Below are positions 1 through 64,000 of a stretch of 64,000 bases of DNA, piece after piece (positions within the stretch are counted from its first letter, which is position 1; the number at the start of each line of letters is the position of its first letter). This stretch comes from Leucoraja ocellata. Its lineage: Eukaryota. A model generated the notes under the pieces. That model ran no database searches. It was given only the letters and a program-made list of their open reading frames with translations, and was not told the DNA's origin. The stretch covers positions 1,984,001 through 2,048,000 of the forward strand of contig JAWMAR010000123.1 of NCBI GenBank assembly GCA_036785375.1. The letters are read 5' to 3'. Position numbers and translations under genes: made by a program.

Positions 1-680
1 GTAGCTTCTTGAGACTGGCATTTATCACAAATTGGTGAGACGTTAGGGAAAAGTTTATTTATCTTGGGTTTTGAATAGTATAGTCTATGTAATGTTTTGA
101 ATTGAATTAGAGTATGTCTTACGTTAATCGAGCATTTATGCACATATAGTAAGTGTTTATCCCAGCTCTCTTTTGAAATTTTTATAGCTAGTCTTGTTCC
201 CAGTCTCTTCTAATACCGTCAGTTGTAGGTATTTCTATATTTAAAATAGTGTTATATAAGTATGATATTAAGTTTGTCTTCATTGCTTCGTCCAGTAAGT
301 CTGGAGGCATATTAAGATAGTCTTTTGTATATTTTTTCAGATAGTCACATATTTGAAAATATTTAAAATATTGATTATTTCTCAAATTATATTTCAGTTA
401 TAATTGTTGGAATGATAGTAATTTTCCAAATTCATGCGTCTCCGAGCGTTTTGATTCCTATTCTTTCCCATTGTGTGAATGATTTATCTATACTTCCAGG
501 TCTGTACAGGGACTGCCACACTAGAGGGTTTAAACGGCGGATTATTAACTATTGGCGATAAAAGAGATAGATTTCTTAGTTTTAAATTCTGTTTTATTTG
601 TTTCCAAGTTCTAATTGTGCTATGTATAATTGGATTTTTATTGTAATTTGTGTTATTCAGATTCATTGGTGAGAGGAGAA
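1..680 (-). mobile_element. L1-clade LINE ORF2 C-terminal fragment, decayed
   Basis: Interrupted translation NPIIHSTIRTWKQ...LSPIVNNPPFKPS...FTQWERIGIKTLGD...LLSFQQL..KYNLRNNQYFKYFQI resembles fish L1 ORF2. Confidence 0.75.
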
Positions 681-1107
681 TTATAATGTTTACTTTAATT
701 TTTTTCCATCAATCCCAAAAGCACAACCTTATCCTTCTGACCAAATGCAACCAATTCCTCTTTCTCTACTCCTTTTAAGCAAATACCAACAAGCTACTTG
801 CCACTTTAATTTAAATCTTTTTATTTGAATTTCACAGCAATTTGCATACATACATTGATAACGGACAGTGACCGTCACTTTGACTTACTGCATCACGAGT
901 GCATAGTGTGGCAATTGTAAATAATCATCTCTGCATCGCCTCTTTTTTAAATTTAGATCCATATTTTCTTCAAAGCCATGCAGATGTATTTGTTGGTTGT
1001 ATGGTTGATTTTGGTATGCGCTGCTATGTACGTATTTGTACAAAATGCCTTTTCTTTGTACATAAATGCTATAATTGGGGTTTCATTTCTCTTCAACCTA
1101 ATCATAG

Positions 1108-1310
1108 ACCTGCATCTGAATATGCCAGTCCGGGTAGGCCACTGAGTTGCATTGTGGATGAGAATACACCAATAAGCCCAGCTAATGGCGCTTCATGTGG
1201 ACAGACACCTGACCCAAGGATGGCAGAGAGGAGGGTGAGGTCACAAAGACACAGGAATTATATGAGTCGGACGCACTTGCACCTTCCTCCTGATCTCCCG
1301 GAAGGTTATG
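1108..1310 (+). CDS. SMURF2: SMURF2 exon (WW1-WW2 linker and start of WW2): RPASEYASPGRPLSC...PPDLPEGY
   Basis: atcatag|A acceptor, TATG|gtaagt donor, 203 nt; translation recognisable as SMURF2. Confidence 0.95.
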
Positions 1311-1949
1311 GTAAGTCAGTTCATTTCATTTTAAAGGCGATGTTATCTTGAGAATTGTTATTGTTCTATACTGTATCACAGGCTATTTTACTTTATTATT
1401 TTGATAATCAACCATGTCATTGATCAGATTTTCCTCTCTCCACAAATACTGTCTGATCTGCTGAGTATTTCCAGTATTGTTTTTATTTAATCTTTCTAGA
1501 ATCTGCTCTGCATGCCAAAGTTCCAAATAGCCCACATTCATCTCCCTCTATTTACACTCCTCTAGACAAATGGGCTGCGATTAACACGCATTCATCACCC
1601 TCTGAGATGGCTTTAACATCATTTTGTCATTTGGATAACTCTAATTTCCACCCTTTCACAACATGTCCTTGTTTTCTCCAATCTTCCACATTTTTGCTAT
1701 TTAAACCAGGCTTCCTTCTCTTTCTTCCACTTCCTGTGAAGGGTCACTGATCTGAAATCTTAACTACTTTTTCACTCCATAGATGCTGTCTGTCCTTCTG
1801 AGTATCACCAGCATTTTCTATTTTTAGTTCTGGTTTCCAACATCAGCAATATTTTTGATTTTTTTTTTAGCATTTATATAGCTTTGTACATATATTTGAT
1901 TTCTCTACTATTGAGAATAGACCTAACATTGCAGAAGAGACCACATTGG

Positions 1950-2490
1950 ATTCATTTTAATATGAACAAAGAATAGTATAGCACAGGAATAGCCCCTTTG
2001 ACCCACAATGTCAGTGTCGAACATGATGCCAAAACCAACTCTTATCCAAAAGTCTCTTAAATGCCAATTTCTTATCTTCCTCCACCGCCACCCACAGCAG
2101 AGCATTCTAGGCACTTGCTGCCCTCTATGTTAAAAATAACTTGCCCTGCATATCTCCTTTAAACTTTGCCCCTCACTTCAAAACTATGCCCTCTACTGTT
2201 TAATATAACCATCCTGGGAGAAAGGTTCTGACTGTCCACCCTATCTATGCCTCTCATAATTTTATATATCTCTGTATCAGATCTCTCCTCAACCTCTGGC
2301 ATTCAATAGAAAACAATTCAAGTATGTCCACCTCTCCCTGTAACTAACAGCCCATAATCCAGGCTTCGTTCTGGAAAACCACCTCTGCACACTTATCAAA
2401 TCCTCTACATTCTTCCTTTATTGGAGCAACCTGAACTGCACGCAATAGTCCAAATGCAGCCTTAACCAAAGTCCTATAAAATTGCATCGA
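1950..2490 (-). mobile_element. CR1-type LINE 3' fragment
   Basis: Reverse complement of CR1 RT C-terminus and 3'UTR, similar to other copies in the window. Confidence 0.7.
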
Positions 2491-2745
2491 TACTTTAGAT
2501 ATTAGTGATACAGTGGAATCTTCGGCCTACTGAGTCCGTGCCAGCCAGCGATCACCCCATACCCTAGCACTATCCTACACTCTAGAGACAATTTACAATT
2601 TCCAGAAGCCAATGAACTCTTTGGGATGTGAAGGAAACAAGTGCAGTCACAGGGAGAATGTGCAAATTCCACAGACAGTATCCAAGATCTCTGATGCTGT
2701 AAGGCAGCAGTTCTACTAGCTGTAGCACTCTCACATGGTCAGTGG
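2490..2745 (-). mobile_element. tRNA-derived SINE (HE1-like), decayed
   Basis: Reverse complement of SINE body (gtcacagggagaatgtgcaaattccacagacag) with CR1-like tail. Confidence 0.6.
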
Positions 2746-3031
2746 CAGAAAAAAAAAATGCTAAGATATAGGCTATGAACAAAAAGGTGGAACTCCATTC
2801 CAAACCATCTCTACTCCTCTTCCAGATATAGCCAAACTGCTATCTCATCAAGGGGGAGAACATTATTTTGTAATAAAGATTTTTATTAAAAAAGCTCAAT
2901 GCTGTGTTCTCTGGAGAGTGCGTGTGCACACAACTGGGAAACCTGGGTGCAGTCTTCCTTTGAATTAAATTTGCTTATGCAATGTTGAAAGGTTTTGTAT
3001 CTGCACTGTTGGACTATATTGCATCTGCTAG

Positions 3032-3049
3032 GAAATGGTGATGTTTATG
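3032..3049 (+). CDS. SMURF2: Candidate 18-nt alternative microexon of SMURF2 (adds GNGDVY inside WW2)
   Basis: tgcatctgctag|GAAATGGTGATGTTTATG|gtaatg; phase 1-1; TGC motifs upstream; three GCATG motifs at 3089-3102. Confidence 0.55.
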
Positions 3050-3906
3050 GTAATGCTTATTCGAAGTGCATTGATGTCGGTATTTCAAGCATGCATGGCA
3101 TGTACGTGATTGCACTAGAAATGTGAAGAAGAATTTCAGACCATTTTTGCTGTTCTTCCATTGTTTGAGGCTGGGACGTTTTAAAGAGATTCAATTTGTT
3201 GGTGTTGAATGCAGTTCAGCAGTTTAATGTTTGATTTACTGGTAGCTTTCAGTGACTCAAAGTCATTGTCATATTTGTCTTGTTTGACTAAATAATTAAT
3301 TCTCCTAAAGACGATGGGTTTCTTTGCTTTTCATATCGTGGGCCAGTTTGATGCAGTCTAAAAACAGTTTTATATCTGCCTTATTTTTCTCGTGACTATA
3401 CGCTTTAAAGAAATGTTTGTGTTATTTTTCCCTCTGTGAGATCCTGATTTGTGCTTGCATAAAATTTCACAAGGATTTCACAAGGAGTACTTCCATCTTT
3501 TTTTCAAATTTAGAAAGCATCATGGCCAGGCCAAATCCTGCCCACACCTGATATCCCCACACACATTTTCCAGCAAAGGTTGATAGCTGGAGAATCCAGC
3601 CAATTTCTGTTTCATTTTTCACCTTGTGCAAGCTTTTGGGTCGATTGGAGTGCTCCCCCTGCTGTTATTCAGCAACTCAACACAGACCAGAGTTTGAACC
3701 TCCTTAATCTGTATAGCTAACCATCATGTGGGTAGCGTATATAATCTGATGAGTGATATCATGCACATAGATTTGTGTTATCATTATGTCTTGATCCATT
3801 TTGTCACGATCATTTTTGTCAATTTCTTCTATTATTTTATGTTGTCTTACCATGGAATTTATTTATTTTCCGCTTATTGATCTTATCAAGCCATTATTTA
3901 CATTGT

Positions 3907-4120
3907 GGCACAGTGGTGCAGCTGGTAGCATAGCAGCCTTGCAGCACGCGAGAACCGAGTTTGATCCTGACCTTGGGTGCCTTGGGTGTGGAGATTGCAC
4001 ATACGGGGAGTGGGTGAGAAAGTAGGAGAACATAGAACTAGTGCGAACGGGTAATCAATAGATTCTGTGGACTCAGCAGATCAAAGGGCCTATTTCCATG
4101 CTGTGCCTTTCAATCAATCA
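3907..4120 (+). mobile_element. tRNA-derived SINE (HE1-like)
   Basis: A-box TGGTGCAGCTGG (3914-3925), B-box GAGTTTGATCC (3957-3967), CR1-like tail ending in (tcaa)n. Confidence 0.75.
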
Positions 4121-5267
4121 ATTTAAATTCATTACTGTTCATAATATTCAATGGCATAGATTTCATAGAGGCTGTTATGCCAAAAGTCAAACAGAGCCAT
4201 ACAGCACGGAAACAGGCCTTTCGGCCCAACTCGCCCATACTGACTATGCGACTGCAGTCTGTGCTTATTACCATTCCATTCCATTTTGCATTTTCCCTGG
4301 CACCCACTCATCATCCAACCCCAACCCCTACCCTCTCATTTGTACGCCATTACCCCTCAAAACGGACAGATCACTTCTTGGAAAACCTGGTATTGCTTCC
4401 ATTTTGTTACGAATCTGACCTTGCTATGAATTAAGGCACCTAATAAAAAGATACATAGGAATTCTCACCCAACACTTCCCTTAACTTTAGGGAATCATTT
4501 TGAATTACATAGAATTTTACACAGATTATTGTTCTGCTGTACTCATTAAGCATGGCGTATTATTGATTTATGCTGCTAGAATATATTGTCAAAGTTCTTC
4601 CATTATGTTCAAACTAGTTATCTTTTCTCGAGAACTTGAGTTAGCAAATAAAAAATTGTAGAAATTAATCCAAAGCTTATATTGTGCAGACCACTGGTTC
4701 TTGAATTAAAAACAGTATTTCTCACATTGCCCTTCACTGTGCTAGATGTCAGGTTTAAGGTGTATCGTGTATGGACAATGCAAATCCATCTTGTATAACT
4801 TTATGTATGGAAGTGGCAAATAGGGAAGAAACAAGTTCTGTTATTGCTACGAGTTTGATTTTTATCTTGTAACTATTTAAAGTTTTGGATAAATGTGGAT
4901 TGGGATCCCAATGCTTCAGTGTAGACTGAACAGGAAAAATTGTGGTAATTCTTCGACCTCCAAGTGGTCAGTAATAGTGGTTTGGCAGAGCTCTGGAGCC
5001 TGATTCATTTGTCAGTTGTTCTGTTTGACATGATTTAGGGAGAGGGAATGTAAAAGAAAATGTTTTGAAATGGTTCTATTTCTATTCATGAATATCTGCC
5101 AGTTTCAATCCTACAAATGTGCAACCCCAACATAGTCATTTTCTTTTAATGGTCTTGTCATGTGAAATGTAGGAACTGTTGAAATTCCTGCTGGTGCAGA
5201 TCTTATCAGCTGCAACTAAGTTCACCTTTACTGCTACCGTCATTACTATTTATTATATTTTATATAG

Positions 5268-5352
5268 AACAAAGAACAACGCAACAAGGTCAGGTGTACT
5301 TTCTGCACACACAGACTGGGGTGAGCACATGGCATGATCCTCGCGTACCCAG
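5268..5352 (+). CDS. SMURF2: SMURF2 exon, WW2: EQRTTQQGQVYFLHTQTGVSTWHDPRVPR
   Basis: tatatag|AA acceptor, CAG|gtaaag donor, 85 nt, in frame with flanking exons. Confidence 0.97.
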
Positions 5353-6442
5353 GTAAAGGAAACCTGGCCTAATGGGTTTATGTCGACCGTAGCTCAAGAT
5401 TATTTAGTTTACGTGATAGAAAATATAAATAATTTGTTAAAAACCCACATTATTTCTTATAACTCTTTTCAATCTAGAATGTAAAAATTGTGGAACCCTT
5501 TGTGTTAGTGAAATATTGATGTGCAATACAAAAAATTAATATTCTTAAGAAATTGAATTTTATGTGCTTATTTAAAACTGCCTGATAACAACAATGTATG
5601 TTTCAATATTATTTCCTCTTTTGCATTACCTTCTACTCTGCTTAGTGTTTCCCTATCAAAACAATAGGCTGTACAACTTGTCCCTGCTCTGGCCATTGTT
5701 AGGCTCACAACTGTTGGTGACATCACAGTGATTGTAATGTCCCAGTTAAAATTGGAAATTCTTCCTTTGAGAAATTCTTGCCACTAGTAGACGTTAATTG
5801 GAAGCAAAGCAATTCTACACATAGGTAGAGAATGCATCTACGTATGTCACAAAGCAATTGGCACCCAGTTAAAGGAAACTTTTGGCAGAGGTCCAAGAGT
5901 AGGTCAGTTGCCTTCAGATTTAGCTGGGGATCAGCGTAGTTGTTGAGCGGGAGCATTTTTGGAAAGAATGAATGTTAAAACAATGAGGGGATTAAAAAAA
6001 AAAAAGTTTATTTGAACGAAACTTGCCAAACAGACTATCCAGGTTGCGGGCAGTGTCACAGAGCATAGATATGTTATACATTTTGTGGTAAAGATTTTGG
6101 TTGAAAGCAAATTTTTCTGTTTCTGTGTACTTTGGGAAGAGCTCTCAGCATAATATGAATGTGAAAGGTACCGGAACATTTGTTTTTAATGGATTTATTC
6201 CTTGGGATAAAGCCATTTGGCTGAGACTGTGGTTAAAATGTAGATTAATGATATGACAGCCTAGTTTTGAGGCCTATGCAGGTTTTGTAAGCTTGTATCT
6301 TGGGATACTAAAGGATTCTAGCAGAAAGTATCAAGTTCTTGGAACACTCTGGTTTTTCTGACATTATGGAATTGTATTCCTTACCATTTTAATTGGTTTG
6401 GCATGAAGCACGCTGAGGTAGCCGTCTATGTTTGTTTTGCAG

Positions 6443-6601
6443 GGATCTTAGCAACGTAAATTGTGAGGAACTAGGGCCATTACCTCCGGGCTGGGAAATT
6501 CGCAACACAGCAACAGGAAGGGTCTACTTTGTTGACCACAACAACAGAACAACACAGTTTACAGACCCAAGATTGTCCGCTAATTTGCATTTTATTTTAA
6601 A
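6443..6601 (+). CDS. SMURF2: SMURF2 exon, WW3: [52 protein letters not shown]
   Basis: tttgcag|G acceptor, AA|gtaagt donor, 159 nt. Confidence 0.97.
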
Positions 6602-8019
6602 GTAAGTAATTAAACTTTTTTGTCCCTGACTTCACCCCTTTCCCGCACATCTTGTTAAAAAATCTAAATTATTTTACACAGTGAATTACAAACATGGTTT
6701 TTGGATGTCCTTATTATTTAAATTGGTATTGTTTTTTTTCCCCCAATGCAGCTGTTTAAACAGCATTTGAAAACAAATATTAACATCAGTCTGGAATAGT
6801 TTGGTTGTACACTTATTAAATTGTCCCATCAAAACATTTGAAGCTTGGCTATTAGCAGGGTTGAAATATTTCAGATTTGCCAACAGCTCTGATTTATGTT
6901 AAATGTTCCAGACTTCTCAGAGTTATGTTTTGTTACCAAACACTTAGTCTTTAATGTTCTGCCCTTGCACAGAATGTCTTGCTTTGAGGGAAAAAAGAAC
7001 TTTTGTTTGATGATATTCCCATCTGATGGTTCACAAAATATGTTTAACATTTTCTTTCATGTCAAGCACCTGAGGTCTCTGCAGTGACTTTATACTGTAT
7101 GGCAGAACTAATTAATCCATGATCAAATGGAGATTATAGTAACAAATAGGATAAATCTTCAGTGTAAAAGATCCAGAAATGGAGAAAAAAACATGCAAAA
7201 AGTATTTTGTACCAAATAAAATTTCCCAGCTGGAATTGCATTCACTTGCACGAGTTTGAAACTGGTAGAGAACAAGTGTTCACGATAGTCAACATACATG
7301 AATGTATAATCCAGAATGGGTACAGATGATTTAGCTGATTACAAAGAATGTTCTGTCAAGTGCAGTCAAATAACTTAAATGTCCAATAAATTGAGCAATT
7401 TCCTTAATAGCCATCTTCAGTCCAATAGACATTTCCTTTAATATTTTATTGCTTGCTTGTGGGGCAAATTATGCTGCTTATGCATAATTCAGATTTTGGA
7501 TTAACATTTTAGATTTATATTTAAGCATCCAAAGAACTGAATATTGCTTCAATCATTTTCAGCTCCCATTTTACAGATACAAATGAATGTTAAATGTTGG
7601 GTAGAAGCGTTGGAACATTTGGATGAAGGGGATAGCCTTTCTGGGCAGATTTGTTCGCTGTGTGAGTTTTTAATTAGTATAGCTTGGACTGCTGATCATG
7701 TTCCAAATCCCAAAGCACATTATTTGGATTTTGTTTTGGAAAGGAGGTGTGAAACATTTGCCCCATAACTGCAAAGGAGTACCATCTGTCTCAAAGGATT
7801 TGAATACGTTCTTTAAATTAATCGGTGGATGGCTGTTACAACAAAATAAAATAAATATAATTAGTGCAGGAAGAAAGACTTCAAAAAGGAAGTGGATATT
7901 AAAGAAACAGTCGTGCATACGACAGCAGTAATCAATACAGTGACTCAAGATTAGTGATGAAAACCATAAAATGGTACAGCGATTATCCACCTTTTATTTG
8001 AAAGGACAAATGAAAATTA

Positions 8020-8367
8020 GATAGACATAGAAAATAGGTGCAGGAGGAGGCCATTCGGCCCTTCGAGCCTGCACCACCATTCAATATGATCATGGATGAT
8101 CATCCAACTCCGTATCCTGTACCTGCCTTCTCTCCATACCCCCTGATCCCTTTAGCCACAAGGTCCACATCTAACTCCCTATTAAATATAGCCAATGAAC
8201 TGGCCTCAACTACCTTCTGTGGCGGAGAATTCCAGAGATTCACCACTCTCTGTGTGAAAAATGTTTCCCTCATCTCGGTCCTAAAAGATTTTCCCCCATA
8301 TCCTTAAACTGTGACCCCCTTGTTCTGGACTTCCCCAACATCGGGAACAATCTTTCTGCATCTAGTG
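8020..8367 (-). mobile_element. CR1-type LINE 3' end, low divergence
   Basis: tagacatagaaaataggtgcaggaggaggccattcggcccttcgagc tail shared with copies at 17795, 46450, 48170 and 61240. Confidence 0.85.
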
Positions 8368-8616
8368 TGTCGGGGTCACCAATTTAGCGAGTCGAGACGT
8401 CAGTCGTTTTCACAAACGAGCTTTATTGTCAAAGCAGTGAAAACAACAAGGATCAAATGACAGCTAATACAAAACGATGTTACCACAACGGTGGTCGAAG
8501 TAATGAATGGGGCTGGCCCAGAAACGTGCGAAAACAAAACCCCTCCCACAGTCACATGACCAAGGTAACCGACCGCAGGGTTCGACTACCTACCGGCACC
8601 AGCAGGTGTCGCTATA
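8368..8616 (-). mobile_element. Probable solo LTR (Gypsy-like), ~250 bp
   Basis: CpG-rich block; minus strand runs TATAGCGACACC...CCCCGACA (decayed TG...CA) with an internal AATAAA; no TSD found. Confidence 0.55.
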
Positions 8617-9796
8617 ACCCATTGTCACTTTTTATTTTACTTTTATTACTTTGCATTGAAGTCGGGCACAATGCATAATAATGGATGAATGCTTTAAATT
8701 GATTTTTTAATAATTAATTACTATACTTTGTTTTATTTTTATTTTTTATTATGGATACTGTGCTGAAGGAGGGACACGAACCAAGGATCAAATCTACAGT
8801 ATCAACATACAAGGTGAAGTAATTGGAGCATTATCTGAAAGATGAGCAATGCCACTTTATTCATTCACATTTTCTAAGTCGGAAATAGCTTATATTGGAC
8901 AGGAGAAGGAAAAAGGAAAGTAAGATTGGATGAGTGGTATATCCTGATTATCAGGGGGGTTGATTTTTCTTGGATAGGTACCCATTGCTGAAAATTAATT
9001 GGATGATGGAATAGATGCCCTAAATAGTGCAAAAAGAGCATTTTAAGAACTCAAACAATCAAACAAAAGTTAGGAGGGTGAACCTGATGGATTTTGGTAA
9101 TATTAATTATCGTGGAGAAGCATGTTGCCAACTAAATCATAAAATATAATAAGAGTGGATACCATGTTTGATAACCTTTGAATTTGACTTGGAATTACCA
9201 AAAGTAAAAAGATAGTTGACAAAATTATGGTTTGGAAAAAAAGTCTGGGTTGACTGTAGCCCAGTGGGTGGCTATTTTATGTTATTTGCGGTTAATCTGA
9301 ATCATATTGTCCGTCTTGGATTAAACAGTGTAATTTTTATCAATCTGCATTTTTTCTCTCTCACAGTTTTGTACTATGGAGAGTGGTAATGTATTAGGAA
9401 AGGGTTAGAAATAAGGTATCAGCCTTAACTCCTCACATAGTACCAACTGATGTTATAACATGATATAACTTCAATTGATAGGATTTTTCAAAATGTTTTT
9501 GATTAAATTATCGTAGCCCACCCTTCATTTTACAGGTAGTAAGCAATGAATTATACCCATAATTTATCTGATGTTGATAATTACATAACGTCAAGAATAA
9601 TAACAGGATTGTTTGTTTGCTTGGGGATCATTCTGTTTGTCATTCTTAGAATTTTACTATTCCGTGTCCCTGGTATCACCAGGATTATAAAATCAGTGAT
9701 GGTTGTCTGAATTACATTTCTCTTTGTTGAACCATTCAATATTTAACATTTATAAAGTGTGTGGTTCTGACAGCAGTCCATGCTTTGAGTGCCTGC

Positions 9797-12533
9797 AAGA
9801 CGTGGCTGCAAGAGGATTGGAGCTGGGAGCTAAATATTCAGGTTTATGCTTCATATCAGAATGACAGGAAGGTGGGCAGAGGGGTGTGGTAGCCTGTTGG
9901 CTAGGAATGAAATTCAGTCCTTAGTGAGGGGTGACATAGGATCAGAAGATGTAGAGTCATTGTGGATAGAGCTGAGAAATTATAATGGGTAAAAAAACCC
10001 TAATGGGAGTTATTTACAGGCCCCCAAACAGCCAGGGTATAGGATACAAGTAACATCAGGAGATAAAATTGGCATGTTAAAAGGGCAATGCTACGGTGGG
10101 CATGGGGGATTTCAATATGCAGGTAGACTGGGAAAATCAGGTTTGTACTGGACCCCAAGAAAGGGAATTTGTAGAGTGCCTCCAAGATGGATTCTTAGAG
10201 CAGCTTGTAGTGGAGCCGACCAGGGAAAAGGCAATTTTGGATTTAGTGTTATGCAATGAATGGAATTGATAAGGGAACTCAAGGTAAAGGAACCATTAGG
10301 AGGTAGCGATCACAATGTGATACGTTTTATTCTGAAATTTGAGAGGGACAAGGTGAAATTGGATGTGTGGGTATTGCAGCTGGGTAATGGAGCTGGTCAA
10401 AGTTGACTGGAAAGGGACCCTTGCAGGGGTGACGGTGGAGCAGCAATGGCAGGAATTTCTGGGAATAATCCGGAAGATGCAGGATCTTTTCATTCCAAAG
10501 AGGAAGAAAGATTCTAGCAGGAGAAAGAGGCGACTGTGGATGACAAGGGAAGTCAAGGGCAGTATAAAACTAAAGAGAAGGCGTATAACATAGTGAAGAT
10601 TAATGGGATTGGGTAGCTTTTAAAGAACAACAGAGGGTAACTAAAAAGACAATACGGGGAGAAAAGATTAAATACAAAGGTAAGCTAGCCAATAATATCA
10701 AAGAGGATAGCAAGAGTTTCTTCAGTTATAACGAGCAAGAAAGAGGTGAGAGTTGGACCGCTGGAGAATGATGCAGGAGAAGTGATAATGGGGAATATAG
10801 AAATGGTAGAGGAGTTGAATAACTTTTGCATCAGTCTTCACAGTGGAAGACACCAGCAACGTGCCTGAAATTCAAGAGAGTCGGGGTGGAAGTTGGTGCA
10901 GTGGCTATTACCAGGGAGAAGGTACTTGGGAAGCTGAAAGAGCTGAAGGTGGATAGGTCAACTGGGCCGGATGGACTGCACTCTTAAGGTTCTGAAAGAG
11001 GTGGCTTTAGAGATTGTGGGGGCATTGATAGTGATATTTCAGGAATCACTAGAGTCAGGAGTGGTCCCATATGTTTGGAAAATTGCCAATATTACCCCGC
11101 TGCACAAAAAGAGAACAAGGCAGAACAGTGGGAACTGTAGGCCAGTTAGTCTGACTTTAGTGGTTGGTATGATATTAGAGTCCATTATTAAGAATGACGT
11201 TACGGAGTACTTAGAAGTTTGCGATAAAATAGGCCAAAGTTTGCATGGCTTTGTTAAGGTGGAGGTCATGCCTTACAAATTTGCTGGAATTCTTTGAGGA
11301 AATAAATAGCAGGACAGGCAAAGGAGAGTCAGTAGATGTTGTTTACTTAGATTTTCAGAAAGCCTTTGATGAGGTGCCACTCGTTAGGCTGCTTAGGAAG
11401 ATGAGAGCCCACGGTATCAAAGGACAGATACTAGCATGGATAGCGGGTTGGCTGGATGGCAGAAGACAAAGAGTGGCAATAACAGGGGCTTTTTATGGTT
11501 GCTGCCAGTGACTAGTGGAGTTCCGCAAAGGTCGGTTCTGGGGCCGCTACTCTTCACGTTGTATATTAATCATTTGGATGAGGGGATTGAAAACTTTGTG
11601 GCAAAGTTTGCAGATGATATGAAATAAGTGGAGGGGCAGGTGGTGTAGAGAAAATAGGGACTCTGAAGAAGGACTTGGACTGGTTGGGAGAGTGGTTGGG
11701 CAGAGAAGTGGCAGATGGTATATAATGTAGCAAAGTGTGGAGTCATGCATTTTGGTAGTAGGAGTAAAGGCATAGACTATTTTCTAAATGGGATGAGCAC
11801 CCAGAAATCAGAGGTGCAAAGGGACTTGGGAGTGCTGGTACAGGATTCCCAACAAATAAATCTGCAAGTCCAATCGGTAGTAAGAAAGCAAACTCAATTC
11901 TAGCATTTATTTCAAGAGGCTTTGTATACAAAAACCAGGATGTAATCTTGAGGCTTTATAAGGTGCAGGTAAGGTTGCATTTGGAATATTGTGAGCAATC
12001 TTGGGCACTATGTCTATGGAACGATGTGCTGGATTTGGAGAGGGTACAGAGGAAGTTTACAAGAATGATCCCAGGAATAATCTATAATGAGCATTTGTCG
12101 GCACTGGGCCTGTACTCGCTGGAGTTCAGAAGAATGAGGGGGGACCTCATTGAAACATAAAGAATAGTGAAATGCTTTGATATAGTGGATGTAGAGAGGA
12201 TGTTTCCACTAGCGAGAGAGTCTAGGACTAGAGGTCATAGCTTCAGAATTAAAGGATGTTATTTTAGGAAGATGAGTAGAAATTTCTTTAGACAGAGGGT
12301 TGTGAATCAGTGAAATTCTTTGCCACAGAAGGCTGTGGAGGCAGTCAGTGGATATTTTTAAGGCAGAGATAGATAGATTCTTGATTAGTACAGTCAGATT
12401 CTTGATTAGTGTCAATAAGTTATAGGGAGAAGGCAAGAGAATGGGATTAGGAGGGAGAGATAGATCAGCCATGATTGAATGGCGGAGTAGACTTGATGGG
12501 CCGAATGGCCTAATTCTACTCCTATTCCTCATG
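9797..12533 (+). mobile_element. CR1-type (HER1-like) LINE, most of ORF2 (APE endonuclease remnant and RT) plus 3' tail, many frameshifts and stops
   Basis: Motifs [79 protein letters not shown]. Confidence 0.95.
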
Positions 12534-12644
12534 ACCTTGGGTTCCTATTAAACCTTTTCCCCCTCACCTTAAACCTATGTCCGCTGGTTCTCAATTCTCC
12601 TACTCTGGGCAAGAGATTCTGTGCATTTACCTGATCTATTCTCA

Positions 12645-13210
12645 TTGGACACAGAATATTGTCCGGGGAACCAAATAGTCTTTCCAGGTAAGGTGTTGCC
12701 TGCCATTTTAAATTCACCAAGCCACTCCCACCCTGACCCCTCTTTCTCTACTACAATGAGGCCAATGTAAGGTTGAGGAGCAGCACCTTTTTTTGAAAAT
12801 CCAGGCATGTTGCAGACTGCAGGTCTCAAAACTGAATTCTTCAATTTCAGATAATTTGCTCTTTCTGTTTATATTAATATTGCCTATTTGTGCTTGCCAT
12901 TCCACTTTTCCTTTATTTTCTATCATTGAGCTGCTGGGCACATCGAGACTTCACAATATTAGCCGCACATTACATAAAAAGCTCAGCCATCCACTTAATG
13001 ACTGCATCATTTCAACATATTACAGACATTCCCTTTGTTCCACCCGTGGCCTTCCCCCATCTTCTCTGCTACTTTAACTAACTTGATTTTTTTCCCTCAG
13101 TTCTGACGGCCTGCAAACCTGAAAGTTTCCCTTTCCAATGCTTTCCAAACCTGCTGCATTTTTCCAGCATTTTCTATTTTTATTTCAGTTCATCTGCAGT
13201 TTTTGATTTA
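12645..13210 (+). mobile_element. Penelope-like element 3' fragment, decayed
   Basis: Remnant of EEQHL...LQ..GL.TEFFNF C-terminus plus the shared tail cctgctg...tccagcattttc...catctgcagttttt. Confidence 0.6.
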
Positions 13211-15494
13211 CAGAAAATATCATCCACTGAGTAATGCTATTCATGATAAAAAAAAATCTTGAGGGAATTGCTTTTACTTCTATATCCCTATTGAACGAAT
13301 CCATCCACCAATAATTTCAATACATTAAAAATAAACATGAGGCATTAAGATGTTGCTCAAGATGTGATATTTTCTGATTTCTGTTTCAGTCGTGAACAGT
13401 TTTGAAGGGCACAACAAACCCTGTTCCCTTTCTAGGGCTCAGAATCACAGTCTCTTTTACAAAATAGCAAAATAAATGCATTTTTGATTATTTTCTTTTG
13501 TCCAAACCAGGCTGGATCTACATTGGCCAAATGCTGTAAATATCTATCATAATGATTCCTGAGCAAACTTGCAAATAGAATCAAAAGGCAAAGGGCTTAA
13601 TTTCAAATAAAAGAACTCTGTGCAACACCGACCGGCAGGTTCCCTAATAAATTTCTGTGCTGTCTAGACCAAGCAGCAAGATGAAATGGGAGAATTTTAT
13701 ACGGTGGAAGTTTTGAAAAGCATTTTTCCATTAGTTATTTCTGAAATTTGGCAGGACAAATACTGTAAAAGTCTGCAATTACTATATGTGCATACATTCC
13801 CATTAACAGAAAGCTCAATTTTTTTTTCAGTGTTTGAAATAGATCTAAATGTGTGTGGTCAAATACTTAAATACATCAAGAAAAAATCTTCCCTCTTACT
13901 CTACATTTTCTAACCCACACAAACCTGCAATTTACTCTTTGGCAATTGAGAGAATACTTTGGTGTGCTGTTCTTGAGATGCTGTGAATACGGCTATGTAT
14001 CAAGCAGTTGGCAGGTGTGGAACAGTATTTTGTGGTGACTTGGAATCTGATTTAAAATATGCTTTTTTTCCCTCCTAGAGGAACCTGTCTAGCTCATCAA
14101 CAGAGTTATGTATTCAGTCCTACCAAGTATATTTTCATCTGTCTTCTAACATCATTAGTCTGTTTTATTATGTTAGTGCTTATGTATGTGAGTGTATGTG
14201 TGTGATTCAACTGAGTTGGTTTTCAGTCAGTCAATGAAATAACATTAGTAACAGATGTTAGAAGATAGGATGAAGGTTATGGGTTCAAGGAACAGTGTTT
14301 ATAGTAAGACACGTTTACTGACCTAGAATTGCAGACAGTTTCTGGTAAATACCCAGACACCACAGAGGCTGAAGGATGCTACTTTTTATATGCTGCTGTT
14401 AGCAGAAGCATGTAATAAACATCATTATGAGAAACCGCTGTACTATCTTGACGACTGTCTGCTTATCCCAACTTTATTTTCACTTGTCTGGGTTGACCTC
14501 TTAACTGGATAGAGTCCAGAGTTGGTGTAATCTGGGTGGAAACCACATGCAGCAAATGTTTTAAATGTATTTATTCAAGGTCTAAAATCATAAATAGTAT
14601 TAACTTTAAAAGTACTTTTTCCTCAATTCAATTTAATTTTTCCATTCCTCTTTTCCAAGGAATGAGCATAATTTTTAAGTAAAGACAGCAGACAAATAAC
14701 CTGCCCTGAAGCATTTACTGTAATTAACCAACTGATGTCAAACACATTGAAAGAGCCTGTGTTGACTCACCCTCCAGTTTTCCTTCAGACCCTTCTGCAA
14801 TACACATGACCTGCATTCAGTGCAAACTTTTGACAACCTGGGATCTGGAATTTGCTCTGGCAGGAAGTGTTGGCAATTTGGTGTATTTGACTCTCCTTAT
14901 TAATGAGGCAATTTTTACTGAAACATACTTCTGATTCCATGCAAATGAATATTGAGAGCCTGGACTGTCTGCTTGTGCCATTTTCTAATCCAGAAACTTG
15001 ATCTCTGTGTATGCATAGTTAAATGCACTCAGCTTCCTTCAGCAGCTTCCAAATGTCAGTGAAATGGTTTAAAGTTCTTAATAATGGAAAAGAGCATATC
15101 ATTCTGTCAGACCATTTCTAACTTTGTAAAGAAACCAGACAGTCTGCTGACCTGCCTTCAACAAAGTCTTTTTATGTTTTATTTCACAGTTGTGCAGTGA
15201 CTAGTTTAAAACTGAGTGTTATTATTTATGTAATGAGTGTGTGGTTTAACTCCTGATCAGTTATGAAAAGGCATATTGTGACAAAGTTTAAAAGTAGTTA
15301 TTACTCATTAATAAAATGTGTTTTAAGTATCCACTAAAGAAAAAAACTTTTTTTCATTTGATCGTGCAAATATGTAACATTTTTATGTTTGTATTTAATT
15401 ACAACTTTTGAATCGCCTGCATTAAAATTGGTTTCATCTATATTTGCATCAAATATAACATTTTCCAAGGTAGTTAATCTCCAAATTTATGAAT

Positions 15495-15635
15495 AAGAGG
15501 GAACTGCAGATGTTGGTTTAAATCGAAGGTAGACATAATCAGTCTGAAGAATGGTCTTGACCCGAATCGTCACCCATTCCTTTGCTCCAGAAATGCTGCC
15601 TGTCCTGCTGAGTTACTCCAGCATTTTGTGTCTAT
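15495..15635 (+). mobile_element. Penelope-derived hammerhead-motif mini-element with TSD
   Basis: CTGAAGAATGGTCTTGACCCGAATCGTC core (mutated); flanking repeat ctccaaatttatgaat / ctcctaattcatgaat. Confidence 0.75.
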
Positions 15636-15875
15636 CTCCTAATTCATGAATCTTTATTTTAACACAAGTCATCTACTTTTGCAGCTACTATTAAATTATG
15701 TTTTGAATTGATTATAAAATAACAAGCAATGGTATCCCTGTTATTTTATCCTCTTAATATCATTGTTCTATTCTCTTTTCTCTCTTTGATGTCAATATGG
15801 AAATTAAGTAATGAATGGAATTGAATAAGCTTTGAAAATGTTGATTTTAAAATATACTTTGCCTTTGTTCACCTT

Positions 15876-16385
15876 ATAGGAGTAGAATTAGGCCATTTGG
15901 CCCATCAAGTCTACTCTGCCATTCAATCATGGCTGATCTCTGCCTCCTAATCCCATTTTTCTGCCTTCTGCCATAACCATTGACACCTGTTCTAATTGAG
16001 AATTTGTCTATCTCTGCCTTAAAAGTATCCACTGACTTGGCATCCACAGCCCTCTAAAAGAGCGCATTTAAATTCTGAGGCTATGACCTCTGGTCCCAGA
16101 CACTCCTACCAGTGAAAACATCCTTTCCACATCCACTCTATGCCATTCATTATTCTGTAATCAATTTCAATGAGGTCCCCCCACAAACTCATAAACTCCA
16201 GCAAGTAGAGGCCCAGTGCTGTCAAACACTCATCATATGCTAACCCACTCATTCCTGGAATCATTCTTGTAAACCTCCTCTGGACCCTCTCCAGAGCCAG
16301 CACATCTTTCCACAGATATGGGGCCCACATTTGCTCACAGTGGATGCTCGAAATGTGGCCTGACCAGCGCCTTATAGAGCCTCTG
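15876..16385 (-). mobile_element. CR1-type LINE 3' fragment
   Basis: ORF WAPYLWKDVLALERVQRRFTRMIPGM; closely resembles 11950-12530 in inverted orientation. Confidence 0.9.
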
Positions 16386-17794
16386 TTGGATTATGGCAAA
16401 ATGATATCAGACGAGTCAAAAGACTAATTTGTCTCTGCCTTGTAGCTTTATTGTGTGTAAATATTGGAACCTCTGTTCCATCATTGGTAATCCACTGTAA
16501 CTGCACTGAGTAGAATTGCAACAGAGATAAATCAAACTTGTTTGAAGAGTCAACGACAGACTTTGCCCATGGTGATTGAATTTCTGATGATATTGGCAGT
16601 TCTTAAGAAGGAATAGCATTCTGGCATGCTAGACTTGGAAAAACCAAGTCAAATATTTTTTGTGGTTGTAGGTTCTATAGGACCATTATTTCAATGCTTT
16701 CCAAGGTAAATTGGTATCTCTTTAAAGATATATTTCTCCATTCTCTATTGGGGGGTAGTGACCCAAATTCAGAGCAGACATATTATTTTCAGCGTACACT
16801 GTGCAGTATTTCTCTTAACTTTTATATCGTTTTTGTATGCATTATAAAAACGTAGTTTTCAATATCTTGGACTATTTCCTCTGTGGAAATCTTATTCCTA
16901 TTGCCATCTGATTGAGCCTGATAGTATAAATATTCACACTTTCATTTTGGATTAATAGTTTTATTCATAGATACCATAAGGTGACCATAAAGTAAAAAAG
17001 TAATTGTACTATAGAATGAAGGAATGTAAATTAGCACTGGAGAAGCTATACAGCACGGAAACAGGCCCAACGGCTCATTTCATCTGCTGTCCAATTTGTC
17101 AAACTAAACTTGTCCTAGTCTAGCCCATAATCACTCCAAATTTTTCCTGTCCATGTAGTTTTGTGCCTGCCACGATCCATAGTGAGGCCTGGCTATCCTC
17201 TTGAGGAGAAGAGGCTAATTCTGCATGAATGCTCTTGTATTCATCTTAATAATCATTGCTGGGCAGCTTTGGCAGAAAATGGGAACTATTTATTCCACTT
17301 CTTTCAGTCAAGATTCATTAGAAGTAAATGTAATTCTAAAGGTTCAGTAAAAGGGAAAAAAAATAATTTGCTCAGATGTCTGGTATGCTCAAACTTTATG
17401 GTGAGGAAGACTATGAGCACAATTGTGCAGTGTTTAGATTTTTCATGATGCAGAAAAACCACAATGGGAGACAACAACGAGAAATTATTTAAGATTTGCT
17501 GTTATCTAAATTTATTTTGTTAAGCATCTAATAAATAACCAGTCAAAAGGGAGTAATTTGGGAATACAGGCCCTAGTTCATTGATTTAGTAAGTGTTGCT
17601 GTGCATTATCCCATTTGTTTTGAATATGCAGAAATCTTCTGTGTATCTGGAAATGTTTATGCCTTCAGCATACATTGTATGCACTTTGCTAAGATGAAAC
17701 TGGGTGAAATTTAAAAACACTGACACCCCAGATTTTATGAGCACTAATTTATTTTTAACCTTAAAATTGTGATGTCATTAAATTTAATGATTTA

Positions 17795-17945
17795 GAAACA
17801 TAGAAACGTAGAAAAATAGGTGCAGGAGTAGGCCCTTCAAGCCAGCACCGACCGCCATTTAATATGATCATGGCTGATCATCTAAATCAATACCCCGTTC
17901 CTGCTTTTCCCCATATTCCTTAATTCTAAATCTAACTCTAAATCT
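17795..17945 (-). mobile_element. CR1-type LINE 3' tail
   Basis: tagaaacatagaaa...aggtgcaggagtaggccc tail. Confidence 0.75.
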
Positions 17946-18659
17946 AATAGGCTCTCATTAAAAAAATATTTAAATTAGATTTATGTAATTCCTGCACACA
18001 TTTGCCATTTATTCTGAAAAAGCACAGGCCGTGGTTTATTCGTGGCAACAAGATTTTGCTGGTAACTATTGGAGAGGTTGCAATCTGCTGTGTTCAGTAT
18101 TTTATTTGACGTTGATTGCATTGGGCCCTGTTTTGTGAGCGAAACTAGAGAAATGAAACTCTAATGCAAGAAATCTACTGTTCGTGTTTGCATTATAGGA
18201 GCCACAAGCCTTAACTCAATAGATACATTTGTACTTCAGTGAAATGTATGAATTGTTGGATGTAAAAAGCCATGGCCCATATTGATCATGCTCCACTCTC
18301 TTGGTTGTGGCTAAAATAATCAAGCTCACTGCGGGTCTGTGATGCACCTCGGCATGCTACATTTATCAAATATATCACATTTATCTGCATTTTATATCCC
18401 AAATTAGTTTTTTAAATAAATGTTACTTGAAAGATTAATAGGTATCTTTTCCACTGTGGGGAAATTGATTGAGCGCTTGCTCCTTGAAATTGTTTCTTAA
18501 GACTAGTTTTGAAATTGACCTGCTGCTGTTCTGTACTGATGGCCATGGTCCACATTATTTAGTCTCTTTGGAAATCTGTTTGTATTGTGTTGTGACCAGA
18601 AAACATATGCATAATTCCAAGTGTGATTGTGATTTATAAAGTGCCAAGTATACTCACTA

Positions 18660-19060
18660 TTTCAAGAGTCAATATATGTCATATGTGCGGACAACAAATT
18701 AAATGTTTGCTTGTTGCAGCTTAGCCGGCTGTAAATGCAATAACACACAGATTAAATATAATAATCAAAAAGACAATAAATTAATAACTCTAATACTAGG
18801 TAACCATAATAGGGGAGAGGGGGGGGGGGGGACAGGGTCTGCAATGCAACCAAATAACACAGTCTAAAGAAGATCATGATTGCAGAGGTTAGTGTTGTGT
18901 AGTGTTATTGCTGGGAAGAAGCTGTTCTTGAATCTGGTCATCACGGTTTCCATGCCTCTGTGCCTTCTTCCCAATGGTAGTAGTGAAATAAAAGCATGGC
19001 CAGGATGGTGGGATCTTTAGTAGTATTGGCTGCCTTTTTAATGTTTCCTATAGATGCCTT
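18660..19060 (-). mobile_element. Rex1/Babar-like LINE 3' fragment, decayed
   Basis: gggaagaagctgttcttgaatctgg...cttcttcccaatggtag resembles the 3' end of the Rex1 copy at 30860. Confidence 0.55.
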
Positions 19061-22000
19061 GGAGTGGAGGTTAAATATTAAGGTTTTAATACATCCCAAA
19101 TCTGATTTATCTTTCTCGCTGCTAAATTGCCTCATTTGTTAGAGGCTTGGTCAACATAACTTGAGTCTTGCTCAAACCCTCTTAAGCAGTCCTTTCCTGC
19201 ATTTTCATTTTGCCCCATGGACCTTTAATTCTCTAGATTGATTGTCAAGATCTATCTTTCTGCTTAATTACAGGTGTACACAAAGCCTCCTGTGGCTTGT
19301 TCTGTTCAGCCGTATAGTTTGAAGTTTTCATTGGCTTCGATGTTTATAATTCCATTCATCATGTGATTATGCTAATATTTATCTCTAACAAAGAGAGAAT
19401 AGCTTTAACATTTAGAAATGATAATGGGGGGACTATGTATAAACACTGCTGTACATGGTGAAACCAAAATGTATAAAAATGGCCGTTATTAAATTCTGAC
19501 AATGTGCACTTTAACCACATGTGCGTTTTTTCTATTACAAATCTCAAATTGTGGAGTATAGAGGCAAATAAATAAATGATGGGTCTGTGTCCCAAACATA
19601 TGGAGGGCACTGTATATGCTTGCCTAGCGATCCATTTCCTGTGTGCTTAAAGGCAGATGCAATTTTAATAAATACAGTCAGAGGTTTACAAGGACCTTGT
19701 TACAAAAATGTCATTGCTTTTTCCAAGATTTAATATTGGGTTGAAAGATTTTGGTCCATGATTTCAATCTGATTCCACTCAGAGCCTTGGAGAGATATTA
19801 CAAAACATCTTACCCTTTTTTGTTTTCTGTATATTACCACGTAAGGAAGAGGATTAGGAAAGTTTTCCCTAACCAATCAAACAACTCCTCCATTTGATCT
19901 GAGTTCTAGGTGCCTTATGAATAAGCCGTTCACTATTCTCATCTTCTGGGGTCAGTGTATGCTTGTATCTCGGGATGGATTTAATAGTTGGCTCCACAGT
20001 GTTGTCTGCCATGCATATAATGAATAAGATGAGACTTCCTGTTGACATTTGTGAAGGGAGGGGCATGGAGTGAGAATGAAGCTCTTTTATTTGTATTGGA
20101 GTCACCAGTCCCATGAAAGCTTCCTCTTTCACATCAAGCACACACAAGCAGGAACAGTACTCAGACTTGTCAGATGTAATTTATCAAAAGGAACACTGAT
20201 CTTTGCCCTGTGATGTCTCTTTCAGAGATACAGCAACCATAATAACCTCAATTTGTGGAACTTAAACACATGGCTGAAGCAATTCAAGTTGTTACCTCAT
20301 TGATGTAAAACCAAAGTTTGCCACAATGAACTGCTAACTGCATGTTCTAGCTGCGTGTATGCAGTACCTTTAAAATGTCTTGTCCACACAAACATTGTAT
20401 ATTCCCTGCCATGTGAATGATTTATTTTTAATTCAAAAGGCAAATAGTTTCTAAATGCAGTTCCATAGCAGTTGAAGAATTATTATTCAATCTACCTCTG
20501 TTGGAATAAGTTAACGATTGCTTTTGCAAATACAGGTTATTGTGAGTGTTTAGAAGCTAGGGCATGAGAGTTTTGGTTTTTCTTCTTCAAATTATTTTCC
20601 AAGCTGTGCAGGATCAAATTTGGGTGTTTTTTAAAAATAGTTTATTAATATTAATTCCATTTGTTCATAGCTGGTGAAAAATTGAACCATCATGATGAAA
20701 CACTGATGATATTCCACTAAGATTTGGATTCCCATTTGTACTTGGAACAGATCAGCATTAGTCTCCATTGGTGGAATATCAGTGGTTGAGTGGAGCAAAT
20801 GACAAGTGTGCTGATGCTACTTAATTTTGATATTTCATGAAAGATTTAAGAAGAAATTTGTGCATCATCTTTGCACGATATGGTCATTCAGTCAAAGATT
20901 TTGTAGGTCTCATGCAAGGTGTATGTTCAGTTGGATTGAGCAGTTTCTGAAAATAAAAGACCCTGAGCTTGCATAAAGGGAAACTGAACTTTGCAGCTCT
21001 GTTGCCCATTTCTCGTTCAACCTCTTTCCCCATCCCACTCCACTTCCCCAGCAATTAACATAATTTTTTACCACATGGATCCTTCTGCTTAATTAATATA
21101 TGCTGACATTTGTGCTTCTCCACCAACTTTCTTTAACCATATCAGCACATCTTTTTCTTTGTTTCCTCTTTCAGACTTGCACCGTCACCATTATTCTCAT
21201 CCCTCTTCCCACCCACAAGTGGAAAATATTTGCTCACCGTCTTCCTGGGAAGGATTGTAGGCTGATAGGGAGAGGACAAGAAACCAAGGGGGCAGCTCTG
21301 TCACCTGCATGGAATTGTACCATAATCAGGGGTTGCCTACTTCAGAGCCAATAAATGAGAATATCACTGTGTAAAAATAGTTTTTATATTATAAATTTCA
21401 ATAAATTGTTATAGCACTGCAAAATGCTTATAATTAAGTGGAGCTTTAGACTTGGCTATGTGCCTTTTCTGAAAAGAACTTCATGGTTGTCTGACAAGTG
21501 GTTAATGGCAAAGTCTGAGGTTTAAAAGGCAGACACTGAAGTTACATTTGTGATTTTTCCCAAAAAATGGACCAATGAGATGCATAAGTTTCCAAAGCTA
21601 TTTGGAAACTATTTGTCCAACGTTGAAATCTTCCTTTTATGTGTAAGTAATGGAAATGCCTTATCCATATAATTTTGCACTCATTTTCACACATATTCTC
21701 GTAAACACTTATCTAAGCAATCAGTAATTTCCCTAATGCACACATCAGTAAGGAAAAACCTGTCAAAGTGGGAGCTTCCTACAAAATAAACACAAGAATA
21801 AAATGTTAGTTTACTTACAGGATGTGAACATGTTTGGTAAAGCCAGTCGTTATTGCTCATTCCAAATTGCCCTTGTTCCCATTTACCTGTGTGTTGATTG
21901 CTGATGAATGTCATAAGTTCTAACAGACCTAGGCTTGAGGAACTGCGGTGCATTTTAAGGATGTAGCATCCTAGAATTATGTGTGCCATTGGTGGAAAGT

Positions 22001-22107
22001 GTGAACATTTAGAATGTTGGATGAGATGCCATTCAAATGGACAACTTTGTCCGTGACGCTGTGAAAAGGCTTTGGGGAATATACATCTCTGGAGAAAAGG
22101 AATGGGT

Positions 22108-22135
22108 GACGTTTCGGGTCGAGACCCTTCTTCAG
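22108..22135 (-). ncRNA. Minimal type I hammerhead ribozyme core (Penelope-type), intact copy
   Basis: Minus strand CTGAAGA-A-GGGTCTCGACCC-GAAAC-GTC: conserved core, stem II hairpin, palindromic ACGT stem III, GUC cleavage triplet; activity untested. Confidence 0.65.
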
Positions 22136-23019
22136 ACAGCCAAAGGCTATGGGGAGTCAGGAAATGAGCGACCAGATTTAAAATACCTAGCCTCGGACTT
22201 ACAGTTGTAGCCACAGTACTTATGTGGCTGTTCTGGCTTGTGTTTAGTCTAAGAATTGAAAGTGGGAGGCTTGGCAATATTAAAGGGTTGATGTTCTTAT
22301 TATAGATGGACATTGTCCAGCATTGAGTGCCATTTATCAATCCTTGTCTAAATAACTTCCGTGTCTTGCTGCAAGCATCATGGGTTGGCTTAGTTGTCTG
22401 AGGAGTTGCAAACACAATTGAACATTGTACAATCATTACAGACGCCAGTACGTTTGACCTAATGGTAAAAGGAAGGTCACTGATGATGCAATTCACGGTG
22501 GTTGCCCAACAGATCAGTCAGCATCGGAACGAGGAAGATTAATGTGATTTCTCGTGAACCAGGTTCTGAATGAATTGATGAATCGTTCCTATTGAAAGGT
22601 TAAACTCTGCCCTGCTGCTCTTACGCTCCCGATCTGAAAGAACATGAGATGATTTATATGTTGAGAGTAAACATAGTGGTCAACATTTTGAACCATTCCT
22701 GTGAAACCTCCTGATAGTAGGTTTCTGAACATGGGAGAAGATAATGTTGAAATAGCTACGATTTTAATAAATGATGGAGCAGGCTTGATAAGCCTATTCC
22801 TATTTCTTGCTGTCTTTTTTTTAAGCTGGGTTGATTTAAAAAAAGTGTTGATGCTTCATAGCCTCTCGGAACTTAGGACAACTTGGACTGCAGCATCCTA
22901 ATTTCTGTTTTTGCAGCCTGATTTTCACTTTTTATAAATGAATTGCCTTCCTTATATTCATTATATCTCAGGAAGCTAGCTATAATGTGTAAAGTTGTAT
23001 TTTTCTGTTGAATGGCAAG

Positions 23020-23700
23020 TTGATCTGTGTAATTAGTATATTGATTAGAGCATTTCCATTGTCCCACACGTATTCAGTTCGCTGAAGCTTCAGGGAATGT
23101 AGACAAGCTGACCAAGTGGGCAAGAGCATAGCAGATGCAGTGCACAGAACAGATATCGGGCTTAATTTTGTAAGTGATAAGAGTGAGTAATGTTGATATT
23201 CAAAGAGACCTGGGATTCCTTGTGTAAACGTCACTGACACCTAAAATGTGGCATGGTTCGGCAAGGCATTTGGTATGTTGGCCCTCGTTACAGGAGTGCA
23301 GCACTAGAGATGTCATAATGCAATTATATAAGACCCTGGTCAGACTGTGCCTGGAATATCGTGTGCTGTTTTAGCCTCCTTTTCCAAAAAAAAGTATATA
23401 TTTGCAAGCACAATGGAGATCCACAAGACTGGTTCTAGGGATGGAAAGTTTACCACACGAGGATTAAACCAGGCCGAGTGAACCAGCACTCTTCTCGGAT
23501 GAGGTGGAATTTCTTCTCTCAGAAGACCATGAATCTTACCCAGAAGGCTGTGGACACGGGAATCATTTGATAAATTTAAAGCCAATATACATATTTTTAT
23601 ACAATAGAGGAATCGAAGAGTATTGGCAGGAATGTGAAGATAATGCCAAATTTCAGAGCAATTGTGTAGATCTGAGATGCTGTATGGGCTGTCTTCTATT
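23020..23700 (+). mobile_element. CR1-type LINE 3' fragment, highly decayed
   Basis: Remnants of agagacctggg...tataagaccctggtcagact...tggaata...tgtg and a tail-like end. Confidence 0.6.
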
Positions 23701-26449
23701 TCTTATGCACTTTAGTACTCATTGTATGTAGTTGCAATGTGCAATGTGTGTTTGCATGTCTTTGTTCATGATTCTCATCATGATTTTGCACTGAGCATGA
23801 TTTGTATTACTGCCAGTTAAGATCTGGCTCATTCATAGTCTAGTCTTTCAGTAAGATTAAAGTAGTTTGTGGCCAGTAGCATCGGAATTTTAATCCAAAA
23901 ATAATAACTCTTGCTAATGTAAAAACTACTGGTGGAAAGAAAAAGCTGTTTTGAGTTTTGTCTGAGTGGAAGGAGAACTACAGAAAATAACCAGAACATG
24001 TATTTTGTAAATAACATTTTTATAAAACATTTTCGCATTTTCCACTCTCTTGGTCTCTATGGATAATTTGCTAACAAATTATATGAAGAGGCAGCATTGA
24101 GTTGTAGCATAACCTAAAAAGACCAGTGCCCTGACTTGTGTTGTGAAACAGGTGTTCTCCAAGGGGTTTCCTTTGGTTGACGTCAGCCAAATGTTTTGGG
24201 CAAATAGCAAGAATGCAAGTTACACAAACTGCCATGCAAATCCGAAGACAAACTTGAACCATCATTTAAAAAAAAATTGTATCAGATATTAGGATAAATT
24301 TTGTTTGGTCTTTTATTGCCTCGCTAATTTAGAAATAGTCAAAAATTCATCAGCATTATTAAAACTGTTAACATTTTGATTTAACTTCTAAAACACACTC
24401 AGTATCTGCCTTAAGTTTCTGAAATGGAAATTTGTTTCAAAAAATGAGTTTGTAGTACAAGAGCCACAAACCTAAATCCTGGTTTGGTTTTTAGGTATTC
24501 TTTCAGAGTAACTAGGCAATTTAAAAAATAGAGACACAATGTTAAAACAATGAATCAAAAGTACCTGAAAGGCCATCTGTTTATGAGCTGCAGAGATCTG
24601 CAACAATTGCCAAAGATATTTCTAGTTTTATTGCCAATGGGTAGTACAGAAACATTCCCTCATTCCTGTGGTCAGCCCGGGATGGTGTTCCAGCCAGGTT
24701 GCTAATATAAACAGCATTTTGTCAGCAATAGGCTCTTGCCAATCAGTTCTTTGGAACATGATGTGGTACAGAGCTTAGATCAAAGGTGTAAGGATTGGCA
24801 TGCTGTTGTATTTTGAAATGGTACTCTTAAATCTGAGATGTTCTTTTTGGCCTTGACGATTGGTGGAAGCAAGAATCAGCAGTCCAGAATCATTATTGCT
24901 TTCAGAATGACCCTGTTTAGTCTACAGATGTTTTCTCATGCAGCTGCTGTGTTAATTAGATTACGGATCAGACTGAAGAAGGGTTCTGATTTGGCCGAAT
25001 ATTTCTTTTCTCTTGTGTCTTTGTTCTCTTGTTGCTTTCCACTCTGGTCCCCACTGTGAAAGCCAAAGATTTGCAATCAGCGTGTTTTATGATGACCCCA
25101 CAAGTATTTAAAGCAAAACATTCTTAACATGTGCTAATCTGATCACCCATTCTGTCTCTCTTTAGAGTAGGGGTTTGGGAGAGGACTTGTGGGGCAAATT
25201 ACATTTCTTTTTCGAAAAGGGAAAAAATAGCTTATGCAATGACTTTTACAACCTTGGGAATCAGAAGCTCATTGTGGCCAATAAAGCACTTTTGAAATCC
25301 CGTCACTGTTGACAGAAATTTCTGTTTCCCAATTTCTTTGTTTCTTATTCACTGTGTATAATTACATAAGAAACAAGGGGCACATATTTCTCCATTTTTA
25401 ATATATTGACATTAAAATAAACAAAACCAGATTTCTGTTAATTTTATAGTCACAAAGTCATTTTTATCCTGTCCTGTGTGAACCTCATTTACTGTATTTG
25501 CCCTGTATTGTCTTTTGAGGAGAAAAACATACATCTCCTTATGGCCTGCCAGAAATTATGATGAAAAGGATGTGCATAAAATCATAGAAATGTATTGAAA
25601 GGTATATATCATTTGGCCAGTCATGTCCATGGCACAAAAGAATGAACTTTTCAAGCTAGTCCCACTTTCTGGCTTTTGGTATGTAACCTTGTTTATCTAG
25701 TACTCATCCAGATACTATTTCAATGCAATATGGTTTTCTGCCCCCGATGCCTTTACCAGGTGGTGAGGCTGCCACTAATCAGATGAAAATATATTCTCCC
25801 CATTCTCCACCATGCTTTCCGTCAGCTACTTAAGTCTGTCATCCTTGTCGTTTGGCCCGTTTATAAGATAAAAGCTTTCCTATTTACTAATGAATGATAA
25901 TTTAAAAGACTACATATTCTGTAAATCTGAAATAAATGAAAAATACTGAAAGCGCTCAACAGGTGAGGCAGCACCTGTGAGAAGAGAATCAAAGTTAACA
26001 TTTGTCAGCATTAGAAAGGGGAGGAAAGGAAATTGAGATTGTTGCTAGGAGGATTAGGAACACAAAGGGCAGTCGTGTGCACTAGGTGCTTCCAGTATTA
26101 TCCTCTGAGTTGAAAAAATGCAAATTGATTGATAATGTGTTAATATTTCCATTTTAATGTTGCCATTTTCCATAAATGTGATGGTTGCATTGAGATCTTA
26201 GATGAAATAGTTACTGTACAAAAGTATAGCTCTGAAGTTGTAGATATTTAAATGTTGCCACTAGGTATATGCCCTGGGTCTCTCCATGACTGATTTATAA
26301 CTTCTGGGGCATTGAGTTTTGTCTAATTAACTTTTGAAAGAAGAATTATTTGAAGACAGGACTCTCTTGTTTCATGGAGAGATTATATTTATTTAAATAT
26401 GGCCTTCATTTCAAGCTGTTTAATGTCAGTATGCTTTTTGAGGAAGGAG

Positions 26450-26850
26450 TATGAACATAGAAAAATAGGAACTGGACTGGGCCCTTTCAGTCTGTTCCCT
26501 CTCCATGGTGTCTTTTGTGTCTAGATATCTGTCTATCTTCTCCTTTAAAAACATTCAATGACCTGACCTCCACAGCGCTCTGCTGTAGAGAATTCCACAA
26601 GTCCTTCATCTTCTGAGCGAAGAAATGTCTCCTTGTCTCTTTCCTAATTGTATAACCCCCCTATCCCCAGACTGTGACCCCTGGCTCAAGACTCCCCAGC
26701 CAGGGGAAAATCCTCACTGCAAACCCTGTCAGTTGTCCACGTTTCAATGAGATAGTCATAGAGATCTCTCATTATTACAGACAGTAATGAATACAAGCCT
26801 TGTTAATCCAATTTCTCCTCATTCAATAGTCCTGCCATCCTGAGCGTAAA
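26450..26850 (-). mobile_element. CR1-type LINE 3' fragment, decayed
   Basis: gaacatagaaaaatagga tail; cctccacagcgctctgctgtagagaattccac. Confidence 0.65.
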
Positions 26851-27083
26851 TCATTTTCAATCTCCCACAAATGTTCTTCTGGAAACAAGCTGCAGTTCAT
26901 AAGTTTCTTATTGTGTTGTTGAGGTAAAGAGAGAAGTGATCTGAATCTGCATTAGTTGATGATATTCAAGTCTGGGTGTAACTCGGTTTTCCTGGGTTGC
27001 ATCAAAAGTTGCCAGAGCAATCTTTAGATCAATTTTAAAGTGTTTTTGTTCTCTGTCATCATGCTTCTGTTTTTTTTCTCCAG

Positions 27084-27294
27084 TCGCCAGAATCATTTGA
27101 AAGAGCAGCAACAGCAACAGCAACCCCCTCCAGCACCTCCGATTCTGCTGCCTGATGAAGCTGAATGCCTTACTGTGCCTAGGTATAAACGAGACTTGGT
27201 TCAAAAGCTCAAGATCCTGAGACAAGAGCTGTCACAGCAGCAGCCCCAGGCTGGTCACTGTCGCATTGAGGTTTCAAGGGAGGAGATATTTGAG
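27084..27294 (+). CDS. SMURF2: SMURF2 exon, WW3-HECT linker: RQNHLKEQQQQQQPPPAPP...YKRDLVQKLKILRQEL...SREEIFE
   Basis: polypyrimidine tract ctccag|T acceptor, GAG|gtaaag donor, 211 nt. Confidence 0.96.
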
Positions 27295-27834
27295 GTAAAG
27301 ACTTTCCTTTATTCTCCCTCAATTTCAAAAGCAGAGTAACTAATGGTATATCACTTTGGGTCACTGTATGATTTATTTCTGTGAAAGTTTTTGAGAGACT
27401 CCAGCACCATTTCTAATTGCAGCAAAAGGAATGATTCTGCTTGCAATCACAGAATATTCCCAGTCACCCTGCTACACAAAGTAGTGTAATGAGCATTTGT
27501 TCCAAGACAAATACTCTGCAGGTGGCCTAGATAGAGTATCTCATGGGTTGATATAATTTCATATCCTGGTTGTCTGCTGCTTTAGTTTTTCATGGATTAT
27601 TTGATCTTAATTTATTCCTTCATCAGGACATATTTTTAACCAGAAGTGGACACTTTCGCAAATTGAAATCCAGGTCTTGAATTATTGCTTTAAAGGAATT
27701 ATCCTTTAAATTTAGTTTATTTTTATTCAAAACCAACTTGTTTCTGAATCTGTTTTAGTTTCTAATTAAGACTTTTTGTATGTCACTTTCTTACCATCAA
27801 GTTAGCTCCCAGAGATCACATCACTTTGCTTCTG

Positions 27835-28010
27835 CTCTTTGGATGCTTTCAAGAGAGAGCTAGATGGGGTCTTAAAAATAGCAGTCAGGGGATATGGGGA
27901 GAAGGCAGGAACGGGGTAGTGATTGGGGATGATCAGCCATGATCACATTGAATGGCGGTGCTGGCTCGAAGGGCCGAATGGCCTACTCATGCACCTATTG
28001 TCTATTGTCT
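27835..28010 (+). mobile_element. CR1-type LINE 3' tail
   Basis: ggatgctttcaagagagagctagat...ggccgaatggcctactcatgcacctattgtctattgtct. Confidence 0.85.
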
Positions 28011-28231
28011 TTCCCCATTTATGACTGACTGTGTGAGGGTGGATGGAGTGTTGATGGTCATGATTTGCAGCCCTTATGTTACCCACACTCTGCATTCTTT
28101 GACTAAAAATGTTACTTGGACTACTGTTGCAGCTGGAAAAATGGAGGAAATAAAGATTGATAAAATTTGTCGATGGGCAGTGGCATGTCCAAGTGTGGGA
28201 GGAGAGGGTGGTGATGATTATTTGAAATTGA

Positions 28232-28423
<192 letters not shown>

Positions 28424-28772
28424 TAAGTGATTCACGAAAGATAAAGCATGTGGACACTTTCTTATTGGTCTTCATTTTTCATCACTCCCTCCTCCTGAAT
28501 AAAGTTGAATCTGAATCTGAGAAGGTATTCCCTCTGAAAGTGACTTCCCGACCTGGATCCATGGTTCGCCAACAGGCATCCAAGATATATAGCCACCGCC
28601 GAGGATGACATTGCCATCTAACTTGCTCTCTTTAAACTGCTTAACCCACTGTTGCTCTGAGCTGGGCAATCCAGGGATCCAGTTTTGATTTGGAGAATTC
28701 ATGCTTCCCATGTGATTGCATTCAGAATGCAAAGTCTTTCTTTCCATCTGACCAAATTCTTCTCTAGTGGCA

Positions 28773-28961
28773 GAATTAACTGCAGATGCTGGTTAAAACG
28801 TAGATAGACACAAAAAGCTGGAGTAACTCAGCGGGACAGGCAGCATCTCTGGAGAGAAGAAGGGTGATGTCTTAAGAAGGGTCTCAACCCGAGACGTCAC
28901 CCATTCCTTCTCTCCAGAGATGCTGCCTGTCCTGCTGAGTTACTTCAGATTTTTGTGTCTA
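28773..28961. mobile_element. Fold-back Penelope-derived mini-element with central hammerhead remnant and TSD
   Basis: ~60-nt inverted arms; flanking repeat ctctagtggca / ctcttgtggca. Confidence 0.8.
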
Positions 28962-30039
28962 CTCTTGTGGCAACAGCGTCCTTGTGAATCCACACCTTTA
29001 TTGCCTGATGTTGATATGGATTTGAGCGGAGGTGATACGTAGTTACTACCAGCCAAAAGCAATTCTGACTATTTGGATTTTTAATTATCTTGATTTGGTA
29101 CCATATAAATATGGTCCTGCATTGTTATGGCCAGAAGATCAAGTAACTACAATAAAACAATTCAGCACTGAATGAAGAGAGGGTGGGAGAGGGAATTTGC
29201 ATTAGTATTGTCATTATCGTCATCAAAGTTAATAAAGTAGTTGATGTTTCTCTGGATAGAAACCCACACTTTACTGGATCGGCTTAAAAATACAAGCCAG
29301 TTAGGCTATAAAGCACACTTGACCTAGAAGCAATAGTTCTCTGCATTTTAAGTAAAGAACGCCTAGTTGGTGGTAGGTTGGATTGTAGCAATGTCAACTG
29401 AAGTTTGGCTGTTAAGAAATTTCAGCATTTGTTTTCAAATGTAAGATTAAAAAAAAATCAATATCTGGTCACGTCTAGTTAAATAATTTTCATGTGATCC
29501 TCATGTGGTTTTCTGAAGTGATGTGAATTGTCAGGCCCTACTTTAAAGAAGTGGTGCACAAGTTTTGTTTTATGTCTTTGTTTTATGTCTATGTACAATG
29601 TGGTTGATCAACGTTGCAACTAGTTTGTTATGAACACTAAGTTGAGAGTTTGTTATAGTAAATTAATTGCATTCATATTTGTAATATTACTTCCCATTGA
29701 TTAAAGAGTAAAGCTGCAATGCCATGATTTGGTGGTTTAATCTGGATCAATGTGCAGCACCATCTTGTGGCTAAATTCCTGGACCAAGCCCATGTTACAT
29801 CACTTGGAATTCATGATGTTCTTTACAATTGAAAAATGTTTTGAAATACTTTACATTCATACAGCATTAAGCATTTTTTAAGTCCCTCCCTTTTCTTCTG
29901 TCATTTTTCACCTGTAGGATTTGATTTAGTTCTTGGATTGTTCCAATGCACTTCCATCAATCTTAACCCCCCCCCCCCCCCCCCCCACTTATTTCCATGT
30001 AAACTGCTCTTTCTCACATTCCCATAAACTTCAACCTGA

Positions 30040-30240
30040 TTTTCCTGCCATTTGGGCACACTGGCAATTTACAGTGGTCAATTAACGTACACACGCTTAT
30101 GTCTTTGGGAAGTAGCATGAAACCAGAGAACCCATGTGGTCACGGAGAACGTGCCAACTCCATATAGACAGCATTGGAGTATTGAACCCAGGTCGCTGGA
30201 GTTGTGAGACAACCTCACTTACTTGCTGCTCCACTTTACA
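30040..30240 (-). mobile_element. tRNA-derived SINE (HE1-like)
   Basis: gtggtcacggagaacgtgccaactccatatagacagca...attgaacccagg (reverse B-box). Confidence 0.65.
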
Positions 30241-30608
30241 CCCTTCATTGTACTTGCTTTTATTGGACGTAAAAATATCTCTGCCACTCCAAGGATTAGT
30301 TTTTGCCATGTGGAGACGATATATCAGTTCTGCAAATATGTTTGGCAATTGCAGAATATTTTGTATAGTTTGAATAATTACCTATTGAAGGGCTTTAGGT
30401 CTTTGCTTGAAATTGCTAATTTATAGCCATTTAACTACCCTTTTCTCTATGACGTAAGTATTTTCAAAAGAGGAAGCAGTCCACCTGTAACCTATAATTA
30501 ACATGAACACCTAAACCAACATTACAGAACAATTTCACCTTCATAGTCTGAAAGACATACCCAAATTTCGAAACGCAACCCTTGTGAAACAGTGCATCCT
30601 CAAATTAG

Positions 30609-30818
<210 letters not shown>

Positions 30819-30859
30819 TAGTATACAATTTGTAGTAAGGTTTGTTATTTCTCAACATC

Positions 30860-32255
30860 GTCAAGTTTATTTGTCACATACGCATACGAGATGTGCAGTG
30901 AAATGAAAAGAGGGAATGCCTGCGGAATGTGCAAAAAACTACAAAACAGAATAGAACAGAATCAGTAATTACATATTGGTGAGCAGAAAAACCAGCAATT
31001 TAAAAACAGACACAACACAACAGTAGTTTGGGACAGTAAGTTAGTCCCTGGTGAGATAAGAGTTTACAGTCTTAATGGCCTCTGGGAAGAAACTCCGTCT
31101 CATCCTCTCTTTCACAGCATGACAGCAGAGGCGTTTGCCTGACCGTAACAGCTGGAACGGTCCATTGCTGGGGTGGAATGGGTCCCCCATAATGTTGCTG
31201 TCTCTGGATCTGCACCTTCTGATGTATAGTTCCTGCAGAGGGGCGAGTGTAGTTCCCATAGTGTGTTCGGCCGAAGGCACTACTCTCTGCAGAGCCTTCT
31301 TATCCCAGGCAGAGCAGCTCCCAAACCAGATTGTGATGTTTCCGGACATGATGCTTTCTACAGCCGCTGAGTAGAAGCACTGGAGGATCCTAAAAGTGAC
31401 CCTGAATTTCCTCAGCTGCCTGAAGTGGTAAAGGCGCTGCCTTGCCTTACTCACCAGTGCGGCAGCGTGTGATGTCCATGTCAGATCCTCAGTGATGTGG
31501 ACTCCCAGGTATTTAAAGCAGCTCACCCTTTCCACAATATCCCCATTTATCTTCAGTGGCGTGTACGTCCTCGGATGTTGTGCCTTCCTAAAGTCCACGA
31601 TCAGCTCCTTAGTTTTTTTGACATTCAAGAGGAGGCCGTTGTCCTGACACCAGAGTGCCAGATCAGCCACCTCTTCCCGGTAGGCGTTCTCATTATTTTC
31701 GGTGATCAGGCCCACCATCACAATGTCATCAACAAACTAGATTATAGAGTTGGTGCTGAACCTAGCCCCACAGTCATGTGTGTACTGGGAGTACAGTAGG
31801 GGACTGAGGACGCAACCCTGGGGGGGATCCTGTGCTCAGGGTGAGGGTCTTTGAAGTATTTCCTCCCATCTTGACTACCTGGGGCCTGGCGGTGAGAGTC
31901 CAGGCCCAGGCACACAGGGGAGTGTTAAGTCCCAGTTCCAGCAGCTTCTCAGCAAGTCTGGTGGGGACTATCGTGTTGAAAGCTGAACTGTAGTCAATGA
32001 ACAGCATCCTCACATAGCCCCCCTTCTGGCTGTCGAGGTGAGAGAGCGTGGTGTGCAGAACCTGGGAGACCGCATCGTCCGTGAATCTGTTCGGACGGTA
32101 TGCGAACTGTAGCGGGTCCATGTTGCGAGGGAGGAAGACGCAGATGTGTTTCTTGACCAGCCTCTCAAAGCATTTCATGACTACTGAGGTGAGGGCCACC
32201 GGTCGGTAGTCATTCAAACAAGCTGGAGAGGCATTCTTTGGTACAGGTACAATCA
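30860..32255 (-). mobile_element. Rex1/Babar-clade non-LTR retrotransposon, 5'-truncated RT region with few disablements
   Basis: IVPVPK...[69 protein letters not shown]; frameshift and stop near the (F)xDD motif. Confidence 0.93.
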
Positions 32256-34161
32256 TGAGACTAGCCAGTAGACCAAAATGCACTGGTTTTGATGATTGAA
32301 TGTAGTCCGTCCGATGAGATGAACCCAAGAGAGTGAAAGCAGAAAGATCTGGATTATTCTTGAAAACCCACAGGTCTGTGTGCATACTTATGGCTGTGAG
32401 TAAACTATTCTTATAGTAATTGGCCGTTGATAGACAAGAGTGGAATGAGACTTGTGTTCAAATGAGAGATTAATTTAAATATAATGACATGCAAGGAAAA
32501 AAATCACAAAACAGTCATTAGATTTAATAATGGTCTGAATCGTCTATGGTAAATTGGCGCTGTGTATGTCAAGTAATATCCCGTCAAATTGCATGATTTC
32601 TTGTTACACTAACGCTTGAGGCTTGAGTTGGCCCAGTTTTGTCATGGTGCTCTTGCCAGTTTTAGTCCGTTCTTTGTTGAGTCATTAAATGGAGGATTTA
32701 ATATGTGTATGTTTGTTGTCCGTCCTCTATTTTAATTGTTCATTTATTCAATTAAATAGTTATTACCAGCCTTAAATATGAGTCGGAGAACTGTGGTTAA
32801 AAGTGCAACCTTACAATGGCACAGATAGAAAATGATTTGCATTTTATTAAGCTATTTAGTTAATAAACCTTATGGTTCGTATTTCTGGAATTATGGTAGG
32901 TGATTCTAATTCCATTGTAATTTTGTAGTAGGAATGGAAGTTATATTGTGACTTTACAAAGGCATTTTGCCATCACAGAGTCAGCATTATATTGGAACAG
33001 ATTTGTGTGGAAATGAGCAGCGGTTTAATCTGAAGTTTGTGTGAGCCAGTCTGGCACAGTATTCATAAGGTGGTAATTTGCACTTGCACTTTATTGAGTT
33101 TGCTTGGTGCAGGGTTCTGGTATAAGGAACCCAAAGAAAACTGATGGGGCAAGAAAAGCAAAATTGAGGATGAATACGGTTTTGAATTTTTTTTTTCTTT
33201 ACATTAACTTAGAATTGACGTAAAATGTCTTTGAAAAATATTTGTATTAGCTCATTTGGTTTTGGAAATTCAAGTTTACAACCCCCCCTTTATGCAGCTT
33301 GAGATCGGTTGTCCCAAACTAAATGGAGTCTCCCAGACAGTTCATGCGGTGAAAGGTATTGAATTGCTTACCTGATATGCTACTGGCTGATTTATGGATG
33401 AGAACTACTGGATTCATAGTGGCTGCTTCTGTAACCAGCCCCTTGAGCATTTCACATGCAGCTCCAGAAAATATGTTTTTTTTAACGCTTTTAACTTCAA
33501 TTCCGAATGCCATTTACATTTGAAATATTGAAGAAAGATTAGTGTGTCTGGATCCTACCCTTCAAATCGAAAGATTATGATACTGCAGTTTTTAAATGTC
33601 ACAGCTTTTGATAGTATTTTAAATTGTCAACTCTAAGCCAGGATAACAATATTTTAAGCTTTAAATGAAATTAATACTTTTGAATGTTACCATTTAAAAA
33701 TGTATGATGAGGTATGCAGGGAAAGTGTAATTGCTCTTTAATCTTCAGAGTATCGTAGTTCCTGCAATTTGAGCATGTATTCTGCGTGCAAAATTTATAA
33801 AGTTATTTGCTTTATATTTCTGACTGTGCCTGGTGGAGAAGAATGTACAGATGGCTTTTTGAGTCCACAAAAAACGTGGTACCTTGTAAATGAAAAATGC
33901 TTGTTGAAATATGAGAATGTCTAGAAATTCCAGTGTAGGAAATAGCGTGGTGGGATAGAAACTACTTGGAAAATAGGGGGGAAAGCCTTGTACGCTTTCG
34001 TAACAAGAATTCTGAAGTTAGTCCTTCATTTTTGTACAGTTTTACATAGCAAAAGTAATAATTAAAGCAAACCTAATTTTTCTTTTTCATATGTATTGAC
34101 AATTAATCTACCTGTTTAAAAACGTCAGCAAAATGTTTAATTTGAGGCAACTTATTTCAGA

Positions 34162-34320
34162 GTGTTTAAGAAAGATCTGCAGATGCTGGTAAAATGGAAG
34201 GTAGACACAAAATGCTGGAGAAACTCATAGACTCTGAAGGGTCTCGACCCGAAACGTCGCCAATTCCATAGGTGCTGCCTCACCCGCTGAGTTTCTCCAG
34301 CATTTTGTGTCTACCTTCCA
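34162..34320. mobile_element. Fold-back Penelope-derived mini-element immediately upstream of a SMURF2 acceptor
   Basis: Perfect 33-bp inverted repeat 34195-34227 / 34288-34320; core GGGTCTCGACCCGAAACGTC; flanking repeat caacttattt. Confidence 0.8.
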
Positions 34321-34369
34321 ACTTATTTTGGAGCATTGTTTAACTGTAATCTTGTTCTTTCCAAATTAG

Positions 34370-34548
34370 GAGCATTTGTCTTATTTCCATTTTGTTGGTC
34401 GGATAATGGGGATGGCAGTGTTTCATGGACACTACATTGACGGGGGCTTCACTCTACCCTTCTACAAGCAGCTGCTGGGAAAGTCTATCACACTGGATGA
34501 CATGGAGTCTGTGGACCCAGATCTACACAACAGCTTAGTCTGGATTCT
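34370..34548 (+). CDS. SMURF2: SMURF2 exon, HECT: [27 protein letters not shown]...LHNSLVWIL
   Basis: aattag|GAG, CT|gtatgt, 179 nt. Confidence 0.97.
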
Positions 34549-36038
34549 GTATGTACATCATAACTCCATTCTAAATAGCAGTTTTCTCTCTCGGCATGTA
34601 AAATAATGTTGGCAATTTTGTTTAGTAGTAGTAAAATCAAAATGGAGTGGGGCAGATTGAGGCTATTTTCAAAGCTCTCTTGAAGAATCTACAAATCAAT
34701 GTAATTTATCTTTAAAATAAAAAAGTGGTTTCACACATGAACTTCACTTGAAAGCTGAGGGTGTTTGTAAGTCCTACTCTGATTGTTCACAGTCCATTAG
34801 ACGTCTGCATAAGTACTCAGTGGCAGTGAATGATTTGTATCTCAGTGCAGTTTTGGGTTGAGGGCTCGAGCTCAAATGTCGTTCATTCAACAAAATTGTG
34901 GCCAGCTTTACTTGTTGTGTTGCTGCAACAATTAGCTGATCTTGTCTGTCTAAGGAAGGACCCACACAATTCAATTCAAATGAAAATAAGTTGTTTGATT
35001 TGTTTCTCTATGAATGTTTGTATTTTTGAAATCACTAACATTTAAATTCATTGGGTCATCTACACTGTGTTGAACTTATTAATTGATGTTCTTTTAAAAT
35101 CATGGAACATAATAAAACTTTGGACATATTTGGTCAGCTGGATATCTCCCATAGCTGTTAGAAAATATATTTTTTACATCAAATATCGAGATGTTTTACA
35201 GCATAGTCATGAACTATTTACTTTGTGGCATCTGCTAAACTTCTGTGAATATATCTGTTGCATTACGTCTACTGTTTGTTTGCTCTTTTACTATTTAATA
35301 ATGCATTTTGGATTTAAAGTCCAAGACGAAGTCTAGTCTTATATTATTCTGCTGTCTCCCAAAGCTCGGGGGCTCTGTTGAAGGCATAACATAAAACTAG
35401 TAGCTTAAACAATCTGAAAGAGTTCTCTGTTCATTATCTGGATGTGCCCCAGGTATTGGATTAAGTGAGTACCCCATCTGAGACATAGATGTTATGGTGT
35501 TTTAATAGATGTAATCTGAAACACACTCGTCAAAATGTGCAGAACATAACAGGGAAACAAAACCGAAAATGTAACAATCTACCAATACTAATTACTGTGT
35601 TCTGTCCAATTTTTGTTTTACAAATGGATTAATTATCATCATTGTTCTTCACAATTATTGGACCAATGGTCTCCCCACAAAAAAAAAATACTTGTGTTTA
35701 CTTTGTCTGGATGTGGGATATGTATATTGCTGACACGAAGTGTCCCTGACTTCAGTGGTGTGATGTGGATGGTGGCCAGCCCTTCAATCCAGTGAAGAAA
35801 CCCCAGTCCTCCCAAATCTCTTGAGAGCTTTGATGATCAACACGACCCCCCCCCCCCCTCAACTTTCTCTGGTTTCAAAGTGAAGATTGCAATGTAGATT
35901 GTGTTTGGTATCCAAAGATTGTTATATTTCTGTTGTCTAAAATTTATTTAACTTCTTTATCAACTGATTATTCATAAAATATACACTATTTGGGAGGAGA
36001 ATAGTTGAATTAATCAATTTTATTTTTCTTCCATGTAG

Positions 36039-36176
36039 TGAAAATGACATCACCGGTGTCTTAGATCACACATTCTGCGTAGAGCATAATGCCTATGGAG
36101 AAATCATTCAACATGAATTGAAGCCAAATGGGAAAAGCATCCCTGTCACAGAAGAAACCAAGAAGGAGTATGTCCG
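36039..36176 (+). CDS. SMURF2: SMURF2 exon, HECT: ENDITGVLDHTFCVEHNAYGEIIQHELKPNGKSIPVTEETKKEYVR
   Basis: catgtag|T, CG|gtatga, 138 nt. Confidence 0.97.
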
Positions 36177-37445
36177 GTATGAGACACCACAGGCTTCTCC
36201 GGTTCATTACAATTCTATGATGATACTTTGAGCACAATTTTCCCTCATCAGCAAAATAGTCAGTAACCCACCAGCTCAGTAAGAGTACAGATTTGTACAG
36301 TTAAGTGCATGTTACAGCTTTGCAATGTGGTAAGGAAATGTAAAAAAAGTATCTATCAGGAGATCAGTCCCCCCCCCCCCCCCCATGTAAGTAAGTAAGT
36401 AAGTTTATGTGTACCTGCTTAAGGATACATCTGTCAGTGCTGTGGGTTGACGCCTGGGTATTTTCACAAAGTCAGCAAGTACTTAATCTCCATTGAAATA
36501 TTTATTCATCGCCATTACTGAAGTAACTTTTTTCCCCCCAATCATTTTGTAGATTTTTGCATCATGCCCTACAATGTTGACAATTCAGCAATGTAAATAA
36601 TTTTACTCTAAAAATCTGAGGGAACTTTGTTTATTGGCGGTAATGTTAATTCAACCCATTGAGCAGCTGAAACGAGTACTTCCCAAACACAACCTGCACT
36701 CATCCCCCTTTATTGCTTGTTACCGTTAGCTTCAATTCTTCTATTGTTTTCTACCAATCTTTCAAATGCTTTCGTTTTTATTTTTTGAATTGCTTTTTCC
36801 CCTCTCCTATCCTTTCTCCACCACCCTCTTTCTCCCCCCCCCACCCACCGACCCCTTGTTTCTGTTTCTGATTGATATCCAACTCAAGCACCCGACATTT
36901 ATCAATGAAACGGGGTAGTGATTGTTGGAAAGTTACTTGACTGCAAAAGCACAGGGAGACAGGAAAAGCTTGATGAAAGAAGGACAAAGTCTAACTGGTA
37001 TGACTTGGCCATTCTTGATGCTGAAAGTCCAAAGTCATTTGTCCTATCAAGGGCTATGTCTCAATCATAATTGTGCAGATAAGCACATCTTTCATCAGGG
37101 GTGACTCAGCTTTAATTATCCTCCTTACTATTTACATGTACCAGTCAATTCCAGCACTTTTCCTACACCTTCCCCTTCCCTTATCCAAGATCAGCAAATT
37201 CAGCACTGTTCAGCATTACCATGGCTGAATTCCCTGCAATCATATATTATCATTTGGTCACCATTGATTAGAAATCTAATGGTCAATGGTATTATAATAT
37301 CTCTCTAAACCTTTCCAAGTTCAATCTCTTGAAACCAATCCAAATTTCTTAAATATGCTAATTGTCCCTGCCTCTACCACTTCCTCGAGCAGCATGTTCC
37401 ATATACCCACCCCACATTAACTTGAGAAATTGTTCCCTGCCTCAG

Positions 37446-37566
37446 GCTGTACGTGAACTGGCGGTTTCTACGAGGTATTGAGGCCCAGTTTCTGGCTCTG
37501 CAGAAAGGATTCAATGAGGTGATCCCACAGCATTTGCTGAAAACATTTGATGAGAAGGAGTTGGAG
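37446..37566 (+). CDS. SMURF2: SMURF2 exon, HECT: LYVNWRFLRGIEAQFLALQKGFNEVIPQHLLKTFDEKELE
   Basis: cctcag|G, GAG|gtgagt, 121 nt. Confidence 0.97.
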
Positions 37567-38091
37567 GTGAGTTTTTGTCACGGTACATAATACCCATTTA
37601 TTCTGCGTTGGTTTTTCACACTTGGTGTCTTTTTCATTGCCATGAGAAAGTACACAGTTTACTGATTCAGAGTGAAAATGGTAGCCACACTTGCCCTGCT
37701 CCTGTAAATATGAATCTTCTGTTCCTATGTTCATATTTTCACCCTCTAACAGTCAATTAACTGGATGCCTTGTACACTTTATCCAGATGACAGCTCCGGC
37801 CTCTTATCCAGCGTTCCCACATTCTGCAACTTTAAACACATTTATTTCCATTGTTTCCCCAGTTCTAACTGAAACATTATCTCTGTTTCTCTCTCCTTGG
37901 ATGCTGTCTGACATGCTAAGTGACTTTGGCATTTTCTGTTTTTATTTCACATTTTCATCATCTGCAGTTTGTTTTTATTTAGAATTGAAATAAAAGACTA
38001 CCAGCTATTTTCAGTAGCTGGGAAATCTGGTGAGGTTACCATGTAACAAAAGAGGCACGCAGTGATGTAGGGGGGGCAGTCAGGCCTTGAG

Positions 38092-38282
38092 TCGGGCAGC
38101 ATCTCAGGAGAACATGGATAGGCGACATAACTCTTTTTCAGACTCGAGAAGAAGGTCTGAAGAAGTGTTCCGACTTGAAAAGCTAACTCAGCATTCTCTA
38201 GAGATGCTGCCTGACCTGCTGAGTTACTCCAGCACTTTGTGTCTTTTTTGGTAAACCAGTATCTGCAGTTCCTTGTCTCCAC
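38092..38282. mobile_element. Penelope-derived mini-element (decayed fold-back)
   Basis: CTGAAGAAG remnant and shared tail gatgctgcctgacctgctgagttactccagca...tctgcagttccttg. Confidence 0.7.
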
Positions 38283-38322
38283 TCTGTAACTATGTTCACT
38301 TGCTCTTTATTGACTCTTCCAG

Positions 38323-38524
38323 CTCATTATCTGCGGCCTTGGAAAGATTGATATCATTGACTGGAAATCAAACACTAGGTTAAAACACTGTACGCCAGAT
38401 AGCAATATTGTTAAGTGGTTTTGGAAGGCAGTGGAGTCTTTCGATGAGGAAAGACGAGCCCGATTACTCCAGTTTGTCACCGGATCCTCCCGAGTGCCTC
38501 TACAGGGTTTCAAAGCGTTGCAAG
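38323..38524 (+). CDS. SMURF2: SMURF2 exon, HECT: LIICGLGKIDIIDWKSNTRLKHC...LLQFVTGSSRVPLQGFKALQ
   Basis: cttccag|CTC, AAG|gtgagc, 202 nt; HECT motif LLQFVTGS. Confidence 0.97.
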
Positions 38525-38698
38525 GTGAGCCCGGTGTACTACAAAACATTGATCACTTCTCTCTCCCCGCGTGTCAGAGGGCAAGTGGGGCTGGGAAAAG
38601 GTATATCAGCATCTCAATGTTATTTTGTGATGAAATGTGTGCTAAGATTACAGGTAACACAGAGTAACTGATACTGTACCATCTTATGATTACAACAG

Positions 38699-38774
38699 GT
38701 GCAGCAGGTCCAAGGCTTTTTACCATTCACCAGATCGATGCCAGCCCTAACAACCTCCCCAAAGCACATACCTG
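38699..38774 (+). CDS. SMURF2: SMURF2 exon, HECT C-lobe: GAAGPRLFTIHQIDASPNNLPKAHTC (catalytic Cys codon split TG|C)
   Basis: caacag|GT, TG|gtagat, 76 nt; LPKAHTCFN catalytic motif spans the junction. Confidence 0.96.
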
Positions 38775-39390
38775 GTAGATGACGTTTTTATTTAGTTTGT
38801 TTAATAGTACCATTACAAGTTATTTAAAAGTGGGACGAGGAAATGAAAAAACATGGTTAATTAAATGAATCAGTGGAACATAACGAGAAAGACAGTATCT
38901 TGGCGGAATCCACCCACTCTATTAAACTTGTACTACACTTGCAGAATTAATGGGTTGGCGGATCGGCTTACTATTGAAAACAGCCAGTAATAATGTTCTG
39001 TCATCGTGTATCTCTCTCTCTCTCTCGTTCCCTGAACCGAGCAGACTGGTGTCGTGCATGGAGAGAGAACTACAGCAGAATTTGCACTTTGAGTTATAAA
39101 TAAATGAAAAGATGGATCAGGGACCTGATGCAAATAGTAAGGGGATATAATTAAAATAGTTCATGGGTACTTTGTCACAGGTACCTAGATACAGTGATAT
39201 TCTTTGTTTTTAATACATTTCAATAAAATCATATTATTTATGATCATATATAATTACAAGAGTGCAACGATTGCCATGTAAGAAATAGTAGATGCCTTCT
39301 GAGGCAGTGCACAGAGTCGTCACGTTTCCTATCTTGTATCTTTAAAAGTCCTGTCAAATAACATTGTACCCAATCATGTCAGACTATTGA

Positions 39391-39519
<129 letters not shown>

Positions 39520-41680
39520 CATCCTCGCCAATGGTGGGACTTCCATATGCACCTGTCAGTGAAGGCTTTCTCCTGCCGAGGTTCCAGCAGTGCTTGGAAT
39601 ATTCAGGATGTCTTTCCCTTACTCAGCAGGGGGAAAGCAAGAGGGAATGGATGATTAGGGAACATTGAGGAAACCAGTCACCTGGTATTTGCCGTGAGAC
39701 TGTCAGCTGCTAAACTAATACCTGAAAAATTAAAAGACTGGTGGCTTTTTATGTTTTGAACAGTTAGCAGTATTCTTGATAGCATTTCTGATTGAAAAGA
39801 CTACTACAGAAACTACTATTTAGGCATCAGTCTTAAGCCCATTTATTCCTTGCTAATTATTAATATCCCCATGCATCATGATATAGACTGCAGCATTCGG
39901 TACAACAACCTATTGTTGAGCTGACTTGACTTATGCCGTAACATCACCTTTCTCCCACTTTCCTTGGATCCGAAGCATCAAAATTATCAACAGAACTGAG
40001 CTCTTGTGGACAATATTAAAAATGGATTCTCAAATGGAAAATTGCCTAAATCATCTTGTTTTAAGAAATATTCTTCCTGGTGCGTTCCAGATTTGGATTG
40101 TCTATGAATCCAGTTTTTTATATATATTTATAATATATATATTATATACATAAAGTCATCACAGGAGAAGCGATCTATATTATTTCAGCCCTCAGCCATA
40201 ACCACTTGTCCCCAGTCCTCCTAGTTGATGAGGAGGGATTTTTTTTAATGAATTGTATATCACCAACCAGCATTGCTAACTGAAGTTTCTTTAATCAATT
40301 TTCTTTATTATTGCATCAGTTATTTACATGACGTAAGGGATAAATACTTTATTGTATATTAAAAGTGGCAACGCTCGACAAAGCGACTTATGTTGGTTTT
40401 TATGCTACCAGAACTTTTGCAACGTAAAGGGTATGAATTACATTCCACTTTATTAGTTAAAACTGGGCTGAGGTGAACATTCTAGTATAGCCAACTGCAA
40501 TTATTAAAATATAACATTGAAGAGCGTTGTCCTCAGTTATGTCTTTCTATCCATAAGATGAATTATGACTATATTAAATTGAGATAGTTGAGAACCCCTG
40601 ATTGACTCTTAAGGAGTTTGAATTCAATGTATGATTTTTACATGTAATTTTAATGATAGGAAATGTTCTACGGATCCTTTACATTCATGTGAGTTTTAAT
40701 ATATTTATAACTTGTTGCATTCTTGTCGAATGATAGTATTTCTGTAATGGGAGCACCTGTTGATAAAGCAACCTTATTTTTTTTGCCCTGCACTGCTGCC
40801 TATCAGTTGAAAGAGCATCATCCGACAGGAAGGTATCTTGAAATGGTGCTTTGTACAGTTCTGGGTGAGGCGTGATATATAAATCTGAGGCTAATACTGT
40901 GATGATTTCAACTTTTTAAGTTAATCGTATTTTAACTTTTTAAACCACTTTTTGCACATCTTAGGATTTTAGTTCTGTTCGGTCTATTGACCCCATTCCA
41001 TCCCTCCTCATTCTAAAATAACAGGACGACAGCTGACATCCCATTGATATAAGAGTTCCCAGTGGATACTTAAAACTGTCTCATCTTAATAAGTGCTCAG
41101 TGCGCACACACAGTCTCTTATTTTTCATGATCTATTTTAAAACAATATATAACACTATGCCTAAGCTTATCAATGGCAGATTTAAAATGAGCTGTAACAT
41201 AGAAGTAAAAGACAAAGTTGGCCAGTGGTGCTCTTGTAATAAAACGCATGCTTCATCATACAGCTGACAACATCCAGCATGCTCCCCTCACTTCACAGAC
41301 TTGAAATATGCTGTAAAAATTGAATAATACATTGAAGCAGACAGGAGCAGTTCACTGTACGTAACACTTCAGTTAATAGAATATTGTCTACCAGTTGTTA
41401 AAATCTTTTTTTATATATAGATGTAATTAGTTTACAATTAATCCCTTGGCTTTACTTCCCAGTTCTTAAAACACCATATTTTATTTTGTTTTAGATTTTT
41501 CTCATTTCCATTTTATTTGTATTTATTACAGAGTGTTTTAGCATCGTTAACACATTGTATTTCACCCCAGCTGTTACATGGGCTTTAATAATTTAAAAAA
41601 AACTAATAAAACTGTGTGGAAACAAACTTTCATGTATGTACCCATGCAGAATGAGCAATAAAGTGTATGCTGTTTGCACA
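39520..41680 (+). other. SMURF2: SMURF2 3'UTR (approximate end)
   Basis: AT-rich, largely repeat-free sequence after the stop codon, ending near clustered AATAAA hexamers. Confidence 0.65.
41605..41662 (+). terminator. Candidate SMURF2 polyadenylation signals (AATAAA at 41605-41610 and 41657-41662; a proximal one at 41238-41243)
   Basis: Canonical hexamers followed by T/GT-rich sequence; usage not verifiable from DNA. Confidence 0.55.
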
Positions 41681-42019
41681 CTCAGCATAAACAGTTCAAT
41701 TTTATGTCTGCCTTCTGTAAGTTGTTCATTAAATCAATATTTTAAAACTGATATCCAACAATGGGTTGGTCCTGAAACACAATTCCTTCAATTTACCATT
41801 TAACATTTAATTTAAACTAATTAGTAAGGCAACTAAATTAAAACGACACTTCTAGGATGCATCTAAAGTCTTTCACTGATTCACTGTTTTTTGCCAGTAT
41901 AGAGTTGAAAATGTTCTACAGTTAATCTTGGTATTCGTGTTTTGTTTACTACAATGTTCACTTTTCTGTCAACTTTACAGGATTCATTCCTAACTCCTGG
42001 ATCTCTCCATATCTATTAC

Positions 42020-43000
42020 AAACCTATAGAATTACAACTATAGTTAGAGTTCTGCTTCCTCCTACCTGTCTCCTGTAAAGACTCTGTTGCTGTTATATCT
42101 GCTCTGGCAATTTGACAAGTGCATCTGAAACGTTTGCCTTACTGATCCATTGCTTCCTCTCTGCCAAAGTGGGCAGAGCCCCAAACTAAATTCCATCTAC
42201 TTTCTGCTGTGCTCCTTCCCCCTCTGTCCCGGTGCTCTCCTTTCACCACAGCAATCTCCATATTCCACGGATCACCCGTTGGTCATTTCTGTCACCTAAA
42301 GCAAAATGACACCAACAAAATCACATGCCCCTTTCCCTTCCCTTTGAGCATTTTGATGGAACTGTTCCCTTTGCAACTCTATGGTGCAGTGTTCTATCCA
42401 CACCATTCACTGCATCCTGAGACCAGTGCAAAAACACAATATCTGTCCTTTCACATCTTGCCATCTTCCAGGTAGTGTTTGCAGGTGAAGCTGCAATTTG
42501 CTTGCACCTGCAATCCAGTGTACTGCAGTCAGTTGTTCACAATGTGGCTTCTATGTTGGAGAAACTGAAAGCAGATTGGGTGACCACTTTGTAGACTGAA
42601 CATAGGGTGACCCTGAACCTGTGCCATCCCTGTGATCCCCTGCCATCGTTACAAGAAGACCGAACTCAAGTTTGACGAGCAGTATCTCACCTCTCTGTGT
42701 ACATTACAGCCTCCTGGAATTAATATTGAAATCTCCAACTTCCATTTAACTTATTTTCTATCCATGTCGGAGCTGGGCATTTTTGTTGTGTTATTCGTCT
42801 ATGCTATTGTGTAAGTAGATGAAATTCAGTTTTTTTTTGTTTATCCCCCTTTCCATTAGCTCAACCTGGTGTGCGATCTGTAACAGATCACAGTTCCTTG
42901 TGATCCATTAACAACTTTTTGACTGCCCACAGATGCAGTCTGAGCTGCAGGATTTACCAGCATCTTTTTGTTTCAGATTTCCAGCATCTGCAGGGTTTTT
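42020..43000 (+). mobile_element. Penelope-like element, decayed GIY-YIG endonuclease region and 3' tail
   Basis: Translation VYC...CSQCGFYVGETESRLGDHF and KFDEQYL...TLQPPGINIEISNF, followed by the same tail as the mini-elements. Confidence 0.75.
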
Positions 43001-43738
43001 TTTTTGAGTTTCTGATTCGTATCCCTGATTTTGAATGGGTTCCCGAACTTGACTACAGGGAGCAGATGTAATCTAAGGTGACAACACTCAAGAATTGTTC
43101 TGTAATCTTTAGTAAGTAAATCAACCTAATGCTATTCGTACATGGTGTATATATTTCCTTGAACATCTTTTTTGATTGGAGTAGGTGATGGGAGTCTCTG
43201 TGAAAAGCTTCAACCAGAGCTTGGCACTTAATGTCAAGTGAAAGCAGAATCAGGTTCACCAGATGGAATTGGCTTTGTGCCACATTGTGTGATCTATTTT
43301 CTTATTTAGTTCTTATCATCCTGGACCAGATCACTCAATTGTTGCCCTCACTCAATGCTGCACCATTTAAGTGTCGGCTTATTGATCAATTGCACATCAC
43401 TGGTTCTCATCAGGACAAAATGCAAGAAAATATAATTTCTAGGTAGGAAAAGTCTTTCAAAGCCAGTACTTTCACAGAAAATAATATGGGTCGCAGGCAC
43501 AGTCAGTATTCATACCAACCACTTTATGAGGATAAGGTTTCTTTAATCCATGTTAGAAATTGCATTAATTCTTCACAATGGTAATAATGAAATTTATAGA
43601 TTCATACAGGGAAGAAAAAGAGCTATTCATTTAATCAAGGCTATTAACACACTGGTGTTCAAATTGTTCATTAAACTGTGTCCTCCGATTATTGCTCATC
43701 CAATCTCTAGTTTATTCGCTGAAAATGTGTTAGCAATG

Positions 43739-43950
43739 ATAGACACAGAAACCTGGAGGAACTCAGTGGGACAGGCAGCTTCTCTGGAGAAAAGGAACGG
43801 GTGACATTTCGGGTCGAGACCCTTCTGTCTCGACCCGAAACTTCACCCATCCCTTCTCTCCAGAGATGCTGCCTGTCCTGCTGAGTTACTCCAGGTTTTT
43901 GTGTCTATCTTCGGTTTAAACCAGCATCTGCAGTTCCTTCCCACACGACA
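43739..43950. mobile_element. Fold-back Penelope-derived mini-element with perfect 12-bp TSD
   Basis: ~82-nt inverted arms centred on 43821-43826; GTGTTAGCAATG at 43727-43738 and 43951-43962. Confidence 0.85.
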
Positions 43951-44690
43951 GTGTTAGCAATGGTCACTATAATTTATGAAATGTCTATGACTATAAAATG
44001 TCTCTATTATATCACCTCTTATCCTCTGCTGTTCTCCCCATAACTGAAATATCATGACCCAGGTATCATCCTGGCACTCCTCCAAGATCTTTGCAAAGTT
44101 TGGAGAAAGCTCCAGAATGGTCACATTATTCTTTCGAGGCCTTAACAAATGGTTTAGGAAAGTTTGTAACAGCTTCGTTACTTTTCTACATTATGCCTCT
44201 ATTTGTGAAGACAAATGTACTGCTTAGTGTCAGGTCCCAGCATCCTTACGCTAAAATTATTCTTTTGGGTTTATTGCCTAAATTGTCGATATTCCATGAT
44301 GGACACTCTGAAATGATGTGTCAGTTTTTTAATTTAATTATCCTAATTATGATTCTTCCTAGGAAGTAGAATGACATTGAATTGTCCTAATGTATCAGTT
44401 GGTTAATTTGTATCTCTGTGGCTTTTTGCAACCTGTTCATTTGTTACTGTTTAGATTTTGTTTCTCATCCAAATTGAAATGACCATTATTTGCCTTTTTA
44501 ATTCATAGCATTTCCATTCCAGTACTGAATAATGAGTAACTCAAACACACACAGCTATAGAATGATTAAATATTCAGATTCCAATTTTGACTCCCAACAT
44601 AAGGAACATAACCATTCATTATTTTTACATAATTACAAAGAAATTATATGAAGCCATTAATTTGTATTCCTGTGCCTGAACAATAAAAGA

Positions 44691-44822
44691 AGTCTGAAGA
44701 AGGGTCTCGACCCAAAATGTCACCCATTCCTTCTCTCCAGAGATGCTGCCTGTCCCGCTGAATTACTCCAGCATTTTGTATCTACCTTCGATTTAAACCA
44801 GCATCTGCCATTCTTTCCTACA
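44691..44822 (+). mobile_element. Penelope-derived mini-element, single arm
   Basis: CTGAAGAAGGGTCTCGACCCAAAATGTC followed by the family tail. Confidence 0.8.
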
Positions 44823-46447
44823 AATAAAATAATTCATTGGTTTCTAAACATCATTGAACAAAAGATGTAAGTAGCATCACATCAAAGATAAGCTGTTGAT
44901 TTGATTTTGTTTTTTTCCCTTCAACGAGGAAAGGGAAGAACTTAAACCATTTTACAGTCACAAAGTACTTGCAGCACAAAAAGTTAATTTAGCTCAGCAG
45001 GTCCAGGCCAGTGTTTATATTTCACATGGTTCTTCTCTCAATCCGTCATGGTATCTTTCATTTCTTTTCTCCCTATGCTTGTATGGCTTGGCACTGATGC
45101 CTGTTATTCTTTTTCCAGTTATTGCCTCTGGCCGCAAGTTCTACATTGTCACAAATCTCTGCTGAAAGAATTTCTCCTGAATTTCCGGTTAAATTTATTC
45201 GTGACCACCTTGTATAAAGACCCATGGTTCTCTTCACCACCTTAGAAACCTCTCAGGCTGGTTTGGCAAACATCCGTAATCATGGTCTGTTAGATTGCCA
45301 CCCAGTTTTTCCACTGAGAAAAGGGCCCCAATTGTTGAATATTTTTTGATATGTGAAAGCCTCCTCAGTTCTGATATCATTACATCTTTGATGCTTCTAT
45401 ATTCTTTATGATTATATCACCAAAATTGTTGACAGTACAATATGAATGTTCCATTTTAATGTTCGTGCCATTTCGGTGCTAATATGCAAAGCTATAAAGT
45501 AACAACTAACATTTGTCAGTGAAATTGGATCAATAAGGTGAACTGAGATTTGGCTGAAATAAATTAACAGAGAATGCAATGTAAGCAAAGTTGTTAAATT
45601 AGAAGGAAATAAAAATATTGCTGCCACAATATTTTATGGATTAGGAGAAACGGCCTGTGCAAAAATTGAAGTGATTAAAGGTATGACGGCTATGTATTAA
45701 AACGCCAACCTGTGTCTAAATACAGGTGACGTTACACATAATCTTTGTACACAGCACGCTTTAGCCTAACTGTTTGACCGGCTCATCGTTGAAGCACAAA
45801 ATGTTGGCAGTGTAACAATGCAGAGAAACACGAGGTATTGTAACCGTTTCTGCTGAAAATGAGAAGCAGGGTCGGGATTGTGAAGAATTGACAGATGATA
45901 CTGTTTCTGAGTGTTCAATATGATATTAATAAAAAGTTAGAAATGTAAGGAAATCCCACAAAGCAGAGATTAAGATTAAAATTAAAATACAAAATTCTCT
46001 CTTACGAACCTTGCAAAATCAGGATCTTCAAATATTTGAGTGAAAATAGTTGGTGAATGGATCATATTAAGGGAGGATGAATGAGCAAAGGTGCAGAATT
46101 TAAGTGGGTGGAATGTGGAGGGAAAATATCTTTAAGGGACAGTGTGACTCATGCATGGAATTATTTTAAATGTAGGATTTTTATTTTGATATCGCTCACC
46201 ACAGAAATTGTACTTAATGTTCAGATATAACGGCAACAAGTCTCTTGGTGGCTGTCTGGCTCTGCACTGCTGGAAGCAGTCCTTGAAATGGCTCTAAAAC
46301 ATCAAAATGGAACTTGGGTGGTAGAAGGAGAATTGTAATGAGTTCAGGGAGGAATTTATAAAACACCATTTGTCATGGGGACATCCACTTCCTTGGTAAT
46401 TTTTACATGAAGAAGCTGTCATGAAAGTAACATTTTTTTAAAACGTT

Positions 46448-46700
46448 TTAGACAATAGGTTCAGGCCATTTGGCCCTTCGAGCCAGCACCGACCGCCATT
46501 CAATGTGATCATGGCTGATCATCCCCAATCAGTACCCCGTTCCTGCCTTCTCCCCATATCCCCCGACTCCGCTATTTAGCTAGAGCCCTATCTAGCTCTC
46601 TCTTGAAAGCATCCAGAGAAACTGCCTCCACCGCCCTCTGAGACAGAGAATGGCGCAGACTCACCACTCTGTGAGGAAAAAGTGTTTCCTCGTCTCCGTT
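46448..46700 (-). mobile_element. CR1-type LINE 3' end
   Basis: Tail nearly identical to the 61240 copy. Confidence 0.85.
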
Positions 46701-46879
46701 CACCGTTTTCCTGTGTGTGGCAAAGTAAAGCATGGAATGAGAACGGGCTGGGATGTTTTGCTGAGTTTAGGATTTGTTCAGAATATTTTCAGTTGTCTTG
46801 GTAAAATTGGTTTGTTTGTTATATAAAGCTTAAGTTAATAAGATGCATTCATTTTAGGTTTTGCTGGGTGCATCAGGTT

Positions 46880-47310
46880 AAAGGGTACAGAGATTTTACA
46901 AGGGTGTTGCCAGGGCTAGAGCTATAGGGAAAGTAGGCTGGGTCTCTATTCCTTGGATTGGAGGAGGATATGGGGTGATCTTATTGAGGCGCATAAAATC
47001 ATGAGAGGAATAGATCGGGTAGATGCACAGTCGTTTGCCCAGAGTAGGTGAATCGAGGACCAGAAGACATAAGTTTAAGGGGAGATGAGAAAGTTTTAAT
47101 AGGAATCTGAGGGGCAACTTCACACAAAGGGTGCAAGGAAACAAGCTGCCAGAGGCAGAGACTATCCCAACATTTAAGAAACAGACAGGTACATGGATAG
47201 GACAGGTTTGGAGGGATATGGATCGAACGCGGGCAGGTGGGACTAGTGCAGCTCGGAGATGTTGGGTAAGTAGGGCCGAAGGGCCAATTTCCACACTGTA
47301 TCACTCTGAC
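46880..47310 (+). mobile_element. CR1-type LINE 3' fragment (second subfamily)
   Basis: agggtacagagattttacaaggg...ggggtgatcttattgagg...gggccgaagggcc tail. Confidence 0.8.
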
Positions 47311-48169
47311 AAAATCAAAATAACAAAATAATCAGGTCAATGTGAGGGACCTATGCACCGCCTCAGTCGGGTGTTAATCCGAACCCTCCTATAGCCTGAG
47401 TGTATACTCAGCCATTTGGAATGCAAGGATAAAAGCAGGAATTAACTGCTTTTAAGAGGTGGTTTATTTACACTTGCACAAATCTACTCTTCAATCAGCC
47501 AGGAAATATGTTCATTTTTGTTGCTAAACTGATCCATCACAACATAGTGATTGGATACCATGTGCAGTTACTGCTGGCAATGTACAAAGCACCATTTATT
47601 TTGGGGGTGGTGGTGGGAAGATTTTCGAAGTTTAGGTTTTGGACTTGATTAAAATCAAAACAATTTCGTCCTAGATCCACTGATCTAGTGCTTATTATAA
47701 AATGCTATCCAAAGTAATTCCCACATCCCATCCTTAATTATTTCCCTCCCAATAACAGTTCACTGTTTCACTTTAAATAATTCTAGTTTTGCAGTTGTCG
47801 GTGCAGTGATTTGTTTGCAGATTATTTTGTTTTCCTCTACTGATTGGCAGTGTGCAAAATGTAATCAGATTTATTTTTAATTTTAGCAACTTGGGTGCTG
47901 CTCTTTATAAGGAAGTTAATCAAGGAGGGCAACAGCACAGCAATAAAACATGAAGATCAGTATCAATAAGCTGTCAAAACTATTTTCAAATGGTCACAGT
48001 GAAGGCGGCTGTGATCACAACTCTTCCCTCTAGCGAGACTTACTGTTTTCACGATTCCACTTTGTTCCATCCAGGATTGCAGCTGGTTTCTGAAGTATCA
48101 CAAACAACTACTTTCATCACTGATGATGTGTGCAGGAGCATCAATTATTTTTATCAATCACATTGGGGC

Positions 48170-48750
48170 AAGATAGAAACATCGAAAATAGGTGCAGGAG
48201 GAGGCCATTCGGCCCATCGAGCCAGCACTGCCATTCATTGTGATCATGGCTGATCGTCCCCTATCAATAACCCTTGCCTGCCTTCTCCCCATATCCCTTG
48301 ACGCCACTAACCCCTAGTGCTCTATCTAACTCTCTTAAATCCAACCAGTGATTTGGCCTCCACTGCCCTCTGTGGCAGGGAATTCCATAAATTCACAACT
48401 CTGAGTGAAAAAGTTTTTTCTCACCTCAGTCTTAAATGGCCTCCCCTTTATTCTAAGACTGTGGCCCCTGGTTCTGGACTCACCCAACATTGGGAACATT
48501 TTTCCTGCATCTAGCTTGTCCAGTCCTTTTGTAATTTTATATGTTTCTATAAGATCCCCTCATCCTTCTAAACTCCAGTGAATACAAGCCTAGTCTTTTC
48601 AATCTTTCCTCATATGACAGTCCCGCCATCCCAGGGATCAATCTCCTGAACCTACGCTGCACTGCCTCAATCACAAGGATGTCCTTCCTCAAATTAGGAG
48701 ACCAAAACTGTACACAATACTCCAGATGTGGTCTCACCAGAGCCCTATCT
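48170..48750 (-). mobile_element. CR1-type LINE 3' fragment
   Basis: [63 protein letters not shown]. Confidence 0.92.
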
Positions 48751-49367
48751 GTTTGACCAGATACTTCAACTGACGTCTGCTATCATCTCCCCTCCAACAA
48801 ATGGGTGACAATATCACTGCTCTTATTCAACAATAGCTGAACAGCTGTTGTCAGCCCAAATGTGAGGCAATGACCTGGCTCAGGCATACAACATGGACAT
48901 AGACAAAACTTCAAATAAAGACAAGGAACTGCAGATGCTGGAATCTTGGGTGGAACACAAAGTGCTGGATTAGCATCTCTAAAAGACATGGATAGGTGAT
49001 GTTTCAGGCCAGGTCTCTTCAGTCTGACAAGATAGGTCACCTACCTTGCTTCACATAAGGCCTCAATGACCTGTTACAGTGTTGATTAATGCTGCTTTTT
49101 GTGTCCTTCAATACAAACTCATGACAAATATTCTGATTAATATTTTATAATCTAATTGATTTGAAAATGTGGTTATGGTGTGGTTAGACAAAGTTGTACA
49201 AATCTGAGTGGATGATTAGATAATAGTGAGTTTTTCCAAACTGATGCACCTTGCAAAACAATGTCCTTGCTTGCCTCGATGCCGAGACCCTGCATAAAAA
49301 CAAACCAGGAAAGTGTACTACCTTGAGATCACTAAGTGTTTACTTAGAAATATGGGTAACAAAACAA

Positions 49368-49386
49368 TTTAATAAATTAGTTTAAT
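49368..49386 (-). terminator. Candidate CEP95 polyadenylation signals (two ATTAAA hexamers)
   Basis: TTTAAT on + at 49368-49373 and 49381-49386, about 530 nt after the stop, followed by T/GT-rich sequence on the minus strand. Confidence 0.45.
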
Positions 49387-49914
49387 AAAACATGATCACA
49401 TAGAAAAATTGTTAATGCAACTTTCAATAAGCTAGTCTAGTTATCCACTGTACAAGATAAATGTACAAAGTAATTTTGAGCTATGCAGTATTATTGTCAA
49501 ATGGAGATATTATGTAAACATCCATGTATAGATAACACCAGGGTCGAACAGGTAAAAGCATGGCTGAAATCCAGCCAGTGCTTCAGGCTCCTACTAGAGC
49601 AAAAAGATTTGAGCACTAATTCAGCATAGATCTTGGGAGAATTTCAATATTTCTATTAAAACATCTCTGCCGCCAACATCGTACATAAAGTCTTCATGGA
49701 GAGTACAGCGGTAAACTTAGACGACCTGAAATTACCTGGTCCTATTTATATTTTAAGTTGAGGATTTGTTAAAAGAAAAGCAAGAATTTAAATCAGAGTC
49801 CACCATCTGACCCTGCTGTAGTTGAATGTACATCTGAGATATAGTTATTGTGCTTTCATTAGTTCAGCCCTTTAAGAAAATGCACAAGCACTCAGCCCAC
49901 TGTGTGGCAAATGT

Positions 49915-50091
49915 TTACAGTGATGGAGTCTTGCTGTACTGAAATGACGCCATCTGTAGTTGACTCTGAAGTCGCTCGGCCTCCAGTTCTCTGAAGTACA
50001 CGTTGTCATCATCCCGGGTAATCATGTCCTGCAGTTCACGGATTTCTTTCTCCATCTTGGCACGCAGTTCATTTTTCAACTTTTGGAGTGC
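49915..50091 (-). CDS. CEP95: CEP95 last coding exon: [58 protein letters not shown]
   Basis: ccttgcag|GCA acceptor, TAA at 49917-49915. Confidence 0.94.
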
Positions 50092-50609
50092 CTGCAAGGA
50101 AGCAAACAATTGACAACACAGACCACAAATGTTAGCAATGTTCACCTGCAACATCTTGTTTCTGTGGTTAGAATATTAGTGATTCAAATCTCAAATCTGT
50201 GAATGTTTCAATAATGCTTTAATCAGAGAATGAAATTAAATATCAATAACTATTTACACTATTAAGATATGCCAACTAAAAGTAGGTCTATTACAGCAAG
50301 CAAAACAAAGTACTGGAGTAGCTCAGCAGCTGTGGAGGGAATGGGCAGGTGACATTTCGCACTAAAAGGGTCCCAACTTGAAACATTGCCTGTCCATTCC
50401 CTCTGCAGATGTTGCCAGACCTCTGGCATTCTTCCAGCAGTCATTTTGCTCAAGATTCCATCACCTGCAGTTCCTTGTGTCTATTTATTGTGATGACTCC
50501 TTGCAGTGAAATATTGTACTAAAGGCCAAGTTTACAATTTACAGATGCTAACTATTCTTTTCACATTTATAGTTAAATTTCACAAATCTTTGAAAGCTTT
50601 CACACTAAA

Positions 50610-50860
50610 GCTTAAGCGATTTAATAGGAATCAGAGGGGTAACTTTTTCACACAAAGATTGGTGGGTGCATGGAACAAGCTGCCAGAGGAAGTAGTTGAG
50701 ACAGGTACTATTGCAAAATTTAAGAAACATTTTGACGGGGACATGGATAGGACAAGTTGAGGGATATGGATCAAACGCAGGTAGGTGGGACTAGTGTAGC
50801 TAGGACGTGTGGGCAAGTTGAGCCGAAGGGCATGTTTCCACACTGGTTTAATAGCTTGCA
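50610..50860 (+). mobile_element. CR1-type LINE 3' tail
   Basis: RFNRNQRGNFFTQRLVGAWNKLPEEVVE...FKKHFD C-terminus. Confidence 0.8.
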
Positions 50861-51214
50861 TTGACTGTCCCCCTTCAACTACTCTCCTGAGAACTGCAAA
50901 AATATTAATGATTCAATTATACTTAGCATTTCACTGCAAGTGACAGTTTTGCATACAACCTGATAAAATTGACCCAGTTAATTAAACAGGATTTCCTTTT
51001 CTTAACTCAATTGCCTCTACTCAATCGTGGTCTGAATGTTTTGATCACATCCTTTTTAATATTCCATTGTTTACTAATGACTCAGATCGCCCCCTCCTTT
51101 CTCAAACAGTGACATGATTTTTTGCTATCCTCTTTGCAGAGGACTGATGGGATTGTTTTGCTGAAAGCTAACAAAAGACAGATATCCAAATCCTGTGCCA
51201 TGGAATGACAGTAC

Positions 51215-51286
51215 CTTATTTTGTGCCGTCTCTTGCATGTGAACTTTCTGCTGCTCTTGTGCCAGAGTCTCCGCCAACATTAAAAA
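51215..51286 (-). CDS. CEP95: CEP95 exon: FLMLAETLAQEQQKVHMQETAQNK
   Basis: aatctag|TTT, AAG|gtactg, 72 nt. Confidence 0.92.
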
Positions 51287-51625
51287 CTAGATTGAAAAAT
51301 AGATCTCCGTTAAATAAGTGAATTTTCAAATTGTGATGTTAATTGCAATGCAATACAATGATTTTTATCACATAAAACTTAATTCTGCTTTTGTCAAGAT
51401 ATGCTGTTATACTGACTTCATGACTAAGGTTTCATATGACAATCAAAATCTACCTGCAATTAGTGACAAAAACTAGACAGGACCTAGGGCTGTAACAGGC
51501 TACACAAAGTACTTGGTTGGCTATGAAGGACTTTGGGAAGTTCAAAGGCTCAATGTAAATTAAAGTTATTCTTGATGGTCAACTTTTATACATAGCAGTT
51601 TCAGATTACAGTGGTTTCCAAATAC

Positions 51626-51772
51626 CTGATCTCGATAATAATTCTCCATTGACTGTAACTCTTCCTTTTGCCGTATCTTGTGTTCTTGCCGTTTCTCTTT
51701 AGCGTAAGCCTTCAATTCACGCAATCTCTGCTTCTGAATGTCCAAACCACCCTCAAACAAGTTTTTGAAAAT
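51626..51772 (-). CDS. CEP95: CEP95 exon: [49 protein letters not shown]
   Basis: ctaaag|ATT, CAG|gtattt, 147 nt. Confidence 0.94.
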
Positions 51773-52939
51773 CTTTAGCATTGGGTAAATAATGTACATG
51801 TTAGATTAGTCACGACAGTAAACAAGCGTGCAGTAAGTATCTATACTAGAAATAATGATTGCCGAGGTGTTATGACAATAGTTCTCACTGGTGTTACAAC
51901 TGTACTGTTGGAGGCTAGTCTCAAAACCATTTGAGATAATCATATCTATAACTGATTAATTTACTCATTTTCCTTAAGACAATTTCTCACGAACACATCT
52001 GTGGCAGTAACTGAAGTAAGCACATGCTGTCAAAGAATTAATCAATTCTGCACAGACAGTACCAAAGGCCTGGATTGAACCTGGGTTACTGAGCGAATAA
52101 GTTCAAATCAATTGTGAATAACTGTGATCCCAACACCACACGCTACATCACACTAACAAGAAAATGACCCCTTATGCTTACTCTTAGAAGTCACTCTATT
52201 CACTAATACATTACAATCTACAGCAATTTTTAAAAAATACAATAATTCCAGATGTACATCCTAACAGATGCACTCTGGAAATGTAATGATAGTACATTTT
52301 GTCCCTCTTCTGTTTCACCCACAACACTTTAGTTCTTCAAAAAAAACTTCAATAAATTGGTCAAATGATCTCTCGTTGACAAAACCATGTTGACTCTTTG
52401 CCTGAGCAGCTCTGAAAAATTCTCCCGTGTGTGGAGAGGAATAAAAGGAGCCAGTGTCAGTGACCTCTCCCACTCCACCGGACCCAGCATTTCCACACGC
52501 AGGTCAGTGTTTGCATGTCCTAACCAGACTCCCCAGACATACACACTCACTACTCTCATGGGACAGGGAAACGATTCAAGGATGTGGTCAAACTCCTTTT
52601 CAAAACAAAACGCAACATCCCCATTCAGGAAATATAGTCCATTCATTGAGAAGCTCAGCCTATCCAGCAGACAGTGTTCCACCTCACAAATACGCACTGG
52701 CCCGGAATGTGTAAGGTTCTACAGCTTGCATTTCAGCCTCTCATCCCAGAGCTCACAAGGACTGGAATGGAAGCAAATAGGCCCATATTAAATAAATGCC
52801 TAAAAAAAAAAAAAATGATAACCTTGCTTGGTACCCCACCAAACAGCTTCAATAATAGTATCTAACATTGTCCTACAGTCTATAGCTTTCACCATCACCA
52901 TCGCTAATTTGTAAGTTGTAATCCTGATCATGGCTCCAA

Positions 52940-53057
52940 CATTATGGGGAGAAGGCAGGAACGGGATACTGATGGGGGATGATCAACCATGATCACATTG
53001 AATGGCGGTGCTGGCTCGAAGGGTCGAATGGCCTACTCCTGCACCTATTGTCTATTA
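52940..53057 (+). mobile_element. CR1-type LINE 3' tail
   Basis: ggggagaaggcaggaacggg...ggcctactcctgcacctattgtctatt. Confidence 0.8.
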
Positions 53058-53189
53058 ACTCATTGTCACTGGCCAATTTTACCATCGCGTCATGGATCCA
53101 GATATTGTCAAACATCTAGCCCAGCATCAAATGTACAAGTCCCATCAATCCTGATTGATGATTCCTCAATATTTAAACGTTGCATGCTA

Positions 53190-53372
53190 TAGGAATGAAC
53201 TGCAGATGCCAATTTAAACCAAAGATACACATAAAGTGCTGGAGTAACTCAGCAGGACAGATAGGATCTCTGGAGAGAAGGAACGGGTGACATTTCGGGT
53301 CTGAAGAAGGGTGTCGATCTGAAACATCATCCATTCCTTCTCCAGCTTTTACTCCAGCTTTTTGTGCCTAGA
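53190..53372. mobile_element. Fold-back Penelope-derived mini-element
   Basis: Family arm plus CTGAAGAAGGGTGTCGATCTGAAACATC core remnant. Confidence 0.75.
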
Positions 53373-53916
53373 AATTCATACTGACTGACATGGATTTTTA
53401 CACATTTTTTTGTTCAAGTATAGGTACTGGCTATGAATGTTCCCAGCATTGATGTTGGGGAACCAAGGTGCAAATACTCAGTTTAACAATCCTTTTACAG
53501 GATAGCTGTAACAAGAAAGAATCACAAAAGGACAGTCAGTAGTGATTGCTACTTTTCTTCCTTCTCATAAGTCTGGATTACATTTCACTTAGGCTCTGCA
53601 CTGTGTCATGCTGCTCAGAATAGCTGAAATACCTCAAACCACTGCAAGCAGATCAAATATATACAGGGAAATTTTAGAATTTTTTTAAAGTAATAATGAA
53701 AAAGTTCAGCTCTGCATGAAATTTATAGTCGGAGTGAGAAGCTGTGGAAATGGAACTTTCAAAGGGTAGTTTGAAAGCCCCCATCACAATTTAAGCAACT
53801 AGCATTCATGCAGAAGGATGTCAGAATACTAGCAGGTTTAGGTGGGGATGTCAGGTATCAACCATGTATGGAAGGATCCACATTTTAGGTGACCTCTGAA
53901 ACATCACTGAGGCTTA

Positions 53917-53930
53917 ACAGCAGAGGGCGC
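53917..53930 (+). promoter_or_regulatory. CTCF-like motif
   Basis: ACAGCAGAGGGCGC matches the CCASYAGRKGGCRS consensus except at the first base. Confidence 0.5.
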
Positions 53931-54259
53931 AAAAGATGGTTAGAAAATTCCCCAACTTCTGTAAAGGGTTAGCAAATATTACAGAAAAGGCATAAGAAAA
54001 TTTGCGCTAAGTGGATTTGTTGAAATTGTTTTTGCAATGGACTGGCACGATTAAAGCACCTGCACAAACCTAGACCAAGGAGATCAACTTTGTTGAAGGC
54101 CATCATCGAAGTCTGCTTTCCATTGATACACAAAGTTACTGCAAAATAATCTGCTTCACTCCAGTTAAGCAGTTGTTACCCAAATGAAAGGTTAATGAGT
54201 GAACGATGCAGGTGCCCTTTGGTATGGGTACAAGTGCAGCACAAATGCCCACATCTCAC

Positions 54260-54412
54260 CCTTTCTTCACGAGTCCTCGCCCTCATCATCTTGGCACGGA
54301 GTTGAACATGATAGTCATTGTAGTACTTCTTGGCACGAGCAACTTGCTGTCTTTGCTCCTTCATCTTATTCTGGGCCAACTTCTGCTGCCGGATGCGTCC
54401 CTTAAACTCTTT
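54260..54412 (-). CDS. CEP95: CEP95 exon: [51 protein letters not shown]
   Basis: ctttcag|AAA, AGG|gtgaga, 153 nt. Confidence 0.94.
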
Positions 54413-54559
54413 CTGAAAGTGAAGCAGAAAAGTAGTTGGTACGGGACGAATATCTTGTAATGGTCGTCAACAGCATATGACCAGTGACAATGGAGGAGAC
54501 ATTAAGGGAGAAGCTGCTAAACACACAGAAAATGAGTTGAGTAAGTACTGTAGTCTTTA

Positions 54560-54775
54560 GCACCCGTCACATCTTCAAATGTCCCAAAGCCTTTGACAGG
54601 TCGAGCTTCTCTGTTGCTGGGAATGGGATAATCAATATGCATGTGGCAAGGTGCCACAACATGTTTTAGTGACAAATGACTGGTTTTAAGTCACACTATT
54701 TCAGGAAATCTTAATGCCAGGAAAATGATGCCACGGGATGTTTGAATATCTATCCGAGAGGACAGAGGGATGACA
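54560..54775 (-). mobile_element. Old Deu-domain SINE relic (SacSINE1/AmnSINE-like)
   Basis: By-eye similarity to the reverse Deu domain (gtcccaaagcctttgacag...tgccacgggatg...atccgagaggacag); not aligned computationally. Confidence 0.4.
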
Positions 54776-55145
54776 CACCGCTGCAAACTCACATTCAACA
54801 GACGATGGAAGTCACGGGAAATTAGCTTGTGCCAGGATGTTCTATTAAACTATGTAACAATTCTGTCAGTATTTTTAATTTGCAGTAACAAATATTTATA
54901 GCTATTAAAAATAGCTTTATTTTTGAAATTCCTATGGGGATAAGACCATTGTTATTGAGAGTCTGAAAGCCTCACCTCGAATCCTCTTTTCCCCATTGAC
55001 ACAATTGTTTTTATAACCCGGTGTTCTATGATGTGACAAGTGCCTTCATGGCGGATCTACTTGGTGGTTAATCAAAAATTATTAGATGGTACATTTCTGG
55101 TTTGTTCGAGGTGCTATGTAATTAAAATGGATCTGTGAGCCTCAC

Positions 55146-55220
55146 CAGCCTGTGGTTGTGATCCTGTTCCTTTTTAATGATGTCCATCAGCAGGTCATGC
55201 TTCCTCTGGGCATCTTCAAT
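55146..55220 (-). CDS. CEP95: CEP95 exon: IEDAQRKHDLLMDIIKKEQDHNHRL
   Basis: ttgttag|ATT, CTG|gtgagg, 75 nt. Confidence 0.93.
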
Positions 55221-55350
55221 CTAACAAAGTGGAAGCAGGAGGTGTTAGAAAGGGTCACTTAGTCTGGAAACTCAAACATGATATTTGAAAACACCACATT
55301 GAAGACTGTCCTGTAAGGACTGTGTATACGAGGTAGGCAATGCAACTCAC

Positions 55351-55520
55351 AGCGGACTGCAGCTTGGCTTGGTTCCGGTCTTGTTCAGAGCTGGACTTGG
55401 TCAGCTGTTCCACCTGCTTGAACTGCTGCTTCCACATTTTGTTCATTGTGTGCGGAGACACGGACAGATAGGGGAACTCTTCCAGTAGTAAAGGAAGGAG
55501 GTCGTTATCGTGGATCTTCA
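55351..55520 (-). CDS. CEP95: CEP95 exon: MKIHDNDLLPLLLEEFPYLSVSPHTMNKMWKQQ...AKLQSA
   Basis: gttgcag|TG, GCT|gtgagt, 170 nt. Confidence 0.93.
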
Positions 55521-55686
55521 CTGCAACGGACAAAACATTTAGATGGCATTTTGTAGAGATCAAACTTAAATTGCTCTAACGAATTTTTGTTGTTAAATCC
55601 GTGATAGTTCTTGTGTATATTAGATATGGACAGCACACCTTAAAGACAGACAGAGCAGCAGATGAACATTTGTTCATCCAAAGAAA

Positions 55687-55742
55687 GCCACCAGGTGTCA
55701 GCAAACAGAGTGATTTATGATAGTCCACCACCAGAGGGCAGT
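55687..55742 (+). promoter_or_regulatory. Tandem CTCF-like motifs
   Basis: GCCACCAGGTGTCAGC (55687-55702) and CCACCAGAGGGCAGT (55728-55742), same orientation. Confidence 0.55.
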
Positions 55743-55998
55743 GAGAAGCACATGATTCAAACACCACTGCAAAATCAGGCCAAGGTCTTGAATAATTACA
55801 TTCTGTCGTGGGAAATTAGCCAACAATAATGTTGCTTATCCTTCAAAGGGAATGCGGGACAGAGGTAATAACTGCTGTATATCATGTTTTTACCATGTGT
55901 GAGCAAAACACCGTCAAATTCCATGCATGTATACATACTTGGCCAATAACTTTATTCCGATTCCGATAGATCACGTGTAGGCAGATCAGATTCGTGTG

Positions 55999-56200
55999 GA
56001 GGAAGGAACTGCAGATGCTGGTTTAAACCAAAGACACAAAATCCTGGAGTAACTCAGCGGGGCAGGCTGCATCTCTGGAGAGAAAGAATGGGTGATGTTT
56101 CAGACCCAAGAAGGGTCTTGAACCGAAATGTCACCGATTCCTCCTCTCCAGAGAAGGTGCCAGTCCCGCTGAGTTACTCCAGAATTTTGCGTCTATCTTG
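55999..56200. mobile_element. Fold-back Penelope-derived mini-element with TSD
   Basis: Inverted arms; flanking repeat agattcgtgtg / agattagtgtg. Confidence 0.8.
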
Positions 56201-58948
56201 AGATTAGTGTGTAGTGGCATCATGTTCGGCACAGACCAGACACTATGGGCTGAGCGGCCTGTTTCTAGACAGTTCTGTTCAATGAATACACAGAAACAAA
56301 GACCCAAACACCCTCAATCTCTCATTCACATAGACAGTGAATGGTAGAGAGCTGGAGACCAAGGACACTCAAAAGGCATGTCAACCATCAACGTATGGTA
56401 GACCAATGACCTTTTCTAAAGGACCTGCAATAAAACGAGCTAACACACAACGTCAAGACATCGTGCACCTTCAAGTGGGCCGTACAATCGCAGGGCGAGA
56501 GGGCTTTGAGTGTTGAGGAAGAGGAATATGCACATTGTAGGTCTGATCTGCAGAAAGTGTAAAAGGGTTGGAGCACTGGGTTGTCCCAAGATTCAGCCAT
56601 TTAGCTGGTGCGGTGGGGGTGGAGAATCACAACCCGATTGTGGAAGAACACAAGGAAGAGGCATTCTGAGGACCACCCATCAGGAGCAAGGATTTGCCAC
56701 TGATGGATTCCATGAGCTTGGAGTGTCTCAAAGCTGTCCCTGTGCCCTGAAGACCTGTTTGAGGAGCTGCCCACACCAACTGCTTGCCACAGGTCTAGGA
56801 TGGGAGCTCGTGTTGGGTGGCACGGCTGTCAATGCTTGCGTCAGGGCACTTGAATTGCAGAAGGAAGAGCCCAGATTTCATAGGACATCCCAACCATCCC
56901 GAGTGCTTTTAAATAGCTAGTCAGCTATTTACACAAACATGGTGCTGCATGACAGAACTTTAAGCCAGTGTGATTTTACTCGATTCCCACCTCAATACCA
57001 TGAGGGAAAAAAAGTCACCAGCTGTGCTCTGGCTGAAAACAGTCGAAGCAGCCACACCAAATGTTTTTCCAATTAGAACTATTCGGAGAATAGAACTTAG
57101 AGTGCCATGGAGAATGAAGAGACAATGATGAATTAGAATCATGAAATGTGAGCACAGGCTGCAACTGAACATTTCTGAGGACGAGCCACTGCAAAGTTCA
57201 CATGAGGCAGCATCAATTCAACCAGCTGAATGGCTTGCTTCTCTGCTGCCAATGTGCCTTTGAGTTTCAGCTCACGTTTTGGTTTAATGCACCCAGGTTT
57301 GATTCTGAACATGCCTACAATTTTCCCCATCAGATTTCAATGACAACATTTGTGTTTCTGATGTTGGGTTGGGAGAGAGAGAGAGGCAAGTATTGGTTTC
57401 AGGCAGAGAGTAGGAAAAAGAAAAAAGCAAGTTTAAAGAAAGTATTGGTAGAAAGCTTGGTCATTGACAGAGTAAATCCAGATAGCTTCTTATCAATTCT
57501 CTTGTTAACAAATAAAAATGACCACAACATCTGCAGGGCTGAAGCAATGTTAAGTGGTCACCGAATCAGAGAATGTGGGGATGGGAGCAAGCATTGCATG
57601 AGATGGAGTTAACATTGAGGCTGGTGAGGAGGTGACTGTTGCGCAAATTGATTCTTTGTCAAGGAAGTTTGGAAAAGTTCATTCCTTTGTTACCTGTAGA
57701 CAAAGGTTCAACAGCTGTGTGGTGGCGTTTATGCTTTTCCAAATGTAATTAGCCAATTTTAGCAGATGTGTGTCGTCACCAAATTTCATCTGATACTTTC
57801 ACTGTAGTTTTAATGGGGTGGAGAGCAAGGTTAAATAAAATCAGTATTTGACTATTGACAATTTAGTAGCCAGTTGTAGAAATTACACTAGACATACTGG
57901 TTTAAAAAACACAATGAGCCTGGGCAGAACTGTTGGTATTTCCCAGCATAAAAGGACAATGTAAAAGCAGGAGTCTTAACCCTCCTGACTGTTGCATGCC
58001 CCCTGGATTCCCCGTGAGGTCCAGCAGCAGTATGGGAACATGCTGAGACACCACACAATTGACACAGGAGATGGTCCACCGGTCGAGTACCAGATTTCCC
58101 CCGACAAGAGGCAGGAGTTCATACACTTGAATGGAGAGCGGGTGGCGAGGAAGAACAAGCAACATGTCACTACGTCACTCTATGGCCAACAAGCACCCTG
58201 ATGTCAGCAGCAGAACCACTAGATCGAGAGCTAGAATGGGGAATGCGGCCATTTAATGAACTATTTCCCCATTTAGTGGCCAAGCCTGATCAAATAGGAA
58301 GCCAATTATCCAATTCACCTCTCCCGTGTTCCAAGTCTCGGAGAAGGCCCAATGTTTGTAGCTTAACCTATCTAGATCTCCTTTGTCCCATCTCGGGTCC
58401 CACTTGCCAGTCCTCACCTTCCATCCCACAATTCTCCCTCTGATCATCAGCAGCCGTGTCTAGTGCCGCTCCTTCTGGGATTCGGATCCAGATTCGATCT
58501 GGATTGGCCATTGAATGGGAACAAGGGCTTGATTCGGTTCCAGCATCCTTCCCACCTGTGTCATTATTGTTCAAGTTCAAAACCTGGCCTCATCTTTGAT
58601 CATTTCCCAAGGCACCGGCCTAGTGTCTGCTCATCTGTCCTCCCTTACTTTCACCAACAGCTGGGTAGGCTGTTTTATGCCAAAGAAACTTGTTGATGGC
58701 TGTTCTACCCAGACCAGCTTTTCTCTGAACTCAATGAAACTGAGATTAAAACAACAGTGGCACATACCAGGGTAAAGTTCAATGGTGGGGAGAGTGGGTG
58801 GGTGGGGGAGGGCTGCTTGATCCGGTGTACTTTGGCTCCACTGCAATGCTGTACAATTATCTTTGGTGGTTCCACAAGTTAACACGTTTCTCTCAAAAAT
58901 CACAACTTTCCATTCAGCAAAACTCAAGCGATTTCTTTGAATTCTTAC

Positions 58949-59096
58949 TCTGCATTGCTTTCTTTGGCCTTGCCACTCCTGTTGGCGTCCACTGGCCCGG
59001 CTTTGGCTTTCGTGGTGTGGTTTTTGCAGAATAAACTTTTGCTGGCTGCGGAGTTCTTGGAGTCTCTTTGAAGATGTTTTCTTTATACTCTTGCTC
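58949..59096 (-). CDS. CEP95: CEP95 exon: EQEYKENIFKETPRTPQPAKVYSAKTTPRKPKPGQWTPTGVARPKKAMQ
   Basis: atgaag|GAG, AGA|gtaaga, 148 nt; phase 1 matches next exon (A|TG = Met). Confidence 0.85.
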
Positions 59097-59357
59097 CTTC
59101 ATAACAGATGTAGAACAGATGTCAAGCACCCGACAGGAATAGTCTGCTTGTTTTATTTACCCATTGGAACATGGCATGAGTTAGCATATTTTGAACAGGA
59201 ATAAAAAAAAAACAAAACTCGATTGCTAGTCAAAAGCATGGAGTCATTCATTTCTACAAAACAAGATAATCTTCAGCTAAATGGTTATAACTCTGGTGTA
59301 TTGCCCAAACAGAACATGTGAATTTAGAAAATCAATTGAACTCATTTGATGACTTAC

Positions 59358-59450
59358 TGTTTTCTTCACTTTTGTTACTTCTTTTCCAATTTTAGCTTTC
59401 TCTTTTTTCTTGTAATGTTCCAGTTCGTCTTTGTAACACTCACTCACTGC
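59358..59450 (-). CDS. CEP95: CEP95 exon: AVSECYKDELEHYKKKEKAKIGKEVTKVKKT
   Basis: ctttag|GCA, ACA|gtaagt, 93 nt, open frame. Confidence 0.85.
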
Positions 59451-60249
59451 CTAAAGCGTAAAGAAAATGTCTCTGAAGATTTGTGGGGAAAGTCACTTAA
59501 AGAACAATTCACTACACAGCCAAATTGCTAATCACGGTTAATATTGGCAACCTCCCTGAAGGGAAATTCATTTCTTGGCGGAATGGGAAGTATACAGCTC
59601 ATTAAAGTGTCCTTAAACAGAAACATCCTCAAATGGAATGGGAGATTTCACCACGTTTGTTCAATTATGTTCTAAAAAGCACACTGAATGAAGCAAGTAA
59701 TTTCATTAGAGATAAGATTGTGTTATACATATTAGTGGATTATTGGCCATAACTATAACGAAAAAGGATGCTCAAGGCCGTGATCCAAATAACTCGAGGA
59801 ACGCATCTATGACTTGGGTTTTATGCTGCAGATCCGCAAACTGCTGCTCCAAATCCGGGTAATTGTTTGCCAAGTTGCTGGTTTATACGCGATTGGATAA
59901 TTAGATTTAGAGGAAGGTCACCAAATGAGAAAGCACCATCAAGAATAAACTACCATCCAATCCATATTTCATGTACCCAGGCCTTTATCAAATCAAAACG
60001 CACAGAATTAAAGACTCAACAACAAAAGTAAAAGCCCAAGGGCACCGAATATGCACCATGAGTGGTTCAATGGACTGGGCACAAAGTACTAGAAGAGTGT
60101 GTCCTACCAGGACAGTGTATGATCATTGCTCCAAACAGACATTCCCCTGGGTTACACAGACGAGTGCGACAGCAGGCCTTCCTCTGCTGGCACAGTTAAT
60201 CTGGCCCCTCCACATCCCCAACTTCCTCTGCAACACTGATGGCATTGTG

Positions 60250-60520
60250 TCACAGCTGGTGGAGCCAGGGTCTCAGGTGCTGTCTGTGTGGAGTTTGAAT
60301 GTTCTCCCCATGACCGTGTGTTTCCTCGGCTCCGGGTGCTTCAGTTCCCTCCCCCATCCCAATGGCGTCCAAGGTTGTATGTTAATTGACTGCTATAAAA
60401 TAGCTGTCAGTGTGTAGGGAGTGCTTTAGAAAGTGGGATAACATGGAACTAATGTGAACTGGGTGATCGATGGTCAGTGTGGGCATAGCGTGCTGCATCT
60501 CTGTCCTAAACATAAACAAA
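60250..60520 (+). mobile_element. tRNA-derived SINE (HE1-like), partial
   Basis: gtgctgtctgtgtggagtttgaatgttctccccatgaccgtgtgtttcctcggctccggg body, similar to the 3907 copy. Confidence 0.7.
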
Positions 60521-61237
60521 CAGTGCAGGGAATAGAGACCGACAAGGTTGCATCTATTATGCAATATTTGATGTTCCAAACTGCCTCATTCTATTTCAAT
60601 TTTTAAAAAGTATTCTTTGCACCATCCACAACAAGAGGTTAGAGATTTGGCATCAGCCCTATTCAAAACCGTTGCAAAGTAACTAAATCTCAAATATACA
60701 TTTTTCCTGAATATTGCAAGTTTTGTGATCTGCACTAGATGCAATAGGCTATCTGACATGGTTCTATCAGCCCACCTTATCAAGGTTACGCTGGCTGAAG
60801 GCACAACAGAAAATAACATTGAAGAAGTTGCAGTCAGATGATTCACTGTTTCCACGGCAACATACTCTTGCTTTCCCTGCCCACAAATGTCCCAAGCACA
60901 AGCTTTGACATTGAATATTCTTCAGCTGCCTGTTGTGAACGACCCAAACATACAATATTTACAGTCCAATGGACTCAACTGGAATCTGTATCCCTCTCAG
61001 CTTTTAATACATTATTCATTTCACCCAGAAGCCCTGAGACAGGAAAGAAAACCTAAAACTGGAATTTAAATGCTGTTGCCTAACTTTTATGGCTTCAAGA
61101 AAACCCTCCAAAAATTGTATAAATGGCATAAAGCAGGAAACAAATGTCAAGAGAACACTTCTACAGAACCCCAATTAAAAAGATAAATTCTAACTCTGGA
61201 CTTTCTAACACCGAGGCGTTTTGCATCTTAGTATTTA

Positions 61238-61705
61238 AAGACAATAGACAATAGGTGCAGGAGTAGGCCATTCGGCCCTTCGAGCCAGCAACGCCATTCA
61301 ATGTGATCATGGCTGATCATCCCCAATCAATACCCCGTTCCTGCTTTCTCCCCATATCCCCGACTCCGCTATTTTTAAGAGCCCTATCTAGCTCTCTCTT
61401 GAAAGCATCCAGAGAACCCGCCTCCACTGCCCTCCGAGGCAGAGAATACCACAGACTCACCACTCTCTGCGAGACAAAGTGCTTCCTCGTCTCCATTCTA
61501 AATGGCTTACTCCTTATTCTTAAACGGTGGCCCCTGGTTCTGGACTCCCCCAACATCAGGAACACGTTTCCTGCCTCTAGCGTGTCCAAGCCCTTAACAA
61601 TCTTATATGTTTCAATGAGATTGCCTCTCATCTTTCTAAACTCCGAGTGTACAATCCCAGCTGCACCATTCTCTCAGCATATGAGTCCCGCCATCCCGGG
61701 ACTTA
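61238..61705 (-). mobile_element. CR1-type LINE 3' fragment, low divergence
   Basis: ORF RGNLIETYKIVKGLDTLEAGNVFLMLGESRTRGHRLRIR...FKRELDRAL. Confidence 0.92.
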
Positions 61706-61937
61706 CCTGGAGTAAGTCACTACACTGTGGAACCGAATGACGTGTTCAATATGCCCAATGACAATATGTATGTTTAGAGTATTAACAATAATCTGGAATC
61801 CGCGTCAGTTTTGACAGCTGGTCTTCAGGTTCCTTTTTGCCTCACCAGGGTTCCAGTTCCCATGCTTCCTTCCAATTAGCCGGGACCCCAATTCCCATAC
61901 TCCCTTTAAATTCACTGGGTAATTAGAATACCACTTG

Positions 61938-62071
61938 TTTAAGAAGGAGCTGCAGATGCTGGAAAAATCAAAGGTAGATAAAAAAGCTGGAGAAACTCAG
62001 CAGGTGAGGCAGCATCTATGGAGCAAAGGAATAGGTGACGTTTCGAGTCGAGACCCTTATTCAGATGGTTC
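61938..62071 (-). mobile_element. Penelope-derived mini-element, single arm, with TSD
   Basis: Minus-strand core CTGAATAAGGGTCTCGACTCGAAACGTC; flanking repeat ataccacttg / atactacttg. Confidence 0.8.
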
Positions 62072-62204
62072 ATACTACTTGATTTTTTTTTTTTTTTTAT
62101 AACCACAAATTGAAAATACTGGTATATTAATAGGATTATTACAAAAACAGTTTGGAAAATAACTGGAGTAACTCAGGTCAGGTAGCATCTCAGAAGAAAA
62201 CGGA

Positions 62205-62640
62205 TCATAAGAGATACGAGTAGAATTAGGCCATTTGGCCCATCAAGACTCCTCCATTCAATCATGGCTCTATCTCCCTCCTAACCCCATTCCCCTGCCT
62301 TCTCCCCATAACCTCCGACACCTAAACTAATCAAGAATCTATCTATCTCTGCCTTAAATCTATCTCTGCCAAAATTTCCACAGATTCATCACCCACTGAC
62401 TAAATAAATTCCTCCTCATCTCCTTCCTAAAATAACATCCTTTAATTCTGAGGCTGTGACCACTTGTCCTAGACTCTCCCACTAGTGGAAACATCCTCTC
62501 CATATCCACTCTATCCAAACCTTTCACTATTCTATATATTTGAATGAGGTCCCTCTTCATTCTTCTGAACTCCAGCGAGTACAGGCCCAGTGCTATCAAA
62601 CGCTCATCATAAACTATTCATTCCTGGAATCATTCTTGTC
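62205..62640 (-). mobile_element. CR1-type LINE 3' fragment nested in a Penelope-derived mini-element (arms at ~62155-62205 and ~62640-62785)
   Basis: [51 protein letters not shown]; family arms on both sides. Confidence 0.85.
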
Positions 62641-63072
62641 AATGATAGGTAACATTTCAGACTGGGAAGAGTCCTGACCCAAATGTCACCCATCCATGTT
62701 CACCAGAGATGCTGCCTCACCCGTTGAGTCACTCCAGCACCTTGTCTTGATTTGTAAACCAGCACCTGCAGTCCCTTCTGTCTCCAGTTGGAACATTTGC
62801 CAGTCCAGCATCAAAGCATGCTGGATTATTGCAGCTTTACTATGGTCAAAGGTAAAGAAACGATGCAAATGTAAATTGTTCAAATTCTATTGCATGCATG
62901 TGAAATACAATTTACAACTGGACTAGCTCTGCAGCATTTGTGTAATACAACACAATATTTTTTCAAAGCTATGTCTTATGAAAGTAACACGTTGTGTAAT
63001 GTGGTTTGTTTTTGGGGTGCCACAAGCTGTGCTTGAAGCAGTTGCCAGATTTTGGGGCTATTGCCAACTTGC

Positions 63073-63251
63073 CTTGGCTTTCACCCTTTGTAGGTCCATT
63101 TCCTGCTGTAGATCTCTGCGGATTTTCCTCATTTCGCCCTTTGAATCTTTGTTGAGAGCATCTTCAAATTCAGCTCGTGGAGTTTGTCGAGGTGGAGAAG
63201 GAGAAAGAGAGCGAGCTCTGGCTCGGCCAGTCTTCCTGAGCAGTGGCGTTG
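63073..63251 (-). CDS. CEP95: CEP95 exon: TPLLRKTGRARARSLSPSPPRQTPRAEFEDAL...QEMDLQRVKAK
   Basis: Pyrimidine tract then tataaag|CA acceptor; non-canonical AAG|gcaagt donor; 179 nt; phase 0 join to next exon. Confidence 0.8.
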
Positions 63252-63781
63252 CTTTATATTTGGGGAAAACACAAAAAGATTAATTACATCGATTTAATAT
63301 TTTCAGACACGAGTAGTTTGAATGATTATTATGTTATTAATTGCTTTCATTCAGAAATTGCTATGTTTCAAACATTGATAATTCACAACCGATACCAACA
63401 CTTAAAGATCTATGCTGAAAATAGAGAATCATTTCTACTGGCCTGAAAATCCACTCATCTATTTGCATTTCCTAAATTGCTGGTTTTAAATGACTTAATT
63501 GCTAATGGAAGTTTATTTTGGTCCAGACAGCTGCGTTTACCCTCCAGTTCCAAATATTTATAAATGAGACAGAATTAATTAGACTTTATCCTTTTTGCTG
63601 AATAATTGCAACTAGAATAGAAGTTTACGCAATGGACATACATCACATCTTGTGAAGAGAAGGAGATCGAGACCAGGCCCAAGACATCACCCTGAATGAA
63701 GGTGGATAACTCCAACCACTTTCCTTGGTGCCCATAATGGCTCCGACCATTTCCCCTCCAGGTCTATTGCTTTCAGTATTA

Positions 63782-63953
63782 CCAGAGCTCCTCGATGCCT
63801 CACTTGGACAGGTGGTGCCTTGATGTCTGCAACACAAGAGCTGCAATGTCTAGAGGGATAGACACCACAGCTCTTGAGTTCCAGAGGTGAAGGAGCTGAA
63901 AGCTGTTGACATCAAGGCACCACTGGTCTAAGTGAGGCATCGAGGAGCTCTGG
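63782..63953. repeat. Long inverted repeat with nested inner hairpin
   Basis: 46-nt arms 63782-63827 / 63908-63953, 43 of 46 complementary; inner stems caagagctg/cagctcttg and tgtcta/tagaca. Confidence 0.9.
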
Positions 63954-64000
63954 AGTGAGCCTGGTCCTGACAAAATGTAGAAATAAAGAACTACAGGTGC

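Follow-up and report, generated by a model that had tools for sequence, protein, structure and literature searches.

Related elements

Penelope-like elements (PLEs), as described in PMC8557442, carry an inverted 5'-truncated copy and a tail of 30-40 bp at one end only, and the account in PMC3846280 adds target-site duplications (TSDs) of 8-10 bp, a 31-bp tail on one inverted pseudo-LTR (pLTR) and palindromes at head-to-head junctions. A PLE-associated 34-bp repeat is reported in PMC2377424. According to PMC11167929, in vitro both strands are cut and extended, two RT start sites bound the tail, uncleaved RNA is the dominant substrate and a dimer is predicted.

Hammerheads, inverted copies and tails at the ends of PLEs have all been published, and the short repeats found in a 64-kb window of skate DNA (the whole stretch analysed) are most likely this known structure in miniature. 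With the EN+ PLEs covered in PMC3846280 and PMC8557442 they share the head-to-head inverted copy, the junction palindrome, a one-sided tail of 30-40 nt, TSDs of about 10 bp and solo pLTRs, but they have no ORF between the repeats, are only ~130 nt long and have a 5' limit fixed at the motif start. Poseidon PAc of Anolis, as presented in PMC11167929, is alike in its start sites ~100-130 nt downstream of the hammerhead, in the insertion of uncleaved RNA and in priming on both strands; it belongs to another clade and host, and its ORF begins inside the ribozyme, whereas the skate consensus has no ATG there. In the mostly open-access literature searched, we found no description of this skate family, which may well be catalogued already, and no twin-priming model for PLEs.

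Repeat family and unit layout

Unit positions are counted from C3 of the CUGA box (position 1), so that the cleavage site lies between 28 and 29. A profile made from 12 hand-picked arms was run on the window and on a reversed-window control. It returned 28 arms at E<0.01, covering all 13 loci of the preliminary description, against four control matches (best E=0.11), and it also detected six older related loci (1432, 1734, 13125, 25909, 37868 and 42926). The description's count of at least 12 repeats stands, as does its estimate of roughly one copy per 5 kb (we find about one locus per 4-5 kb), while its size range of 130-210 bp widens to between 55 bp (22084) and about 215 bp.

All 13 loci contain a unit of ~130 nt made up of the minimal hammerhead motif and a tail. 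Ten are head-to-head fold-backs: eight are adjacent pairs, the ninth (62150-62786) is interrupted by a 436-bp insertion of another repeat, and in the tenth (48920) the second arm is a stub, read by eye. The other three are young solos (22084, 44690 and 61938). At least four subfamilies have this one layout in common. No upstream sequence is common to the young loci, nor, by blastn within the window, to the flanks of the six older copies. ARAGORN found no tRNA genes and Rfam no tRNA match, although decayed tRNA heads can escape both. Exact-motif scans of bacterial and archaeal genomes gave no matches, and blastn against phage and plasmid sequences found nothing matching.

Table 1. Members of the repeat family in the window, with unit positions of the arms where read
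Feature	Coordinates	Strand	Structure	TSD
Fold-back	15495..15639		long arm 15495-15539 (-, unit 83-124), short arm 15540-15639 (+, -3 to 95)	18 bp, 15477-15494 / 15634-15651
Solo, unit -2 to 52	22084..22138	-	sole intact hammerhead core, C3 at 22135	16 bp, 22065-22080 / 22142-22157
Motif stub and junction palindrome	24968..24991	+	E=0.001	
Fold-back	28768..28968		long arm (-, about 26-126), short arm (+, -2 to 96)	11 bp, 28762-28772 / 28962-28972
Fold-back, subfamily A	34162..34318		long arm (-, 66-128), short arm (+, to 95)	15 bp, 34148-34162 / 34319-34333
Fold-back, subfamily C	38091..38282		left arm (-, -2 to 60), about 10-nt spacer, long arm (+, -2 to 125)	not found
Fold-back	43736..43948		short arm (-, 5-94), long arm (+, 11-126)	perfect 12 bp, 43727-43738 / 43951-43962
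Solo long unit, -2 to 127	44690..44822	+		10 bp, 44682-44691 / 44823-44832
Long arm and inverted-arm stub	48920..49045		long arm (-) with internal deletions, stub past junction palindrome at 49019	weak, 10 bp
Fold-back, subfamily D	50295..50482		short arm (-, 20-89), long arm (+, to 124)	weak, 7-8 bp
Fold-back	53190..53370		long arm (-, 16-125), short arm (+, -2 to 90, internal deletion)	not found
Fold-back	55995..56201		long arm (-, 21-126), short arm (+, -3 to 95)	14 bp, 55988-56001 / 56201-56214
Solo long unit, subfamily A, -1 to 128	61936..62066	-		10 bp, 61928-61937 / 62072-62081
Fold-back, subfamily C	62150..62786		short arm (-) 62150-62205 and 62642-62658, split by unrelated 436-bp repeat; long arm (+) 62655-62786	not found
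Older long copy	42420..42994	+	decayed ORF end (GIY-YIG-like, weak lead), untranslated stretch, decayed motif, long tail	
Second older long copy	12645..13201	+	DNA-level homology to 42420-42760; long tail at end	
Older solo	1734..1849	+	decayed motif, long tail, pyrimidine-rich upstream	
Older tail fragment	1432..1513	+		
Older tail fragment	25909..25985	-		
Older solo	37858..37971	+	long tail, stem II deleted	

Target sites, arm ends and junctions

Flanking direct repeats were scored against 4000 random position pairs. Eight of 13 loci have TSDs at p<0.05 (unadjusted, with about 0.65 loci expected at that level), and these are 10-18 bp long after extension by eye; the repeats at 48920 (p=0.054) and 50298 (p=0.125) are weak, and none was found at 38091, 53190 or 62150. 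The preliminary description gave six loci with direct repeats of 10-16 bp, and its variable long TSDs are supported. Short palindromic repeats could suggest a MITE or another DNA-transposon fold-back element, a reading that is extremely improbable here: TSD length varies, with no fixed short TSD, the two ends are never alike (one long, one short), solos also have TSDs, and the tail is common to long ORF-bearing copies. On this point we agree with the preliminary description.

The long 3' end (124-128) occurs exactly once in each of the ten fold-backs and never twice, as expected of the inverted-pLTR layout that had been proposed. In 8 of the 10 the partner arm ends about 30-40 nt earlier, at 84-96 (at 94-96 in five), and such discordance in 8/8 has p=0.004 if ends were independent and 50:50. 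We rejected a fold-back master copied in one pass, since second-arm ends cluster at 94-96 and junctions differ. The solo at 22084, which has a good TSD, ends at unit 52 and matches neither start site.

Whereas the preliminary description put the motif at the centre of many palindromes, the fold-backs have their centre at the motif's 5' edge or slightly within it, and the motif is usually whole in one arm only. All three occurrences of TCAG-N-CTGA in the window fall within these elements, and an older long copy has the junction palindrome at 13097 with a 2-nt centre. Junctions are not identical from copy to copy: the centre base is A at 55997, 62150 and 50298 and T at 15495 and 48920, and each arm has its own -1 base at 38091 and probably at 34162. 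At 48920 and 50298 the A at -1 may reflect the subfamily, and some of the 'junctions' may have arisen later, when an unstable palindrome lost its centre by deletion. Partner arms have subfamily-diagnostic bases in common (eight at 50298, four at 38091, 3-5 at 62150 and two at 34162), and by identity they are mostly not mutual nearest neighbours (rank 1 in 4/20 comparisons). Because junctions differ while at least four subfamilies have one layout, the copies were probably made independently. This comes close to the random truncations without a uniform subfamily that the preliminary description had set against its own reading, but the 5' ends are non-random and cluster within a few bases of the motif start.

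That the palindrome sits at the junction also fits self-priming (snap-back), with either an antisense molecule or the first cDNA as template and the short end set by endonuclease resolution. PMC3846280 proposes self-priming for rotifer PLEs, PMC8557442 ascribes the tail to EN-mediated resolution, and it is mostly the short arm that extends to the centre, which the antisense version allows. Snap-back of the long-arm cDNA, however, predicts one fixed centre base, seen at 1/5 readable junctions; locus 38091 has two complete arm starts and a spacer; and the in vitro reactions reported in PMC11167929 prime sense RNA at two sites on both strands. We consider self-priming quite unlikely.

The young solos stop at -2, -2 and -1, adjoining their TSD in all three, and this is not explained by priming at both target ends alone. 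It is conceivable, though unlikely, that elements of the same PLE origin were copied from a putative short RNA with its 5' end at -3 to -1, which would be either the 5' end of PLE mRNA, with priming at the start sites' upstream copy, or a short master that is non-autonomous and starts at a site of its own. The missing common upstream sequence at young loci fits such a template, and the sequence TCAGTCT at the -3 to -1 region fits an initiator consensus. Older long copies have a pyrimidine-rich stretch ending in CAG ahead of the motif, and CAG|T agrees with the acceptor of the 5'-UTR intron, which in Drosophila Penelope ends right at helix I (PMC4209133); non-autonomous PLE derivatives are reported from Chlamys in PMC8557442. 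Against this, one boundary is found across at least four subfamilies, the palindrome at -1 yields a boundary without a start site, and the D. virilis start site given in PMC2377424 lies 46 nt plus a 75-nt intron upstream. A short-template RNA and two-ended priming can coexist. It is distinctly improbable that the stretch from -3 through the tail serves by itself as a short template moved without cleavage, which would make it a PLE-driven counterpart of SINEs, separate from retrozymes.

The hammerhead motif

At the level of sequence, the consensus fits the minimal type I hammerhead proposed in the preliminary description, and the motif lies near the pLTR 3' end. Although the unit is present at all 13 loci, the full motif is intact only in the minus-strand copy at 22135, where core bases, the bulge before G10.1, the G10.1-C11.1 pair and palindromic stem III are all present. 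A loose hammerhead descriptor also matched at four further sites, of which two lie outside the family. The metazoan PLE minimal hammerheads of PMC4209133 are alike in the CUGANGA box, the extra base before G10.1, the G10.1-C11.1 pair and a loopless palindromic ACGU stem III, and in being mostly single copies tied to truncated PLEs, with opposite-strand pairs. They differ in a stem II of 7-8 bp against 4-5 in skate and in paired motifs 100-700 bp apart, where those of skate abut. Supplementary files 2 and 3 of that paper hold no shark or skate entry. Stem I, usually of 4-5 bp in minimal type I hammerheads, has in genomic context 2 bp in 4/8 copies, 0-1 in three and 4 bp only at one fold-back junction; the D. 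virilis stem I also has 2 bp (PMC4209133).

The preliminary description took the family for ribozyme-processed, retrozyme-like non-autonomous RNA elements, in keeping with the consensus motif and the high density. Metazoan non-LTR retrozymes, as treated in PMC7229834 and 10.64898/2026.07.22.740005, are likewise non-coding and derived from PLE pLTRs, with a type I hammerhead and long TSDs, and the latter source reports them from the one cartilaginous fish it sampled. They are, however, head-to-tail tandems of 150-450 bp with a ribozyme per unit, expressed as circles, whereas the skate repeats are head-to-head or single and uncut at the ribozyme. The window has no head-to-tail tandem of the unit, none of 23 young arms starts at position 29, the expected start of cleaved RNA, and arms that extend to the motif have it uncut. 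(Two pairs of neighbours on the same strand, separated by 92 and 221 nt, consist of separate fragments, and one member of each pair lacks the motif.) The core decays like the tail (6/94 vs 46/674). Covariation in 14 rows, three of them poorly aligned and all copies decaying neutrally, was not above shuffles by any measure. The suggested Rfam search gave nine matches at E<=1, all under the gathering score and none a hammerhead, the top ones being hairpin look-alikes.

Opening the core would cost about 10-20 kcal/mol in five fold-backs (the penalty at 28768 is approximate) against 4-6 in three solos, and the cleavage site is predicted to be buried in fold-backs. A modelled dimer with intermolecular stem III reaches -12.7 kcal/mol, stem I left out, against a cofold minimum of -24.1. 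There is a single intact core, and stem I has 2 bp in the best copies. The retrozyme-like reading is very improbable.

Older long copies

The tails at 42926-42994 and 13125-13201, first described as the same tail on GIY-YIG Penelope copies, are relatives from an older subfamily, with 74% and 73% identity to the majority consensus (E=2.6e-5 and 1.7e-3). The two ORF remnants are homologous at the DNA level, where 0/982 random pieces score as high, but not at the protein level (47/491). One remnant matched in the Atlas search a cluster, fourth among those listed (score 0.90, recognition 2732), with GIY-YIG on 12% of its members; the second piece had no Atlas match. Pfam gave no meaningful score for any of nine frames, and two frames of the 42470 remnant gave no candidates in word-based protein searches, so that the GIY-YIG part of the claim is unconfirmed and the link of the family to such an ORF is a weak lead. 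We take the remnants to resemble fish PLE endonuclease ends, of the kind labelled Neptune. A phmmer match to a 5271-aa Hydra protein through 11 weak repeats was rejected as spurious, and PDB sequence matches as chance hits to MCM7. No autonomous element lies within the window.

Discussion

The repeats are most likely dead end-fragments from Penelope-like insertion, an origin already proposed in the preliminary description; the one-sided tail, inverted copy, junction palindrome and TSDs all fit published PLE ends. Each locus is probably a separately made, ORF-less PLE insertion product that holds the last ~130 nt of a pLTR, single or with an inverted second copy, through two-site priming on both target ends and joining of the cDNAs at the palindrome. 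The mechanism is read from about ten decayed junctions, in copies 5-35% diverged. The three loci lacking a TSD, the end of 22084 at unit 52, the stop of the young solos at -1/-2, the low identity ranks of partner arms and the lack of an autonomous element in the window count against it. A PLE protein would bind uncleaved RNA and nick the target, as the published in vitro work suggests. One target end would prime RT at the downstream start site (unit ~125-130) and give the long end, seen in every fold-back and in two of three young solos, and the other would prime 30-40 nt upstream (unit ~95) and give the short inverted arm. Two cDNAs of the same polarity can join only through self-complementary sequence, which could be the TCAG-N-CTGA palindrome centred on -1, or a site near it, or nearby microhomologies of 2-6 nt. 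Staggered nicks would leave the observed TSDs, and the copy would then decay neutrally, as the decay pattern indicates. The hammerhead would be a passenger within the pLTR that sets neither end.

In LINE-1 twin priming, both target strands prime cDNA and an inverted segment is joined by microhomology, with the cDNAs copying different parts of the RNA. In the skate repeats, in contrast, both cDNAs would copy the same ~95 nt and so yield a true palindrome. More tentatively, the fold-backs may be an in vivo record of a PLE protein dimer that primes both target strands at the two RT start sites, the cDNAs joining at a palindrome formed by the hammerhead CUGA box and complementary upstream bases. 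If true, this would explain the inverted pLTR, the one-sided tail and the junction palindrome in one step and replace the antisense self-priming model.

Hammerhead matches as dense as these in a genome do not indicate that the ribozyme is active. Within introns, fold-backs would give long stretches of double-stranded RNA (minimum free energies of -60 to -143 kcal/mol in 7/8 fold-backs), which may be substrates for editing or siRNA production. The value of the family is mechanistic, as a dense record of PLE integration: PMC11167929, PMC8557442 and PMC3846280 treat it as an open question how PLEs come by their inverted repeats and one-sided tails. Tiny, abundant, TSD-bounded copies permit a direct count of two-ended priming against self-priming, and such events would number many thousands in skate genomes.

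Results

A profile made from 12 hand-picked arms found 28 arms at E<0.01 in the window, recovering all 13 loci of the preliminary description (13/13) together with six older loci, and the same profile gave no match below E=0.11 in the reversed window; the repeats listed there are real and dense. The unit is about 130 nt long, a hammerhead-like motif followed by a tail, and is numbered with C3 of CUGA as 1, which places the predicted cleavage between 28 and 29. When translated, the repeat at 44685 matches residues 739-775 of a Rhinoraja longicauda gene model (XP_078272509.1; 68% over 37 residues), indicating that the family is present in skates. The in-frame unit within that model would be either an exonisation or a gene-prediction error. 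One reading frame is open along the entire copy at 44685-44825 (+); as the same frame is closed in subfamily C, this is probably chance. Several of the units sit within introns of the window's HECT E3 ligase gene, which we take to be SMURF-like. A search confined to the literature found no earlier account of the family.

Features of the window, with young repeat loci named by start coordinate
Feature	Position	Strand	Remarks
Young fold-backs	15495, 28768, 34162, 38091, 43736, 48920, 50295, 53190, 55995, 62150
Young solos	22084, 44690, 61938
HECT E3 ligase exon	38314-38520	+	Pfam HECT, E=1e-22
HECT E3 ligase exon	37501-37566	+
HECT E3 ligase exon	about 27090-27300	+
LINE reverse transcriptase	31041-32457	-	Two adjacent frames; RVT_1 and ALKBH8_N match
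436-bp repeat	62206-62641		Inserted in left arm of 62150 fold-back; 3-base GAT repeat at both sides
Copies related to 436-bp repeat	12059-12533, 15876-16270
Second abundant repeat family	8023-8250, 17805-17880, 27873-28012, 46446-46673, 48177-48620, 52943-53056, 61237-61630		Some copies 94-97% alike

The head-to-head palindromes described earlier are borne out at ten of the 13 young loci, which are fold-backs of two arms; the other three are solos, or single arms. Target-site duplications (TSDs), previously put at six loci and 10-16 bp, are found at 8/13 loci with lengths of 10-18 bp (p<0.05 against 4000 random pairs), several of them running a few bases into the element; at the remaining loci direct repeats are weak (two) or absent (three). 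The arms favour two 3' ends, long (aligned to 124-128) and short (84-96, with five at 94-96). In each fold-back one arm, and never both, carries the long end (10/10), and the partner arm has the short end in eight of the ten, the other two being broken off earlier. The long end recurs in two of the three young solos. The third (22084-22138), 55 bp long with a 16-bp TSD, stops at unit position 52, at neither preferred end. Some 5' limits vary within the unit (5, 11, 16, 20, 21, 28, 66 and 83); those of the other arms fall between -1 and about -7, and no arm reaches further upstream. This 5' boundary falls on a short palindrome, TCAG-N-CTGA. The window contains it three times, each time inside one of these elements, and an older long copy has the same palindrome at 13097 with a two-base centre.

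At least four young subfamilies, split by eye on diagnostic bases, share one layout, and wherever a locus has any diagnostic bases they are common to both arms. The arms at 34165-34227 and 34289-34318 are identical at 30/30 shared columns, while other pairs differ by 10-35%; that locus is either a young copy or one homogenised by hairpin repair. The element at 62640 forms the right-hand portion of a longer fold-back that starts at 62150, and the 436-bp insertion, presumably a CR1-like 3' end, dates this fold-back as older. Among the other repeats, we assume the LINE to be probably fairly young and Rex/Babar- or L2-like, and the second abundant family looks like CR1-type 3' ends.

In two older copies the tail is preceded by longer sequence, as had been described. 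At the DNA level the two upstream stretches are homologous (score 71; 0/982 random pieces as high); compared as protein, they show no significant homology. The frame at 42489-42596 reads CSQCGFYVGETESRLGDHF and is presumably the endonuclease end of a Penelope-like element (PLE). The GIY-YIG identity claimed for it is a weak lead in Atlas, with no support from any other protein search. We assign the family to PLEs because of its structural match to published PLE ends rather than the ORF remnant, and on that match the proposed Penelope-like tie is correct.

The unit consensus has the minimal PLE hammerhead features listed in PMC4209133. The suggested Rfam scan returned no hammerhead match, which is expected because stem III is loopless, yet lends the hammerhead no support. 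Only the copy at 22135, the 55-bp solo, has an intact core. In the two youngest subfamilies (15 arms), with CpG positions tallied separately (23/107 cells differ from consensus), 6/94 non-CpG core cells and 46/674 tail cells are off consensus, which points to neutral decay; the tail count is 73/795 when ten diagnostic columns are retained. Stem I has at most 2 bp except at a junction, no stem pair covaries above shuffles, and opening the core costs about 10-20 kcal/mol in five fold-backs versus 4-6 in three solos. In older copies (13060-13101, 37822-37863) the motif is directly preceded by a run of pyrimidines that finishes with CAG. This resembles the D. virilis Penelope arrangement, where a splice acceptor lies against stem I; splicing there could alter stem I.

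Discussion

The established pattern is one of two 3' ends divided between arms, TSDs, varied junctions near one palindrome, an uncleaved template and neutral decay. Taken as a whole, the repeats are very probably PLE scars. In published work, PMC8557442 describes an inverted 5'-truncated copy and a 30-40 bp tail that is often confined to one end, PMC2377424 a 34-bp repeat, inverted termini and a 5' intron, and PMC3846280 TSDs of 8-10 bp, one inverted pseudo-LTR (pLTR) with a 31-bp tail, solo pLTRs, and head-to-head junction palindromes for which self-priming on an antisense template is proposed; PMC6155905 and PMC8969392, as excerpted, add nothing specific.

The ribozyme-processed, retrozyme-like family of the preliminary description fares less well. 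No arm starts at 29, and where an arm spans the cleavage site it is uncut there; the RNA was therefore inserted without cleavage. A single core is intact. Head-to-tail tandems are the defining trait of retrozymes in PMC7229834 and 10.64898/2026.07.22.740005, whereas the window has no such array of the unit.

How the fold-backs arise is a matter on which we lean towards two-ended priming with joining at the -1 palindrome. Each target strand would prime one cDNA, one per start site. The two cDNAs would be of like polarity, so that annealing between them would require a self-complementary sequence, and the -1 palindrome would provide it. In vitro assays in PMC11167929 show cutting and extension on both target strands, reverse transcription from two internal start sites, one on each side of the tail, and uncleaved RNA as the main substrate. 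The -1 base is on both arms at 38091, and probably at 34162, and the junction centre base is not tied to the long arm, which together support two-ended priming. Against this, the junctions are few and decayed, later central deletions are possible, the 22084 solo fits neither start site, and the solos stop at the same 5' place, perhaps because the template was short or transcription began at that point.

The repeats are a miniature of published PLE structure and not a new ribozyme-processed element.
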